From positions 1 to 64,000 of the IMG/VR virus record IMGVR_UViG_3300027801_002517: a stretch of 64,000 nucleotides of DNA. One strand, given 5' to 3'. Of this stretch, positions 1 to 64,000 are shown one piece after another. This stretch comes from a virus. Made by a program: the position numbers and the translations under genes. Each line of letters begins with the position of its first letter. Position 1 is the first letter of the stretch. The notes beneath the pieces were generated by a model that saw only the letters and a program-made list of their open reading frames with translations, made no database searches and had not been told where the DNA came from.

Positions 1-190
1 CTGGTAATTCTACGACCAGTGGAACGCTTAACACCAGTGGAAATGTATTCTCCAACAGCGATACCTACACCGCTGGTAATTCTACGACCAGTGGAACGCT
101 TAATACCAGTGGAAATGTATTCTCCAATAGCGATACCTATACCGTTGGTAATGCTACAACCAGTGGTATGTTTAATGCAAGTGGAAACTC
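1..190 (+). repeat. 72-bp tandem repeat (24-aa unit), 2 near-identical copies plus a diverged third
   Basis: ctggtaattctacgaccagtggaacgcttaa... starts at 1 and at 73, with a diverged copy from 145. Confidence 0.95.
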
Positions 191-2282
191 CACTTTTGAT
201 GGTAATATTACAGCTCAAAAGCAACTGTTTGTTACTGGAGATTCATACTTTATTGGTGCCACTACTACAAGTGGTAATCTAAATATCAGTGGTGTATCCA
301 TCTTTAATGAAGATGCATACTTTACAAGTAATGCTCCAGTTGTTATGAGTGGAACACTTGGCGTTTCCGGTGCGGCACAATTTGATAGTACTGTCGATGC
401 TTCTGGGGATGTCACACTTGGCAATGATCTTTGGGTAACTAATAATGCTACTGTTAGTGGTACATTAGGAGTCTCTGGTATTGTATCGTTTGATGATACA
501 TTACACTTTAGGAATAACGATATTAGAATTGGTGTTAATGCTGGATTAAATTATAGCGAACCAAGCGGAGGGGAAGGTTATCGGCCTATTAATATTGGTC
601 AGCTAGCTGGGCATTTGGGCAGTGGAAATAGTACAGTTAATGTTGGTAGCCAAGCTGGTACACAGGCGTCTGGTGAAGCCATGACCAATGTTGGTGTACG
701 AGCGGGTTATAGATCTATTGACTCTCTTCGCCTTTCGAACTATGGTAGTCATGCTGGTGCTCTGTCTTCCGGGTGTTGGTATTCTATCATGGGAGGTTAT
801 ACAGCCGGGTATGCTGCAGAGAATTGTGATTTTAGTACTTTTCTTGGTCCGTACGCTGGCTACTATGCCGGTGGATCAGGATTAGGGCAAGGTCTAAGTT
901 ACACACTGGCTGTTGGTAGTGGAGCTGGCTATCGAGCAAAAGGTAAGCACAATGTTATGGTTGGTGGAGATTGTGGTGCTTACTCTAGTGGCGTTGATAA
1001 TATCTTTATTGGTGTACGGGCGGGTTTTCACACCTCTGGTAATAACAATTTAGAGATTTCGACTTGTTGTGATACACTTTTACCTAGTGGCACTGTCACT
1101 TCTTATAAATTAAATATAAGTGAAACTATCGTTGGTGACATATCAACAAAACGCTTGGCTATTGGGAATGTAGATGCTACAAATCTTTCACCTAATGCTA
1201 CTTTAGAAATAGTCCCAAGTGGTACAGACGTGGCCTTGCTCGCTAGTGGTGATGTACATATTAGTGGTAATGTGTTGGTCGATGGTAACTTTACTTTGTT
1301 AAAATTCACCGATAACCATATTAGAATCGGCCAAGATGCTGGATCTAATTATACAGCAGTTACGTCTGTCTACCCACCTATTAATATTGGTAAGCGGGCT
1401 GGGTATTTTGGTAGTGGAATTAGTACAGTTAATGTTGGCAGCGAAGCTGGCACACAGGCGTCTGGTGAAGCCATGACCAATGTTGGTGTACGAGCGGGCT
1501 ATCGCTCTATTGACTCTCTTCGCCTTTCGACATATGGTAGTCATGCTGGTGCTCTGTCTTCTGGATGTACATATTCTCTTATGGGAGGCTACACAGCCGG
1601 ATATGCCTCAGAAAATTGTGATTTTAGTACTTTTCTTGGTCCATACGCCGGAAGTTATGCTGGTGGATCAGGATTAGGGCAAGGCTTAAGTTATACACTG
1701 GCTGTTGGTAGTGGAGCTGGCTATCGAGCAAAAGGTAAGCACAATGTTATGGTTGGTGGAGATTGTGGTGCCTTTTCCAGTGGTGTTGATAATATCTTCA
1801 TTGGTGTACGGGCGGGATATCATACCTCGGGTAATAACAATTTAGAGATTTCAACTTGTTGCGATACACTTATGCCTAGTGGAACCGTTACTTCTTATAA
1901 ATTAAATATAAGTGAAACTATCGTTGGTGACATATCAACAAAACGCTTGGCGATTGGTAATGTTAATGCTAGTCACCTTTCTCCAAATGCTACCTTAGAA
2001 GTCGTTCCAAATGGTGCAGATGTAGCGTTACTTGCTAGTGGTGATATAAGTGTTAGTGGCACAGCAACGCTCCACGGGGCATTAGAAACCTATAGTGGTG
2101 GATTACCAGTTAACACAATTATTAATTCTAGTGGTTTACTGACCATTCCGATATTCGCTTCCAAATCTGCAGTGGAAGCTGCCTTACCCGCTGCCCAGCA
2201 TAATAAGGGCGTAATAGCGGTTGGCGGTAACTACTTTATGGTATGTAATGGGACTGAATGGTTAGATGATGGTTTTAATTAA
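3..2282 (+). CDS. Tail fibre / virion fibre protein, 5'-truncated by the window edge
   Basis: The frame of ORF 168..2282 is open back to nt 3 (GNSTTSGTLNTSGNVFSNSDTYTA...). It has YadA-head-like G-x-x-A-G ~14-aa repeats, the LAIGNV...PNATLEI fibre motif and a C-terminal CNGTEW motif. Confidence 0.8.
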   Translation, partial: GNSTTSGTLNTSGNVFSNSDTYTAGNSTTSGTLNTSGNVFSNSDTYTVGNATTSGMFNASGNSTFDGNITAQKQLFVTGDSYFIGATTTSGNLNISGVSIFNEDAYFTSNAPVVMSGTLGVSGAAQFDSTVDASGDVTLGNDLWVTNNATVSGTLGVSGIVSFDDTLHFRNNDIRIGVNAGLNYSEPSGGEGYRPINIGQLAGHLGSGNSTVNVGSQAGTQASGEAMTNVGVRAGYRSIDSLRLSNYGSHAGALSSGCWYSIMGGYTAGYAAENCDFSTFLGPYAGYYAGGSGLGQGLSYTLAVGSGAGYRAKGKHNVMVGGDCGAYSSGVDNIFIGVRAGFHTSGNNNLEISTCCDTLLPSGTVTSYKLNISETIVGDISTKRLAIGNVDATNLSPNATLEIVPSGTDVALLASGDVHISGNVLVDGNFTLLKFTDNHIRIGQDAGSNYTAVTSVYPPINIGKRAGYFGSGISTVNVGSEAGTQASGEAMTNVGVRAGYRSIDSLRLSTYGSHAGALSSGCTYSLMGGYTAGYASENCDFSTFLGPYAGSYAGGSGLGQGLSYTLAVGSGAGYRAKGKHNVMVGGDCGAFSSGVDNIFIGVRAGYHTSGNNNLEISTCCDTLMPSGTVTSYKLNISETIVGDISTKRLAIGNVNASHLSPNATLEVVPNGADVALLASGDISVSGTATLHGALETYSGGLPVNTIINSSGLLTIPIFASKSAVEAALPAAQHNKGVIAVGGNYFMVCNGTEWLDDGFN
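513..2060 (+). repeat. Intragenic direct duplication, offset 792 bp (264 aa): ~513-1268 and ~1311-2060
   Basis: cctattaatattggt at 585 and 1377; gctagtggtgat at 1242 and 2034; identical runs at 903-979/1695-1771 and 1098-1159/1890-1951. Confidence 0.97.
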
Positions 2283-2398
2283 GATGGTCGCGGTAGTGAA
2301 CACGAAATCGCATTTACTTAGGATAGAAGATATGGAAGGAAATACAATGTCCAATAAAAAACTAAAGATAAGTAATTACTCTAATTGGAGAGATATAA

Positions 2399-2599
2399 AT
2401 GTCTGATGTAATGAAAGGTGCTCATTCTACTGAGATAAATATAAAGAATGGATCTATTATAGTTTCAACACCTGCAACTGGTAAGGTAGAAAAAAGAGAT
2501 CCTGATTTAAATAAATTTACTCCTTCTGGAACTTTTATCAGTAGATTAGAGACACGATTAGATGAACATTATGGTGGTCTTGCTAGTGGTCTTCCTTAA
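2399..2599 (+). CDS. Small hypothetical virion protein
   Basis: GGAGA SD upstream; lies in the structural operon. Confidence 0.7.
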   Translation: MSDVMKGAHSTEINIKNGSIIVSTPATGKVEKRDPDLNKFTPSGTFISRLETRLDEHYGGLASGLP

Positions 2600-2610
2600 G
2601 GATAAATATA

Positions 2611-3093
2611 ATGCCAGTTACTATTCCAGAAAGTGTTTTTACTAAATACTATGATGTAATAGATTCTACATTTACTATTTTTGGCGTAACATGTCAATTG
2701 GTTTATATAGAAAAGGTAGAAGAAATATCTACTACCTATGATAATGTGCCAAGTAATAGGTCAATAAATCCCCATAGGAGAAATGGTCCTTCTCAATATA
2801 AAAGACAAAATAAAGTAATAAAAGAAGTAGAGAAACTTGAAGATATTAATCTCAAAGTATATTGGGATAGCAAGAGTTGGATCAAAGTAGGTGGAGACAT
2901 TGTAACACCTGAAAATGGTATACAAACAATTTTCTTTGCTACAGATTTAGACAAGATAAAAAAATCTAAAGAGCTTATCGTTCACAAGGGAATTAAAGAT
3001 TCTCAAGAAATGAGATTTAAAAGAGCGGGTGAACCGTTTCCAATGGGTTTAAGAAAAAATAGATACTTTGGGTGTTTTTGGGATAGATCATAA
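2611..3093 (+). CDS. Putative head-closure / head-tail joining protein
   Basis: Size, beta-rich composition and position ahead of neck, terminator and tube genes; AGGA SD. Confidence 0.55.
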   Translation: MPVTIPESVFTKYYDVIDSTFTIFGVTCQLVYIEKVEEISTTYDNVPSNRSINPHRRNGPSQYKRQNKVIKEVEKLEDINLKVYWDSKSWIKVGGDIVTPENGIQTIFFATDLDKIKKSKELIVHKGIKDSQEMRFKRAGEPFPMGLRKNRYFGCFWDRS

Positions 3094-3728
3094 TGCTAAG
3101 TATTAAGTTATTAGAGAGTGATAATGATATCATCAAAAAAATTAATACATCTATTGCTCGTAGGTGTAATTTATTAATTAAAAGAAGGGCAAAAATCGTT
3201 CAGAATGATATTAAAAGGGTCATTCCTTCTTGGATTTTAGAACAGCCAGAAATAATTAGTTTAAATGCTGATGGCGTGAATGGTTCTTTAAATGCACAAT
3301 TTGGTTTACTACCTGGTCAATCTTCAATAGTTATATCTGATATTATCAATGCTATTTCAGCATCTATATCTGTCAGTATTACTCCTGTCTCTCCAGTAAA
3401 TCTTTCTGGTGGGATATCTTTTTCTATTCAGCCTACGGATTTCAAGAATCTCATATCATTATCATCTGGTATAGTTGTAACTGAAAAACTACAACAACTT
3501 CACTGGTTAGATTGGTTATTGACCGAAGGGGACAAGGTTATTATAACTGGTTATCAGTATGTTCCCAGTGATGGTGGTAGGTCAGACGGAGGAACTATGA
3601 AACTGGGTCGTTCTTTTAGAGTAGAACCAAGTTATTCTGGAACAGTAGATGATAATTTTGTTACAAGGGCATTTGCTGGTAGGCAGAAACAATTAACTAC
3701 TTTATTAAGTAAGTTACTTAAGGCATAA
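3093..3728 (+). CDS. Putative neck / tail-completion protein
   Basis: Position; C-terminal SGTxDDNFVTRA motif resembles HK97-gp10-like neck proteins; TAATG-coupled to the previous gene. Confidence 0.5.
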   Translation: MLSIKLLESDNDIIKKINTSIARRCNLLIKRRAKIVQNDIKRVIPSWILEQPEIISLNADGVNGSLNAQFGLLPGQSSIVISDIINAISASISVSITPVSPVNLSGGISFSIQPTDFKNLISLSSGIVVTEKLQQLHWLDWLLTEGDKVIITGYQYVPSDGGRSDGGTMKLGRSFRVEPSYSGTVDDNFVTRAFAGRQKQLTTLLSKLLKA

Positions 3729-3729
3729 A

Positions 3730-4722
3730 ATGAGTCAGTATTTTCAAGAATTAAAAGGCTTTAATAGTGTATTCGATTCCACTCTAAATAATGATATTTT
3801 AGATGGAATAGTTGAATATTTTGATTGGGCTTTATTAGAAAAAGGTAACTACTTTAATACAACATCTGGTGAGTTATCACCTAATGGCAATGATTATAGT
3901 TTATTAAGACTTTCCTCAAATGAGCATTATGTGACTGGTCAAGCTTGGGAGGGATTCAGAAAAAATTGGGTTTGGCAGAGTGGTATAAGTTATTCTCCAA
4001 GTCCTTTAGTTGGTAATAATAATGATAAACCAGGTATTTCTGGTGTTTATGTTGATGGTGCCTTTAAAACTTCAGATATTACAGGTGAATATGCTCATCA
4101 TGTCGATCATTTTAATGGTAGGGTTATTTTTGACACAGCAATTCCCACAGGATCTACTGTACAAGTGGAACACAGTTATAAATGGATTAATGTAGCCTAT
4201 GCTGCTAATATACCTTGGTTAAGAGAAATACAAAAAGACACTTTAGAACCTGATGACACATTTAAGAATACTAATGATGGATCTTGGGATTTACCTCCTG
4301 AAATGAGAATGCAATTACCATCAATTGCTGTGGAGTTAGTTCCTCGTAGAACATTTAAAGGATATGGATTAGGTGGTGGACAATTCGTCTATACGGATAT
4401 TATTTTTCATTGTTTAGCGGAAGATTCTATCACAAGAAACAAATTAGTGGATATTGTATCATTACAGAGTGATAAAACAATTCATTTAATAGATACAAAT
4501 GCTATAAACTTAGCCTCCAGTCATCCTGATTCTGGATTTCCACTTGATTATCGAGGTGTTCCAATTTCTGGTGCATTGAGATATCCAGATTTAGTGTCAA
4601 CATATCCAGGTGGTAAAATGAGATTTTCTAATGTGAGAGTTCAAGAAATTAATACTTTTGGTAGTAATATTTATGGTGGTATAGTTAGAGTTACCACAGA
4701 GGGTGTTAAAACTAATATATAG
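3730..4722 (+). CDS. Putative tail terminator protein with inserted beta domain
   Basis: Immediately upstream of the tube gene; LPSIAVE...GLGGG...DIIFHCLAEDSITRNKLVDI resembles terminator folds; the insert contains VDHFNGRVIF. Confidence 0.55.
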   Translation: MSQYFQELKGFNSVFDSTLNNDILDGIVEYFDWALLEKGNYFNTTSGELSPNGNDYSLLRLSSNEHYVTGQAWEGFRKNWVWQSGISYSPSPLVGNNNDKPGISGVYVDGAFKTSDITGEYAHHVDHFNGRVIFDTAIPTGSTVQVEHSYKWINVAYAANIPWLREIQKDTLEPDDTFKNTNDGSWDLPPEMRMQLPSIAVELVPRRTFKGYGLGGGQFVYTDIIFHCLAEDSITRNKLVDIVSLQSDKTIHLIDTNAINLASSHPDSGFPLDYRGVPISGALRYPDLVSTYPGGKMRFSNVRVQEINTFGSNIYGGIVRVTTEGVKTNI

Positions 4723-4740
4723 CATTTTTAGTGTATAAAT
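4723..4740 (+). promoter_or_regulatory. Putative late promoter CATTTTnnGTGTATAA upstream of tail tube gene
   Basis: cattttta-gtgtataaat; the same motif occurs upstream of 41580; followed by AAAGGAGA SD. Confidence 0.55.
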
Positions 4741-4778
4741 TAATAACAAGATCTTTTTTCTTAAAGGAGAGATTATAA

Positions 4779-5930
4779 ATGTCTAGTAACAATAGAATAT
4801 TCTACGCTTGCCAAGGTGTAGCCATTAGTAATATTGGTGACAGTGGAAACTACGAAACAGGTATTGGTGCCGCTAGTATGGTACATGGTGTACAAAGTGT
4901 ATCTATGACCACCACTTTTAATCCTGAACAAGCATTTGAACTTGGTCAAATTGAAATTTATGAAAACATCGAAGGTACTCCAGATATTGAAGTATCTATT
5001 GAAAAAGCTATTGATGGCTATCCTTTAGTATATCATATGGCAACCACTGGCGTTTCAGGGGGTTCAGCAGCGAACTCTGGTCTTACAAACAGATCTAAAC
5101 AACAGTGCGATTTAAGATTGGGTATTTTTGATGAAGGTTCTAACAATATTGGTTCAGCAACTGATAATGATGGTAGAGCAGAAGTAGAAGTTTATTGTTC
5201 TGGTATGTTTGTTGGTAGTGTGGGCTATACAATTCCAGTTGATGGATTTGCTACTGAGTCTGTTAGTCTTGTTGGTAATAACAAGCAGTGGTTAACTGGT
5301 AATAATGTTTGCATCAGCGGAGGTGCCAATGAATTTGATGGAAGTGATTCGCCTCTGGCTTTAGGTGTTCCTGGAGCACCATCTGGTGGTATCCAAAGAC
5401 GTGAAGATGTCATGATGAATAAATCTATCTTTCCAGTATCTGTTAGGGGTGTAGCTGGCTCTGGCGTTGGTAATGGACAGGTTGCTGTATCAGCAGGTCA
5501 AGTAGCGGGCGATAGTGGAAATGCTATTCATGTCCAGAATGTCTCCATTAATACAGACTTCTCACGAGAAGATATCTTCGAACTTGGTAAGAAGACTCCT
5601 TTCTATCGTCCTGCTGGTTTCCCAATCGAAGTAACATGTGAAATCGAAGCTATTACAGCATCTGGTGACTTTGTGTTTGCTTATGAAAATGGCGATCCGG
5701 CATTGGATGGTACTGTATCTTCTGGTAACAATACCCAAGAAGAAAATATCTTTATCGAATTACGAGGTGGACATGCATTTGACTTAGGTGCTAAAAACCG
5801 TTTGACAAGTGTTTCATATGGGGGAGGCGATGCTACTGGAGGCAATGTAAGTACATCGTATAGTTATACTAACTTCAATGATTTAGATGTACAGTTCCAC
5901 GGTGATTATATTGGATTTAATCAAATTTAA
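4779..5930 (+). CDS. Major tail (tube) protein
   Basis: Strong SD and own promoter-like motif; two internal pseudo-repeats (VQSVSMTTTFNPEQAFELGQ / VQNVSINTDFSREDIFELGK) typical of tube folds; position before chaperones and TMP. Confidence 0.75.
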   Translation: MSSNNRIFYACQGVAISNIGDSGNYETGIGAASMVHGVQSVSMTTTFNPEQAFELGQIEIYENIEGTPDIEVSIEKAIDGYPLVYHMATTGVSGGSAANSGLTNRSKQQCDLRLGIFDEGSNNIGSATDNDGRAEVEVYCSGMFVGSVGYTIPVDGFATESVSLVGNNKQWLTGNNVCISGGANEFDGSDSPLALGVPGAPSGGIQRREDVMMNKSIFPVSVRGVAGSGVGNGQVAVSAGQVAGDSGNAIHVQNVSINTDFSREDIFELGKKTPFYRPAGFPIEVTCEIEAITASGDFVFAYENGDPALDGTVSSGNNTQEENIFIELRGGHAFDLGAKNRLTSVSYGGGDATGGNVSTSYSYTNFNDLDVQFHGDYIGFNQI

Positions 5931-5933
5931 TAA

Positions 5934-6042
5934 TGGTAGGCTTTTACTACCAAGGAATAACACAACGACTTGCGATAGCTAATTTTGGATAGGAGCAAGT
6001 GTGTCGTTAGTGTAGGAAGGATTTATTATGATATGTTACACT
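5934..6042 (+). promoter_or_regulatory. Structured intergenic RNA element downstream of tube gene
   Basis: Hairpin tggtag/ctacca (5934-5952) and long stem acac-aacgac...gtcgtt-a-gtgt (5960-6013) with inner ttgc/gcaa. Confidence 0.45.
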
Positions 6043-6061
6043 CCCGCTATGAGGTTTCGCT

Positions 6062-7102
6062 ATGAAGCAGCATGAGCGGGAGTTTTTTGTATATAGGATT
6101 AGATCTGGTAAACATTTTATAGATTGTCAGAATTTTAAACTCAAAGTCGTTACACCAACAATCGATGAGCAGTTTGAAGCTGAAGATCTGTATGTTAGAT
6201 CCTTAAGTAAATCATTAGCGGATGGTATTAAAACTTCTGATCAAATGATAGAATGGATGATGGAAAGGGATTTGTGGACTGAGGCAGATGAAGAAAAATT
6301 ATCTGGACTAAAAAAAGATGTCGAAAAACTAAAGATAGAAATTTATAATCATAGAAATCAAGAAGGCCCAAGGGAAAAAATTAGGCAATATTTAAGGGCT
6401 GGTGAACAACAAATCGGTGAACATGCCAGTAAGAAGTTTTCACATCAAGATATTACTTGTGAGGGTATTGCCTTCTTGGAAAAGGCATTATTCTTAATAA
6501 AAGGATGTACCTTTCTTGGCTCAGATTCATATGATTTTTCTCATATATCCACTAGGGATGTATGGTTACGTTATCAAAATTTAGTATGTTCAGAAAGTAC
6601 TATTAGGGAGCTTGCAAGAGAAGATCCTTGGCGGTCATTTTGGATGTTAAAAGACTGTAATACATTTAATTTATTCGCTAATAAAGACAGGGAATTATCT
6701 ACAGATCAAAAAAACTTATTGGCATGGTCACGTATGTATGACAATATTTATGAATCGCCCGATGCTCCTGGTGAAGATGTTATTAATGATGATGATATAT
6801 TAGATGGTTGGACTATAACACAAAAGAAGAAACGAGAACGAGAAAGAGCACAAGCTGAACTGGAGAGTAGAATGAGTGATAAAGCACAAGGTGCTGGAGA
6901 AATCTTTTTAATGGCTGGATCGAATAACGATGCGGAACGCATTGAAAGTATGAATGATATAAACGCTACAATGACGAAAAAAGAAAGATTACATACTATT
7001 CGAAAATCTGACGGTCCATTGAATCAACAAGATTTTCCAGACGAACAATTGAAGATGAGAAATCAACTGAATCAACAATACAAGGATAAGTTTAGGAGAT
7101 AA
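6062..7102 (+). CDS. Putative tail assembly chaperone (helical)
   Basis: Between tube and TMP genes; charged helical protein; paralogous segment shared with 7465..8337. Confidence 0.5.
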   Translation: MKQHEREFFVYRIRSGKHFIDCQNFKLKVVTPTIDEQFEAEDLYVRSLSKSLADGIKTSDQMIEWMMERDLWTEADEEKLSGLKKDVEKLKIEIYNHRNQEGPREKIRQYLRAGEQQIGEHASKKFSHQDITCEGIAFLEKALFLIKGCTFLGSDSYDFSHISTRDVWLRYQNLVCSESTIRELAREDPWRSFWMLKDCNTFNLFANKDRELSTDQKNLLAWSRMYDNIYESPDAPGEDVINDDDILDGWTITQKKKRERERAQAELESRMSDKAQGAGEIFLMAGSNNDAERIESMNDINATMTKKERLHTIRKSDGPLNQQDFPDEQLKMRNQLNQQYKDKFRR

Positions 7103-7104
7103 AT

Positions 7105-7452
7105 ATGGATCAATATGACAAGTTAATCAAACAGCAGAGCGAGTATAAGAAAACCAGGGAAGACAACTATAAATTTAATTCAAAGGAAAGGTTATCAAAG
7201 ATTTTAAAGAAAAAGGTGGAAACCACTATGATTGGTGCTTTGAGTTCTGTTGAGGAGCATTTTTCATTTTTATGGGAGTCTGACGGGGATTTATCAGAAC
7301 AGCAACAGACTATGTATGATACTTACCAGCAGGTTAGGTCTGAGATATTAGACAAAGGAAATACTCAGGCTAGAAATGTAGATGCTGAACTAAATCAGTA
7401 TGATGTAACTTGGTTGAAATATCAAGTGAATATACCAGTTAAGTCTAATTAA
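7105..7452 (+). CDS. Hypothetical protein (tail assembly region)
   Basis: AGGAG SD; helical, charged. Confidence 0.7.
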   Translation: MDQYDKLIKQQSEYKKTREDNYKFNSKERLSKILKKKVETTMIGALSSVEEHFSFLWESDGDLSEQQQTMYDTYQQVRSEILDKGNTQARNVDAELNQYDVTWLKYQVNIPVKSN

Positions 7453-7464
7453 GGAAGGAATATT

Positions 7465-8337
7465 ATGTCTAGAGAATTAATCAAAGTGCCGCTCGTGGAA
7501 GAGGATGGAACAGAGAAGGAAGTTAATATTTTCATTAAAAATCCCTCTAATGAAATTATCTCTATGTCTGAAAGATATCGTGCTAAGGTATTTAATCAAT
7601 GCCTAATAGACGGTATTCTAACAAAGACTGAACTCCATAAAATGATGAATGATAGGGGTTTATGGTCTAAAGACAAGGATAAGCAATATGATGAATTAAC
7701 CCAGCAAATTATCGCCCTTGAGAAGGATTTATATTTAGGAAATGGTAAGCAAAAAATCAGAGATCTTGATGATGGTAGATCTATTGCTATCCAAATCAGG
7801 CAATTAAGACTAAAGCTAAAAGACCTAATTGCACAGAAAATTCAACTTGAGGAGAATACTGCTGAGTCAATTGGCGATAATGCAAAATTTGATTACTTAG
7901 TAGCATTCTGTACGCACTACGAAAATGGAGAAAAAGTGTATAAAAATATTGATGCTTATAATCTAAAATCTTCAGATAGTATCTCATTTATGGCTGCTGC
8001 TAAATTGGCAGAGATGATGTATAATTTAGACACTAGTTATGAAAAGGATTTGCCAGAAAACAGATGGTTAACTGATCATGAGTTAGCAAATGAATCTTTA
8101 AGCTTGGTTGGTGAAGAAGGTGAATTGGTTGACATTGATGGTCGAAAAATAGATGAAGATGGTAAATATATTAATGATAAAGGTGAATGGGTAGATAAAG
8201 AAGGTAACCGATTAAGTGACGATGGTTTATACATTTCTAATATACAGTATAAATCCAAGACTAAACCAAAGGCTAAGAAGAAAACTACCGCGACAAGATC
8301 TAGTAAAAGTATAGTAAAATCAGATAGTAATACATAG
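7465..8337 (+). CDS. Putative tail assembly chaperone (helical)
   Basis: AGGAAGGA SD; directly before TMP; similar to 6062..7102; C-terminal D/E-x-x-G repeats and basic tail. Confidence 0.5.
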   Translation: MSRELIKVPLVEEDGTEKEVNIFIKNPSNEIISMSERYRAKVFNQCLIDGILTKTELHKMMNDRGLWSKDKDKQYDELTQQIIALEKDLYLGNGKQKIRDLDDGRSIAIQIRQLRLKLKDLIAQKIQLEENTAESIGDNAKFDYLVAFCTHYENGEKVYKNIDAYNLKSSDSISFMAAAKLAEMMYNLDTSYEKDLPENRWLTDHELANESLSLVGEEGELVDIDGRKIDEDGKYINDKGEWVDKEGNRLSDDGLYISNIQYKSKTKPKAKKKTTATRSSKSIVKSDSNT

Positions 8338-8373
8338 GTCTTGGCTTAAACTATTTAGAAAGACTTTAAGTCA

Positions 8374-11300
8374 ATGGCTGAAAAATTTTCATTAGTAGCA
8401 CAGATACAACTACAAGCTCCTACAAATACCCGTCAAGTTGTCGATAGAATACGTCGAGACCTTTCGGGTGTTTCTGTGCAAATACACGCAAAGGGTGCCG
8501 CAAAAACTGCGAATGAAGTTGGTAAGGTTAGTAAACAACTAAAAAATGCTAGTAAGTCTGCTACCACTTTTGCTACTAATCTAAAAATAGCTACACAACG
8601 AGCCGCTGGTTTAGCACTTGCTACGCGAGCCGTTAGTGCATTGACTACTCGAATTAAGTCTGCTGTAGATGAATCTATTGCTTTTCAGAGAGAGTTAGTT
8701 AAGGTATCTCAGGTTACTGGTAAAACCCTTAATCAACTCAAAGGGTTGGCCAAAGAGGTTACTAATCTTTCTACGAGCTTGGGTGTGTCTTCTAGTGCAT
8801 TAATTGGCGTTTCGCGACAATTATCACAGGCTGGTTTTCAGGCTGCTGATTTACAGATTGCACTATCTTCATTAGCTAAAACTGCTTTAGCACCAACATT
8901 CGATGATATTACTCGAACCGCTGAAGGTGCTATTGCGATCTTTAATCAGTTTGGCAAAGGTGCTGCTGCTCTTGAAGGTCAGTTGGGTGCCATCAATGCT
9001 GTCGCTGGTCAGTTTGCTGTTGAGTCTGGTGACTTGATTGGTGTTGTTCAGCGTGTGGGCGGTGTCTTTAAATCTGCTGGTGGTAATCTAAATGAACTAC
9101 TTGCTTTATTCACGTCTGTTAGAGCAACGACTCGTGAGTCGTCCGAGTCTATCGCTACTGGTTTAAGAACAATCTTCACTCGTATTCAGCGTCCAAGAAC
9201 AATAGCATTCTTGAAAAGTCTTGGGGTTGAATTGACTGATGCTCAAGGAAGGTTTATTGGACCTATAAAGGCGGTAGAGGCATTAAACAAAGCATTTGCG
9301 GATCTACCTCAAGGTGATTTACGTTTCATTCGTATTGCTGAAGAGCTTGGTGGATTCCGACAAATTGGTAAAGTGATTCCATTGATCCAGCAGTTTGCTG
9401 TGGCACAGGAGGCATTAAAAACTGCCCAGGGTGGTCAAGATTCTTTAGCTAAAGATGCCGCAACGGCACAGCAATCTTTAGCGGTACAAATTGAAAAAGT
9501 AAGACAAGAATATCTTGCCTTGATTAGGGAGTTTACAGATAGCTCTTCGTTTAAATTAATTGTTGGTCTCGCTTTAAATTTTGCTTCGGCACTTGCGAAA
9601 GTCTTATCATCATTAAAAGATGTGCTACCCTTACTTGCTATATTTGGTGCTAGTCGTTTAGTGGCTGGTGTGGCTGGTGGAGGTTTAGGTGGATTATTTG
9701 GTGGTAGAGGTGCTGCTAAGAAAAATCAAGGTGGTCCCATAGGATTTGCCCGTGGTGGTGTTGTTCCTGGAACTGGCAATAGAGACACGGTTCCTGCCAT
9801 GTTGACTCCAGGTGAATTTGTAATTAAGAAGAGTAGTGTTGGTAAGATTGGTGCTGGTACTCTTGCTTCCATGAACGGGTATGCTGGTGGTGGTCAGATT
9901 AAAGACCAAAAGAAATTAGGGATGGCTGTTGCTGATGATATAAAAGATAAGCCAGGAGATGTATCTATTGATCTATTTACAAAAGGATCAGAAGGATCAG
10001 TATTAAGAAAAAAAACAGGATTTGGACCATTAAACAGTAAGACAATTGAGCAACTAAAAGCAATAAGTGGGAGCGGTAGTGCTAGGAAAAAAGATCTGGA
10101 AGAAGGTAAAATACCTTTAAATGATTTGAAAAAAATAGCTGGATCACATTCCTTTAAAGGTAAGAAAAAGTTTGGTACTTTAGCTGCTGGACTTGGAGAC
10201 ACAAAAAAAGATTTTGACAGCACAGTTAATAATGAATATAAGGATTTCTTAAAAAATGCATCAGCGAACTTTGCTCCATCTATCGGTATTACAAATTTTG
10301 ATAAGGAGAAGGTATCATTTGACAAAGATTTTAAAATAAACCAAGGTGAGCTTGGTACTATATTTGAAAATTTAATAGATGTATTCGATGGTAGACCACT
10401 TATAGAACAAGCTAAAGAAACTAGAAGACCTTTTGATTTTACTTCTGGTATTAAATTTGGTAAAGCTTTTTCAACATTAAAGGGTATCAATTTTATTGAT
10501 GCAAAGGTGAGTGGTGGGAAAAATATTGCAAGTGCTGAGTTTGAAAGGAAGGCTACCAATCAATTAGCCGATGACTTGATAAACAATCAAGGGTTTCTCA
10601 GTGCAATAGGTGTAAAAAATAAAGAATTAATAGCAGAGGGTAGGCAACAACCTGATAAAAAAGGTGTTACTAGCACTTCGGGCGTTAAACGTACAACTAA
10701 AGCATCTGGTGGTGGTATTTCTGGCTCTGATACTGTACCCGCTCTCCTCACTCCTGGTGAGTTTGTTATTAACAAGAAAGCCGCCAGTAGGATTGGTTCT
10801 TCTAGCCTTAATACAATGAATAAAAAGGGTGTTGTTGGATTTAACAAAGGTGGTATGGTTGGATTTAACAAGGGTGGTGGAGTGCTTGGTGGTGGAGGTG
10901 CAGGATTTGCTGCCCTCGCTTTAGCCTCTGGTGGCTTACAGACCATGTTTGGTCAAATGGGCGAAGAAGGTTCTGCATTAAATGATGGTTTTAATGCACT
11001 CACAGGAGCAGTTACTTCTGGGTTTATACAATTTCAAATAATGAACTCTATTATAGCTCAAAGTACTCAGAGAACTAAAGAAAATGCAGAAGCTAAAGCT
11101 AAAGAAAAACAAGCTAGTGATAAATTGAGCAAATCAATAGATAAAAGAAAACCTGGATTAGACAGAAAAACACATGCAACTACTCGGGTGCAACAAACAG
11201 CAGAAGCTAAAGAAATAGCAAATGCTAACTTAGTTAAAAAAGAGAGGGCTGCTCCAAGACTTAAAAGGGCCGCTCAAAGGGACACGGCAGCGTTCCACGC

Positions 11301-14202
11301 GACAACTGAGAAAAGAGAAGGATTGCGAGATACTGGTTCAATATTAGGAATTTCTAAGTTCCAAAGTGATAAGGAAGGACTCGCAGAAGCTAGAACATCT
11401 AGAGCTACTGCTAGAACAACTAAGCAGGAAAAAGATGTTGAACATGAGGCTGCAAAAGAACAAGCGGGGAGGAAAGATCTTGGTGGTGATGCGTCGATGA
11501 AAGCTAGGGAAAATCTTGAAAAAACTGAGAGAAAAGCCGCAGCAGCAACTGAGCAGTATCATAAGTCACTGGTGAAAGTAGGTAAAGCTAAATCGAATTT
11601 GAAACAAAGTACGAAAGAATTAACTACTGCACATGAAGCTCAGAAGAAAGCATATAGGAAAGCCGCTACATCCACTAATCTTTCCCGTAAGGCACAAGAA
11701 AAATTAACTGCAAGCAGAGTTAAGGCAAAAAGAGCTACAGCAAAAGCAATTGCAGCAGAAAAACAACTGGCAATGAGCAGAAAAGGAGGTGGAGGTCGAG
11801 GTGGTGGTGGTGGAATGGGTAAGGCAATGGGTTTTGCTACTAAAGCAATGCCAGCATTCGCGGCTGCTCTGGGTGTTGCAACTCAGGCGGCAGGATATTT
11901 TGCGGAACAAGCAAATAAAAGGTTACAGGGGTCAATTGAGGAAGGAGATGTGGAAGGAATCCGTGCTAATGCTCAATCAGCTCAAAATGCTGAAACTGCT
12001 GGATCAATGCTTTCTGGTGCTGGTCAAGGTGCTATGTTAGGTGCTGCTATTGGTTCAGTAGTTCCTGTAATAGGTACTGCGGTTGGTGGTTTTGTTGGTG
12101 CTTTAGCAGGTGCTGCGACTGCTTTCTTTTTTGCTGAGGATGCTGCTAAAAAAACCGCTGAAGCAATGGGGCAATTAAGTCAAAATCAACTTGCTAAAGC
12201 TACTCGTCAATTACAAGATTTTTCAGAAGGTCTTTCTGGCTCAAAGGGTATTTCAGAATTTGCTAACTCGTTTGGATCAACCTTAAAAGAGTCGGAAAAG
12301 TCATTTCTTGCGAGTGACGCTTCAACCGAAGAAAAACAGGCTAGAACTAAACAGAATAATCAATTAAGAGCACAGGCGGCAGGCGAAATAGCTCAAGAAA
12401 CTTTCGCACAAGGTGGCGATTTAAACGATGTTGCTACACATCTTCAAAAAATAACAGACTCTTCAGGAAAACTTACTGAGGCTCAAATTAAAGCAGCAGA
12501 ATCCGCCTTTAAAGTTGCGGCTGCTCAAGCTGAATTAATCAAAGTTAATCTTGATGCTGCGAGAATCGGAGGTGCTACTGCACGAGCAGGTACTGCCGTT
12601 GATAATATTTTAGCGACTTTTGAAACAGGTAGTAGTGCATTACAAGCTGCATTTAATACATTAGAAACAAGTACAACTACTTTTGGTGGAGCTGACGCTG
12701 GAAAAGCTGCTCTGGGTGCGATCAGTCAAAACATTAATGCTCAATTAGATAGTCTGGGTATTAATAGAGGGTCGGCAGGTAGACAGGCTGTTGACAGATC
12801 TGTTGCTTCTTCTGGTGCTGCTTTAGATTTTAGTGCTCAATTATCTGAACAGTTATCTGACCCAGAAATAACCAGGGGGGAAGATCCTAAAGCAGCAATT
12901 GAAGGTATTGTAACAAAGATTACCAGTAGTATAAATGATCCAAAAGTAACCGCGATTGTTCAAGGTTCTCTTAAGCAGGTTATTGAGGGGGCGACAGATA
13001 ATGGTCAAATTGATGGATCTAAAGTCGTAGAAGGTTTGACTCAAGCGGCAAATAAAGCTGGAGTGCCACTGAAACTCTTGGGTGAGGCATTAATCAAGCA
13101 ACAGAAAGTAATTAATAAAATAACTAATGAGCGTCGAGCACAGGAACAAAAATTAATGGCGGCACAAAGTAAAGCCATTGATCTCCAACTTGAGGGTGCC
13201 AGAGTCATAGAACAAGCTGGTGGTCCGAAATTAAACATGCAAGATAGATTGGGGGCAAGAGCTACACAAGCAAGTCTACAACTAAGAGATGCTGGTGTTT
13301 CTGGTTTGGCTGGTACTGATACATCAAGTGTTAGAGCTGCCAGTAGAAATATTGCTAATCGCAGTGCCGAATTAAATCAAACACGAGGACTTCAGAATAG
13401 GGATGATGACAGGCGACCTGAGTTGAAAAAGGCGAACGATGGATTGATTCAGTTTACACGACAGAGAATTAAATTAATCCAAGAGGAAATGAGCATTGTT
13501 AAACAGAAAAATGCTCTTGAGCGAAGTGCTATTGATGCATTGTTATCAGGTGATGCTGAAGCATTCTTTAAGAACCAAAGTGCGTCGGCAGCGGCATCAG
13601 CATTAAAGAGTGGTAATACAGCTTTAATTAGATCATTAGATGCCTCTTCTGTAGGGGCTGGATTAAAGAGTCTACAAGATCAAGGTACATCGTCTACTGA
13701 ATTATTTAGTGCTGCCAGAACTGCTGGTCTGTCACAACAACAAGCAAAAGTCTTCTCTGGAACTACAGAGGAAGAAACTTCTTTAAGAAGAGAATTAGCT
13801 GACAATGGTCGTACATTAGGTGATTTAGGTAATACTGGTGCAGAATTAGAAGCTCAAGGTATTCAGCCTATATTAGATAAATTCGCTGAAGTGCAAGATG
13901 CATTCCAAAAACAATTAATTGACGGTCTTAAAGATAACTCCGCAGATATAGCAGCCAGCCAACGAGAACTACAACAGTCGAACACAGACTTGAAAGCTTC
14001 ACTTGATGAGTTAAATAAAACTGTAGCAGGCAAAAATGAGAAAGTTGAGGTAACTGTTAATGGTAATAGTGCTGGTGGTGTAGGCGGTAAACCTTCTCAG
14101 GAACAAATTATTGCTGGAATAAAATATGCCCTTGGTGTTGGAGGTCCATTAGAACTAAAACATAATCAAGCTGGTAATCATACATTCGGAGCAAACGCAT
14201 AA
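8374..14202 (+). CDS. Tail tape measure protein (TP901-like N-terminal core) with internal cargo domain
   Basis: AIFNQF...INAVAGQFAVESGDL...ATTRESSESIATGLRTIFTRI core; Ala/Gly/Lys-rich helical body; hydrophobic and Gly-zipper segments; DTVPAxLTPGEFV motifs. Confidence 0.92.
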   Translation: MAEKFSLVAQIQLQAPTNTRQVVDRIRRDLSGVSVQIHAKGAAKTANEVGKVSKQLKNASKSATTFATNLKIATQRAAGLALATRAVSALTTRIKSAVDESIAFQRELVKVSQVTGKTLNQLKGLAKEVTNLSTSLGVSSSALIGVSRQLSQAGFQAADLQIALSSLAKTALAPTFDDITRTAEGAIAIFNQFGKGAAALEGQLGAINAVAGQFAVESGDLIGVVQRVGGVFKSAGGNLNELLALFTSVRATTRESSESIATGLRTIFTRIQRPRTIAFLKSLGVELTDAQGRFIGPIKAVEALNKAFADLPQGDLRFIRIAEELGGFRQIGKVIPLIQQFAVAQEALKTAQGGQDSLAKDAATAQQSLAVQIEKVRQEYLALIREFTDSSSFKLIVGLALNFASALAKVLSSLKDVLPLLAIFGASRLVAGVAGGGLGGLFGGRGAAKKNQGGPIGFARGGVVPGTGNRDTVPAMLTPGEFVIKKSSVGKIGAGTLASMNGYAGGGQIKDQKKLGMAVADDIKDKPGDVSIDLFTKGSEGSVLRKKTGFGPLNSKTIEQLKAISGSGSARKKDLEEGKIPLNDLKKIAGSHSFKGKKKFGTLAAGLGDTKKDFDSTVNNEYKDFLKNASANFAPSIGITNFDKEKVSFDKDFKINQGELGTIFENLIDVFDGRPLIEQAKETRRPFDFTSGIKFGKAFSTLKGINFIDAKVSGGKNIASAEFERKATNQLADDLINNQGFLSAIGVKNKELIAEGRQQPDKKGVTSTSGVKRTTKASGGGISGSDTVPALLTPGEFVINKKAASRIGSSSLNTMNKKGVVGFNKGGMVGFNKGGGVLGGGGAGFAALALASGGLQTMFGQMGEEGSALNDGFNALTGAVTSGFIQFQIMNSIIAQSTQRTKENAEAKAKEKQASDKLSKSIDKRKPGLDRKTHATTRVQQTAEAKEIANANLVKKERAAPRLKRAAQRDTAAFHATTEKREGLRDTGSILGISKFQSDKEGLAEARTSRATARTTKQEKDVEHEAAKEQAGRKDLGGDASMKARENLEKTERKAAAATEQYHKSLVKVGKAKSNLKQSTKELTTAHEAQKKAYRKAATSTNLSRKAQEKLTASRVKAKRATAKAIAAEKQLAMSRKGGGGRGGGGGMGKAMGFATKAMPAFAAALGVATQAAGYFAEQANKRLQGSIEEGDVEGIRANAQSAQNAETAGSMLSGAGQGAMLGAAIGSVVPVIGTAVGGFVGALAGAATAFFFAEDAAKKTAEAMGQLSQNQLAKATRQLQDFSEGLSGSKGISEFANSFGSTLKESEKSFLASDASTEEKQARTKQNNQLRAQAAGEIAQETFAQGGDLNDVATHLQKITDSSGKLTEAQIKAAESAFKVAAAQAELIKVNLDAARIGGATARAGTAVDNILATFETGSSALQAAFNTLETSTTTFGGADAGKAALGAISQNINAQLDSLGINRGSAGRQAVDRSVASSGAALDFSAQLSEQLSDPEITRGEDPKAAIEGIVTKITSSINDPKVTAIVQGSLKQVIEGATDNGQIDGSKVVEGLTQAANKAGVPLKLLGEALIKQQKVINKITNERRAQEQKLMAAQSKAIDLQLEGARVIEQAGGPKLNMQDRLGARATQASLQLRDAGVSGLAGTDTSSVRAASRNIANRSAELNQTRGLQNRDDDRRPELKKANDGLIQFTRQRIKLIQEEMSIVKQKNALERSAIDALLSGDAEAFFKNQSASAAASALKSGNTALIRSLDASSVGAGLKSLQDQGTSSTELFSAARTAGLSQQQAKVFSGTTEEETSLRRELADNGRTLGDLGNTGAELEAQGIQPILDKFAEVQDAFQKQLIDGLKDNSADIAASQRELQQSNTDLKASLDELNKTVAGKNEKVEVTVNGNSAGGVGGKPSQEQIIAGIKYALGVGGPLELKHNQAGNHTFGANA
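9742..10878 (+). repeat. Two copies of the TMP module GG...DTVPA(M/L)LTPGEFVI.K.....IG...L..MN (9742-9894, 10699-10878) flanking an ~268-aa insert
   Basis: GFARGGVVPGTGNRDTVPAMLTPGEFVIKKSSVGKIGAGTLASMNGYAGGG versus KASGGGISGSDTVPALLTPGEFVINKKAASRIGSSSLNTMNKKGVVGFNKGG. Confidence 0.9.
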
Positions 14203-14206
14203 TATA

Positions 14207-14569
14207 ATGAATTACACACATAATCTTAGCTCTTGTTTTTGCACGACGGCAGCATCTGGATATCCCACTGGTAGTGGCTCATTCCTCAAGGCTCAGTTGT
14301 CGGGTACATTTGGTGTATCTTCCAGTGGTACACTTGGCAGTGGAGTTTTGCATACCAGTATATACAAGTGCGAGTCACTTACATCCACTACTTCTCTATT
14401 ATTTGATATTGAAAACCTTTCTACGCCAGAACAACCAAATTCCACTTATCGTATTCTTATAAATGTGAATGATTTAGATGATGCACCTGTTGTTGGCGAT
14501 GAATTTATAGTAATTAATGTTGGCGGTATATCTTATGTTTATAATGTTTCAGCAGTGTCAATAGTTTAG
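14207..14569 (+). CDS. Small SG-rich virion protein
   Basis: Directly after the TMP; 5 SG dipeptides in the first 46 aa. Confidence 0.7.
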   Translation: MNYTHNLSSCFCTTAASGYPTGSGSFLKAQLSGTFGVSSSGTLGSGVLHTSIYKCESLTSTTSLLFDIENLSTPEQPNSTYRILINVNDLDDAPVVGDEFIVINVGGISYVYNVSAVSIV

Positions 14570-14580
14570 GGCGGATATAA

Positions 14581-17500
14581 ATGGCTTCATTCAATTTAGA
14601 GTTAAACTCTGATATTACCCCTGGATTTGGTAGCTATACTCAAGCTACACAGAATGCTGATGGAACACCAAACCTACGTCATTATCCAGAAGATGTTTGT
14701 GTTAATATTCCTGGTTCTTGTGGTGGAACTTATTTAGTTGGGGGTGATCAGAGTGCTGATCTTAAGATTGCTAAATATGGGTTTGAAAATATACCTCAAA
14801 CCGTTGGCGAATCTATCAAACGAGTAAAGGTTTGGTTTGCTAATCCATACACTGCCCAGATGGAGACACCTTTTGAGCCTAAAATCGCCGCAATTCAATC
14901 TGCTAAATTAACTATTAATGGTTCTCCTGTAGCTACTAGCGATGACCCAATAGTATATCCTTTACAGGGTGAGGGAGTTGGTGATAGAGTTACATGGTGG
15001 CATTATATTGAGTTTACTGGTTTAGATATAGATATAAGTTCTGCTGATACTATTTCTAACAGCATTGAAATGACTGTTGGTGATCATGCTGCTTTCAACG
15101 ATAACTGGGAGGTTTCTAATCTCTATCTTGAAGTAAATTCCGAGACTCCTAAGCCTTATACATCAATCAGAATTAATAATGTAACATCTGATATTGTTAG
15201 TACAGACCCCGCTCAGTCCTGCCTCACCAATTTTTCAAAGAATGAGGGTCAGACTTTTGAGGTAGAGTTGTATCATGATGGTACTGTTAATATTGGTACT
15301 ACTATTGATTTTACAATTGCGGCCTCTCCAAATGATGCGATCTGTTCAAACGGAGGATTTACACTTTCTGATATTGCCTCTGTAACTGTTGATGGTGTTT
15401 CTGCTACTTCAACATCTATAGAAGATTCTCAAAAAGCAAAAAAAATTGTAATTACTCTTGCTACCGATGCTCTTACTGAAGACGCGGAACTTTTCAGGTT
15501 GACATTTGCCACAACTGATAGCCTTGGTAATACTACTACTCTTGATGATCCAGGTAATTTCTCAGCTTGGAATCCAAGTCATCTCGCTCAAACTTGCGAT
15601 ATGCATATTACTGATGTTGTTCCCCTTAATGTTGTTTCGGTTAATCCAACTTACAGAACAGTCCTACCAGCATATATACCTCTTACTTTGCAAGCTAATG
15701 AAACTAATTCAGCAACATTTACATTTAAAAGAACAGGTAGTACAACTGATACATTGAATGTAAGTTATCGGCTGTTTGGAACTGCTCAAGCGGGTGTTGA
15801 TTATACAGGTTCTCAGGTTGGCACAGTCACCTTCGCACCAGGTATAACTGTTGTTCCCCTTTCGCTTCCGACTATAGCAGATAGTTTAGTTGATCCGGTT
15901 GAAATAGTACGGTTGCGAATTGATCCCACTGCTAACTATGATATTGCTGCTGGTAAACAATTTGCTGAAGTTACGATTGCATCCGATGATATTATAAGTA
16001 GTGAGATTAAAAGAGCAGGCTCGAATATTCATACATCTGTGCGAGGTGTGCCAGGCTCGACGGCTTTTGATTATAATCTCGGGGCATATTCAGTATTGAA
16101 AAAGGACGGCTCAGTCGTTAGTTGGGGGCAAGGTGCTTATGGTGCAGGCCAGTTGTATTTCAACGGTACTGGCCATACCGGCCTTGCCTTACATAATCGC
16201 AATGACATCGTCCAGATCTTCAGCAATCCTTATGCCTTTGCTGCAATAAAAGAGGACGGTACGGTTCTTACTTGGGGGGATTACAGGTTTGGTGGTGTTC
16301 AAAGAGTTATAACAGGTGACACAACCCCCGACGCTCATCATACCAGTACATCCGTACACTTCATCAGAGATGTGGACCGGATCTTCTCCACCCAAAAAGC
16401 ATTTGCATCGTTATCTTACGCTGGGACACAATTTGGTTTTGTTAAAACTTGGGGTCACGCAAGTCACGGCGGTGACAGCAACAGCGTGGCCACACAGATC
16501 GCCAATGGTGTCAGCCAAGTCTTCTCGACACGGTCTGCTTTTGCGGCGTTGAAAACAGACGGCTCGGTCGTCACCTGGGGGGATTCAGGCTACGGCGGTG
16601 ACAGTAGTAGTGTGGACTTGAGCGAAGGTGTCACCCAAATCTTTTCAAATTACAATGCCTTTGCAGCATTGAAAACGACTACGGGCCTTAGCCCCACTGC
16701 CGGTTCGGTCGTCACATGGGGGGGGAGTGGCGGTGACAGCAGCAGCGTGGCCACGCAGATCAGTAGTGGTGTTGTTCGAATTTTTTCCACAAGGTATGCC
16801 TTTGCTGCGTTGAAAGAAGACGGCTCCGTTGTCACTTGGGGTAATGCAGGTTATGGTGGAGACAGTAGTAGTGTGGATTGGAGCGGTGGTGTCACTCAGA
16901 TCTTCTCCACCGAAGGTGCCTTTGCAGCGTTGAAAACGGATGGCTCGGTCGTCACCTGGGGGGGGTCATGGAGTGGCGGCAACAGCAGCAGCAGCGTGGC
17001 CACACAGATCGCCAATGGTGTCATCCAGATCTTCTCGACACCAAGTGCCTTTGCGGCATTAAAAGAGGATGGCTCGGTTGTCACATGGGGAGAGGCAGGT
17101 AGCGGCGGTGCCAGTGGCAGCGTGGCAACACAACTAACCTCCGTAATCCATATCTTCTCAAATAGTCATGCATTTGCTGCACTCAAGGCGGATGGCTCGG
17201 TCGTCACTTGGGGAAATCCTGATAAGGGCGGTGATCAAGTAGTTGTTGGGGCCATAGGGGCAATCCCTGTTAGCGTGGCTACACAACTGAGCAGTGGTGT
17301 TGTCCGGATCTTCTCAACACCGGATTCATTTGCGGCATTGAAAGAAGACGGCTCAGTCGTTACGTGGGGAGGTGGTGGTGGCGGTAACAGCGGAAATTTA
17401 AATAGTTCTTACGCTGATTTACTAAATGTACGGACCTCAGTTAATTCAGATACATATGATATTTTAGATCCTGTTAATCCTGATGATAATCCTCCTACAT

Positions 17501-20500
17501 TAAATGCTATTGATCATATTATCCTTAATGAGGATGCTGATACACAAACCGTTAATTTAACAGGTATTAGTGATGGTGATTCGGGAACTCAACCGTTGCA
17601 GATTACGGTTACTAGCAGTAATCCCTCATTAATTCCGACTCCAACTGTAGCATATACATCACCTAATGTGTTCGGAAGTTTAAGTTTCACTCCTACTTTA
17701 GGATTAAGTGGTACATCTACAATTACAGTAACGGTTACAGATGGTGGGTTAGATAATGATCTAAGTGCAACAACTGACAACAAAACATTTAGTCGTACAT
17801 TTACAATAACGGTTAATTCGGTTAATGATCTACCGACATTAGATCCACTTGTAGACATGACTGTTGATAAGAATGCTTCCGCACAAACAGTTTCTCTTAC
17901 GGGTATCACTGATGGTGATGATGATACTCAAGCTTTAACTGTAACAGCCGTAAGTAGTGCTACAGGCACAATTCCAAATCCAACCGTAACATACACTTCA
18001 AACAATACAACTGGTAGTTTGGTTTTTACCCCTGTAACTAATCAAACTGGCACAGCTACTATTACTGTGACAGTACAAGATGATGGTGCTGGTACAATAG
18101 CTCGTTCATTCGATGTGACAGTAGTTGATTTTAACACTCCTCCAACATTAAATGCTATTTCTAATGTCACGATTGAGGAAAATGATCCTGAGCAAACTGT
18201 TAATTTAGCGGGAATTACTGCTGGGGGTAGTGATTCTCAAGCTTTACAGGTAACAGCTACCAGTAGTGATACAAGTATAATCCCAAATCCGGTTATTACT
18301 TATACATCCGCACAAACAACGGGTACTCTAAAATTTACACCAGTTACAAATCAGCATGGTACAGTTACAATCACTGTAACAGTAGAAGATGCGGGATTAG
18401 ATAATAATCTAAGCATCACTTCAGATAATCTCACCTTTAGTCAAACATTTACAGTCACTGTAAATCAAATTATAGTGCCATCATATTATGTGGTTGACAT
18501 TGAATTAGTATCACATGATGGTGTTGACGCAATAGATTTAGAGTCGTGTCAGACGGATGGTAATTGTTTCGCTCAAGTCTGCCATATAGATGATTATTTA
18601 AACCCTGTAGCAGAATACTTAACAGCATTTGGTCATATACCAAGTGATCCTTTGAATATTGAGTCTAGTGGTAGTATTAATTCTACATTGAGTGCTGAGA
18701 TAAGTGGCGTTGTAAATTTATTATCTACTACTGAAATTTCTAACTCTGGCTTATCTGTAGATTATAGTGTATCCCAGTCCGTTGATAGTTTAGGGGAACT
18801 ACAAGCTAAATATACCGATAAACTTTCTGGTGATTTTGGTGATTATAACTGTGCCCAAAAATTATATCCTATTGCCGATGTTTCTCATAGTTATTTTGTC
18901 ACCTCTAGTGGTACACATTCTGATTTATATAAATCAATTGATGAGGGTGTATTCTCTGGAGATGGCATAAAAGAAAATGGTGTTTCTACACTAATAGCAG
19001 ATTCTACTACATTTATTCATCCATCATCTATTCATACAGATGGTGAGTTTAGTTATAAATTTAAAGTTACTACTCCCATCGTAAGACCAGATTATACGAG
19101 ATTAAGAATTCGGGCAGCAGCACCATTATTTACCCACGAAGCCAAAATTCCTCCGAAGTATACTTTTACTGATATTAAATTCGAAGACCCAGATGGTGAC
19201 TTAGTTGTTGAATACAATGACATTGTGGTTTCTGGTGATTCTACATACATTGGGATGAGTGGTGACGCAAACTTTACAACATATTCCAGTTCTCCTAAAG
19301 TCAATTGGGATGACACTTATCCTGAGTTAAATGGCACTGAATATACATTATCATTTAATTTATTGAGTGAAGATGTCGGAGATGCTTTCAGTGTTGGTTT
19401 TGATACTGGCTTTGAAGAAGACTATGATATACCAGATCCACTACATAGTGGTGATGATTATCTTGCTTTACATGGTTCTCCATTATCTACTATGAGTCAG
19501 GGATTTTTAAATCCGACAGATACTATTAGAATATCTGCTATTGAGATTTGTAACAGTGGTAAATACGGTCCACGTATTGAAGATTCTATTAATCTTTTCT
19601 CGGAAGTACGTCCTACTGGTAATAAAGTACAGAGAACATTAATACCAACATTAATGCCATTAGTTGATTTTGATAGTACTATATATCCTACAGTAAGTAG
19701 TGTCTGGTATGCAAATGACGATGCTAATTTCTCAAATTATAATACTACAGGAACAAAGAGATTAATTCATAATATTAATAATAGTCTTGACTCAGACTTT
19801 ATTATTATGAACCATACATCTGGTGTAGCAGACTCTGGTAAATTAACATTAAAGATGAGTCATAATGCAGATCCTAATAATCTTAAAACCAGAACTCGTG
19901 GTGCATTTGATTTAGGCTTTGATGGAACTATTGGTGGTACATGTATTAGAAATGGTGCCTTTAATAGATTAAATATTGAAGATGATGATATCAATGATGG
20001 CTTCTTTGTCGCTGATCGTGATTGTATAACTCTACGAGTTAGGGCTAAAAAGCAATCTGATTCAAGGGATTATGTGCTTGATGTTGTAGGTTATAGTGAC
20101 GATTGTATTCTGAACATGACCAGTGCCGTTGGTGGATTCTTACAGGCTTCATCTGGTAATCCTATTGGAAATTATCCTGTCTCATCTGGATTTAGTGGAT
20201 CAGATGATCTTGCTCTTAGTGCCAAATCTCTATCTCAACGGGAAAACTATTTCCAAGTAAGTGGTGATAATAGTCACTTTGTTAATCTTGGGGAAGATCA
20301 TTATTCTCTTGTTGATGGACCGCTTGTCAATAGTACGGAATTTGCTTGGTATGAAATTCCACTAAAGATTTACGATGATAATGTTACTCTCGGTCGTTCT
20401 CGTGATTATCGAATGAGTTCATTACTTGAGAATCTATACTTAGATATCTATCCATTACCAAGTGGTGCAAGTATTTCTAAAGTAGAAATGTTGGTTACAT

Positions 20501-23500
20501 ATGCACCTCAAAATGCTTTACAAATAGTGACTGAGGGTGGTGAAGTTAGAAAGGTTACATCTGAGGACAGACCAGAACCTAAGATCTTCCCAAGCTCGAT
20601 GCAGCCTAATGATAGTTATTTAAATGCTGGATCTGGTTATGGTTCATTATCTTATATTAGTGGTATTCCTCAAGCTTATTCTACTAAGAACACCTCATTA
20701 AAAACCAATTATTCCAGAAGATGGCGGGGTATGGATGGTTTAACTGAAGGTCCGTATGACCAACAGTCATTCGGGTTTGGTTTCTATAATCCACAATTAG
20801 ATTATCCATTCTTATCTGGGTTTTATGGTTTTGACACAGAGACTGGTACTAGTGTTATACCTGATGTTGGTAATTTAACAGGAGTTATTTCAAGTACATA
20901 TTCTACATATAGAATTAAAAACTTAGGTTGGCGATTTAAAAATTCCACTTTGTTTACTAATCAATTGCCAGGACATACTGGTGCTTATGAAACTATTGAC
21001 TGGAGTTCATTGTCAAATGGTTCCAACAATTTCCATAATCATCCATTGTCTGGTCAAATTGCGGATGCATTTAACACTGCCATTAGAATATCTGGACATA
21101 ATTCCAGTATTAACTTTGGTGATATAAATATTGTTCCCGATTCTGGCTTTAGTATGTATGCCAGATTCTCTCCAGATGCTAATGTCTCTGGAGTAGGATA
21201 CGATCTATTCGAGAGTGGTTGCTTGTTCTCTAAATGGGATACAGGCAATGATCTTGAATTCGCTTTAGGTTATGCTAGTGGGTTCTTGCGTGGTTATGCT
21301 AGAGACAATGCTGGTGCTGTACATACAGTACAAGACCCCGCTATATGTTCTGGCTACCAGTATCCATTAAGTGTAATTCTCACTTACAATGATGATGGTC
21401 GTAGTGGTTTAAAACTGTATACCGATAATGAGTTTGAGCCTAATTGGCAAACTATGAGAGCAAGTTCTGTAGCACCATTTAAGTTGCACACTGCAGATAG
21501 TAATTTTGTTGTTGGAAATTCAACAGGTTCTGGTGTTGGTTTCAATATGTTCCTTACCGAATTGGGAATTTCTAATTCTGGTAATGTTGTATACTCTAAT
21601 CCAGATCCTACATATAAGCAAGTTACTGCTCAAAAATTCCTTGAAAATAATAGGTCGTTCTGGTGGGATAATACTGATACATCATCGAATGACGGCTATA
21701 CATTATGGCAGAATATTGATGAAGATACCCGAACTGATTGGGATTTGGGAGAATTCAAGTATCAACCATTTAGTCTTGCTTTTAAGCAGTACACAAAAAG
21801 AACTAATAGAGATCTTGTTAGCTTCAAAGTCTTCGGTGACGGTCAACCTTATTATGCTAAAACAGATCAAACTTTACCGTCTACAATTGATAGCGGTGTA
21901 GCATATCATAGTCAGATTGAAAATGACTTTTTAAGATTCCATTTAAGTGATACTCCTAATAATTTCTATTCTGTTTATCCACGAATCAGTAAAGATATAC
22001 CAAGGGGTTATAATTTTATAGATGATGCTTTAGTCGTAGAGACTGTTTTGGAGCACACTACTAATCACGATATTATATGGAGTGGCGGTCAAGTTGGGCC
22101 GAAATTAATTGTTAGTTTGTATACCAAAAAACAAGAACCATATTATGAAACTGCCAATCCTAACTGGGGATTAATTAATCGTAGTACTCATTATCTGGAA
22201 CCATCTGGTGGTATACATAGACTTGATAGTACATTTACATATGATGATGTGTGTGATAAATCTGAGGAATGGGCCACTTTCCCAATTGAAGCCACACTAA
22301 AAGAATTTAAAGAGAAATATTTTTCACAAGATGTGGATGATATGTTCTTACAGTATGATGTTGTATATCCGTCTGGTGGTTCATTTGAATCCAAAATTGA
22401 TATTCACACTGCACATGTCAGAATGGAAAATGCGTATGTGAATCCTACTGCTGATTCTGGAATACTTAATATTGCTACGAGTGGTGGTAATGTTGTAGAC
22501 GATAGAGACCTAATGTTGTCTCTCTATAATGGTCCATCACCAGCTAGTGGTGAATTCACACTATACACTATTGGTCCTATCCAGGTTGAAAATTCAGGGT
22601 TGCCACTCTATACTAGTGGGACATTGGTTAGCAGAGAAGAATTAAATTTATTCACCCATAATTTTGTTACCATTCAAGAATCTGGTCTGACTTTATCTAC
22701 TTCCGGTAAAATGCCGATTGAGCAATCTGGTGTTGTAAATCTACATACTTTAGGTAAGGGAGTCTTTACATCTGAAGTTAGCCGAACTGTAAATTCTACA
22801 ACTATAACTATCGGTACAGATTCTTCTACGATTGTATTCAATAATGAAAATAATACAATTCAATCAGAAGGGTTAAATTTAAAGGATGATTATAATTATC
22901 GGGTTGGTGGAACAATTACAATTGCTAATTCTGCTAATCCAGAAAACAATGGTACATATACCATTACAGAGATTAGTAATACATCTGGTACAAATGACAC
23001 ATTAACAATTGTCAATACAGATGGTAGTAATCCAGATTTAGTTACTGGATCAGATGACACAGAGGGTTTAACGGTTTCTGGCAATTATATTGATAGTATT
23101 GTTGGAATGGCTTTAACGGCAGTAAACACTGAAACTGCTGGTTTGATTAGCGGTATATTCAACTTAAATGCATTTGTTAGTCCAACTGCTGACACAGATG
23201 CTATACAAGCTAATATGCCAGTATTTGTGCTGAATGATTTTCAGACAGATCCAACTGATAATAGTGGTATTCTTAACTTAAGAACATTAGCTACATCGGC
23301 ATTAGTATCAATATATCCTACAGCATCAATGAACCTGTATTTAGAAACAGGTTATGCTTCTACTAATGCTGATATGAACCTTACATTGTATGGTGATAAT
23401 TATAGCACAACCGCATCTAGTGGTTCTATGAATCTATCAACTGCAAATTATGCTGGTCCATCAAATCCACTATCAACATATAATTATGCCAGTGTTGGTT

Positions 23501-26500
23501 CAGACTACTCGTTATGGTTCAATAATAATATTGGTACTGGTATTGATCTTTCTGATAATGATTATGCAACTCTACCTGCCGATGATGAACTTAGAGGTGT
23601 AGATTTAATTGGTTATGGATCTTGTACGGGAAATAGTCCAGATAAGGTAACCGATGCGGCTGTTGTAACAGATGATGTTGTTTGGCGTGAAGAGCAATGT
23701 GTCGAAGGCGGTATTATGAGAGCCGACAAGACATATACAAATCTTGAAGCTGGTTATAGTGGTAATTATTATGGTATAAGAAAATATACGGAATTAGTTC
23801 CTAGTTATTCTTACTTTGCTACATTAGAAATGAAAACTGGTAATACAGAAGCTATTAAAGTTCCGAGAGATTTAGAAGAATGGGAATATGGAATAAATTC
23901 TGATATCAATTATTCTGGTGTTAAATTGATTGGTGACGATCCTGCTTTAAGTGGAGATACATCTATTGAATATCCTTTACCAGACTCCGGAAGAAACCCA
24001 GAGGATAATTATGGTAAATCAGTTGCGGTCCACAAAGACTTAATGGTTGTTGGCTCTCCGTTTATAGATATTCCAGATGAATCTGGTTATAGGATGACCA
24101 ATGCCGGAACTGCTTTTGTATATAGAAGAAATACAGATGTGCCTGGACAAAAGGCGGCTTGGAATTTAGACACTCATTTAATACTTCCATCTGGATTTAA
24201 GAGAGATTTTGTTAGTAGAGAAGTTTCAAATGCTATAAGTGTGGGTGATTGGAGTATTGGTTCCAAAAAATGGAATGTTGGTCAAGAAGGTAGAGAGTTA
24301 GGTCATTCGGTAGATATTGCATCTTCTGGAGATACTGAAACTATTGTAATTGGTGCTCCCGGTGCTGGATGGGGTAGAACATTCGATACTATTACAGAAT
24401 CTGGTATTCCAGTATGTATGATGGTATTTACTGACCAATTTAATTATAAGGATGAAAATCTTGGAGCGGTTGGTAATGCTGCAGACAAGAATAAAATCTT
24501 GTATCGTTATTTCTCTGCTCCTTGGCGAGAAGATTTTCAACCTCGTGTAGATATTAAACTGTTAGTATTCCAATTAGCATATGATAGAGATGAAAAACCC
24601 GTAGTTAACTCTAATATTGAATGGTTTAAACACCAATATATGGAACGAGAAGATGACCAAGATTTACTTGAGCAAAATAGCAAAGAGGTTATTAGAAATG
24701 GAATAGTCAGTGGAATTCAAGATGCATTCTTGGAGATGTTCCCTCATAACACTACAAGTCCGCATAGTGGAATTCCTCCAATTGTTGGTATATTTAAAGA
24801 CAGTACTTTATCAACTAAATACACCCTTTCATTTAATGAATCTGTTAATAGATTTGTCAGTTATTATAATGATTATTCTTTTGTTAGTGGTGTAAATGAT
24901 CCATCAGATGCATCTCCACAGGCTGGTCATGTTAATACGATAAAAGGTGACTCAGCAAGCTTTGTATTATCAACAGTAGAATTACTTAATGAGACATTGG
25001 ATACTGGTCGATTAAATTCTGAAAATATCTTAAAATTTATAACCAGTGGTGTTGGTCAAGAGTGGGCTAATAGTAATGCCTATCAATTCCAAATACCTCC
25101 TGCATCTGGTGGTAGAGTATATATCTTTGAAAAAGAAAATAATGAGTTTAACTTAGTTCAAGAAATTAAATCCAAAACGGAAAAAGATTTTACATCAACA
25201 TTTTCTAACAATGGTATTGATGATTATGCTATTAATTTAGGTTCTATACCAAGTACAAGATTTGGGCATTCTGTTTCTATTAGCGATGAAAATGAAATTA
25301 TTACAGTTGGTAGTCCTTATGATGCAAATGCTATAGAAGTATTTGAAAGAAACCCATCTGAGCATACAAGGATGCTTAGTAACATTCGACCGTGGCTTGT
25401 TCACCAAGATAAAACTGAAGAAGTTACTAAATACGATTTACTATTAACTGCTTCTGGTTCAACACAAACTGCCCAACAAATCTACTATGATTTATCTGCA
25501 ACTGATAAGTTTTTACTTAGAATAGATGAGTCATATTGGATTAATCGTCCAATTGAGTTATATAAGAATATTTACACTTATGGTTATGGTAATATTCCTT
25601 ATCGTGGAACTTGGGGCTTTATTCCTGATGAGTTTGCCGGAACATCTAGGCTTGGTTATAGCACAGCAGTTTCATCCAGTGGTAAAACTATTGCTGTAGG
25701 TGCTCCAACAGATTCATTTAATGAATTTGACGACAATAATATTTGGTATGGTGGACAAAGCAGTTATAATACTTGGGCTTCTTATACAAATGCTGGTGCT
25801 GTTCGAGTATTTGGATCAAGAAACTATTATCCTCATAATCGTGTAGTAGAGTTTTATAAGTTTGGTAACTTGGATAAAACAATGCATCCAAGTGTAGTGG
25901 ATCAGGGTTTCTACGATCAATGGGATTTATTCTATGGGTCTGAGCGTCCGTTTACAAGAACTGCATTTAGTGATATTGAAATCCCACAAGATGCTGGGTT
26001 AGCATTTATTATTACTCCAGAAGTAGATGCTGCAAGTGATGAAATTATTCAGAATATTAAAGATTGGTTAGCACTTGGTGATAGAACATTGGTACTGGTT
26101 GGTAATGATCCAGTTTACGAGGAAAATGGATTATATAGAGGCTCTAATGTTATTGTCAATAAAATTCTTGAAAAACTTGGTTCAAGAATGAGTATTCATC
26201 CGGCAAGAAATGCACATGAATCTTTAGCTGGTGCTAGAAATGAGAGCCAAGTATTTGATAAGAAATATAATGTTGTAGCATCTAAAGTGCCTTCATATGC
26301 TACATCGACTAGGATCTCTAACGCAAGTATATTTGCAAGTGGCGTTGGTGATATTAGGATTAATGTCTCTAGCGATTTGGGTCCAAATTATCTTGCACAT
26401 GAACCTTGTGATGAGTTCAATGCGGGATGTGGGTTACCACAAATGCATAACGGTGATTTACGTGCTGAATGGACTGAAAAGTGTGAGAAAACTATTCCAG

Positions 26501-29500
26501 GTGTTGGTGCATTTGATGTGTATTACCAAAATAGCTGGCCGTTTCAGTTTGGAAATCCAAATCCATCAGATGAATGTGATAATCCTCCAGAGGGATCAAT
26601 CAATCGACCTAATCAAGATATACGTCCTATTCTTGTTGCTGCTGAAGATGTTCCAGAAAGCGGTTATATCATTCCCGCAACCGATCCGGGATCAGGTTTA
26701 ATAGAAGAACAACTCTTTAGAACATCAACAACCAATGAAACATATTTTTATCGCGAATTTGCTGAACAACAAATTGATGAAGTAGCATTTTCTGTATATG
26801 AAGACGCTAATTCTAATGTTACTGGTGTGAATGTTAATCACTTCGGTATTGGCACTTTTGATGATCCAGACTCATTTACGACTTCTGATGGAAGTGTAAG
26901 GGATGGTCTGTTATATGCTACGGGGGTTAATACAGCTTCATCAGATTTTAATGAAGTTGTAATATTAGCTGAAGAAACAATAGCTGCAACAAAAGAACAA
27001 TATTTTGATGATGAAAATAACCCTAAAGGTAGTGTTTATTTGATCGCTAATATGACTCTTGAGTCAGCAGTGGCTCTTGGTGTGGGCGGTGTATCGACTC
27101 CTAATAGTGATCAAAATATCGCATTTTATAATAATTTAGTTATGAAAGATTGTAGCAATGCTGGACAAGTTTATCAGTTAGGTGGCTGGACTGGACATTC
27201 ATCCTTTACTTCGGCATATTCTAAATCAAAAATCAATCAAGTTTGGGGTGACTTTGAGCAATCCTATACTGAAAATGTAATTCTTGGTAATGGCGATGAT
27301 GAAATACAGCAAATTCCAAACGCTGTAAATGTATTATGGATTGCCAATCCTCAAGGCTTGCCAACTCCAGCAGATCTTAATGTTATAAAAAACTGGTTAC
27401 ATGCTGATCCTGAAAATCTGGGAGACACAGAAAATCCTGATTTTGTGGAGAAGAAAATTGTTATTACTTATGGCACAAATGCAGAAATAGCACAAAATGT
27501 AAGAAGTATTTGTGAAAGTTTAAATTTAACTACAAAACCTCGACGTTCTGACAATCCTCATTACTTTGAAGATGATCTGGAGGAGACTGGGTTTTTCTCA
27601 AGAAAGTCTCATGGTAGAGATGGTGATATATATCAATATCAGAATGTCGGTTTAGATATATCTACAGTTGGTTGTGATGAAGGTTATGTTTTTGCTGGAT
27701 TGGGATCTAGTGATGGTTCAACATCTACTGAAGTAGATGATTTATATGTACCTGTATCGTATCTTGTTTCAGATGCTGCAAATTCGGTTACAGGATTATT
27801 CTTTTCTATAGAACTGGGTTCCAATACTACTAAACTGTTATATTTTGATGGTCCTGAAGATAATATAACGGAAACATTATATACGGCAGCTCCAGATAGT
27901 TGGTATGTTCCTGGTGATGGTGCATCTGCTACATTTAATGTTGAGAGAGGTTCAGGATATAGATTATTCATTAATAGAGTTTCTGAAAATCCGAATGAAA
28001 TAATTGGTTTACATTATAGTACAGAGAATGTGGCATTCCCAGGAGAAACTTGGTCATTAGAGCAAGACGAAGATGATCCAACCATTTACACAGATCAGGT
28101 ATCTATAAGTCCAAATAATTACTATCGTACTTTATCAGGAACTACAACCAATAATGTTGAAACTATACAATTAGATTTTTATGTTCCATCAGGTGATGTA
28201 CTTAGTACAACTACTGTTAAACTTAATTTCCAAACTCCACAAATTTTTGCTGGTCCAAATAGTGTCCCAGGTGGAAGACTTGGTGGTAGTTTAATAGCAC
28301 CAGGTACAGAGTTTCATGACTATCTTCTTGATAGGAATACCTTCCCAGCTACACCAAGGCTATTATCTATGTCTGGTTGTTTATTGCCAGTTATTAATAC
28401 TAGTCAGACAATTTCTTCGACAGGTGAAGTGCCTGATGGTCAGAGGTATTATTGGTCTGAGCCAACTGCGGGCACACCCGAACGGGAAGTTATAATTCCA
28501 GCTACATTTAGAACCATTATGAATGACAATACTCAGTATTGTGATCCAAATAATAATCCTACAGGAGCTGAAAATACAGATCCAGACCAAGAAATATTTA
28601 ATATATTAGATGGAGTATCAGATAAGGAGTGTATTGGTGGTTCATTAATTCAAGATGGTCCGGTAGTTTGTGCTGTAGAACAAGAGACATTTACTGGTTT
28701 TGTTAATGGGTTAAACAGATCGACTATTGTAGTAATATCTGATTCTACAATCGTGCAGGGTCAAAATGCTTATTACAGAAATGATACTAATGCTGGTAAT
28801 CAGGCATTTGTGAGAAGTTTATATCCAGTAAGTCCAGGAGATCCTGATGATGATGGTAACTTCTTTACAAAAGGTAGAAATTATGAGCAGGTTCAGAAAT
28901 TATTATCACCAGAACGTGGTAGTCCTGGTAAATATCGTGCATTGAGTGGTGGTATTGCTAATACAACACTTAAGTTTGGTTCATCTTATTCTACACCAAG
29001 TGTTAATGTCTTTTCTGATACTGAAAATAGTTTACATCCAAATGATGTAGCTAGATTGCCAACTCCAACTGGTAGTAAGAGATTGAAAGATGAGACCTCA
29101 CTCTTTGAAACTGGAGTTATCAAGAATTATGGTGCATATCCGAGATACAGTGGTAGTATTGATGGTGTTGAATATATGGATGCTGGTAGAGGAGGGGGTG
29201 TTCCAGATCTACTGAAGAAAACGGGTAAAGATTATCTCGATTTAGATGTATATAGTACTGGTTATCCAGGTGATTTGTTTGGATATGATGTCAGTATTCA
29301 TGAAGACAAATTAGTAGTTGGTTCTCCGTTTAATGCATTTGAATCTGGGTATCCTGCTATAAGCTGGCCTTCTGTACTTAATCATTACAATAGCGGAATT
29401 GATCCGACTAAGATATCAGGTAATGGTGGAGTTGGTTCGGTATTCTACTTTGAGAACACTGGTAAAGGTGTTAATGCAACTGGTTCATTCTTATCTTGGG

Positions 29501-35800: not shown

Positions 35801-37720
35801 AGAAATTTATCTTTTACAGAATCTTCTGCTCTTAGTGAATCAGAATTACCTTTGTCAACTCAATTTCTTTTAGCCCCAAAAGATTTAAGCACTATCGTTG
35901 ATTACAATGGTAGAATGAAATGTTATGTTAGATATGACAATAGTCAATTTTTGGATATGAGTACAGTATCTAAAGATAAGATCGTACAGCAGTCACAAGG
36001 GGATAGAGGTTTTATCCCTGATATTATGGAGGAATTAGAAAATACAAATCCTGCTCATGTTAATAAAATTAAAATGAATAGAGAGAAGAATTTGAATGCA
36101 ATAGATACTCCAAAAACTGTTACATTTGTTTCGTGTGATATTGATGCTCAATTGTATATGTGTCCAAAGCCCTCTGGTTCACAAGTTACTGTTTATGGCA
36201 GGAATGTAGAATATGTAGCAAATGAAAGACCATTACAATTTAAAGAGGAATCTTCTGGATGTTATAAACCAGTCATTCAAAATCAATATAGAATATATTC
36301 GCCAAGTACCAATGGTGGTGCTGATGGTCAGGTTGTAGAAAATACAGATTTCCAAAGAACATATAATGAATATTTAGATGCTCATTTAATCGATACTGAA
36401 AAAGAAAATCTTGATCCAGATCATGTATATGCCTTAATTACTATACCTGGTAGAATTAAGCCTATCATAGATTCTAGATACAACGATGCAGAACTTTATG
36501 CTGTCAATGCACCCGTGATTAAACATAATTTGACTCAAGATGTGGTGCGAGGCCCGAAGGGTTTTGAAAAACCAGCACCTGCTGTAAATAGGGATGAATT
36601 TACTTTTGACTGTCCATTAGCATTAAGTGATTTTAACAAATTGGATGAAGCGGGAATAACTAATGCAGAAAAAGCAAAAACACTTTTAAATTGGCAAAAA
36701 CAGGAGTTTAAACAGTTCAATGCCGGTATAAGAGCACAACGAGAAGTTATGAATTCTGCATCTCAAGGGAATGAAGATTTTAATGTAAGCAAGTCACAGC
36801 CTTCACCAGTATATCCAGATTTAGTTGCTATGCCATTACTTTCTAACGAAAGGTGCTATGGACCTTGGATGTCTGCGAGTATTATAGATTCCAATGCTTC
36901 AGTAAGATACTCAAATATAGGTGGTAAAGTAGAATTTGTCAAGGATGAAAATCTTGCTCCTTGGAATTTTGCTGGTTATCAATTAATGAACGAGGCTGGG
37001 TCGTTACAGGCTCAATTTTCTAATAGCCTATTATTGTTTGGTGAAAAGGGTAGTTTCTCTATGCCTGAAGCACCAACTGGATTATCTATTGCTGCAGCAT
37101 TAAAAGCTGGTGGTCCTCTTGTCACTTCTATTAATGTTTCTGTTGGTGATTCAAGTATTCGTACCAGTGTAAATATGGATCTATATACTTCACGGTTTGG
37201 TAAATTACAGAAACAAAAAGAAGAATTAATCGGCAAAATTTCGAGAGAAAGACAAAAAATTATTGATCAGAATAATAGTATGGTTCGTCAAGGAATTGGT
37301 AAATCATTTTCGAATGTTAACTTAGCGGCTCCACTATTACAAACAGGGGAAATTTTAGAGAGGGCTGCGGAAGATATGGATACTGTATTTAATCAATTAA
37401 TGTCGAATCAAACGGTGTCTTTTAAGTCTCGTGTTGATGTTACGTCAGCTAGGGGTATAAATGGTAGTCCAACAACAGTACTGAATCGTGGGCAAAGTGC
37501 TGCGACTGAGGGTGATTCAGATGGAATAAGAACAGAGGCTAATTTATCTTCAGCGGCAAGACATTCACGAAAAGATAAAAGGTTTAATAAACGCCCTGGT
37601 GATGACACAGAAATATTCTCCGCAGATGGGAGGAGTAGTTCTCAATTTATTGATGGTGAAGGAATGGATAATATGGACCTAAATGATGTTAGTGATTTAT
37701 TCGGTGAACAAGTTGTATAG
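32861..37720 (+). CDS. Large tail-tip / baseplate-hub-like protein
   Basis: TFLGASIRSFNISAGFGDTSSQLSVDLV...FGGILQSY...LNVTDPREIL hub-like N-terminus; C-terminal coiled coil. Confidence 0.5.
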   Translation: MSDYSVIPPSAVYGNDWPDHHVLPQGKGGSISQAGWTEETQGFPQQTFLGASIRSFNISAGFGDTSSQLSVDLVNDEYNKSDGLPAGQGDDVYHSGLLDTFRPPVVGTPVYFKFGKNFATIDQSYRKTLDDTYNESTIPSVIDFPTVTTNGDITQIPGDNYFLRDTTGTGANTVHTWVDKSSLLDATNNSRGKDHFVFGGILQSYTQTKGPNGNPLYSLNVTDPREILSNASVILNNYQGTTFNNKNLFNVYGFLEYDVSDELKEEIEGTDVLPNTDLESKNILTKNVDAQGIITYTGDDTYSFNSLPFSISNLPPSFPITGQGFARRGDQGIPWYRVDQALTALFGFNGALPDEYVNAGFGGTIDFRGYKYVVDFTGIPLEKIPQMYFMDFDQLTLMDLAQELADVISHDLFVSLLPVIDHPAYSWLYNLNQYNIDNGNTTDVITGVIRIDAIDRSVQPDYGSIKSYIDDLAVNGVEVENQDVGFELSNVTTDKFVVGANEVDMFYFTNHRDRNNLQLRRKNNGLPNDFELLEETQWDLETSLKQQILPFYGFLGKSAVTIPRGFGAYQQILLDTSKLNAYGVGNYYITTELELRNALSSYQDWAKFLTDYSELYIEDLSADQQFYKGYAGAALVNLQDDASMQSLLDKYSETSDRNRLALEAIKNGNYGVTVPRCLFNSDKDFMGNDGYPASPCSPPYGYPLYYKRAEKIGIFQAASADFGAPYLKIQSNYEELKKRLADKLDNGSIVVEEDDLSDVLEDIISGTMDDIDISSLSAGSLKSLYGEFEEGRKITKDYKNFYQLVGQTVRAANVLTSNKSYIAAVTDIGLDGEKNAKKVYAFLKRIAEENLGKKFLVKIPKACNLSYDSKFEFDTSEVEIEKGPFGFKPQPINFDAGYSSSTEFNIEISGLLTQIQTIDVNQGTSAMSSRELFNHYLDKDAKAEYTYGALKNNYNPVSEKWEFNYQPATNGGFFNFALHNRNLSFTESSALSESELPLSTQFLLAPKDLSTIVDYNGRMKCYVRYDNSQFLDMSTVSKDKIVQQSQGDRGFIPDIMEELENTNPAHVNKIKMNREKNLNAIDTPKTVTFVSCDIDAQLYMCPKPSGSQVTVYGRNVEYVANERPLQFKEESSGCYKPVIQNQYRIYSPSTNGGADGQVVENTDFQRTYNEYLDAHLIDTEKENLDPDHVYALITIPGRIKPIIDSRYNDAELYAVNAPVIKHNLTQDVVRGPKGFEKPAPAVNRDEFTFDCPLALSDFNKLDEAGITNAEKAKTLLNWQKQEFKQFNAGIRAQREVMNSASQGNEDFNVSKSQPSPVYPDLVAMPLLSNERCYGPWMSASIIDSNASVRYSNIGGKVEFVKDENLAPWNFAGYQLMNEAGSLQAQFSNSLLLFGEKGSFSMPEAPTGLSIAAALKAGGPLVTSINVSVGDSSIRTSVNMDLYTSRFGKLQKQKEELIGKISRERQKIIDQNNSMVRQGIGKSFSNVNLAAPLLQTGEILERAAEDMDTVFNQLMSNQTVSFKSRVDVTSARGINGSPTTVLNRGQSAATEGDSDGIRTEANLSSAARHSRKDKRFNKRPGDDTEIFSADGRSSSQFIDGEGMDNMDLNDVSDLFGEQVV

Positions 37721-37734
37721 TTAGGATTAATATT

Positions 37735-40700
37735 ATGGCAGATACACATACAATTACAACTACAAATCCCATAATGATCGATATTGGACTTGGGTCTTTT
37801 ACGACGGGTGTCTTGTATAATTGGGTTACTGATGAAAATGGTGCTAATTTAATTAATATTACACCAGATTACTGGGATGCTTTCTTTGACCAGCCCAATG
37901 ATCCTCTCGCTGCGATGCGACATATTCTAACACAAAATGTTCCAGCGGGAAGTGATAATCAGTTTTATATTAAAACCACCAGACCAAAAGATAGGACATT
38001 TGAAAATAAAATCTATACTAATCTCGATGCTGATACTACATATATTTCTAACTGGAAGTATAATGTAAACAATTTAAGCTATTCTTTTAATAGTCTCAGG
38101 ATTGGTGATTTTTCATCTGGTGCTGGAGAATATGCGGATAAGATAACTCCTATCATCCAGATGAGCGAGTGGGTGAATGACAAAAGACATATAAATGAAA
38201 CTACATATCCTGCTCGTGCTGTATTCTTTAGAGATATTCGTCTAAGTAAATCTAAAGGGATTACTTGGACTAACAATGTAGATATTCGTCTACCCGGATC
38301 TGATCAAGTATGTACTATTCCAGTTGAATGGAAACTTGTTTTACAGCAAAAGAAACCTCGTAGAAGTCATGTAGCTGCTACTAAAAATCCAGTTTTTTCT
38401 ATCTCTAATCAAAATTCATTAGGTCAACAATCTGGTGGTAGAGATGACGATGGTCGTCAAATCGGTAGTAAACGAGCTGCTGGTGAATTATCTATGTGGA
38501 GAGATCCTGTTTCTGGTAAAATGCGTGCTGGAAATAAATTGGTTATGGCTGTAATGACTACTGATCTTGCTTCTGCTCCAGCACCTGAAAATGGAGTTGA
38601 AGCTACTCCCAAGGATTCTCAAGATCCCGTCAAAGGGCAAGGGAAAACCTTTGGAAGAGCAAGACCCATTGTTATGAAGGATGGTAATGCTTTTGATTGG
38701 GGTCCAGAATACAAATATAAAAACTCTTGTGGACTTACTACTGATGAAAAAAATGAATTATATGATGTTCAAGTAATAAATGTATTTTCAAATGTTTCCT
38801 TCGTTAAGGGTGAACAGGTAATGTTGACCGATAACGGTGCGGAGGGGGTTTGGCAACCTTTAAAAATAGGTACTACAGATGCCGCTGGAGTTACGCCAGA
38901 GGTCAATGGGTGGGAATTTATGTATTTAGCATCAAATTCAACTCATTATTTTCGCACTGCACCTGTTTTCTCCGTCCTTGGTACACCTGTTGGAGGAGGG
39001 ACTCTCCTTAATTTTTCATCTTATGAAAGTGCTATATATGATTTATATTATGATATCAATAGACATGACAGTATAATTTTAAATGTAGCCGATAGAATAA
39101 TTGCGGTAGGTACAGCAAATGTCGCAGAAAATGGCTATGTACAGTTAACATCTTTTGATTTTATGGGAGATAGTGTTGGGGGTTTAAGAGGTGCTAAACA
39201 CGCATTGTCAAATACTCAATTTGGAGCAAGAGTAGATAAAGAAGAAATACACGCAATTAATGATAGATTACCAGGCAATACAACTTCTCCGTTTTTTGGT
39301 TGTGTATTTCCAGGTGGATATACTGGTGGTGAAAAGTATACAAGTTATAATACCCAGCTTAATACTCCTCTTGTAGCCACAAATTCAAATTACATAAAAA
39401 CTGTTCCTATTGGGGAAACACCATTTAGTGCTGGCAACTCTGCTAGAACTGGTAATAATTTGGAAACACCGGGGGATATGTTTTCGTCATTTACTGATGA
39501 AACACTTAAAAATCTACCAGCAGATATAGCATTAAATGCTAATTCTGCCAGTACAAATGGTGCTCCAATTCCTATATTAACAGAATTACACCACGCAGCA
39601 AAATATAGAGACAATTATTTACCAGCTACCAGTGACAATGGTGGTTCATTTAAAAGCCGTTTTAATACTTTTTTATCTGATGAATCCAAAAGATGGGCGT
39701 GGTTAAAGACCGCAGATGAAACACCTGCTTATGATTTTGTACCTTTAGATAAAACAACTATACAATTTCGCCCATTAAAAGCAGAGGTTTATGCTTCTCT
39801 TGAGGTTAATGGTGTAGCTTTTCCAAATCTATTTGCTAAAGAATTAGGTAGATTTGGTAGTCAAGAGTGGAAATTATTAGATGATAATTTAGGACCAATA
39901 TCAGATGCAGTGTTGACTCGTGCTGGAACTGGTGGAATTATTGGTCCTCATGGGCAAGGTGCTATAGACTCTTTTGCTTATGGAGTTAAAGACGGTCTTC
40001 TTAATTTACCACCAGATTCAACTGATTATCCATTTCCATATTGGGTTTGGACTAATCAAGGTGACTGGTTGACTTTTGACGAACGACCTGCTGGTGCGGT
40101 TGGTGTTATTGGTGCTAAATGTACAGTTACTGCTACTAATGTTATTACATTCCAAACGGAAAATAATTATGGTATGGATGATTATAAATCAGAGGGAACG
40201 ATTACAAATCCAGCCGGTATAAATCATTCATCGTTTCGTAATGGTACTTATTCTGATTTAAATTGTACAGAAATGTTTGTAAGAATATATCACGCACATC
40301 CTCGACATCTAACTATTTACGACCCAAGATACTTCGCCATACATCATTTTGCTGATGGACCAGGAGATACTGTAATTGGGAAAACTTATTATAACGGCTC
40401 CAGTGAAATCGAATACGCCGACACACCAATAGATCTGCTCAATGCCACTTTTGGAGACCCACCCGAAGAGTATACACAAGCCGCTGATGATAATACTATT
40501 GGTTATCCAAATAACTATTATATATCTGACTCACTAACATATGACGGTGGTGTTGATGTTAGAGTGCCCACATTAATTGGGAACCTTGGTGGGGACCAAG
40601 AACTTGGTGTTATACCTAATATAGGCGAAGAGGTCTATTCAGATTCTCCGTATAGAGAATATAATGACTGGCAGGTTCAAGGTGCTCATCGTGGCAATTT

Positions 40701-41517
40701 ATTGCCTTCTATATCTACAGCAAGGACTATTGGTTTAGGGGGTTGGGGAATTGAATATGATGATACTAGTGGCAGTACAGGAGGCACAGGTTATAGTGAA
40801 TCTGATAGATTTACTACGGACGGTGGCAATGGTACTGGTATTCTTCTAAAACCAATTCTTAATAATGGCTCTATTACCACTTTTGAAGTTGTTGATGGAA
40901 AATTAGGTTATAATTTTAGACCTGGTGATTTCTTTTCTGAAGAAATTTTACAGAATGATGAACATAGTTGGGATTCAGCTCAAGTGAAAATTGTTCCAAC
41001 TGGTACTGTGACTGGAAAAGATCTCAAAGCTTATATTGCTTTTGGTATAATCACTGATTCTCCAACTACTATTAATAGACCCGCAGAAGCTTCGAGTTCT
41101 TCATTTACTAAAATAACTGGTAGTGTTCCTACACATCCTTCGTTTAGCCCTATATTTAACCAAATGTATACTGGCACAGATTCAGTACCAGTAGAAATTA
41201 CTAATCCCAGCTCAGACAATAAATATGATGTATTTTTACATTTTCATAATGATATTTCACACACATTTGGGCAAACTATGACTGCAGCTTTTGTACCTAC
41301 TGCTATAGACCAAGTAATTCAACTTAAGATGATACCAGATGGTTCAGCGAGTAGTGCAGCATCCGCTTCTAGCAGTGCCAGTTCAAGTTCAAGTTATGCT
41401 GATAGTAATGCTGCTACAAGTTCTGCTGTCTCTAACATTCGATCTCAAGCATTTCAGAATACTCTAACTGGTGGAAATGCTGGTGTTGTAAGGTCTACTA
41501 GCCTCTTTGGTTTTTAA
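37735..41517 (+). CDS. Large tail-associated structural protein
   Basis: AGGA SD; GGTGY...GGNGTG...NGSIT...GYNF motif common in phage tail/baseplate proteins; Ser/Ala low-complexity tail. Confidence 0.6.
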   Translation: MADTHTITTTNPIMIDIGLGSFTTGVLYNWVTDENGANLINITPDYWDAFFDQPNDPLAAMRHILTQNVPAGSDNQFYIKTTRPKDRTFENKIYTNLDADTTYISNWKYNVNNLSYSFNSLRIGDFSSGAGEYADKITPIIQMSEWVNDKRHINETTYPARAVFFRDIRLSKSKGITWTNNVDIRLPGSDQVCTIPVEWKLVLQQKKPRRSHVAATKNPVFSISNQNSLGQQSGGRDDDGRQIGSKRAAGELSMWRDPVSGKMRAGNKLVMAVMTTDLASAPAPENGVEATPKDSQDPVKGQGKTFGRARPIVMKDGNAFDWGPEYKYKNSCGLTTDEKNELYDVQVINVFSNVSFVKGEQVMLTDNGAEGVWQPLKIGTTDAAGVTPEVNGWEFMYLASNSTHYFRTAPVFSVLGTPVGGGTLLNFSSYESAIYDLYYDINRHDSIILNVADRIIAVGTANVAENGYVQLTSFDFMGDSVGGLRGAKHALSNTQFGARVDKEEIHAINDRLPGNTTSPFFGCVFPGGYTGGEKYTSYNTQLNTPLVATNSNYIKTVPIGETPFSAGNSARTGNNLETPGDMFSSFTDETLKNLPADIALNANSASTNGAPIPILTELHHAAKYRDNYLPATSDNGGSFKSRFNTFLSDESKRWAWLKTADETPAYDFVPLDKTTIQFRPLKAEVYASLEVNGVAFPNLFAKELGRFGSQEWKLLDDNLGPISDAVLTRAGTGGIIGPHGQGAIDSFAYGVKDGLLNLPPDSTDYPFPYWVWTNQGDWLTFDERPAGAVGVIGAKCTVTATNVITFQTENNYGMDDYKSEGTITNPAGINHSSFRNGTYSDLNCTEMFVRIYHAHPRHLTIYDPRYFAIHHFADGPGDTVIGKTYYNGSSEIEYADTPIDLLNATFGDPPEEYTQAADDNTIGYPNNYYISDSLTYDGGVDVRVPTLIGNLGGDQELGVIPNIGEEVYSDSPYREYNDWQVQGAHRGNLLPSISTARTIGLGGWGIEYDDTSGSTGGTGYSESDRFTTDGGNGTGILLKPILNNGSITTFEVVDGKLGYNFRPGDFFSEEILQNDEHSWDSAQVKIVPTGTVTGKDLKAYIAFGIITDSPTTINRPAEASSSSFTKITGSVPTHPSFSPIFNQMYTGTDSVPVEITNPSSDNKYDVFLHFHNDISHTFGQTMTAAFVPTAIDQVIQLKMIPDGSASSAASASSSASSSSSYADSNAATSSAVSNIRSQAFQNTLTGGNAGVVRSTSLFGF

Positions 41518-41529
41518 ATTAATAAATAA

Positions 41530-41546
41530 CATTTTCCGTGTATAAT
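41530..41546 (+). promoter_or_regulatory. Putative late promoter CATTTTnnGTGTATAA
   Basis: cattttcc-gtgtataat; matches the motif at 4723; AGGAGA SD follows. Confidence 0.55.
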
Positions 41547-41579
41547 ACAATATAATGACCTTCTTTTAGGAGAATTTAA

Positions 41580-42320
41580 ATGGCAGCTATTACATTTCAT
41601 ATAAATAACTTTGAAGCGGCAGCAAATCAGACTACTGAAGCTACATTGATTCGACATGACCTTGGTTCAGGTCTTGGTTTCTATGGTGGTGGATTTGGTA
41701 TTTCCGTGCCTGTTGCTGGCTATCAAGATACAACTTTCGTCACCAGTGCTGATGGTACTACTCAGGCGGTTCAGACGCAGAATACAAAATATGTTTCAGA
41801 AAGTGGCTTATCTTTCAATAGTGCTGGTTCTGCTGGTACATCTGGTATTCCTAACTTTAAAGCACCACTCAATATTAGATTTACTCATGATTCTGCTGTT
41901 AGTGTTCAGAATTGTAAATTGAGAATTTTTGATAGAAGTGATATTGGAACTCATGCTACTGAGGTTACTACTAAAGCTTATGAATTGAGACATCCTAATC
42001 CTCTTGATGGACATAGTGCTGATAAAGGACATTTAGCACATCGTGGTTCAGCTAATCACGGCTGGACAGAATATGACCCTACAGAAGGTGGCACTCCACC
42101 CGATTTGACTTTAACAGCATCTCCTGGTACAAGTGGATTAAATACTACAGCGGGTGATGTACTACCTACAGGTGATGGGTCTTATTTCAATCATCTGACT
42201 AAAGAAGGTGCAGCCCACCAAGCTACAAGGCACGATTGGTATTTAGCATTATCTGCTTCTCCAACTACCATTGGTAGTAAAACAAACTATGGATTATACT
42301 TCACTTTAGAGTATATTTAA
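41580..42320 (+). CDS. Putative virion structural protein
   Basis: Own promoter-like motif and strong SD; Gly/Thr/Ser-rich beta protein ending HDWYLALSASP...GLYFTLEYI. Confidence 0.6.
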   Translation: MAAITFHINNFEAAANQTTEATLIRHDLGSGLGFYGGGFGISVPVAGYQDTTFVTSADGTTQAVQTQNTKYVSESGLSFNSAGSAGTSGIPNFKAPLNIRFTHDSAVSVQNCKLRIFDRSDIGTHATEVTTKAYELRHPNPLDGHSADKGHLAHRGSANHGWTEYDPTEGGTPPDLTLTASPGTSGLNTTAGDVLPTGDGSYFNHLTKEGAAHQATRHDWYLALSASPTTIGSKTNYGLYFTLEYI

Positions 42321-42357
42321 GCCGTCACCATTATTTCTTATTATTCGACGGTCATTA

Positions 42358-42393
42358 TTAAACCCCCGCCCATGAGGACGGGGGTTTTTTATT
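42358..42393. terminator. Bidirectional intrinsic terminator between convergent modules
   Basis: aaacccccg-cccatgagga-cgggggttt followed by a T-run on +, with an A-run on the other side. Confidence 0.85.
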
Positions 42394-42397
42394 TGGT

Positions 42398-42733
42398 CTA
42401 TTCGTTCTTCTCAGTCTTTGGATTCCACTTGGTCCATCCACCATCAGGTAGCCAGTTACCCTCAACATCTTTACGACGTGGGAACAATCCACCACCCTTC
42501 TTGTGGGAACCAAATGCAAGTTTAGCACCACAATCCATACAACGAACTTCGTAATATAGGTTGTCGTCCACATTCCTCACTACAAATCGTACATTCTCTG
42601 ATCCGCATTTGCCACACTTGGTTTCTTCAAAAACCTCCTGAAACTTAGATAGATCTTCGAATACATTCTTTGCAGAATCACCTTCTAATTCTACTGTTAA
42701 TCTACCATTTCCCGTTGTGTAATTTACTCTCAT
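42398..42733 (-). CDS. Zn-ribbon protein
   Basis: CGKC...CMDC pairs. Confidence 0.75.
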   Translation of the reverse strand: MRVNYTTGNGRLTVELEGDSAKNVFEDLSKFQEVFEETKCGKCGSENVRFVVRNVDDNLYYEVRCMDCGAKLAFGSHKKGGGLFPRRKDVEGNWLPDGGWTKWNPKTEKNE

Positions 42734-43501
42734 TTAATTTCTCCAGTCACTGTTATAGCCAATAATAGACTTAGGGATTGACGATGCATCACGTTGGAAG
42801 GAATTTAACTTTTCGATAGCCGCACTGGCTTGTTTCTTAGTTACTTTTCTACTCACAGATACACTAAACACTTCTTTAAATAAATTGCTTGCATTAATGT
42901 CTAATTGCTTACATTTTACATTAATATGATTACTTTGTGGATCAGTCATTCTTGACGAATCTTGATATTCACCAGCGGTTGGTTCCTCAACCGTTTTTCC
43001 ACGACTAATACTACGTACTACTTGTGCAGTATCTTTCTTGGTTACCTCTTCAGCAGCCACAGCACGTAGTCTGAGAGCCTTCCTCAAAGCTCTGGCTTCT
43101 GCACGGGTTCCAGCCGTAGCGACTGAGAAGGCACAAAATGTATCGTCTGTGTTGCCCTCCCAGCAATCTGCTACATCACCAAAAGATTGTCCGTTCATAA
43201 ACTCGATTTTCCATACTACAGTAGCACGTCCATGAGAATGGTCATCTTTAGGTGGGAACACCTGTACAGGTCCACTACTTCTTACTGGTCCTAAAATTAA
43301 CTCTGCTACTCGTCGTAAGCCAGCAGATAATGGCATACCATCGATTAGCTCGTTAGATTCGAACAAACTGATCACATAATCATTCCATTCTGGAGATGTT
43401 ATATGTGGTGCATCTTCCAATACAATGTCCGTTACAGATGTATCAGTATTCATTGGTGAATCTAATGTAACACTATCAAATAAATCTCTTTCCTCATTCA
43501 T
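42734..43501 (-). CDS. Putative single-strand annealing protein (Rad52/Sak-like fold)
   Basis: GLRRVAE...ATV...GDVAD...ATAGTRAEARALRKAL core; C-terminal MTDPQ...TKKQASAAIEKL helical domain. Confidence 0.55.
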   Translation of the reverse strand: MNEERDLFDSVTLDSPMNTDTSVTDIVLEDAPHITSPEWNDYVISLFESNELIDGMPLSAGLRRVAELILGPVRSSGPVQVFPPKDDHSHGRATVVWKIEFMNGQSFGDVADCWEGNTDDTFCAFSVATAGTRAEARALRKALRLRAVAAEEVTKKDTAQVVRSISRGKTVEEPTAGEYQDSSRMTDPQSNHINVKCKQLDINASNLFKEVFSVSVSRKVTKKQASAAIEKLNSFQRDASSIPKSIIGYNSDWRN

Positions 43502-44265
43502 AATTCAACCTCAATAAAGCGTTTAGATTTAGACGGAAAACTTTCCTTAATAGACTCTAAATGTTCAATAATATTATCAAGCAGTTTTTTAGTTCTACTT
43601 AACGATGCAGCATTTAATGCCTTAACTCTTATAACAACAAATCCTCTTGATAGCAATGTTCCATTTTTCTTTAGATCAAACTTTTCTTGTTTTCTTAAAT
43701 GATCATCTCCCCATATTGGTAAAAAATGTGATGGACCGTCTACCTCTATTATAGTCTTCAAATCAGGAATGTACATATCTATTTCTAATTTTTCCATAGG
43801 AATTAAATTTTCGTTATGGAAGTCTACTGAGTATCCTGCTGAAGATAATCCCTTCAAAATTTCTTTTTCAAGCTTTGACCCTTCTTTAGCTGTCCTACGA
43901 ATTGCATTAATGCCAGATGAGATCATTTTTTGTTTGTCTTCTTCTGATCTGGATTCCCATCTTTTTCGGGCTTCTTCTGCTCTTCTCTGTTTGACATCTA
44001 CATCCATATCATCCCAATAACCCTCCATGCTACTGCTGATTTTTAATTTTTCAGCTTCGGTTCTAATTTTCCCCTTTGTTGGGTGTGTAGACGTACCCTT
44101 TTCCAAAGAAACCTTTTGAGCTTCACTGGCATTTCTGGTTTCAATACCATTTTTTATTAATGTCCTTCGGATTTTATTGGGGTATGTCTGTAGCTTTTTT
44201 GCTATTTCGTGTGTACTGTGACCATCTTCATACATAGTGATGATTTTATTATCTATTTTGCTCAT
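43498..44265 (-). CDS. Free-standing homing-type endonuclease (HTH + NUMOD3-like + DUF559/Vsr-like nuclease)
   Basis: N-terminal HTH (STHEIAKKL), RTEAEKLKISSSM repeat-like motif, SKLE...EIDMYIPDLKTIIEVDGPSHF. Confidence 0.8.
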   Translation of the reverse strand: MSKIDNKIITMYEDGHSTHEIAKKLQTYPNKIRRTLIKNGIETRNASEAQKVSLEKGTSTHPTKGKIRTEAEKLKISSSMEGYWDDMDVDVKQRRAEEARKRWESRSEEDKQKMISSGINAIRRTAKEGSKLEKEILKGLSSAGYSVDFHNENLIPMEKLEIDMYIPDLKTIIEVDGPSHFLPIWGDDHLRKQEKFDLKKNGTLLSRGFVVIRVKALNAASLSRTKKLLDNIIEHLESIKESFPSKSKRFIEVEL

Positions 44266-44708
44266 GTTAACACCTCTAATAATTCTATAGCATCAATGTG
44301 CTCAAATTGGTGTACTGGTTTCTTACCAGTAATTCTGTAAAATTCCTTTGAATCCTCTTCGTCTTCGGTAATAACGTCTATAGTATTTGAAACTTCTAAA
44401 ACTTTTAGTATATCTTTATCATCCCATCTATTGTAGATATGGAAGAGTTTAAATTTGTTCACAATTTTATTGGCACTAAATGCATTATTCAGTGATGTTG
44501 TGAACAATGTTCCCGTGAAGTTCCACATATCCGCAGCGTTAAACATCCCAAAAGCTGGAATTAGAGGATTGTAATCAATATCATTATAGAACAGACTAGC
44601 ATCCTTTATTTTTCTACGTCGAATACTGCTATTGAGAGTTTTGAAAATATCTATGTTGCGATTTTCCGTATTTACTTTGTCTATATAAAAACCAATATTC
44701 TTAAGCAT
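44262..44708 (-). CDS. Hypothetical protein, possible degenerate glycosyltransferase-like domain
   Basis: NIGFYI N-terminal strand; end of the glycan operon; no clear catalytic motif. Confidence 0.4.
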   Translation of the reverse strand: MLKNIGFYIDKVNTENRNIDIFKTLNSSIRRRKIKDASLFYNDIDYNPLIPAFGMFNAADMWNFTGTLFTTSLNNAFSANKIVNKFKLFHIYNRWDDKDILKVLEVSNTIDVITEDEEDSKEFYRITGKKPVHQFEHIDAIELLEVLT

Positions 44709-45630
44709 TCTTATTCTCCATATACCAATTAATTGTTGTTTGTAAACCTTCTTTGAGTTCTACCTGAGCTTCGAATCCCAATCGTTCTTTAGCACGAGAT
44801 GTATCTAAACATCGACGCGGTTGACCGTCTGGCTTGGATGGGTCATAAATAATATCTCCTTTATATCCCATAATATTTGTAATCTCTTTTACAAGATCCT
44901 TGATTTTAATTTCCTTGCCAGTACCAATATTAATAGGCTCTGGACTTAAGTTATCACTATTGATGGCCTTGACAATTGCTTGTCCACAATCTTCAACAAA
45001 TAAGAATTCACGAGAAGCTTCACCAGTTCCCCATAAAGTAATTGATGGATCACCATTTTCTATTGCTTGATGAACTTTCAAGATAAGTGCGGGAATTACG
45101 TGACTAGAAGTCAGATTGAAATGGTCGTGAGGTCCGTACATATTTACTGGAATTAAATTAACACCATTAAAATCGTATTGCTCATGATATGCTTCCACCA
45201 GTCTCATAAGAGTCTTTTTGGCAATACCATAAGGTGCATTAGTTTCTTCTGGATAACCATTCCATAAATCTTCTTCCTTAAAAGGTACAGGTGTGAATTT
45301 GGGATATGCACAAACTGTTCCAAGTAAAATAAACTTAGGGACTTTTGCTTTCATCGCTGAATGAATTATGTTTGTACCCATGATTAGATTGTCATACATA
45401 AACTTTCCGGGATTTTCCTGATTTGCACCAATACCTCCCACACTTCCAGCAGTATGTATAATGACATCTGGAACACTTCTACTGATAACAGTATCAGTGC
45501 ATCTACATTTACGTAAATCATAAGGCTTACTGCCTATTGACCTAACTTGGCTACTGCCAAATGTTTCTTGTAAAATTTTGGTCAGGTTTGTTCCCAAAAA
45601 TCCCGTACCACCTGTTAGTAATATTCTCAC
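44701..45630 (-). CDS. fcl: GDP-L-fucose synthase family epimerase/reductase (Fcl/WcaG; could act as ColC)
   Basis: GGTGFLG, VGGIGAN, GTVCAYPK, YGIAK, PVNMYGP, SHVIPALI, WGTGEASREFL, KPDGQPRR; GTG start. Confidence 0.92.
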   Translation of the reverse strand: MRILLTGGTGFLGTNLTKILQETFGSSQVRSIGSKPYDLRKCRCTDTVISRSVPDVIIHTAGSVGGIGANQENPGKFMYDNLIMGTNIIHSAMKAKVPKFILLGTVCAYPKFTPVPFKEEDLWNGYPEETNAPYGIAKKTLMRLVEAYHEQYDFNGVNLIPVNMYGPHDHFNLTSSHVIPALILKVHQAIENGDPSITLWGTGEASREFLFVEDCGQAIVKAINSDNLSPEPINIGTGKEIKIKDLVKEITNIMGYKGDIIYDPSKPDGQPRRCLDTSRAKERLGFEAQVELKEGLQTTINWYMENKNA

Positions 45631-45653
45631 TAGTAATAATCTCCTCTAAAATA

Positions 45654-46358
45654 TTATAATCCCTTTGCTAACCAACCACCATCAACGTATATATCTTGTC
45701 CTGTTATATAGGAAGATGCGTCGGATGCAAGAAAAACAAAAGTACCAACCAGATCCTTGGGTGTTCCCCATCTATTTAGCATTGTTTTTTGAGATCTCTG
45801 CTTGTATGTTTTTTCGTCTTGCCAACTATTCTTTGTCATCTCTGTAATAAAGTATCCAGGTCCAACATTATTAACTCGAATACCATATTTACCTAAATCT
45901 AGTGCGGCTGATTTCGTTAGCTGCTTTAAAGCACCTTTAAATGCAACATAAGCAGGATTGTTTGGAAAGGCCAGTTCTGCATTTAGACTAGTGACATTAA
46001 TAATTGATCCTCCACCAGCACTTTGCATTTTAGGAGTAATGTATTGTATTAATTTATATGGAGCTTTTAAATTTACTTCATATGTTTGATTCCAAAATTT
46101 ATCAGGATAGTCCACGAAATCTGAAACATGTGTGACTCCTGCATTGTTAACTAAAATATCAATTGTATCAAATTTATCAAGATGTGTTTTCACTTGATCG
46201 TGATTTGTTATATCACACAGAATTGTATCATCACTTTCAATGATATCCAACCCGATAACATTAGCACCAAATTCTCTTAATCCATCTGCAATAGCTTTGC
46301 CGTTTCCTCTAGCGGCACCAGTGACAATAGCCACTTTATGTTCCAATGAAAATATCAT
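45654..46358 (-). CDS. Short-chain dehydrogenase/reductase
   Basis: TGAARGNG, NNAG, YVAFK, VNNVGPG, ITGQDIYVDGG. Confidence 0.93.
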   Translation of the reverse strand: MIFSLEHKVAIVTGAARGNGKAIADGLREFGANVIGLDIIESDDTILCDITNHDQVKTHLDKFDTIDILVNNAGVTHVSDFVDYPDKFWNQTYEVNLKAPYKLIQYITPKMQSAGGGSIINVTSLNAELAFPNNPAYVAFKGALKQLTKSAALDLGKYGIRVNNVGPGYFITEMTKNSWQDEKTYKQRSQKTMLNRWGTPKDLVGTFVFLASDASSYITGQDIYVDGGWLAKGL

Positions 46359-46786
46359 AGTTCTTCTACCAATTCGATTAGAGTTCCATCTGGGTCTTTA
46401 CAAAATGTAAGCATAACAGGAAAATCTGGAGATTTTTGTGGTTCGCATATAACAGTTACGTCATTTTCTAATAGCTTGTCATATAATTCCGAAAGGTTTT
46501 CTACAGTAACTGCGAAATGAGAACAACCAATATAGGTTATATCCTTATTTAATGTAATGACACCCTCGTGAGATTTATAATGTAATAACTCTACAAGCCC
46601 TCCATCATTATCTGTCATTTTAACAGTCCTGACATTCACTCCTTTTAGCCCAGAAAAGTTATCGATGTGCTGTCCAGACTCATCTGCTTCTACTATAATA
46701 GAGAATCCTAAAATGTTTGTATAAAAATGAATAGATTTTTCCAAATCTCCAACAGTTATTCCCACATGTCTAAATTTAACACTCAT
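46355..46786 (-). CDS. VOC/glyoxalase family protein (possible epimerase)
   Basis: HVGITVGDLEKSIHFY, VELL, HFAVTV, DPDGTLIELVE metal ligands. Confidence 0.9.
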   Translation of the reverse strand: MSVKFRHVGITVGDLEKSIHFYTNILGFSIIVEADESGQHIDNFSGLKGVNVRTVKMTDNDGGLVELLHYKSHEGVITLNKDITYIGCSHFAVTVENLSELYDKLLENDVTVICEPQKSPDFPVMLTFCKDPDGTLIELVEEL

Positions 46787-47493
46787 TTATTTTTCCTCGC
46801 AATTGAAAACAACATCGGTTCTTTTGAGAATCTAACTAATACATTAAACCAATGTGAAACTTCTAGTGGTGTGTCGTAATTTGGTTTGTATGGTATAGGC
46901 AACTTTCGGAATAATTTTATCAAAGGTTTCAGATAAGGGTATTTCCATAAAAAGGGTAACTGAAAAAAGTGTTCCACATAAATGTCTTCAAATCCTGCTA
47001 ATAACAGTGCTTCAGCAAGTGATTGTTTAGTCCAAGGTGTTACATGGGTATGATCACAATAGAATGGTCCCCAGTACGTATATTCCCATGCAGGTGTCAT
47101 CATTACAGCAGTGCCTCCTGGTTTTAAAGCCTCATAGGTCGCATTCATCAATCCCATAGGATTTTTCATATGTTCAATTACTGATTTAGTAAAAATCAAA
47201 TCATATTGCCCAGCATATTCTGGAGGTAAACTTTCAGATTCCAAATCAATTATTAAACTTTTGTGACCTTCAACCATATGAGTCATTAAATCAAATCCTG
47301 TGACATCAAATCCCATATCAGAGAAAACGTCTAAATATTCTCCTCTACCACATCCTAAGTCTAAAAACTTACCAGATGTCTTGCCTGTTCTTTTTACTAA
47401 TTCCTTTCCAAGTGCATATGGATATTGTGTTTTAGGAGTTTTTTTATCGGAATAAGTGATATCTAAATATTTTTCATTATTCATTATACTCAT
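46783..47493 (-). CDS. Class I SAM-dependent methyltransferase
   Basis: LDLGCGRG, KSVIEH, LKPGG, DHTH. Confidence 0.92.
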   Translation of the reverse strand: MSIMNNEKYLDITYSDKKTPKTQYPYALGKELVKRTGKTSGKFLDLGCGRGEYLDVFSDMGFDVTGFDLMTHMVEGHKSLIIDLESESLPPEYAGQYDLIFTKSVIEHMKNPMGLMNATYEALKPGGTAVMMTPAWEYTYWGPFYCDHTHVTPWTKQSLAEALLLAGFEDIYVEHFFQLPFLWKYPYLKPLIKLFRKLPIPYKPNYDTPLEVSHWFNVLVRFSKEPMLFSIARKNK

Positions 47494-48743
47494 TGTAGCA
47501 CTCCTTCCAAGACATCAAATGCCTCATTTATTGCTTCTACTGTTATAGTGAGAGGTGGTCCTAGCTTGATAGATTTACTCCAAGTATTGACTGGAAATAT
47601 ACCATTGTTGAAACAAAACTCAACCACTTCATCTGCTGTTTGTTTATCTTTAAAGATTATACCTGCAACCATTCCTTTAACATTTACATAAGAAATGGAA
47701 TCATATTTTTCTAATGTTCTCAGTCTGTCTTCAAATACTTCCACTCTTTTAGACAAGTCTTCTTGAAATTGTTTGCTTGTTAAGTAGTTTAAATTAGCTA
47801 ATCCTGCTGCACAACACAAAGCATTGCCTGCATGAGTACTACTCAAGTTAGTATCGACATCAATAATTTCTTTAGTAGATAGAACAGCAGACATTGGCAA
47901 TGAAGAAGTTATAGCTTTACCCAAACAAATAATATCTGGTTCATAGTCACCATATGTCATATATCCGTACAGTTTTCCCATTCTATAAAATCCAGATTGA
48001 ATTTCATCAAAGCAAACCAATGCACCATTATCTCTAGCAAATTTGTATAAATTTTGCAGGTATGATTGTGGATACATTTGTGCGGTTGGTCCTTGATATG
48101 TTTCAATAAAGAATGCGGCAATTTGTTCTGGTGGTGGTAATAAACTTGCATCGAATGCCTCGTCTTTATCGTATGGAAAATCAATAAATATAATATCGTC
48201 ATCAACAAGATTGGACCACTTAGTGCTATCCTTGTTGCCACAGATTAGATCAGAGCCAACAGTCCTACCATGATAACTACCATTGAAACTGACAATATAT
48301 TTTTTGTCATTCTTTTTAGCCCATATCTTTATTAACCTATAGGCAGCATCAGTGGCTTCACTACCTGAATTTAATAGAACAACTTTTTCAAAATGGTCAG
48401 GCGAACAATCTAAAAGTTTTTCTGCAAATTGTTTTCTAATATGCGTATAGTACTGATATGAGTATACTAAATCATCATCCAATTGTTTCTTAATTGCATT
48501 ATTTATTTCAGAATTAGAGTGTCCTGCATTAGATACAAAAATACCCGAAGAAAAATCTATCCATTTGTTTCCATCTTCGTCAAAAATAGAAAAGTCTTTT
48601 GCTCTATTCCACCAGATAGGAGATTGAGGATTTATAGAAGTAGATTCATAGTTATACCTTATACTATCTCGTTCCTCATTATAAAGTTTAAAGTCATTTC
48701 TAATAATTCGATGTTTAGTTTCTATCAGATTTACACTCGGCAT
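47490..48743 (-). CDS. Class III PLP-dependent aminotransferase
   Basis: DFSSG...NAGH, SGSEA, SYHGRT, FDEIQSGFYRMG, DIICLGKAI. Confidence 0.92.
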   Translation of the reverse strand: MPSVNLIETKHRIIRNDFKLYNEERDSIRYNYESTSINPQSPIWWNRAKDFSIFDEDGNKWIDFSSGIFVSNAGHSNSEINNAIKKQLDDDLVYSYQYYTHIRKQFAEKLLDCSPDHFEKVVLLNSGSEATDAAYRLIKIWAKKNDKKYIVSFNGSYHGRTVGSDLICGNKDSTKWSNLVDDDIIFIDFPYDKDEAFDASLLPPPEQIAAFFIETYQGPTAQMYPQSYLQNLYKFARDNGALVCFDEIQSGFYRMGKLYGYMTYGDYEPDIICLGKAITSSLPMSAVLSTKEIIDVDTNLSSTHAGNALCCAAGLANLNYLTSKQFQEDLSKRVEVFEDRLRTLEKYDSISYVNVKGMVAGIIFKDKQTADEVVEFCFNNGIFPVNTWSKSIKLGPPLTITVEAINEAFDVLEGVLQ

Positions 48744-49459
48744 TTATTTAAGCTTTCTAGCAAAACATTTTCTTGGATTTCCAACTGATGAGTTAATAAA
48801 TCAAATTCATACTGGGCATCGACTTCAGTAATAAATTCTGATTCATATGGAAGGATTTTGGTTGAAAAGGCAGAATTGCCAGACTCTATAGTTTCCCTTT
48901 TAGTAATATCTAAATAACCATTAGGTTGATATGCTTTAGGAAATTTTTGTCTTGGTAAATTTGTATAATCTTTTATACCATCAAAATCCTCAAAGAATCC
49001 TTCGCAATATCCTTCTTCACCTAATTTAAAAACCTTATAGGGAGATTCTGGTAATTCATGCATTGACCTCAATGCACTCATTCGGTGCCTGTTATCAAAA
49101 TAAAACTCTATACAATTGTCTATGTTCTCTGGATTCCGCAAAGGCGTTGTTGGTCTGACATATGCAACATCATTAACATCGTATAACTGAAAAAAGTGAT
49201 TAATAACTTGCCAATCTGATGAGTTATCCTGAGCATATTCTTCTGGTCTCTTTAAAATCTCTGCCCCATAAGATTTGGCAACCTCTGCAATTTCATCGTC
49301 TTCTGTTGAGACAACAATTTTATCAATTAAAGAACTCATCTTACATGCTGTAATACTATAAGATATGAGAGGATGTCCTTGTAATAGTTTAATGTTTTTT
49401 CTTGGAACACCTTTACTACCACCTCTAGCGGGAATCAATGCAATCAATTTTTTAGACAT
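48731..49459 (-). CDS. neuA: CMP-nonulosonate synthetase (acylneuraminate cytidylyltransferase)
   Basis: IPARGGSKGVPRKNI, STED, RPTTPLR, PRQ, NGYL. Confidence 0.92.
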   Translation of the reverse strand: MSKKLIALIPARGGSKGVPRKNIKLLQGHPLISYSITACKMSSLIDKIVVSTEDDEIAEVAKSYGAEILKRPEEYAQDNSSDWQVINHFFQLYDVNDVAYVRPTTPLRNPENIDNCIEFYFDNRHRMSALRSMHELPESPYKVFKLGEEGYCEGFFEDFDGIKDYTNLPRQKFPKAYQPNGYLDITKRETIESGNSAFSTKILPYESEFITEVDAQYEFDLLTHQLEIQENVLLESLNKCRV

Positions 49460-50273
49460 TTACTGTTTTCCTTAATTTCTTTGCGATTGGGATCTCTGAA
49501 TCATACACTACCTTCTTACCATCACCCAACATCAATTCAATTTTACGAATTGCCTTACATAGTGCGTCAGCATTCTCGATAGAAGCAGCTTGATCGGAAC
49601 CATAGTCTGCTCTATCGTGTGTAATATGGAACTCTATACATTCTGCACCTATTGCAGTTGCGGCAACACATGCGTCGTGACCATTATAGTGGTTGGAAAA
49701 TCCAACCTTACATGACGGATGTTGTTGCTTTAGAGTTTTAATGTGAAGAAGATTTAATTCTTCTGCTTTGGTAGGGTAGGTACTAGTACAAGCAAGAATA
49801 AATTCTATGTTATCTAAAATAGACATAGCAATATTTATTTCTTCCTCTGTACACATCCCAACCGATAAAATAATAGGCTTTCCTGTTTCGTTTAGCTTGT
49901 TCAAAAAATTAGTGTTTGTTACAAGTGCAGATGCCACTTTGTGATATTTCACATCAAGGCATTGTACATCATCTATACTTTTCACATCCCAACAGGAAAC
50001 AATAAAATCTAATCCCATATCTTCAGAATACTGTTTAAGACCTTTATATTGTTCAATAGAAAATTCTAATCCTTCTTTTTGATCTCTATTAGTATCTCCC
50101 CAAGGTGACTCTCTTGGTGTATCTAATTCTTCTTTAGTATAAACACTTTCAATATCTCTCTTTTGAAATTTTACAGCATCCGCCCCTGCTTGATATGCTT
50201 GTTTAATTAATCGTTTGGCCAGTTTAATACTTCCATTATGATTAATTCCAATTTCCGCAATGATATAAGTCAT
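49452..50273 (-). CDS. neuB: Nonulosonate synthase (NeuB family), lacking C-terminal SAF domain
   Basis: IIAEIGINHNG, ADAVKFQKR, KVAS, CTSTYP, GFSNH, IEFHIT, GSDQ. Start moved to 50273 (AGGA SD). Confidence 0.92.
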   Translation of the reverse strand: MTYIIAEIGINHNGSIKLAKRLIKQAYQAGADAVKFQKRDIESVYTKEELDTPRESPWGDTNRDQKEGLEFSIEQYKGLKQYSEDMGLDFIVSCWDVKSIDDVQCLDVKYHKVASALVTNTNFLNKLNETGKPIILSVGMCTEEEINIAMSILDNIEFILACTSTYPTKAEELNLLHIKTLKQQHPSCKVGFSNHYNGHDACVAATAIGAECIEFHITHDRADYGSDQAASIENADALCKAIRKIELMLGDGKKVVYDSEIPIAKKLRKTVNV

Positions 50274-50295
50274 AACATTTCCTATTGTTTTTGGT

Positions 50296-50943
50296 TTATA
50301 AGACATAATTTGATTTTCCGCCATCGAAATTAATGGTTACACCCGTGAGATATTTAATGTCTTTATCTACAATAGAAGATATAAAATCACCTATTTCTTT
50401 TGTTGTACCAACTCGTTTAACTGGTATTCTATCCTCAAGTTTAGGAATATCCTTACACAAAGTTTTCAATCTATCTGTGTATATTGGACCCGGTGCAATG
50501 TTGATACAAGTAATTCCTCTATCACCTAAAATTTTGCTCAAGCATTTAAAAACACTAACAAATGCAATTCGGTACGCATTTGACAACATAAGTTTAGTAT
50601 CTGGCTCTTTAATGTTGTATGATGTTATCAGAAAAATATATCCGTTATCGTTTATTTGTGCCTCTTGGATAATTTTCAAAAACCCATAGAACAGTTGATT
50701 ATGGTATAAATCACAATCTTCTTTAGTAATTTCATGAAATGGTTTGGAGGGTGGACCACCAGTATTTAATACTAAAATGTCTATAGGATCTTGATCATTT
50801 AGAAAAGATTCTATTTGTTCTATATTAGATGTATTCAATTCTTTAGAAGAAGTTGCTTTAACATCACAACCTATAGATACTAAAGAATCTGTAATTCCTT
50901 TTCCTATGCCTCTACTACCAGCAGTAACTAATGCTTTTTTCAT
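50296..50943 (-). CDS. Short-chain dehydrogenase/reductase (atypical; canonical YxxxK not evident)
   Basis: TAGSRGIG, LNTGGP, NIAPGPIYT, TGVTINFDGG. Confidence 0.85.
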   Translation of the reverse strand: MKKALVTAGSRGIGKGITDSLVSIGCDVKATSSKELNTSNIEQIESFLNDQDPIDILVLNTGGPPSKPFHEITKEDCDLYHNQLFYGFLKIIQEAQINDNGYIFLITSYNIKEPDTKLMLSNAYRIAFVSVFKCLSKILGDRGITCINIAPGPIYTDRLKTLCKDIPKLEDRIPVKRVGTTKEIGDFISSIVDKDIKYLTGVTINFDGGKSNYVL

Positions 50944-51656
50944 TTTAAAACTCCATTGCCACAGGCACTCTTACATATGTTTATATTTTCAATTAGTTCC
51001 TCGACAGTATCTATACCTACTGCCCAAATATTATCTGGAAACTCTACATCTGAATTATCATCTTTAACATAAAAAAGCATATCGGTTGGATCGTAACAAG
51101 ACGCTAAAAGTAAATTGATTGGATTGTCACAATGACTGCCATATCCTACATGGTCCCAGTAATTTCTAAGAGTTTTTATAATAGATAAATTTGTTTCTTC
51201 TAATTCTACAGAATCTCGATTTGTATATATTAGCCTAATATCACCCTCAATATCAGATAACAACTCAGATAATTCTAATATATCTTTTTCAGAACACAAA
51301 CCCACGGAAACCAGAATGGGTTTTTTAGTTTTTGCTAATGTAGTAATGAGATTCTTATTAAAGACTCCATCTCGTATTACTTTATAAAAGTCTACCTGAA
51401 GTTCTTCAAAAAAATCAATTAGCTCTTCGTTTGTGATAGCAACACCAAAAAGTTTCCCTTCACTCTTAGTCATTCCATATAAATCATCATAATGACTCCA
51501 ATCAAAATATAGATGTGATTTTCGTTGTCTATGATCTTCTTCTCTGATTTGAAATGTCAATCCATCCAGCCCTTCAACAGAACATAAATTCCTGACATAC
51601 TTTTTTGCCAATTCATAGTCACCTAAATGATTTTGTCCAATCTCTGCAATTATCAT
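50940..51656 (-). CDS. Second, divergent NeuB-like protein
   Basis: MIIAEIGQNHLG, LTFQ (for VKFQ), KPILVSVG, GYGSH; EKH motif absent. Confidence 0.8.
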   Translation of the reverse strand: MIIAEIGQNHLGDYELAKKYVRNLCSVEGLDGLTFQIREEDHRQRKSHLYFDWSHYDDLYGMTKSEGKLFGVAITNEELIDFFEELQVDFYKVIRDGVFNKNLITTLAKTKKPILVSVGLCSEKDILELSELLSDIEGDIRLIYTNRDSVELEETNLSIIKTLRNYWDHVGYGSHCDNPINLLLASCYDPTDMLFYVKDDNSDVEFPDNIWAVGIDTVEELIENINICKSACGNGVLK

Positions 51657-51670
51657 AATACATTTCCTTA

Positions 51671-52375
51671 TTAATTATTAAGTATTAATTCTTTTAATCG
51701 CTCATCAACTGTTAGTATGTCGTCTCTTTCCAAAAGATTTTTAAAAGCAAAAATTTGTTTTTTAATTGCCATATCACCATGTGTTCCTCCAGTTGGTGGA
51801 GGAGGTCCATCTAAAGGATTGTAAAAACCATCGGCATATGCTTTATCTGTTTGGTAAAAGTCAAATCCAGTGACGTATAGCTCTGCAACTGGACACTCTA
51901 TCAACATAAGAACACTCAAAGTGCCAGTATATGGCTGACAACCTATCATATTATATATCTCTTGATATTTTTTTACACCTATCCACTCAAAGGGAATATC
52001 GTTTGTATTAATGGATTCTGCATTATGAACAACATCACCAATATGATCTTCAGCCCAAGACATATAATTATCTTCTTTGATTCTCGTACCATATATCAAA
52101 GGACATACTAACATTTTAAGAGCATCAAAATCTTCTTTATAATTTTCAATGTTATCCTTCAGTCCGGGAATCCAATCAGTTCCAAAGTTATGAAACAATA
52201 TATCAGTTCTTGACCCATAATCATTGTTCAGTTCATCATTTGTCCAAAAGTGATTTGGTCTACATACTACATCAAATGAATCAATAAGCTCCCCATCATT
52301 ACTACCTTTAAGACCAGTCGATGGACCTACAATTACTACTCTTTTATCGCCTACAAAATTACATAACACAGACAT
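51671..52375 (-). CDS. GT29 (eukaryote-type) sialyltransferase-like protein
   Basis: L-motif-like VVIVGPS...GELIDSFDVVCRPN...DYGSRTD; S-motif-like PYTG...ELYVTGF; VS-like His (THG). Confidence 0.8.
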   Translation of the reverse strand: MSVLCNFVGDKRVVIVGPSTGLKGSNDGELIDSFDVVCRPNHFWTNDELNNDYGSRTDILFHNFGTDWIPGLKDNIENYKEDFDALKMLVCPLIYGTRIKEDNYMSWAEDHIGDVVHNAESINTNDIPFEWIGVKKYQEIYNMIGCQPYTGTLSVLMLIECPVAELYVTGFDFYQTDKAYADGFYNPLDGPPPPTGGTHGDMAIKKQIFAFKNLLERDDILTVDERLKELILNN

Positions 52376-52378
52376 GTT

Positions 52379-53116
52379 TTAGTTTCCTTGGTAGATGGGA
52401 ATTGGAATCATCTTGTGTTTGTTTTGATTGTGTAGTCTGTTGTAGATTTCTGTAACTTCCTTCTGTCTATCTGTCAATTCAGACACACCATCATATTCCA
52501 TAACCCATTCCAGTTCCTCATAGGTGGCACCAATTTGATCTTCATCTGTCCTACCATCATCCCACAAACCATCAGTCGGAGAAGCAACCAGAATCTCTTC
52601 ACATACACCAAGTTGTTTTGCCATTTCACGAACATCTGTCTTAGTAAGATTAGCAATCGGTGAAATGTCAACTCCTCCATCGCCATACTTTGTGAAGAAT
52701 CCAACGCCAAAGTCTTCTACTTTATTTCCTGTCCCGACTACAATACCATTATGTACTTGTGCAATTTGATACAACGTAGTCATACGAAGTCTTGCCCTAC
52801 TATTTGCTAATGCAAGGTCGTCACATTCAATCGCATCTAAACCAGAGATGAAAACATCATACATAGCAGAAAGATTGATATCTCTATGAGACACATTCGG
52901 ATGGCTATCTTTTAACCATTCAATATGGTTCAACCCACGAAGATGCTGATCAGGTGCTTGATGAATAGGCATAGTGAGTAGAATTGTGTCGATATCGGTT
53001 AAAGCACAAATCTTTGAAGTAAGAGCGGAGTCAATTCCTCCTGATACTCCAACAACTAAACTCTTGATGCCATACTGATCACAATATTGCTTAATCCATT
53101 CAGAAATCTTATTCAT
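52379..53116 (-). CDS. nadE: NH3-dependent NAD+ synthetase
   Basis: GVSGGIDS, NSRARLRM, GTGNKVE, GFFTKYGDGG, PTDGLW, TDEDQIG. Confidence 0.93.
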   Translation of the reverse strand: MNKISEWIKQYCDQYGIKSLVVGVSGGIDSALTSKICALTDIDTILLTMPIHQAPDQHLRGLNHIEWLKDSHPNVSHRDINLSAMYDVFISGLDAIECDDLALANSRARLRMTTLYQIAQVHNGIVVGTGNKVEDFGVGFFTKYGDGGVDISPIANLTKTDVREMAKQLGVCEEILVASPTDGLWDDGRTDEDQIGATYEELEWVMEYDGVSELTDRQKEVTEIYNRLHNQNKHKMIPIPIYQGN

Positions 53117-54360
53117 CTTGCAGTGTCTCCAACAGAAATTAGTTCAACACCATCTTGTTCTGACATCATTCTCCACGGATCAATTACAACTGATCCTTCA
53201 GGAAACTTATAATCAAGGAACTTGTCATGATTTGTTCCAATAAAGAATACGGCTTTCTCATTGAGTGGTGGTTTACCAGCATCAACCCACGGATCATACA
53301 TCTCAGCATCAACATCATGTTCCTTCATCATATTCTTCATTAGAACTGATGGACTTCCTACAGTTAGATTTGTTTCTTTTTTGAAACACTTACCAAGAAT
53401 AATAGGCTTCAGTCCAGTTTCCTTCGACTTAGCAATTAGCATATTTCCCAACCATTCGGTTTGTTTTTCTCGACAAACCATCATACTATCATACCAGTCA
53501 TAACTGAGATCAAGTTCTTGAGCCATCCACGACAGTGCGATATTGTCTCTTGGATGACAACCGCCACCGTCTCCCATCCCACCTAAAAGATACTTAGTGC
53601 TAATAAGTCTATCACTAGCAAGGAACATACCTCTCATAACATTGTCGCAGTTAACATTATCGAGTTTATGTGCTGCTTCCATGATAACATTAGCAAGATT
53701 AATCTTCATAGTAATGTAAGTATTATAAGAGACCTTGATCATTTCCGCTTCTTCAATGGAGCACTCATACACTGGTCTGTCGTGTATGGTTGCATAGAAA
53801 CTTTTAACTGTTTCTACGGCTTCTTTATCGTCAACACCCAAAAGAACAAACTCTGGCTCAGTAAAGTCCTTAATCGTAGTTCCCATTGCAATAAAGAATG
53901 GATTATAACACAGCTTAATATGCTCACTTAATAGAGGCTTAATTTCCTTTCGGACTGTGCCAGGCAGAACCGTTGAGATGATAACGACAATTTTGTCCTC
54001 ACCGTTTCTATCGATTGCCTCTGACAAAGTTTTTAATCCTGACTTCAACCATGCATAGTTAAAGTTTACTCTTTCTTCGGGAAGTCGAGTTGTTCCTTCG
54101 TAACGAGGTTCGTGAGGAGTCTGAATAGGAACAAAGATAATATCACTTTTTTCAACAACGTCATCTACATTAGTGAAGTTAATATTATGATTTTGTAAGC
54201 GTTCCGGAGCACCCTCTTCTCGATATGGCAGTTGCTTTGTATCGAGAATAGTTTTAACACCATCATTAACGTCATAACCATATACAGTATGTCCTTGCTC
54301 GTCAATAGCTAAAGCACAAGGTAGTCCTAATTTTCCCAGTCCAATAAAACCTATGTTCAT
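53113..54360 (-). CDS. ugd: UDP-glucose/GDP-mannose 6-dehydrogenase family
   Basis: GLGKLG, QTP, ISTVLPGT, NPFF, EMIK, GGGCHPRD (catalytic Cys), FK. Substrate not determinable. Confidence 0.88.
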   Translation of the reverse strand: MNIGFIGLGKLGLPCALAIDEQGHTVYGYDVNDGVKTILDTKQLPYREEGAPERLQNHNINFTNVDDVVEKSDIIFVPIQTPHEPRYEGTTRLPEERVNFNYAWLKSGLKTLSEAIDRNGEDKIVVIISTVLPGTVRKEIKPLLSEHIKLCYNPFFIAMGTTIKDFTEPEFVLLGVDDKEAVETVKSFYATIHDRPVYECSIEEAEMIKVSYNTYITMKINLANVIMEAAHKLDNVNCDNVMRGMFLASDRLISTKYLLGGMGDGGGCHPRDNIALSWMAQELDLSYDWYDSMMVCREKQTEWLGNMLIAKSKETGLKPIILGKCFKKETNLTVGSPSVLMKNMMKEHDVDAEMYDPWVDAGKPPLNEKAVFFIGTNHDKFLDYKFPEGSVVIDPWRMMSEQDGVELISVGDTAR

Positions 54361-55112
54361 TACATAATTCCTTTCACTTTAACTGCATCTTCGTACCTAA
54401 GATTGCGATATTTTGGTTGATCAAATTCTGGTCGAGAAACTTGAAACATCTCTGTTCTTTCATTCCATGTTTCACGATCTACTTCTTCTGTATCCATTGA
54501 TCCTGTATAGTCCGGGTTGTCCGGTCTATCATGAAAAATTACGATTCGATTTTCTACCCTTTCAATACCTAGCATAGCACCAACCTCTGAGACCCATGTA
54601 TCATTATGGGCCTGAAGAGAGAAGTGTCCAGTGACTTCATACATTTTTCTGGATATAATTGGAAATGTGTTGATGTCTTTTGCGTCGTCATTTCCTGTCG
54701 ATGGATTTAAAACGACAATATCATTTTGATATTCGGCCAGAATGTCATCCCAGCCGCTTTCAGCCATTGTAGTATCATCATTAAACAAAAATAACATATC
54801 CCCTCTAGAAACATCACAACACTCATTAACATACTTGTTTAGATCGATATATCCTCTAAAACGCTCACCTATTATAACGTAAATGTCCACTTTATCGAAA
54901 GGTAATTCTGTGATCCTAGAGATACTATCAACATCATCAGAATCAAATCTAATTATGATTTCAGCTCGACTTGCATCAGTGGCTGTTTCTGCAATCGAGC
55001 TACAAGTATTAAGGAGATTACTAAACCTTTTACGAGACGGAACTAAAAAAGAAACCAGTTTAGCTTTCCCTCTTTTTAAAATTCTACGTTCATTATCGTC
55101 AATGACTGACAT
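54360..55112 (-). CDS. GT-A fold glycosyltransferase (GT2-like)
   Basis: LVPSRKR, RFDSDD, FNDD (DxD-like), NDTW, IFHD. Confidence 0.75.
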   Translation of the reverse strand: MSVIDDNERRILKRGKAKLVSFLVPSRKRFSNLLNTCSSIAETATDASRAEIIIRFDSDDVDSISRITELPFDKVDIYVIIGERFRGYIDLNKYVNECCDVSRGDMLFLFNDDTTMAESGWDDILAEYQNDIVVLNPSTGNDDAKDINTFPIISRKMYEVTGHFSLQAHNDTWVSEVGAMLGIERVENRIVIFHDRPDNPDYTGSMDTEEVDRETWNERTEMFQVSRPEFDQPKYRNLRYEDAVKVKGIM

Positions 55113-55132
55113 TTAAATTCTCCTAAATTATA

Positions 55133-56272
55133 TCAATTAAATTTGTTAACTATTGATGAGACCATCTTGATCTCTGATTCTGTTAAATTGTGATTATTGG
55201 GTAGATAAAATCCATAATCGCTAACGGTATCTGCATTTGGTAAACGTACTTCTCCGTACCTCTTAATCCAAAACGGTTGTCGTCCAAGAGACCCACATAT
55301 AAGTGGTCTTGTTTCTATGTCATTTTTTATAAGCTCACTAACTATTTCAGATCTATTCTGACTTATTACTGGGTAGGCAAAATTTGAAATAAACTTACTA
55401 TCGGTAGACTTTGGGGGATTCCAAAATGGGTTATCTATTAACTCCCTATATAGGTTATAATTATTATTTCGTATTCTGACAATTTCATCAGAGGTCTTCA
55501 GTTGATTAATACCCAAGAAAGCCTGGAGGTCAGTAGACCTGAAGTTAAATCCCATATAGTGAAACCTATATAAAGCATCAAATGTGTCTTCTTTATCTAT
55601 ACGAAACTCTGGATCAACATCTCTTTCCCAGCCATGACTCCTAATAGCCTTCAGTATATTATAAAGATGGGAATCATTAGTTGAAATAATACCACCTTCT
55701 ATAGTTGATAAGTGATGTCCGAAGTATGTGGAGAAACATGACATTTCTCCTGTAGTACCTAATTTTCGACCTCCATAAGATGAACCAAAAGACTCACAAG
55801 CATCTTCTAGTAATGTAATGTTGTATTTTTTACATGTATTAACAATGAGATCCATTTCAGGAACAAGACCAAGTACAGATACTAATATAGCACATTTTAT
55901 ATTATGTGTCAATGCCAATTGTTCAAAATAAGATAAGTCTAATGATAGATCTTTCATATTGCAGTCACACAATATAGGAGTTAGTCCAAGTTGCACAACT
56001 GGAGCTAGATCAGTAGCCCATGAAACAGCAGGTACAATTACTGAGTCACCTTTATTAAGAGTGCCTTTTTCCAACAATGCTTGCAACATCATCATTACAG
56101 CAGAAGATCCAGAATTTACTGATACACAATGTTTATTGCCTAAGTAATTCGACCATCCTTCTTCGTAATCAACTGTTAAACGACCTTGAGTCAACTTAGG
56201 ATGTGTACGTAGCCAATCCGCTAAAGTATCCATTTCTTCATTATTTATTGTATCTCTAACCAATGGTATCAT
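55133..56272 (-). CDS. colD: ColD-like GDP-4-keto-6-deoxymannose 3-dehydratase (DegT family, His-type)
   Basis: VNSGSSA, EDACES, FSTYFGHHLSTIEGG (His at the PLP-Lys position), RSHGW, GFNFR, IETRPLICG. Confidence 0.8.
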   Translation of the reverse strand: MIPLVRDTINNEEMDTLADWLRTHPKLTQGRLTVDYEEGWSNYLGNKHCVSVNSGSSAVMMMLQALLEKGTLNKGDSVIVPAVSWATDLAPVVQLGLTPILCDCNMKDLSLDLSYFEQLALTHNIKCAILVSVLGLVPEMDLIVNTCKKYNITLLEDACESFGSSYGGRKLGTTGEMSCFSTYFGHHLSTIEGGIISTNDSHLYNILKAIRSHGWERDVDPEFRIDKEDTFDALYRFHYMGFNFRSTDLQAFLGINQLKTSDEIVRIRNNNYNLYRELIDNPFWNPPKSTDSKFISNFAYPVISQNRSEIVSELIKNDIETRPLICGSLGRQPFWIKRYGEVRLPNADTVSDYGFYLPNNHNLTESEIKMVSSIVNKFN

Positions 56273-56274
56273 TT

Positions 56275-57369
56275 TCAGCCTTCTATGAAATATTCGTTAA
56301 TCGTATGAATAATATAAGTCTGTTCTTCGTCTGTCAAGCAATATGCTGATGGAAGAGATATACCCATATCAAAAGCCTTATTACTCACTGGCAAATTCTT
56401 ATCAGCAAAATTCATATGTTTATAACACGGCTGCTGGTTTAGTGGATAAAAGAACTCCCTTGTTTGAATGCCTCTTTTTAAAAGATGATTCATTAGTTCT
56501 GACTTTTTAGATGTCAAAAATGATGTAAACCACCAAACAGGACTACAAAAATCATTCACTGTTATTTTAGTTAAACTGTTGTCAAGCTCATTGTTGTACC
56601 TATCATAAATATGTTTTTTCTTAGTCTTTATTCTATCAAGTTTATTCATCTGAGCAATACCAATGGCGGCTTGCATCTCAGTAAAAGCAAAATTATAACC
56701 TATAGCATCATGCTTGAATCGACCTTTGACTAATCTTCCGTGATTCTTTAGTTGGTAAACCTTATTGCGTATTTTTGTAGAATCAGTTAATACAATTCCG
56801 CCTTCGCCACATGTGATAGTTTTGTTTCCGTAAAAAGAAAGTATACCACATTCTCCAAAGGTTCCAACATGACGACCTTTCCATTTTACTCCCACGCCCT
56901 GTGCCGCATCTTCAATTACAGCAAGGTTATTTTCTTCAGCAATTTTAGTAATAGCATCCATATCACAGGACTGACCATATAAATGAACGGGCATAATAGC
57001 CTTAGTTCTATGGCTGATTAATTCCTCTATTAACGAGGTGTCAATACAAAGATTTTCAGGACTAATGTCACATAGAACTGGTGTTGCACCAGCCAACAAG
57101 ACAGCATTCGAAGATGCTATAAATGTCATATCTGGAACAATAACCTCGTCACCCGGACCTATACTAAGTGCCTTTAAGCAACAATATAATGACATTGTCC
57201 CATTAGTTATAGCAATAGCATATTTAGCTCCAGTAAGATCTCGAATCATCTGTTCGAATTCTTCAGTTAGATTATGTTCTGTAACATAAGTACTGTCAAT
57301 CACCCTAGTAAGCTGTTCTAGCTCTTCACCATCTATCCAAGGCTCAATCTGCGGTATAAAGTCCCTCAT
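56275..57369 (-). CDS. per: DegT-family sugar aminotransferase, GDP-perosamine synthase-like
   Basis: NGT, PVHLYGQ, EDAAQ, SFYGNKTITCGEGG, GYNF, TREFFYP, SLPS. Confidence 0.78.
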   Translation of the reverse strand: MRDFIPQIEPWIDGEELEQLTRVIDSTYVTEHNLTEEFEQMIRDLTGAKYAIAITNGTMSLYCCLKALSIGPGDEVIVPDMTFIASSNAVLLAGATPVLCDISPENLCIDTSLIEELISHRTKAIMPVHLYGQSCDMDAITKIAEENNLAVIEDAAQGVGVKWKGRHVGTFGECGILSFYGNKTITCGEGGIVLTDSTKIRNKVYQLKNHGRLVKGRFKHDAIGYNFAFTEMQAAIGIAQMNKLDRIKTKKKHIYDRYNNELDNSLTKITVNDFCSPVWWFTSFLTSKKSELMNHLLKRGIQTREFFYPLNQQPCYKHMNFADKNLPVSNKAFDMGISLPSAYCLTDEEQTYIIHTINEYFIEG

Positions 57370-57727
57370 AAGACTTTTGTTCCTTTACTACTGATTTAGA
57401 AATATTGTTTATTTCATTTTTAATAAGAAATCTATTATCATTAAGTATAGCATCTAAGCGAGCATGTTTAATAAACTCATCACCAAAAGTTTCATTGTCC
57501 TCCATATCCCTAATGATATCTTCAGTATCCCAAAGCTCTGTATTTATTTGCAACAATTTATCATAAAGTTCTGTAGGAACATCGTGATCCTGCATATTAG
57601 ATTTTAGAATTTTTAGTTCTTGGTTGATATAATACAATTTTGTTTCATCTGTGATGTGATCTCTTTTTATCTCAAGTATTGTAACCTTGTCAACAAGCTC
57701 ACCTACTGATACTTCAATTTTTGGCAT
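57344..57727 (-). CDS. DUF6165-like helical protein
   Basis: IEVSVGELVDKVTILEIK...LWDTEDIIR...NDNRFLIKNEIN...EQKSY. Confidence 0.75.
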   Translation of the reverse strand: MPKIEVSVGELVDKVTILEIKRDHITDETKLYYINQELKILKSNMQDHDVPTELYDKLLQINTELWDTEDIIRDMEDNETFGDEFIKHARLDAILNDNRFLIKNEINNISKSVVKEQKSYEGLYTAD

Positions 57728-58568
57728 ATTCTAAAATCCTTTTCTTGTGAAAATCTATATTCAAGAAATTATCATCCCAAGATATATTTGTACTATCCAA
57801 CTGTGGTTTATAGGTAGCAAACCAATCATGAATAATGAAATGTGGTAAGGAATAGTGCTTGAATAATCTAACCATATTTGGCGTTATAACAGGAATTGAA
57901 TTAACTAATAGAGCCTCATAGTTTCTATGAGTATCATACCCAGCACCCTCTAAGCATATCGTGTACCTAAATTTATTAAGTTGTGATAAATAGTCTATAA
58001 AGGATAATTTATTTTTTTCACTATAAACAAAATCTAAAGATTTCAAATGATCAATAAATCTCTGTCTTTCAGGATTAGTCGATGCAGTATGAAATGGAAG
58101 ATAGAACATATCTAATTTATCTTCCCATCTTGACTTTAACGATTGTTGATTTTTCAAGACTGCTTGATTACCACCATCACGTTCTATCTCTTCAAACCCA
58201 ATTGGTATTGGAATTATTTTGTCATTATGAACAGACGGTGGATTTGTACAGAACCAGTATTTTAAATTTGTATTATTTAATATATCAAGGTAGGATTGAT
58301 CACCATTACGACCAACTGTGTATGAAGAAATACCACTAATAAGTGTAAATTTATTTTTTATATTAGGAAGTACATTCTTCTGAAAGACTCCGTTGTAGAT
58401 CTCGTCCGTTTTAACGAATATTATGTCATTTTCTTTAACAGTGGATGGGTCTATAGAATCAACATTGTGTAGACGCGAAACTCCAGCAGATCTATAGAAG
58501 TCTGCAGAGTGGTCAATAATATGATCTGCCACAGTTGGCATCCAATTGTAATTAATTAAGTCAATCAT
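57714..58568 (-). CDS. Exostosin/GT47-like glycosyltransferase
   Basis: IFVKTD, PIPIGF, YTICLEGAGYDTHRNYEALLVNSIPV. Confidence 0.7.
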   Translation of the reverse strand: MIDLINYNWMPTVADHIIDHSADFYRSAGVSRLHNVDSIDPSTVKENDIIFVKTDEIYNGVFQKNVLPNIKNKFTLISGISSYTVGRNGDQSYLDILNNTNLKYWFCTNPPSVHNDKIIPIPIGFEEIERDGGNQAVLKNQQSLKSRWEDKLDMFYLPFHTASTNPERQRFIDHLKSLDFVYSEKNKLSFIDYLSQLNKFRYTICLEGAGYDTHRNYEALLVNSIPVITPNMVRLFKHYSLPHFIIHDWFATYKPQLDSTNISWDDNFLNIDFHKKRILEYAKN

Positions 58569-59286
58569 ATTTAATAACTTTCCATGTGTTCAAACTGTTC
58601 TGACCCAAAGGTTGATTTCTAAAATCGTGATAAAATATTTTATCTTGTTTGGCGTATATATCTATCAGGGTCTTAAAAGAACTCTCCATGCAATGAATCT
58701 CTTCTGCTTCTTCAATAATCTTAATGAAATGAAAAACATTTTCAGAGATATCATTTTCTACAATATGTAATGATCTATCTATAAAGTGCTTTCTGTCAAG
58801 CTCAAATCCCCTGTCTACATCTTCATGAACAAATATGTAAGGCTCATTATTAGGGTTTAACTTATTAAAAACTCTTTCTTCTTCTTTTGGATCTCGTTCA
58901 AGATAGAAATATTCATGTCTCACATCATAAGGTATATTTACTTGTTCATAGAAAAATTCCCAACAATTCTTGTTTAGTTCTTTCTCAGCGGCTGGGCCTG
59001 GATAGTACTGATGCCCAACAGTTAACATATACTCAGGCTTCTCTGTCTCTATAATTTTTTTTACATCTTCGTATTCATTATCCTTACTTATTTCCCAAAC
59101 CTCAATATCATCGTTGTCTCTATACATATATTCTATCATATTAAAATAATTCGATTTTGAAAATACCGCTATTTTTTCATAAGCAGTATTTTTGCCGATA
59201 TATCGAACCATTCCATTGCAATCAAAATGATCGCCTAAGCCTAAGTGATGATGGATAAATAACTTACTCAACATATTCTCCACCAA
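58561..59286 (-). CDS. Putative GT-B glycosyltransferase
   Basis: HHHLGLGDH, FYEQVNIP, IFVHED, AEEIHCMESSF. Confidence 0.6.
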   Translation of the reverse strand: MVENMLSKLFIHHHLGLGDHFDCNGMVRYIGKNTAYEKIAVFSKSNYFNMIEYMYRDNDDIEVWEISKDNEYEDVKKIIETEKPEYMLTVGHQYYPGPAAEKELNKNCWEFFYEQVNIPYDVRHEYFYLERDPKEEERVFNKLNPNNEPYIFVHEDVDRGFELDRKHFIDRSLHIVENDISENVFHFIKIIEEAEEIHCMESSFKTLIDIYAKQDKIFYHDFRNQPLGQNSLNTWKVIKYD

Positions 59287-60088
59287 AGGTAGCTAATTCT
59301 GGTTTGAAATTCTGCTTTATAAATTCAAGATATCCCTTGCTATTTTCTATATCATCATATACAGCAGGGTCAAATTCTATACCGTCTATTATATCAATAG
59401 GAGTCGGAGTGTCATTAAAGTTTAAATTATTAACAACTGGGTCATATCTTTCATTAATGTAATCATTAGCGTGATTCCAAGTAACACTTTCATAATGCTT
59501 ATACCATAATTGCTTGAGAGCATAAAATCTTTTATTAATAGATTGTAAATGTATAACACCAACGTCTTTGGTCCACACTTTAGGTAAATTTATAGTTGGA
59601 AGCCTTGGTGTGTGATATTTATAAAGAGACATATCAAACTTTTCACAGTGCTCCAACGATACAAAAAATGTTCTATAATTGTCTACATACATAGGGTCTT
59701 GACGGATAGTATCTAAATTTCCCACAACATTAAACCAGTACAACTGGAGATCGTGCGACACACAAAGATTGGTTACCTCCTCCCAATTGGTTAACAAGTT
59801 AGTACTAAGTAGCTCATCAGCGTCTATAGCAAGGACTAAATCTGCTCCCTGCTCTCTGGAATATTCCAGCATAGTAGATCTATTCCTTGACTCACTAAAC
59901 TTTGATTCCTGCCCCTCAAATACCATAGCATGATCTTGGAAGTTTTCCTTAATTACATTTGTAGTATTGTCTGTAGAGTTATCATTATAGAACACCCATT
60001 TATCTACAGGGTATTGATTCCAATATTTAAAAACATGTGGTAATATAATACTTTCGTCTTTTACCATTACATTAGCATGAACGATCAT
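59264..60088 (-). CDS. GT2-family glycosyltransferase
   Basis: VMVKDE, NDNSTDNT, IDADE, VIHL. Start moved to 60088. Confidence 0.85.
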   Translation of the reverse strand: MIVHANVMVKDESIILPHVFKYWNQYPVDKWVFYNDNSTDNTTNVIKENFQDHAMVFEGQESKFSESRNRSTMLEYSREQGADLVLAIDADELLSTNLLTNWEEVTNLCVSHDLQLYWFNVVGNLDTIRQDPMYVDNYRTFFVSLEHCEKFDMSLYKYHTPRLPTINLPKVWTKDVGVIHLQSINKRFYALKQLWYKHYESVTWNHANDYINERYDPVVNNLNFNDTPTPIDIIDGIEFDPAVYDDIENSKGYLEFIKQNFKPELATFGGEYVE

Positions 60089-60755
60089 AGCCCGCTTCCG
60101 TTTTAATGTAGTCGAAAAAATACCCAGAATCATCTAAAATCTTGTCATTACCATCATATGCCTGACCTACAAAAAACTGTGGATGTCTAGATATACGAGG
60201 AAAATTATTTAATAGATAATGGTCATGCTCTAGTGCTTTGTTTTTAACTAAAGGATATATTATTTCCTTTAAGAACATTTGATCGACTTGCCATTTGTTA
60301 TCCAGTTCACCTTTATCATAATCTTCTATCATAGCTTTAATTCCGGCCAATAAGCTATTTCTACATCCCCACATACCACCTAATATTTCTGTTTGATGAT
60401 ATGGATGATCTCTCATAATATGAAAATCTTTATCACTGTTGAGCCATTCATCAACTGCTGCCTTTTCTCGGTATCCTAACCTAGAATCTGCATCCCGCGA
60501 AATCATTACATCTGGACTATCTGCCGCATAAAAACGCCAAAACATACCGTTCCAACCGACTGTTTCCATTAATACACATTCTGATCCTAAATCTGTCAAC
60601 TGTTTGATAATATCTGATGACACATCTATTCCACAATAAAACCTACATATCCAATCTGGATATATTGACCTAGCCAATTGAGCATTTCTAATAGCTCCTA
60701 TTATATACCTTGAAGATTGTCCCCACAAACTAAAAGCAATGATTTTTTGAGTCAT
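60072..60755 (-). CDS. Putative GT-A glycosyltransferase (FSLWG / RDADS / RDHPxH family)
   Basis: IAFSLWG, GMFWRF, SRDADSR, FHIMRDHPYH, ILGGMWG, DQMFL. Confidence 0.65.
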   Translation of the reverse strand: MTQKIIAFSLWGQSSRYIIGAIRNAQLARSIYPDWICRFYCGIDVSSDIIKQLTDLGSECVLMETVGWNGMFWRFYAADSPDVMISRDADSRLGYREKAAVDEWLNSDKDFHIMRDHPYHQTEILGGMWGCRNSLLAGIKAMIEDYDKGELDNKWQVDQMFLKEIIYPLVKNKALEHDHYLLNNFPRISRHPQFFVGQAYDGNDKILDDSGYFFDYIKTEAGYDRSC

Positions 60756-60764
60756 AATAGTTCC

Positions 60765-61526
60765 TCAATCTGTAGTGATTCTCTCCGTTGGAAATCTACG
60801 CTGTTTTCTTTCGTTGAACACTTGATTGTCCCTACCAGAAAAATAGAGAGTCTTTTGTGCAGAATAATCACAATCTCCAGAGTTAGAATTACCTTCTTCG
60901 GCATAGTGTTCATGTTTAATAATTATTTTATCAATATATGTAACCTTATCTAACCTCTTGACTTCTTCTGTAAATTCTTGATCAGAATATAGACTCTTGT
61001 AGTCTGGATGGTAGATATACCCAAAGTGGTCATACAACTTTCTTCCCAAAATAGAAAATGTTATTAGTCCATCCTTATCAGCATGTCCATCGTCAAATGA
61101 GATACAACCATCTAAATCGGGATAATGCTCCTCCATAGCCTGTACGATTTCATCATCCCAATTATTCACTTGTGGAATCATATCATCTGAAATAACAATT
61201 ACAATATCCCAGTTCGTTGATCCCTCTATAAGAGCATTATCGATATTGCCATTTACAGCACTAATTTTAGTTGTATGTTTTTCAAAGCACACGGCTCCAG
61301 AACAAAAGTGATCGTGCCATTTATCTTGATTGTTCCTAGTTTGATAATCAAATGCTTCTTGGATCATATCTTGAACTTCTGTGCAGTTCATAGTCGTATC
61401 ATCAATGTCGCAATTAATGTTGAAAAAGATATCATGCCGACCACTGGTGGTATTGAGATACTTCTTCAAGCAAGACAAAAACTTTTCAGGTCTTGCTAAT
61501 GTTGGAAATTGAGCTAATATTTTCAT
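60765..61526 (-). CDS. GT-A fold glycosyltransferase (GT2-like)
   Basis: FPTLARP, DIDD, ISDDM, YSDQEF, IKHEH. Confidence 0.75.
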   Translation of the reverse strand: MKILAQFPTLARPEKFLSCLKKYLNTTSGRHDIFFNINCDIDDTTMNCTEVQDMIQEAFDYQTRNNQDKWHDHFCSGAVCFEKHTTKISAVNGNIDNALIEGSTNWDIVIVISDDMIPQVNNWDDEIVQAMEEHYPDLDGCISFDDGHADKDGLITFSILGRKLYDHFGYIYHPDYKSLYSDQEFTEEVKRLDKVTYIDKIIIKHEHYAEEGNSNSGDCDYSAQKTLYFSGRDNQVFNERKQRRFPTERITTD

Positions 61527-62392
61527 AACTGTTCCTCTAAGCTTTTAACCTTATTGGCTTCGTCTGTACATTCAATAGCCTTTAATAGTCTAATAGTTCT
61601 ATTAAAACATGTGTGCTTACGTTTGATTTGTCCTTTTATAGCCTCGGAAATGTTATCAGCTTCTTGCTCGTGGAACAATGTTGCTAAAATTTTGTTCAAA
61701 GTTTCTTTTTGATTGTCTGGAACCTGTAGTATAGTGGAGGGACATCTAAAAGTAGCTTCAAAAAATAATTGAGAAAACACAACATGTAAATCGTCAACCA
61801 GTAAAGCTTTACTATATCTGTCAACTATACTGATAAAACTCGAAATGTCAATATTAAAATCAAAATCTTTTTCATCAGTTCCAATTCCTATTGTGTGATA
61901 TGATTCTTCCTTGTCTGTAAAACTTTTAATTGTATCTGTGCTACCACTCGTAACAATGCAGGTTGGTAAATTGAATGGTGTAACTTCTTGTTTAGGGACA
62001 AAAATATCCAATCCTGGTAGTATGTTAATCAATTTGGTCTGTGATTTATTTAATGGACTCATTAACTCGTGAGTGTTTGTAAACAATAATTTTGATTTAA
62101 TTTTTCTTGATGTAAATTCTTGTTCAATCTGATTAATCATTTGATTATCTGCACCTGTGATATTCAAAACCACCTCAATATTACTGCCACTTAAATATTT
62201 CATAATGTCTTGTGTAATGAACCGAAAGTGAGTCAGGAAAACATCTGGGCTGGTGGCATCGAAAATATCAAATGTACTAATATTCTTATCAGCCCAAAAC
62301 ACTGCATCACATTTAGACTCAACCATACACCTATGTAAATACAATGATTCAGTAGAAAGAGGTGTTGAATAATTTTGTAGTAACATTTTCAT
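61523..62392 (-). CDS. Hypothetical, degenerate GT-B-like protein
   Basis: SPDVFLTH, FFEA, C-terminal IKRKHTCFNR resembling the HTxxxR end of CgeB-like GTs. Confidence 0.45.
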   Translation of the reverse strand: MKMLLQNYSTPLSTESLYLHRCMVESKCDAVFWADKNISTFDIFDATSPDVFLTHFRFITQDIMKYLSGSNIEVVLNITGADNQMINQIEQEFTSRKIKSKLLFTNTHELMSPLNKSQTKLINILPGLDIFVPKQEVTPFNLPTCIVTSGSTDTIKSFTDKEESYHTIGIGTDEKDFDFNIDISSFISIVDRYSKALLVDDLHVVFSQLFFEATFRCPSTILQVPDNQKETLNKILATLFHEQEADNISEAIKGQIKRKHTCFNRTIRLLKAIECTDEANKVKSLEEQL

Positions 62393-63138
62393 AATTTTGT
62401 GGTCTTTCTTAAAACCTTGATGTTATCAATTTTTCTTATTGGTTTATTTACAGTATTTGGTTGAATATTTAAAGTCTTTTTTTTACATAATTCATTAATT
62501 GCCTCAAACATAAACTTGTTTTTATATTCTGTTGTAGATACAATTTTGTAAAAGGCATCTATTAAATTTAAATCGTTCAGATATAGAATTTCCGTCCAAT
62601 ATTTACTCTTTATTCCTAACGACAATCTTTGTAACTTTTGTTGTCTTTCTTCTATAATTCCTATTTCGAAGTTGGAATCATCTATTTGATTTTGTACAAC
62701 AACACAAGAACTGTTTAAATCCATCATATCTAAATGTGATGAATAAAACAAAACTCCTCCACCAAAAAAAATAATCTTATCATTCATTATTGTATTCAAG
62801 CACAGTCTGATACTTTCGCAACAATTCGAGTTGTAATACATTTGATTTTCAACAACTTTGATATTTACATTTGAGAATTTGCTTTTCAAAAAATGTACAA
62901 TTTTTATAGATTCAAATCCAACACAAACAATAATTTCAAAATTCTGGAAGCTCGCTTTAATGCTTTCTATTTGTTTCTCTAGAACTGTTTTTCCGTTCTC
63001 CATCTTTAGCATAGAGATTGGTCCATAACTTTTCATCCTATATCCATGATTTTCACCCAGCAAGACTACGGTCATAAAGTCTTTTTTCTTGGCAGTCTTC
63101 CCTTTTTTCGGACTAGTAATGAAATTCTTATTTCTCAT
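62389..63138 (-). CDS. Sugar/choline-phosphate nucleotidyltransferase-like protein (degenerate motif)
   Basis: VVLLGENHGYRMKSYGPISML (AAGxGxR-like), CVGF, VENQMY, SIRLCL, IDN. Confidence 0.65.
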   Translation of the reverse strand: MRNKNFITSPKKGKTAKKKDFMTVVLLGENHGYRMKSYGPISMLKMENGKTVLEKQIESIKASFQNFEIIVCVGFESIKIVHFLKSKFSNVNIKVVENQMYYNSNCCESIRLCLNTIMNDKIIFFGGGVLFYSSHLDMMDLNSSCVVVQNQIDDSNFEIGIIEERQQKLQRLSLGIKSKYWTEILYLNDLNLIDAFYKIVSTTEYKNKFMFEAINELCKKKTLNIQPNTVNKPIRKIDNIKVLRKTTKL

Positions 63139-63854
63139 AAATTTTTAACCATATTATTCAATTCAGCGATAGTTTCAATTTCTTGAATTGTCTTGTTGAA
63201 ATCATTGTGTTTTAAATACTCATTATTAATAGCTGAAAATAACGAACAAGTTATATTCCCCTGTTTGAAGATTATATTCTTATCTAAATCATAATTAAGT
63301 GATGTATCTATTTTAGAGAATAGATCAGGATTGATAATGTCTCCAGCATGTAGTTTACTTAAATAGTTACTACCATACAAATTGGAAAAACAACTGAAAT
63401 CACGAACTCGTGCTTCTTTAACCCCTGTCAAAACTAATCGAGAATTTTTAAATCCATTATTAATTAATGCGTTAGTAAGATGTGCCATTTTTGATACATC
63501 TTTAGTTGTGAATGAACTGATAATTACTTTTATTTTATCGGGTGGATATTGAGTGTCTAAAATTGAGCTGATAGTTTTTTCTACTTTATCGGGAGTACCT
63601 TCGTCGTATATGGCTATCCCGAAAGTAGGCTTAATTTCATTCTGTGCCTCTTCAAGTGTAATTTCAGTGTCTTCATCCCTATATAGATTACAAAGCCGTG
63701 TGAGTCCATATAGTGTGCCTGTGGCTTCTCTAACAACCAAGCACTCTTGACGTTCTTTAAAACTTTTTATTCTTTTACCCCTACAACCTATCTGTAAATT
63801 ACCAATATGCTCACCTTCAAGTTTTTTAGCAAATTTACAACCCTTACAGGTCAT
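63135..63854 (-). CDS. Cys-rich N-terminus plus degenerate GT2-like domain
   Basis: CKGC...GC...LCNLYR then TISSILDTQYPPDKIKVII; DxD not evident. Likely start at 63854. Confidence 0.5.
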   Translation of the reverse strand: MTCKGCKFAKKLEGEHIGNLQIGCRGKRIKSFKERQECLVVREATGTLYGLTRLCNLYRDEDTEITLEEAQNEIKPTFGIAIYDEGTPDKVEKTISSILDTQYPPDKIKVIISSFTTKDVSKMAHLTNALINNGFKNSRLVLTGVKEARVRDFSCFSNLYGSNYLSKLHAGDIINPDLFSKIDTSLNYDLDKNIIFKQGNITCSLFSAINNEYLKHNDFNKTIQEIETIAELNNMVKNL

Positions 63855-63861
63855 AGCCACT

Positions 63862-64000
63862 TTATCGTTCTGCGGTGATTTCATAATATATACCATTAAT
63901 TTGAGTAGTTATAACTTTTAAATCAAGTTGGGATATCATATCTGCAGTTTGTGTTACATCTGACATAGACTTACAATTTGCAACTACTTCGGATGCATCT
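63862..64000 (-). CDS. 3' end of an ORF entering from beyond the window
   Basis: Open frame DASEVVANCKSMSDVTQTADMISQLDLKVITTQINGIYYEITAER* ending at TAA 63864-63862. Confidence 0.6.
   Translation of the reverse strand, partial: DASEVVANCKSMSDVTQTADMISQLDLKVITTQINGIYYEITAER

Follow-up and report, generated by a model that had tools for sequence, protein, structure and literature searches.

A resident domain with invariant charged residues in the tape measure proteins of uncultured aquatic phages

Between two copies of a DTVPAxLTPGEFV peptide motif, the tape measure protein (TMP) studied here carries a domain of ~250 aa (the slot domain) belonging to an undescribed, TMP-exclusive family, with five conserved charged residues and a fixed place between hydrophobic segments. 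We are highly confident that this domain is a resident of the TMP family and is not swappable, and sequence comparison indicates that it spans a large clade of uncultured aquatic phages. The best explanation overall, which we hold with moderate confidence, is a resident TMP domain having a candidate active site and a non-canonical fold. A TMP with an embedded functional domain is a known kind of protein, while the slot domain itself is new.

Identification of the tape measure protein

The window, i.e. the whole stretch of DNA that was analysed, comprises positions 1 to 64,000 of an IMG/VR virus record of 157,369 bp, whose completeness is estimated by CheckV at 94%. In the ORF list and its translation, positions 8374-14202 of the plus strand encode a product of 1942 aa, which in the Pfam scan matched PhageMin_Tail (PF10145) at aa 127-313 (E 9.8e-25; 88 bits against a gathering cut-off of 33.2) and which was also matched by several PHROG tape-measure families (E 1e-21 to 4e-8). 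Because of these matches the ORF was assigned as a TMP, as an earlier note on this DNA, made by reading the sequence, had proposed. The protein is also, as expected of a TMP, very long and largely helical, with Gly-rich hydrophobic segments, and its gene is part of a same-strand late-gene run, which extends on the plus strand from 3 to 42320. Concerning the tail-module neighbours that were scanned, neither Pfam nor PHROG gave a family match, and therefore their tail roles are putative. Directly downstream of the TMP gene there are a 120-aa ORF (14207-14569) and then a single ORF of 5382 aa (14581-30729, plus strand), followed by further large ORFs of 1619 aa (32861-37720) and 1260 aa (37735-41517). 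Facing the tail module, a minus-strand run (42398-63896) consists of tightly packed ORFs of ~230-420 aa.

The features discussed below are the following (nucleotide coordinates in the window, strand, description):

8374..14202, +, tape measure protein, 1942 aa (P0001); PF10145 and PHROG
8752..9312, +, PhageMin_Tail (PF10145) region, aa 127-313; inside the conserved N-terminal ~380 aa
9547..9690, +, hydrophobic segment 1, aa 392-439; hydropathy (Kyte-Doolittle, averaged over 19 aa) up to 1.8
9709..9888, +, motif module 1, aa 446-505; core DTVPAMLTPGEFV at nt 9784-9822 (aa 471-483)
9886..10653, +, slot domain, conserved and globular, aa 505-760; AlphaFold and homologue searches
10366..10368, +, E665 in helix 657-671 (G-x-x-F-E); invariant, 59/59
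10435..10437, +, D688 of the P-F-D-F motif; invariant, 59/59
10498..10506, +, D709-A710-K711, predicted short beta strand; AlphaFold model and 59-sequence alignment
10549..10551, +, K726, in the helix predicted to come after D-A-K; conserved at 95%
10675..10869, +, motif module 2, aa 768-832; core DTVPALLTPGEFV at nt 10729-10767 (aa 786-798)
10882..10938, +, Gly/Ala-rich hydrophobic segment 2, aa 837-855; hydropathy
12016..12138, +, glycine-zipper-like hydrophobic segment 3, aa 1215-1255; hydropathy, weak PF13488 and PF06897 matches

Several descriptive claims of the earlier note were confirmed at this level. The two motif copies and the three short motifs that it had pointed out between them, GTIFE (10354-10368), RPFDF (10426-10440) and FIDAK (10492-10506), lie where it had placed them, and hydrophobic segments are indeed present on both sides of the insert, at aa 392-439 and 837-855. 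It had also described the 268-aa segment as rich in Ala and Lys; the segment is rich in Lys (39 residues) and is not rich in Ala (19 residues).

Relatives and common architecture

With the N-terminal region of the TMP as query, at least 560 relatives were found in IMG/VR, and 80 loci were retrieved. From these, 70 slots could be extracted for comparison, all of them connected by iterated search, and 59 sequences entered the alignment of the slot domain. All relatives share one architecture. Conserved N-terminal ~380 aa come first and lead into a hydrophobic segment; then comes the slot domain, framed by modules 1 and 2, and after a Gly-rich hydrophobic segment there is a helical region that is long and evolves fast. 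Across 69 relatives the identity in the N-terminal part is 56-67%; past residue ~500, both the slot and the 400 aa following it are 20-30% identical between relatives. Such a sharp split of constraint inside one TMP, with conserved aa ~90-470 (window 8640-9780) and a diverged remainder, is unusual.

Searches that started from the insert itself led back to the same kind of protein. A word-index search with aa 500-785 returned 3 TMPs of 2116-3204 aa, and phmmer, run exhaustively against 1.84 billion representatives, returned 19 proteins; all these matches are long TMP-like proteins or their fragments. One 281-aa match of a profile search was considered as a stand-alone homologue and was rejected, since it is part of a TMP that is broken by a frameshift and lies on a contig of very low coverage. 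The signature of the slot domain, described below, is kept in TMPs of 47-57% N-terminal identity (L089, L090) and in the closest copy from a metagenome-assembled genome (MAG; L082).

Resident domain or swappable cargo

In the earlier note the motif repeats were taken as handles, for recombination or for processing, on either side of an injected effector that can be swapped; the cargo would then differ between phages. We consider this model very improbable, and by the comparison of slots it is largely refuted. In a polymorphic cargo system unrelated domains would occupy the same slot of otherwise similar proteins. What was found is the same homologous domain, with its signature, in about 68 of the 70 slots, close to the outcome (identical content at this position in all relatives) that the note itself had named as refuting. 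A permissive regular expression, G-x-x-[FLY]-E...[FL]-D-[FY]...[DE]-A-K, matches 64 of the 70 slots, and among those it missed, L003, L004, L009 and L077 have variants of the signature that are visible by eye. Moreover, divergence in the slot is no faster than in the next 400 aa, conservation being restricted to the N-terminal part of the protein, and a stand-alone version of the domain, which might act as a donor, was not found by single-sequence search.

Some observations do speak for exchange. The second motif, where present, usually lies 190-1000 aa past the first in the relatives, an extra module follows the domain in ~15 of the 70 slots, one TMP (P0013) has a P-loop-like stretch before the domain, and in L061 an additional slot contains a different segment of 240 aa. 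The variation in slot length has three sources: a shortened N-terminal half of the domain (L004, L010, L082), tandem duplication with the signature kept in both copies (L028/L030, L038), and one appended module, in the ~15 slots just mentioned, belonging to two main families, one with 7 members and one with 5. The duplicated copies occupy aa 1-244 and 245-487 of the slot in L028/L030, and aa 54-323 and 339-608 in L038. A recurrent module of ~200 aa after the domain starts with '...FGG(L/I)IQKF...' and has no Pfam match; accessory modules were also located in P0003 (aa 760-953), in P0007 (aa 740-944) and in the slots of L062 and L077. The stretch of P0013, at aa ~640-700, reads GPAGSGKTT, is Walker-A-like and gives weak AAA_30 and AAA_16 matches.

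The motif copies themselves show neither the DNA identity nor the border specificity that would mark border repeats. They differ at most synonymous sites, and the longest run of identical DNA is of ~8 nt; the motifs are conserved as peptides and not as recombination substrates. There is no third copy in any of the six frames of the window. In module 1 the mean column identity is 73% (alignment A6, 40 relatives), and the first motif is found near residue 470 in all 80 retrieved loci. In most relatives a third copy, ~150 aa before the C-terminus, stands alone and brackets nothing; the C-terminal DTVPAMLTPGEFV module that they carry is lacking in the TMP of the window (13700-14202). The same module is present in TMPs of Gordonia phages, and in the form GG..PG.G..D.VPA.L.PGEFV also in a virion protein of 770-950 aa of T4-like cyanophages (Kyanoviridae), for example L102 (NC_070962, S-SCSM1) and L103 (NC_015279, S-SM2). 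In those phages this protein is encoded between the baseplate hub/hub-assembly genes and the tape measure gene. Single copies in such diverse places, together with the synonymous divergence, do not fit a role as handles. Co-folding of module 1 with module 2, in a run without controls, gave a score of 0.29 against a mark of 0.32.

From their sequence distribution, the DTVPAxLTPGEFV modules are best explained as structural elements that proteins of the tail lumen and the hub have in common. The peptide would be a widespread building block and not a cassette border, which corrects the polymorphic-effector reading. In comparison with polymorphic toxins (Rhs, CDI), the TMPs are similar in having a conserved peptide motif before a more variable region and occasional extra modules. 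However, nearly all relatives have the same homologous domain in the slot, with no sign of cassette exchange, and the motif occurs also without any bracketed domain.

Conserved residues of the resident domain

The 59 aligned homologues share 14-50% identity with the copy in the window, and across this divergence the most conserved columns of the domain are E665 and D688, both at 100%. F687 and G661 are conserved at 97%, K711 and K726 at 95%, A710 at 92% and F689 at 88%, while position 709 is D in 52 sequences and E in 7. The sole conserved polar residues are E665 in the middle of a helix, D688, D/E709 and K711 on a short strand, and K726. The E, D and DxK pattern that had been noticed in the single sequence exceeds what chance would give, because these residues are the top-conserved columns in 59 diverged homologues; the pattern is thus real, and it includes a D/E exchange at the very position that varies in PD-(D/E)XK enzymes. 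Since the three motifs rank as the most conserved columns, they can be considered the functional core of the domain. The alignment indicates that the E...D...(D/E)xK pattern is under strong purifying selection, and the conserved residue set is the pattern that would be expected of an active or metal-binding site.

In compact variants of the domain (L082, L004, L010) the core takes the form F-E-E...P-L-D-Y-x5-G-(D/E)-A-K-F, for example P-L-D-Y-P-P-D-P-G-E-A-K-F, and the D and the (D/E)xK are just 7-9 residues apart. Read from sequence alone, this core may correspond to a helix and then a hairpin, as in the minimal PD-(D/E)XK core.

Predicted fold

Two AlphaFold models of the slot domain were obtained, the former from 23 sequences (pLDDT 85.7, pTM 0.79) and the latter from 59 sequences (pLDDT 92.7, pTM 0.87). 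Both predict one compact, confident domain with four strands and flanking helices and no coiled coil, in agreement with the globular appearance that the earlier note had recognised between the repeats. Structure prediction was also one of the checks suggested by that note for its nuclease reading; the compact domain was borne out, while a PD-(D/E)XK match was not obtained in either of the two confident models.

In the model, three of the four sheet strands come from the N-terminal half of the domain. E665 is located in helix 657-671 and D-A-K in strand 708-711; P-F-D-F forms a beta bridge only, no strand is predicted between the E-helix and D688, and the D-A-K strand is followed by two helices and by no further strand. 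The order of the elements is beta-beta...beta-alpha-alpha(E)-[D bridge]-beta(DAK)-alpha-alpha. As modelled, this strand order differs from the canonical PD-(D/E)XK order.

Family and structure searches

Neither Pfam nor PHROG scans of the insert identified a family, and when all 59 members were scanned singly against Pfam, at E up to 10, only scattered single matches appeared and no nuclease clan. A profile search against PDB sequences returned rows at chance level, ORC4 and JAK2 at E 0.1-1, and ESM Atlas feature searches with the domain and with its core gave scores of 0.84 or less and no nuclease family. The Foldseek and VIA lists contained no restriction-endonuclease-like chain; it should be noted that these lists were full of single-helix matches, so that the sheet region was barely probed. 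No structural or profile similarity to lysozyme-like, peptidase or lipase families was seen. In literature searches, neither the DTVPAxLTPGEFV motif nor a TMP with a nuclease domain was found described.

Known nucleases were also considered within the clade. A canonical PDDEXK_1 exonuclease is encoded elsewhere in 24 of 30 records of the clade, and hhalign of the slot domain against it, the one known family compared, gave a probability of 0.1-0.3%. The VRR_NUC family is absent from 38 related phage records. The PDDEXK_1 gene of this phage (Cas4/RecB-like) lies outside the window (G000:C1:72478-73356, minus strand); this phage and 23 of 29 relatives have one such protein each (L104-L127), of ~345 aa, with the motifs G-T-I-D-L-V, I-D-W-K and D-P-Q-L-L-L-Y.

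Candidate function of the slot domain

We consider it likely that the slot domain contains a catalytic or metal/ligand-binding site, even if the conserved charges could serve an oligomer interface or a conformational switch instead. The domain may be a divalent-metal-dependent hydrolase, most plausibly a phosphodiesterase, in which a site resembling that of PD-(D/E)XK enzymes would sit on a fold of non-canonical strand order. It would leave the tail together with the TMP and act at the envelope or in the cytoplasm during DNA entry. Nuclease or phosphodiesterase chemistry is the single most suggestive option, although as an assignment it is tentative and we give it a probability clearly below even.

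According to Steczkiewicz et al. 2012 (PMC3424549), the active site of PD-(D/E)XK enzymes has an acidic residue in the first helix, to which the second strand adds an Asp and the third strand (D/E)xK, and the slot domain has this signature at the level of its sequence. One could hypothesise, with considerable doubt, that it is a genuine PD-(D/E)XK nuclease, highly diverged or topologically rewired, which would be injected with the TMP to cleave nucleic acid of the host, or else to process or hold the end of the phage DNA. The E in a helix, the hydrophobic-D, the hydrophobic-(D/E)-x-K and the K of the next helix correspond to the published description of the superfamily active site (PMC3424549), and insertions, circular permutation and domain swapping are documented within the fold (PMC3424549). 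The 7-9 residue spacing in the compact variants is hairpin-like, and the slot domain is basic, with a pI of 9.4. In particular with respect to the minimal Hjc/YraN-like members of the superfamily, the residue pattern is alike, including the D/E interchange at the third position. However, neither Pfam nor the PDB profile search nor hhalign against the PDDEXK_1 of the clade links the domain to a known nuclease, the structural matches listed include no restriction-endonuclease-like chain, and the secondary-structure order of a confident model is non-canonical.

The extended form of this hypothesis, i.e. that the domain is the first nuclease-type enzyme in a TMP, that its metal site is PD-(D/E)XK-like but sits on a rewired, unseen fold, that it is ejected before the genome and that it is conserved across at least 560 large (160-175 kb) uncultured aquatic siphophages, seems to us rather unlikely. 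If it were true, the targets of a TMP nuclease at the entry site could be nucleic acid of the host or a component of its defence; processing or holding the leading DNA end would be another possible role.

The domain might, on the other hand, be non-catalytic and serve in structure or assembly, for example by plugging the tail lumen, docking to a chaperone or the tail tube, acting as an oligomerisation node or forming the vestibule of a membrane channel, its charges forming salt bridges or binding an ion that controls unfolding at ejection. It is confined to TMPs, always in the same place, its predicted fold resembles no enzyme in the structure lists, long helices dominate the model as in other tail-lumen proteins, and tandem duplication is tolerated. 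We nevertheless doubt this explanation: besides Gly and Phe, only five charged residues are kept at 88-100% across ~15-25% identity, and the helix-strand-strand-helix context with an exchange limited to D/E would be unusual for a purely structural domain.

Finally, the domain could be a new enzyme that degrades the envelope (peptidoglycan, some other glycan or lipid), in analogy with the muralytic domains of other TMPs; this was weighed and appears improbable. The Pfam scan recognised no lysozyme, transglycosylase or peptidase domain in the 1942-aa TMP. A transglycosylase annotation is given to distant TMPs such as SPbeta YomI, the Kyanoviridae proteins with the motif are annotated as lysozyme and adjoin TMPs annotated as carboxypeptidase/transglycosylase, and conserved carboxylates would suit a glycosidase-type mechanism. 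Yet no resemblance of the domain to the envelope-enzyme families named in the previous section was seen, either in structure or in profile, and (D/E)xK plus a second Lys is atypical of glycosidases.

Comparison with other tape measure proteins

Of all phage proteins, TMPs come first into contact with the envelope and cytoplasm of the host, and they are known as host-sensing targets and as carriers of wall-degrading domains. Embedded enzymatic domains occur in the TMP of mycobacteriophage TM4, with its Rpf-like motif, and in T5 pb2, with its muralytic region. With these and with SPbeta YomI the TMP described here shares a globular, apparently functional domain inside a long TMP and adjoining membrane-active hydrophobic segments, and as in those proteins the domain would exit the tail with the TMP. 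With SPbeta YomI, annotated as a transglycosylase, the N-terminal region of the TMP aligns distantly (~23% identity). Unlike the muralytic TMPs, the slot domain falls in no known muralytic family and its conserved residues look like those of a phosphodiesterase site; and, in contrast to the other enzyme-bearing TMPs, it is universal in one large uncultured clade. Since it combines a confidently predicted fold, restriction to TMPs, an invariant charged set and the absence of known relatives, the resident slot domain can be proposed as a candidate new entry-stage enzyme, possibly with a new fold.

Origin of the related sequences

The clade is known solely from metagenomes. In the collection of cultured phages no relatives were found except SPbeta-like YomI TMPs, and the matches in the genome collection are all on MAG contigs whose taxonomy is mutually inconsistent. 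The labels of these mis-binned contigs include SAR202, Flavobacteriales, Verrucomicrobiales and Saccharibacteria. The genomes of clade members that are complete or nearly so (G008, G013, G015 and G021, from which L014, L030, L038 and L054 derive) measure 160-175 kb, and one of them carries direct terminal repeats.

What the first reader, a model, noticed from the sequence alone, without database searches (positions are those of the whole stretch)
44262..64000. ~20-kb all-soluble glycan cluster facing the tail module
Seen: about 25 tightly coupled genes, including nucleotide-sugar enzymes and at least seven GT-like genes. None shows obvious multi-pass membrane segments, and no Wzx/Wzy, Und-P transferase, GtrAB or oligosaccharyltransferase is visible in the window. 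Established: serotype-converting phage loci rely on membrane components. Inference: the product is built stepwise on a cytoplasmic acceptor, most simply the SG-rich virion proteins. DNA hypermodification is the alternative, but no base-hydroxymethylase is seen here.
Basis: partly seen in the sequence, partly recalled or inferred. Interest (0 to 1): 0.8.

Follow-up and report, generated by a model that had tools for sequence, protein, structure and literature searches.

The report
Phage sugar-coat operon with swappable island
An uncultured 157-kb marine phage carries a 30-gene, membrane-free sugar-building operon with a conserved core and a swappable 15-kb middle; it most likely coats the phage's own fibre proteins with complex sugars, but that target is unproven.

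Summary
The operon runs from 44,262 to 68,102, which is 4.1 kb past the window end, and has 30 genes with no gap above 23 bp. It encodes a nonulosonic-acid branch capped by an animal-type (GT29-like) sialyltransferase, amino- and uronic-sugar enzymes, a fucose-type branch and at least nine glycosyltransferase-like genes.

No multi-pass membrane protein, priming transferase, GtrA, integrase or ThyA-type base hydroxylase is found in the 94%-complete genome.

New findings:
- The end next to the replication genes is a conserved core. Its 566-aa GT4 is better conserved than the DNA polymerase.
- The middle, 45,646-60,760, is a cassette replaced cleanly in a relative with 83-92% identical flanks.
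- In 75 relatives the island ranges from 10 bp to over 9.5 kb, and none of 469 island ORFs is multi-pass.
- Gmd and a further GT2 lie elsewhere. The GT2 sits in the head module, paired in about 30 relatives with a Ser/Thr-rich fibre protein.

Virion glycosylation is the best reading (about 0.5). Host-envelope remodelling and DNA glycosylation remain rivals. The Ser-Gly sequon and late expression are not supported.

Earlier notes of this scan reported smaller sialic-type cassettes beside capsid genes in other phages.

The parts
44262..44708 (-). 148-aa protein of unknown function. It is the last gene of the operon and is conserved at the tail-proximal edge in most relatives.
   Evidence: No Pfam hit. 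An orthologue sits at the same place in most of the 75 anchored loci.
44701..45630 (-). Fcl-like NDP-4-keto-6-deoxyhexose epimerase/reductase (GDP-fucose-synthase type). It marks the left edge of the swappable island. Its partner Gmd (GDP-mannose 4,6-dehydratase) lies outside the window at genome 126,386-127,492 (+).
   Evidence: PF01370 E 3e-53; NF047922 GDP-L-fucose synthase 296 bits, below the 500-bit cut-off. 66-90% identity in G001-G003. Gmd: PF16363 367 bits. In L012, L014, L019 and L040 its homologue lies beside the nonulosonate island and an Fcl-like gene.
45646..60760 (.). Swappable 15.1-kb glycan island (cassette). It holds all the nonulosonate, aminosugar and uronic-sugar genes and three or four transferases.
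   Evidence: blastn of G000 against G001: 83-92% identity on both sides and no similarity inside. NeuB is absent from G001-G004. Relatives carry other GT families there. Island length in 75 relatives runs from 10 bp to over 9.5 kb.
45654..46358 (-). Short-chain dehydrogenase (KduD / gluconate-5-dehydrogenase-like), probably a sugar-tailoring oxidoreductase.
   Evidence: PF13561 E 1.5e-55.
46355..47493 (-). VOC/glyoxalase-fold protein (46355-46786) and SAM methyltransferase (46783-47493), both tailoring enzymes.
   Evidence: PF00903 E 1.3e-18; PF13489 E 1.7e-23. They travel with the aminotransferase, CMP-synthetase and NeuB in about 12 unrelated viral contigs.
47490..48743 (-). Class-III (omega-type) aminotransferase, probably aminating the ulosonic acid or its precursor.
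   Evidence: PF00202 E 7.6e-71. Closest cellular relatives are at most 30% identical; viral relatives are 55-59% identical.
48731..49459 (-). CMP-ulosonate (nonulosonate) synthetase.
   Evidence: PF02348 E 4e-23; TIGR03584 PseF E 2.3e-33, below its cut-off.
49452..50324 (-). NeuB-type nonulosonate synthase, 290 aa.
   Evidence: PF03102 E 3e-63; TIGR03569 234 bits, below the 400-bit cut-off. 41 viral loci carry relatives at 32-74% identity.
50296..51656 (-). Truncated SDR (50296-50943) and a short NeuB paralogue (50940-51656).
   Evidence: PF13561 E 3e-21; PF03102 E 7e-14. The paralogue is 30% identical to NeuB. Both are conserved in L019.
51671..52375 (-). Soluble GT29-like sialyltransferase, the likely capping nonulosonate transferase.
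   Evidence: PF00777 30.9 bits, above the 23-bit cut-off. Sialylmotif L and S are visible in alignment A6. The profile hits ST8SiaIII at E 4.5e-5. AF2 model pLDDT 77; the Foldseek top hits are all mammalian GT29, then GT42 CstII. No hydrophobic anchor.
52379..53116 (-). NadE-like PP-loop ATP-pyrophosphatase. It is either an NAD+ synthetase or a sugar amidotransferase.
   Evidence: PF02540 E 1.6e-49; TIGR00552 179 bits, above its cut-off. Absent from the otherwise matching island of L019.
53113..54360 (-). NDP-sugar 6-dehydrogenase, which makes a uronic acid.
   Evidence: TIGR03026 193 bits, above its cut-off; PF03721 and PF00984.
54360..55112 (-). 250-aa protein of unknown function.
   Evidence: No Pfam hit. 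Orthologue in L019 at 54% identity.
55133..57369 (-). Two DegT/PseC/LegC-type sugar aminotransferases (55133-56272 and 56275-57369).
   Evidence: PF01041 E 4.6e-67 and 2.4e-110. The LegC-family and PseC models score below their cut-offs.
57344..59286 (-). DUF6165 protein (57344-57727), weak GT47-like protein (57714-58568) and a 241-aa unknown (58561-59286).
   Evidence: PF19662 E 5e-14. PF03016 E 2.8e-4 is below its cut-off. All three are syntenic in L019.
59264..60133 (-). GT2-family glycosyltransferase.
   Evidence: PF13704 31.2 bits, above the 27.5-bit cut-off; PF00535 E 2e-4.
60072..60755 (-). 227-aa unknown, the last gene inside the island's right edge.
   Evidence: No Pfam hit. Present in a subset of relatives at 42-66% identity.
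60765..61526 (-). 253-aa member of a large uncharacterised phage family. It is GT-A-like by its SDDM and HEHY motifs only, and is the first gene of the conserved block in the nearer relatives.
   Evidence: At least 2,008 clusters and none with a Pfam domain. No PDB hit. 24 of 53 loci.
61523..62392 (-). Core gene: 289-aa GT-B-like protein.
   Evidence: ESM-Atlas feature hits to Glyco_trans_1_2 clusters, score 0.92 (a lead only). 46 of 53 loci.
62389..63138 (-). Core gene: LicC-like nucleotidyltransferase, which activates a phospho-compound or a sugar-1-phosphate.
   Evidence: Profile A4 hits CTP:phosphocholine cytidylyltransferase 1jyk over its full length, E 6e-5. 51 of 53 loci.
63135..63896 (-). 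Core gene: 253-aa GT-A (GT2-like) protein.
   Evidence: ESM-Atlas structure TM 0.52-0.57 to GT2 clusters and feature score 0.90 (a lead only). 41 of 53 loci.
63862..64000 (-). Core gene of 137 aa, function unknown, cut by the window end; the full gene is 63,862-64,275.

The operon CONTINUES BEYOND THE WINDOW (genome numbering is the same as the window's) with three core GT4 transferases at 64,275-65,282, 65,275-66,405 and 66,402-68,102. The last is the 566-aa hallmark enzyme.

Also outside the window lie the head-module GT2 (146,620-147,648, +) and its neighbour, a 975-aa Ser/Thr/Gly-rich repeat protein (147,661-150,588, +). They are the best candidate enzyme-acceptor pair.
   Evidence: 137-aa gene: ORF call; no Pfam hit; 46 of 53 loci.

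GT4 genes: PF00534 E 5e-17, 3e-11 and 8e-10. Present in 53/53, 52/53 and 53/53 loci. GT4-566 has a median identity of 71%, against 63-64% for PolIII. AF2 pLDDT 82, GT-B fold; top Foldseek hit is the chlorovirus NY2A transferase 3oy2. At least 3,540 clusters, one of them with an intein.

Head-module GT2: PF00535 E 4.7e-11. The pair is conserved in 32 of 67 loci, and 30 loci have a next ORF with S+T of at least 0.20. It lies downstream of the capsid gene in relatives.

Best explanation
This is a virus-autonomous glycosylation system that works without a lipid carrier. It has three layers.

1. Donor supply (shown by homology). The phage makes its own activated sugars:
- a CMP-nonulosonate, from NeuB and the CMP-synthetase, tailored by an aminotransferase, a methyltransferase, SDRs and a VOC protein
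- a GDP-6-deoxyhexose, from Gmd at 126 kb and the Fcl-like enzyme at 44.7 kb
- amino- and uronic sugars, from two DegT enzymes and a 6-dehydrogenase
- one product of the LicC-like nucleotidyltransferase

2. Conserved core (shown by comparison). Three GT4 enzymes, a GT-A-like enzyme, a GT-B-like enzyme and the nucleotidyltransferase sit directly after the replisome genes. I infer that they build an inner glycan on an acceptor that is invariant across the lineage.

3. Swappable island (shown by comparison). The 15-kb cassette supplies strain-specific outer sugars and their transferases. Here I infer that the glycan ends in a nonulosonate added by a soluble GT29-like sialyltransferase.

Inferred acceptor. 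The acceptor is most likely Ser/Thr-rich virion fibre proteins, glycosylated in the cytoplasm before assembly. This would give the particle a variable sugar coat analogous to a bacterial serotype. A separate GT2 in the head module, next to a Ser/Thr-rich repeat protein, would start or extend glycans on that protein.
For: - Donor pathways and transferases are identified by Pfam, NCBIfam, PDB profiles and folds.
- No multi-pass protein, GtrA, priming transferase or integrase is found in the 94%-complete genome.
- None of 469 island ORFs in 75 relatives has two or more hydrophobic segments.
- The core is nearly universal (41-53 of 53 loci). GT4-566 is better conserved than PolIII and carries an intein in one relative. 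This fits a function intrinsic to the phage.
- The island is exchanged cleanly between phages with 83-92% identical flanks, while the giant tail proteins stay 87-91% identical.
- The island gene pool is very diverse: 152 families, and 356 of 469 ORFs have no homologue in this phage's cluster.
- The head-module GT2 is paired with a Ser/Thr-rich fibre protein in about 30 relatives.
- A mucin-like Thr/Pro-rich linker lies in the neighbouring 539-aa protein.
- Known routes to glycosylated DNA need a ThyA homologue or a TET-type oxidase. The ThyA family is absent with good controls. The TET search found nothing but lacked a usable positive control.
- Precedents exist. Mycobacteriophage capsid and tail-tube glycans are cited in PMC12619734. 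Clade-specific fibril glycosylation clusters of Megavirinae are described in PMC10117803.
Against: - There is no direct evidence for any acceptor.
- Transferases of lipid-linked pathways are also soluble or peripheral, so the missing membrane genes could be supplied by the host.
- The main operon is co-oriented with the replication genes, directly downstream of them, and lacks the candidate late-promoter word.
- The head-module GT2 is absent from the four relatives examined whole, so it may be a self-contained system unrelated to the big operon.
- The core is conserved while the head-fibre proteins are hypervariable, so the invariant acceptor has not been identified.
- The GT4-566 fold is generic. 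Its top hit is a chlorovirus enzyme of unknown function, followed by small-molecule GT4s such as MshA, BshA and sucrose-phosphate synthase.
Confidence: 0.5

Rival explanations
1. Host-envelope remodelling. The phage enzymes load new sugars onto the host's own undecaprenyl-linked intermediates. The host's priming transferase, flippase or ABC transporter, and ligase then display the altered glycan. This masks receptors, blocking superinfection and preventing progeny from sticking to debris.
For: - Large 'LPS' or 'cell-wall' clusters in lytic marine cyanophages have long been read this way: 24 genes in P-SSM2 (PMC1079782) and 22 genes with 13 transferases in S-SCSM2R (PMC12801897).
- O-antigen transferases are peripheral proteins, so an all-soluble set is compatible with this route.
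- The architecture of conserved flanks around a variable centre mimics O-antigen and capsule loci.
- The receptor-binding end of the neighbouring tail fibre is swapped in the same pair of phages, at 38,864-41,517. This is what one would expect if the fibre and the glycan track the same host surface.
- Early or middle expression would leave time for export.
Against: - None of 75 islands ever carries a flippase, polymerase, priming transferase or acyltransferase, although bacterial loci of this kind almost always do.
- There is no integrase.
- The core is nearly universal and better conserved than the polymerase, with an intein in one relative. That is unusual for an accessory host-modifying function.
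- A transferase sits inside the head module.
Confidence: 0.22
2. DNA hypermodification. The transferases next to the replisome glycosylate a modified base in phage DNA, and the island varies the glycan to evade restriction.
For: - The core lies immediately after PolIII and the SSB-like gene in 53 of 53 loci, and is probably co-transcribed with them.
- The phage encodes a dNMP kinase.
- Phage DNA can carry di- and tri-saccharides and poly-arabinose built by phage transferases with phage-made sugar nucleotides (10.1101/2023.12.21.572611; PMC13326640).
- A further GT4-like gene, at 93,856-94,899, lies near ThyX.
Against: - All known routes start from a ThyA homologue (5hmC, 5hmU, 5hoC) or a TET-type oxidase.
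- PF00303 is absent from this genome and from a 100%-complete relative, with ringing controls.
- Tet_JBP was not found, though that control is weak.
- ThyX looks canonical.
- The only C5-methylase is 40 kb away, next to a GmrSD-like nuclease gene, a type known to attack sugar-modified DNA.
- Nine or more transferases and nonulosonate chemistry far exceed any known DNA glycan.
Confidence: 0.07
3. Another cytoplasmic acceptor. The glycan goes onto a non-virion phage protein, a host protein, or a small molecule or free oligosaccharide such as an osmolyte-like glycoside, rather than onto the particle.
For: - The nearest folds to GT4-566 include small-molecule GT4 enzymes: MshA, BshA, sucrose-phosphate synthase and GlgM.
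- The operon sits with early or middle genes.
- No acceptor-recognition domain could be named. The C-terminal helical extension of GT4-566 (about residues 440-566) is uncharacterised.
Against: - Nine or more transferases and four donor branches argue for a complex glycan, not a simple glycoside.
- Cassette-type hypervariability points to a surface-exposed product under diversifying selection.
- The GT29-like enzyme belongs to a family that caps glycan chains.
Confidence: 0.12

Closest known systems
Fibril and capsid glycosylation clusters of giant viruses (Megavirinae, PMC10117803; reviewed in PMC9614988; chloroviruses)
   Same: - Virus-encoded nucleotide-sugar pathways for rare bacterial-type sugars, plus many soluble transferases.
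- The glycan is built in the cytoplasm without host membrane machinery.
- Cluster content differs between clades.
- The best structural match of the core GT4 is a chlorovirus NY2A transferase.
   Different: - Those are eukaryotic giant viruses, with glycans shown chemically on fibrils and capsid.
- Here the virus is a tailed phage and nothing has been shown chemically.
- The genes are not orthologous.
- Here a conserved core is joined to a cleanly swappable island.
Mycobacteriophage virion O-glycosylation (Freeman et al. 2023, as cited in PMC12619734 and PMC12801897; the paper itself was not held)
   Same: - Phage-encoded transferases glycosylate capsid and tail-tube subunits.
- The transferase genes sit among structural genes, as the head-module GT2 at 146,620 does here.
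   Different: - Those cassettes have a few genes and use host sugar nucleotides.
- Here there are 30 genes with their own donor pathways.
- Here the main block sits beside the replication genes, not among the structural genes.
'LPS' or 'cell-wall' gene clusters of large marine cyanomyoviruses (P-SSM2, 24 genes, PMC1079782; S-SCSM2R, 22 genes with 13 transferases, PMC12801897)
   Same: - Large transferase-rich clusters with epimerases and Kdo-type genes in lytic marine phages.
- Their function has never been established.
   Different: - They belong to a different phage lineage (T4-like).
- They are read as host-surface or DNA modification.
- The passages I read do not mention a nonulosonate branch with a GT29-type transferase, a core-plus-cassette architecture or a clade-wide absence of membrane genes; I did not read those papers in full.
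Flagellin O-glycosylation islands using Maf or FlmG transferases (10.1101/2022.03.25.485807)
   Same: - Soluble enzymes use CMP-nonulosonates to glycosylate Ser/Thr of a secreted structural protein in the cytoplasm.
- The GT-A domain of Maf resembles GT29 and GT42.
   Different: - No Maf (PF01973) is present here.
- The transferase here is closer to animal GT29 than to GT42 or Maf.
- Many more transferases are present, implying an oligosaccharide rather than a single sugar.
Phage DNA glycan hypermodification clusters (10.1101/2023.12.21.572611; arabinosyl-5hoC of RB69 and DLP3, PMC13326640)
   Same: - Phage transferases, sometimes together with phage sugar-nucleotide genes.
- They are often located near replication genes.
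   Different: - They depend on a ThyA homologue or a TET-type oxidase, usually clustered with the transferase.
- The ThyA family is absent here and no TET-type oxidase was detected.
Bacterial O-antigen and capsule loci, and serotype-converting prophage loci (GtrABC, Wzy, O-acetyltransferases)
   Same: - Conserved flanks with a recombining central region.
- Great diversity of sugars and transferases.
   Different: - Those always include integral membrane components, and for prophages an integrase.
- None is present here.

Membership tests
Virus-autonomous virion glycosylation systems (giant viruses, mycobacteriophages) | Virus-encoded glycosyltransferases, with or without virus-encoded nucleotide-sugar synthesis | tested here: met
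   At least nine GT-like genes and four donor branches.
Virus-autonomous virion glycosylation systems (giant viruses, mycobacteriophages) | Soluble machinery with no lipid-carrier or export components | tested here: met
   Hydropathy scan of the genome and of 469 island ORFs in relatives; PF04138 and PF02397 absent with positive controls.
Virus-autonomous virion glycosylation systems (giant viruses, mycobacteriophages) | Transferase genes embedded among structural genes, next to the acceptor | tested here: inconclusive
   Met for the GT2 at 146,620-147,648, which is paired with a Ser/Thr-rich protein in about 30 relatives. Not met for the 30-gene operon, which follows the replication genes.
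Virus-autonomous virion glycosylation systems (giant viruses, mycobacteriophages) | Glycan chemically demonstrated on virion proteins | not testable with these tools
   The lineage is uncultured. The closest cultured phage terminase is about 25% identical.
Serotype-converting phage loci (GtrABC, Wzy, Oac) | Integral membrane flippase, transferase or polymerase | tested here: not met
   No GtrA. No protein above 160 aa has two or more hydrophobic segments.
Serotype-converting phage loci (GtrABC, Wzy, Oac) | Temperate lifestyle (integrase) | tested here: not met
   PF00589 absent; the control rings in 14 of 14 genomes. Serine recombinases were not tested.
Wzx/Wzy- or ABC-dependent O-antigen and capsule loci | Initiating phosphoglycosyl transferase, flippase or transporter, and polymerase in the locus | tested here: not met
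   PF02397 absent. No multi-pass ORF in this operon or in 75 related islands.
Wzx/Wzy- or ABC-dependent O-antigen and capsule loci | Conserved flanks around a recombining, highly diverse central region | tested here: met
   Clean swap at 45,646-60,760. 152 island families in 75 loci.
Phage DNA glycosyl hypermodification pathways | ThyA-homologue hydroxymethylase or hydroxylase, or a TET-type 5-methylpyrimidine oxidase | tested here: not met
   PF00303 absent from G000 and G001-G004, with ringing controls. PF12851 was not found, but that search had no ringing control.
Phage DNA glycosyl hypermodification pathways | Non-canonical glycosylated base in packaged DNA | not testable with these tools
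   Needs nucleoside LC-MS or native-DNA sequencing signal.
Maf/FlmG flagellin-type nonulosonate O-glycosylation | Maf (MptE-like, PF01973) or FlmG transferase | tested here: not met
   PF01973 absent at E 0.1 or better; the control rings. No Maf appears among the fold or profile hits of the GT29-like enzyme. FlmG was not searched for specifically.
Maf/FlmG flagellin-type nonulosonate O-glycosylation | NeuB-type synthase plus CMP-activating enzyme | tested here: met
   PF03102 E 3e-63 and PF02348 E 4e-23, in adjacent genes.
CAZy GT29 sialyltransferases | Sialylmotifs L and S and the GT-A variant-2 fold | tested here: met
   Motifs seen in alignment A6. PF00777 above its cut-off. ST8SiaIII profile hit at E 4.5e-5. 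Foldseek top hits are all GT29, TM 0.5-0.57.
CAZy GT29 sialyltransferases | Type-II membrane anchor and stem (Golgi enzymes) | tested here: not met
   The protein is 234 aa, and its highest hydropathy window is 1.55, located internally.
Complete Neu/Leg/Pse nonulosonate pathway | Upstream steps: nucleotide-sugar 4,6-dehydratase or hydrolysing 2-epimerase, and an N-acetyltransferase | tested here: inconclusive
   No Epimerase_2, Polysacc_synt_2 (as best family) or acetyltransferase hit in the operon. Three island proteins remain unassigned (54360, 58561, 60072). All equivalog models score below their cut-offs, so the identity of the sugar is open.

The most novel reading that the evidence does not exclude
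A globally abundant, uncultured lineage of roughly 160-kb marine phages has true 'serotypes'. Its hallmark GT4 has at least 3,540 sequence clusters in metagenomes. An essential, conserved core-glycan module and a recombining outer-glycan cassette would together coat the virion's fibre proteins with complex glycans. The island of this phage points to a sialic-like sugar, while fucosyl- and sulfo-transferases are seen only in relatives' islands. Soluble, Golgi-type transferase families (GT29, GT10, GT47, GT32) would assemble these glycans entirely in the cytoplasm with no lipid carrier. That would be a phage counterpart of bacterial O-antigen diversity and of giant-virus fibril glycosylation.
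Probability: 0.4. Interest if true: 0.85.

Novelty: new variant of a known kind. Interest (0 to 1): 0.64.

Why it matters
Large sugar-gene clusters in lytic marine phages have been known since 2005, but their purpose has never been settled. This case sharpens the question in four ways.
- The machinery is membrane-free across a whole lineage.
- Its core is as conserved as the replisome.
- Its outer part is exchanged like a serotype cassette.
- One transferase is genetically paired with a Ser/Thr-rich head-fibre protein.

That yields concrete enzyme-acceptor pairs that can be tested in E. coli without culturing the phage.

If virions are the target, phage particles in the sea would carry variable glycan coats. 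This could affect adsorption, grazing, aggregation and recognition by host defences. It would also be a new source of soluble sialyl-, fucosyl- and sulfo-transferases.

Tried and rejected
- Megablast of the 20-kb region against cultured phages found no match.
- PHROGs on ten upstream structural proteins gave no hits.
- Sigma-70 promoter and terminator scans were at chance level and uninformative.
- A genome-contig scan with the class-III aminotransferase found only relatives at 30% identity or less, so no bacterial model cluster emerged.
- Profile searches of the 60765 and 61523 families against PDB sequences gave nothing usable. hhalign of the 60765 family against the operon's GT2 also gave nothing.
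- PDB sequence searches of the two tail-fibre proteins and of the head-module GT2 gave no hits, so no sialidase or depolymerase domain could be named.
- The GT4-566 weak sequence hit to the serine-rich-repeat O-GlcNAc transferase Gtf1 (5e9t, E 0.005, 42 residues) was rejected as evidence. It lies in the generic GT4 motif, and Gtf1 is not among the Foldseek matches listed.
- I considered that 42,398-44,265 belong to the glycan system and rejected it. They encode a zinc-ribbon protein, an unknown protein and an HTH plus DUF559/Vsr-like nuclease-fold protein.
- The single-protein scan for the head-module GT2 found nothing. The alignment-based scan found at least 536 relatives.
Context of metagenomic homologues was taken from IMG/VR loci instead.
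- The Freeman et al. 2023 paper was not held.

Full report
**What the window is.** The window is the first 64 kb of a 157,369-bp IMG/VR phage record rated 94% complete. The plus strand from 1 to 42,320 carries tail genes: a 1,942-aa tape-measure protein (PF10145), a 5,382-aa giant protein and two fibre-sized proteins. From 42,398 a minus-strand block runs to about 118 kb. The terminase is only about 25% identical to any cultured phage, and the region has no nucleotide match among cultured phages. The lineage is therefore uncultured. Host hints point to the Planctomycetota-Verrucomicrobiota group.

**The observation.**
- From 44,262 to the window end there are 25 complete, tightly packed minus-strand genes and one cut gene.
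- The operon continues to 68,102 with three clear GT4 transferases. It then abuts an SSB-like gene, a split PolIII-alpha with an exonuclease between its halves, a PD-(D/E)XK nuclease, a dNMP kinase, a primase and a helicase.
- Over all 30 genes, 25 of 29 junctions overlap or are within 3 bp, and the largest gap is 23 bp.

Family searches give these genes, in order of transcription:
1. GT4 (566 aa), GT4, GT4
2. a 137-aa unknown
3. a GT-A-like protein
4. a LicC-like nucleotidyltransferase (PDB 1jyk, E 6e-5, full length)
5. a GT-B-like protein
6. a 253-aa member of a very large uncharacterised family
7. a 227-aa unknown
8. GT2, an unknown, a weak GT47-like protein and a DUF6165 protein
9. two DegT aminotransferases and an unknown
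10. an NDP-sugar 6-dehydrogenase and a NadE-like enzyme
11. a GT29-like sialyltransferase
12. a short NeuB paralogue, an SDR, NeuB and a CMP-ulosonate synthetase
13. a class-III aminotransferase, a methyltransferase, a VOC protein and an SDR
14. an Fcl-like reductase and a 148-aa unknown

**The sialyltransferase is genuine.**
- Sialylmotifs L and S are visible in an alignment with eight viral relatives.
- The profile hits human ST8SiaIII, ST3Gal1 and ST6Gal1.
- The AlphaFold model (pLDDT 77) is matched first by mammalian GT29 structures and then by GT42 CstII.
- It has no membrane anchor.

**Membrane machinery is absent.**
- No operon protein has two hydrophobic 19-residue windows, and the genome has no multi-pass protein longer than 160 aa.
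- GtrA, the priming phosphoglycosyl transferase family and a tyrosine integrase are absent. Positive controls ring in 10-14 of 14 reference genomes.

**Core and island.**
- The 566-aa GT4 has 357 relatives in IMG/VR and at least 3,540 clusters in metagenomes. The best 120 are all at least 72% identical, and one carries an intein.
- I examined 53 loci with 8-kb flanks. PolIII is present in 53, GT4-566 in 53, the second GT4 in 52, the third GT4 in 53, the LicC-like gene in 51, the GT-B-like gene in 46 and the GT-A-like gene in 41.
- GT4-566 has a median identity of 71%, against 63-64% for the polymerase halves.
- The middle of the operon is not conserved. Relative G001 is collinear at 83-92% nucleotide identity over 19.3-37.4 kb, 41.5-45.6 kb and 60.8-98.7 kb. 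It shares nothing between 45,646 and 60,760.
- NeuB is absent from G001-G004, including a 100%-complete 166.8-kb genome.
- Those relatives carry other families in the same place: GT47, GT32, GT10 fucosyltransferase, GT25, GT2, sulfotransferase, FkbM methyltransferase, PIG-L and ManC-like genes.
- I anchored 75 relatives on the conserved gene downstream. The distance from the last core gene to the operon's end ranges from 10 bp to 8.8 kb in 56 loci, with a median of 2.3 kb. It exceeds 9.5 kb in the other 19.
- The 469 island ORFs fall into 152 families, and 356 have no homologue in this phage's cluster.
- None of the 469 has two hydrophobic segments.
- The nonulosonate sub-module (VOC, methyltransferase, aminotransferase, CMP-synthetase, NeuB) recurs at 35-60% identity in about a dozen otherwise unrelated viral contigs. 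One 185-kb contig shares about 16 island genes in order.

**Glycan genes outside the operon.**
- Gmd (367 bits) lies at 126,386-127,492 near a sigma-factor-like gene at the head of the plus-strand block. Together with the Fcl-like enzyme it completes a GDP-6-deoxyhexose branch. In four unrelated phages its homologue sits beside the nonulosonate island.
- A GT4-like gene lies at 93,856-94,899 near ThyX.
- Most telling, a GT2 (E 4.7e-11) lies at 146,620-147,648 inside the head module. On one side is a 539-aa protein with a mucin-like Thr/Pro-rich linker. On the other is a 975-aa protein with 14.5% Ser, 12.4% Thr and tandem repeats of the SGVAVSGWA type.
- This GT2 has at least 536 IMG/VR relatives. 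In the best 80 loci it lies downstream of capsid-gene homologues.
- In 32 of 67 loci the next ORF, 5-216 bp away, is a homologue of the 975-aa protein. In 30 loci the next ORF has a Ser+Thr fraction of at least 0.20, against 0.144 for the proteome.
- The GT2 is absent from G001-G004. The region between the capsid gene and the connector genes is hypervariable.

**Timing proxy.** The word GTGTATAAW occurs 14 times, against 6.7 expected. There is no copy on the minus strand between 42 and 88 kb. By this weak proxy the operon is expressed with the replisome genes, while the head-module GT2 is late.

**Interpretation.** The best reading is a virus-autonomous, lipid-independent glycosylation system. 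A conserved core builds an inner glycan, and a swappable island adds strain-specific outer sugars, here capped by a nonulosonate through the GT29-like enzyme. The donor pathways, transferase families, lack of membrane parts, core conservation and cassette exchange are shown here. The acceptor is inferred. Virion fibre proteins are favoured (about 0.5) for these reasons:
- the GT2-fibre gene pair
- the lineage-wide absence of export genes
- the lytic lifestyle
- the essential-gene-like conservation of the core
- the lack of a base hydroxylase
- precedents in mycobacteriophages (cited in PMC12619734) and giant viruses (PMC10117803)

**Rivals.**
- Host-envelope remodelling through host membrane machinery (0.22). 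This is the classical reading of cyanophage clusters (PMC1079782, PMC12801897). It fits the co-swapped fibre tip at 38,864-41,517 and the early timing.
- DNA glycosylation (0.07). Every known route needs a ThyA homologue or a TET-type oxidase (10.1101/2023.12.21.572611; PMC13326640). The ThyA family is absent with good controls, and the TET search found nothing but lacked a ringing control.
- Another cytoplasmic acceptor (0.12).

The Ser-Gly excess is real: 96 observed against 48 expected in the giant protein, 52 against 16 in the 975-aa protein, and 105 against 101 in non-structural proteins. In the extreme case it reflects structural repeats. 'Late expression' is not supported for the operon.

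**Novelty.** Transferase-rich clusters in marine phages, virion glycosylation in phages and giant viruses, and DNA glycans are all known. In the papers I could search I did not find five things:
- the combination of a replisome-linked conserved core with a cleanly exchangeable island
- membrane-free status across 75 islands
- a nonulosonate branch with an animal-type sialyltransferase
- Golgi-type transferase families in sister islands
- a transferase paired with a Ser/Thr-rich head-fibre gene

Earlier notes of this scan (unchecked AI notes) reported smaller nonulosonate-plus-sialyltransferase cassettes beside capsid genes in other phages, so the theme recurs. I class this as a new variant of a known kind.

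Noticed in passing
P0096 (homologue of the GT4 at genome 66,402-68,102): One 929-aa homologue of the hallmark GT4 carries an intein (PF14890 with the LAGLIDADG domain PF14528). Inteins usually sit in essential, highly conserved phage proteins.
   Followed up: no
genome 106,085-109,200 (beyond the window): A C5 DNA methylase (108,124-109,200) lies next to a GmrSD-like DUF262 plus HNH nuclease (106,686-108,110) and a 5-formyl-THF cyclo-ligase (106,085-106,726). A phage-borne type-IV-like nuclease may target competitors' modified DNA.
   Followed up: partly
window 52379-53116: A NadE-like NAD+ synthetase gene sits inside the glycan island but is missing from the otherwise syntenic island of L019. 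It may be an independent NAD-replenishing gene rather than a sugar amidotransferase.
   Followed up: partly
genome 93,856-96,043 (beyond the window): A further GT4-like gene (93,856-94,899) lies two small genes away from a canonical-looking ThyX (95,363-96,043). If any transferase of this phage acts on DNA, this is the better candidate.
   Followed up: partly
genome 124,646-127,492 (beyond the window): Three genes sit together at the start of the plus-strand block, before the first candidate late promoter: a sigma-70 region-2-like protein, a 148-aa fatty-acid-hydroxylase-family protein with two hydrophobic segments, and Gmd.
   Followed up: no
genome 144,991-146,610 (beyond the window): A 539-aa head-module protein has a roughly 40-residue Thr/Ser/Pro-rich mucin-like linker (about 145,915-146,041) and a Cys-rich C-terminal part. 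It is a textbook-looking O-glycosylation target directly upstream of the GT2.
   Followed up: no
window 38864-41517: The C-terminal two thirds of the 1,260-aa fibre protein is replaced in relative G001, whose flanks are 75-92% identical. It is a second recombination hot spot only 4 kb from the glycan island.
   Followed up: partly
window 43498-44265: A strongly conserved 255-aa protein has an N-terminal HTH-like segment and a C-terminal DUF559/Vsr-like nuclease fold. It always sits just after the glycan operon (210 IMG/VR relatives). Its function is unknown, and it could be a regulator or a domesticated homing nuclease.
   Followed up: partly
window 60765-61526: A 236-253-aa protein family has at least 2,008 metagenomic clusters, no Pfam domain, and invariant SDDM and HEHY motifs. 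It is probably a new GT-A-like family specific to this phage lineage.
   Followed up: partly
window 4731, 41538; genome 131,144, 133,196, 136,290, 152,571, 92,556, 102,242: The word GTGTATAAW lies 19-89 bp upstream of structural genes and of genes near the reported lysis region (14 copies against 6.7 expected). It is a candidate late promoter, perhaps read by the phage's sigma-like protein.
   Followed up: partly
genome 68,457-72,328 (beyond the window): DNA polymerase III alpha is split into two genes (PHP/NTPase part and finger part), with a DnaQ-like exonuclease gene between them. The arrangement is conserved across the lineage.
   Followed up: no
L151:18745-19338 (relative G003): The complete relative G003 has a class-I methyltransferase (PF13578) and an Ig-like (Big_12) fibre protein in its hypervariable head-fibre region, but no Pfam-detectable transferase there.
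   Followed up: no
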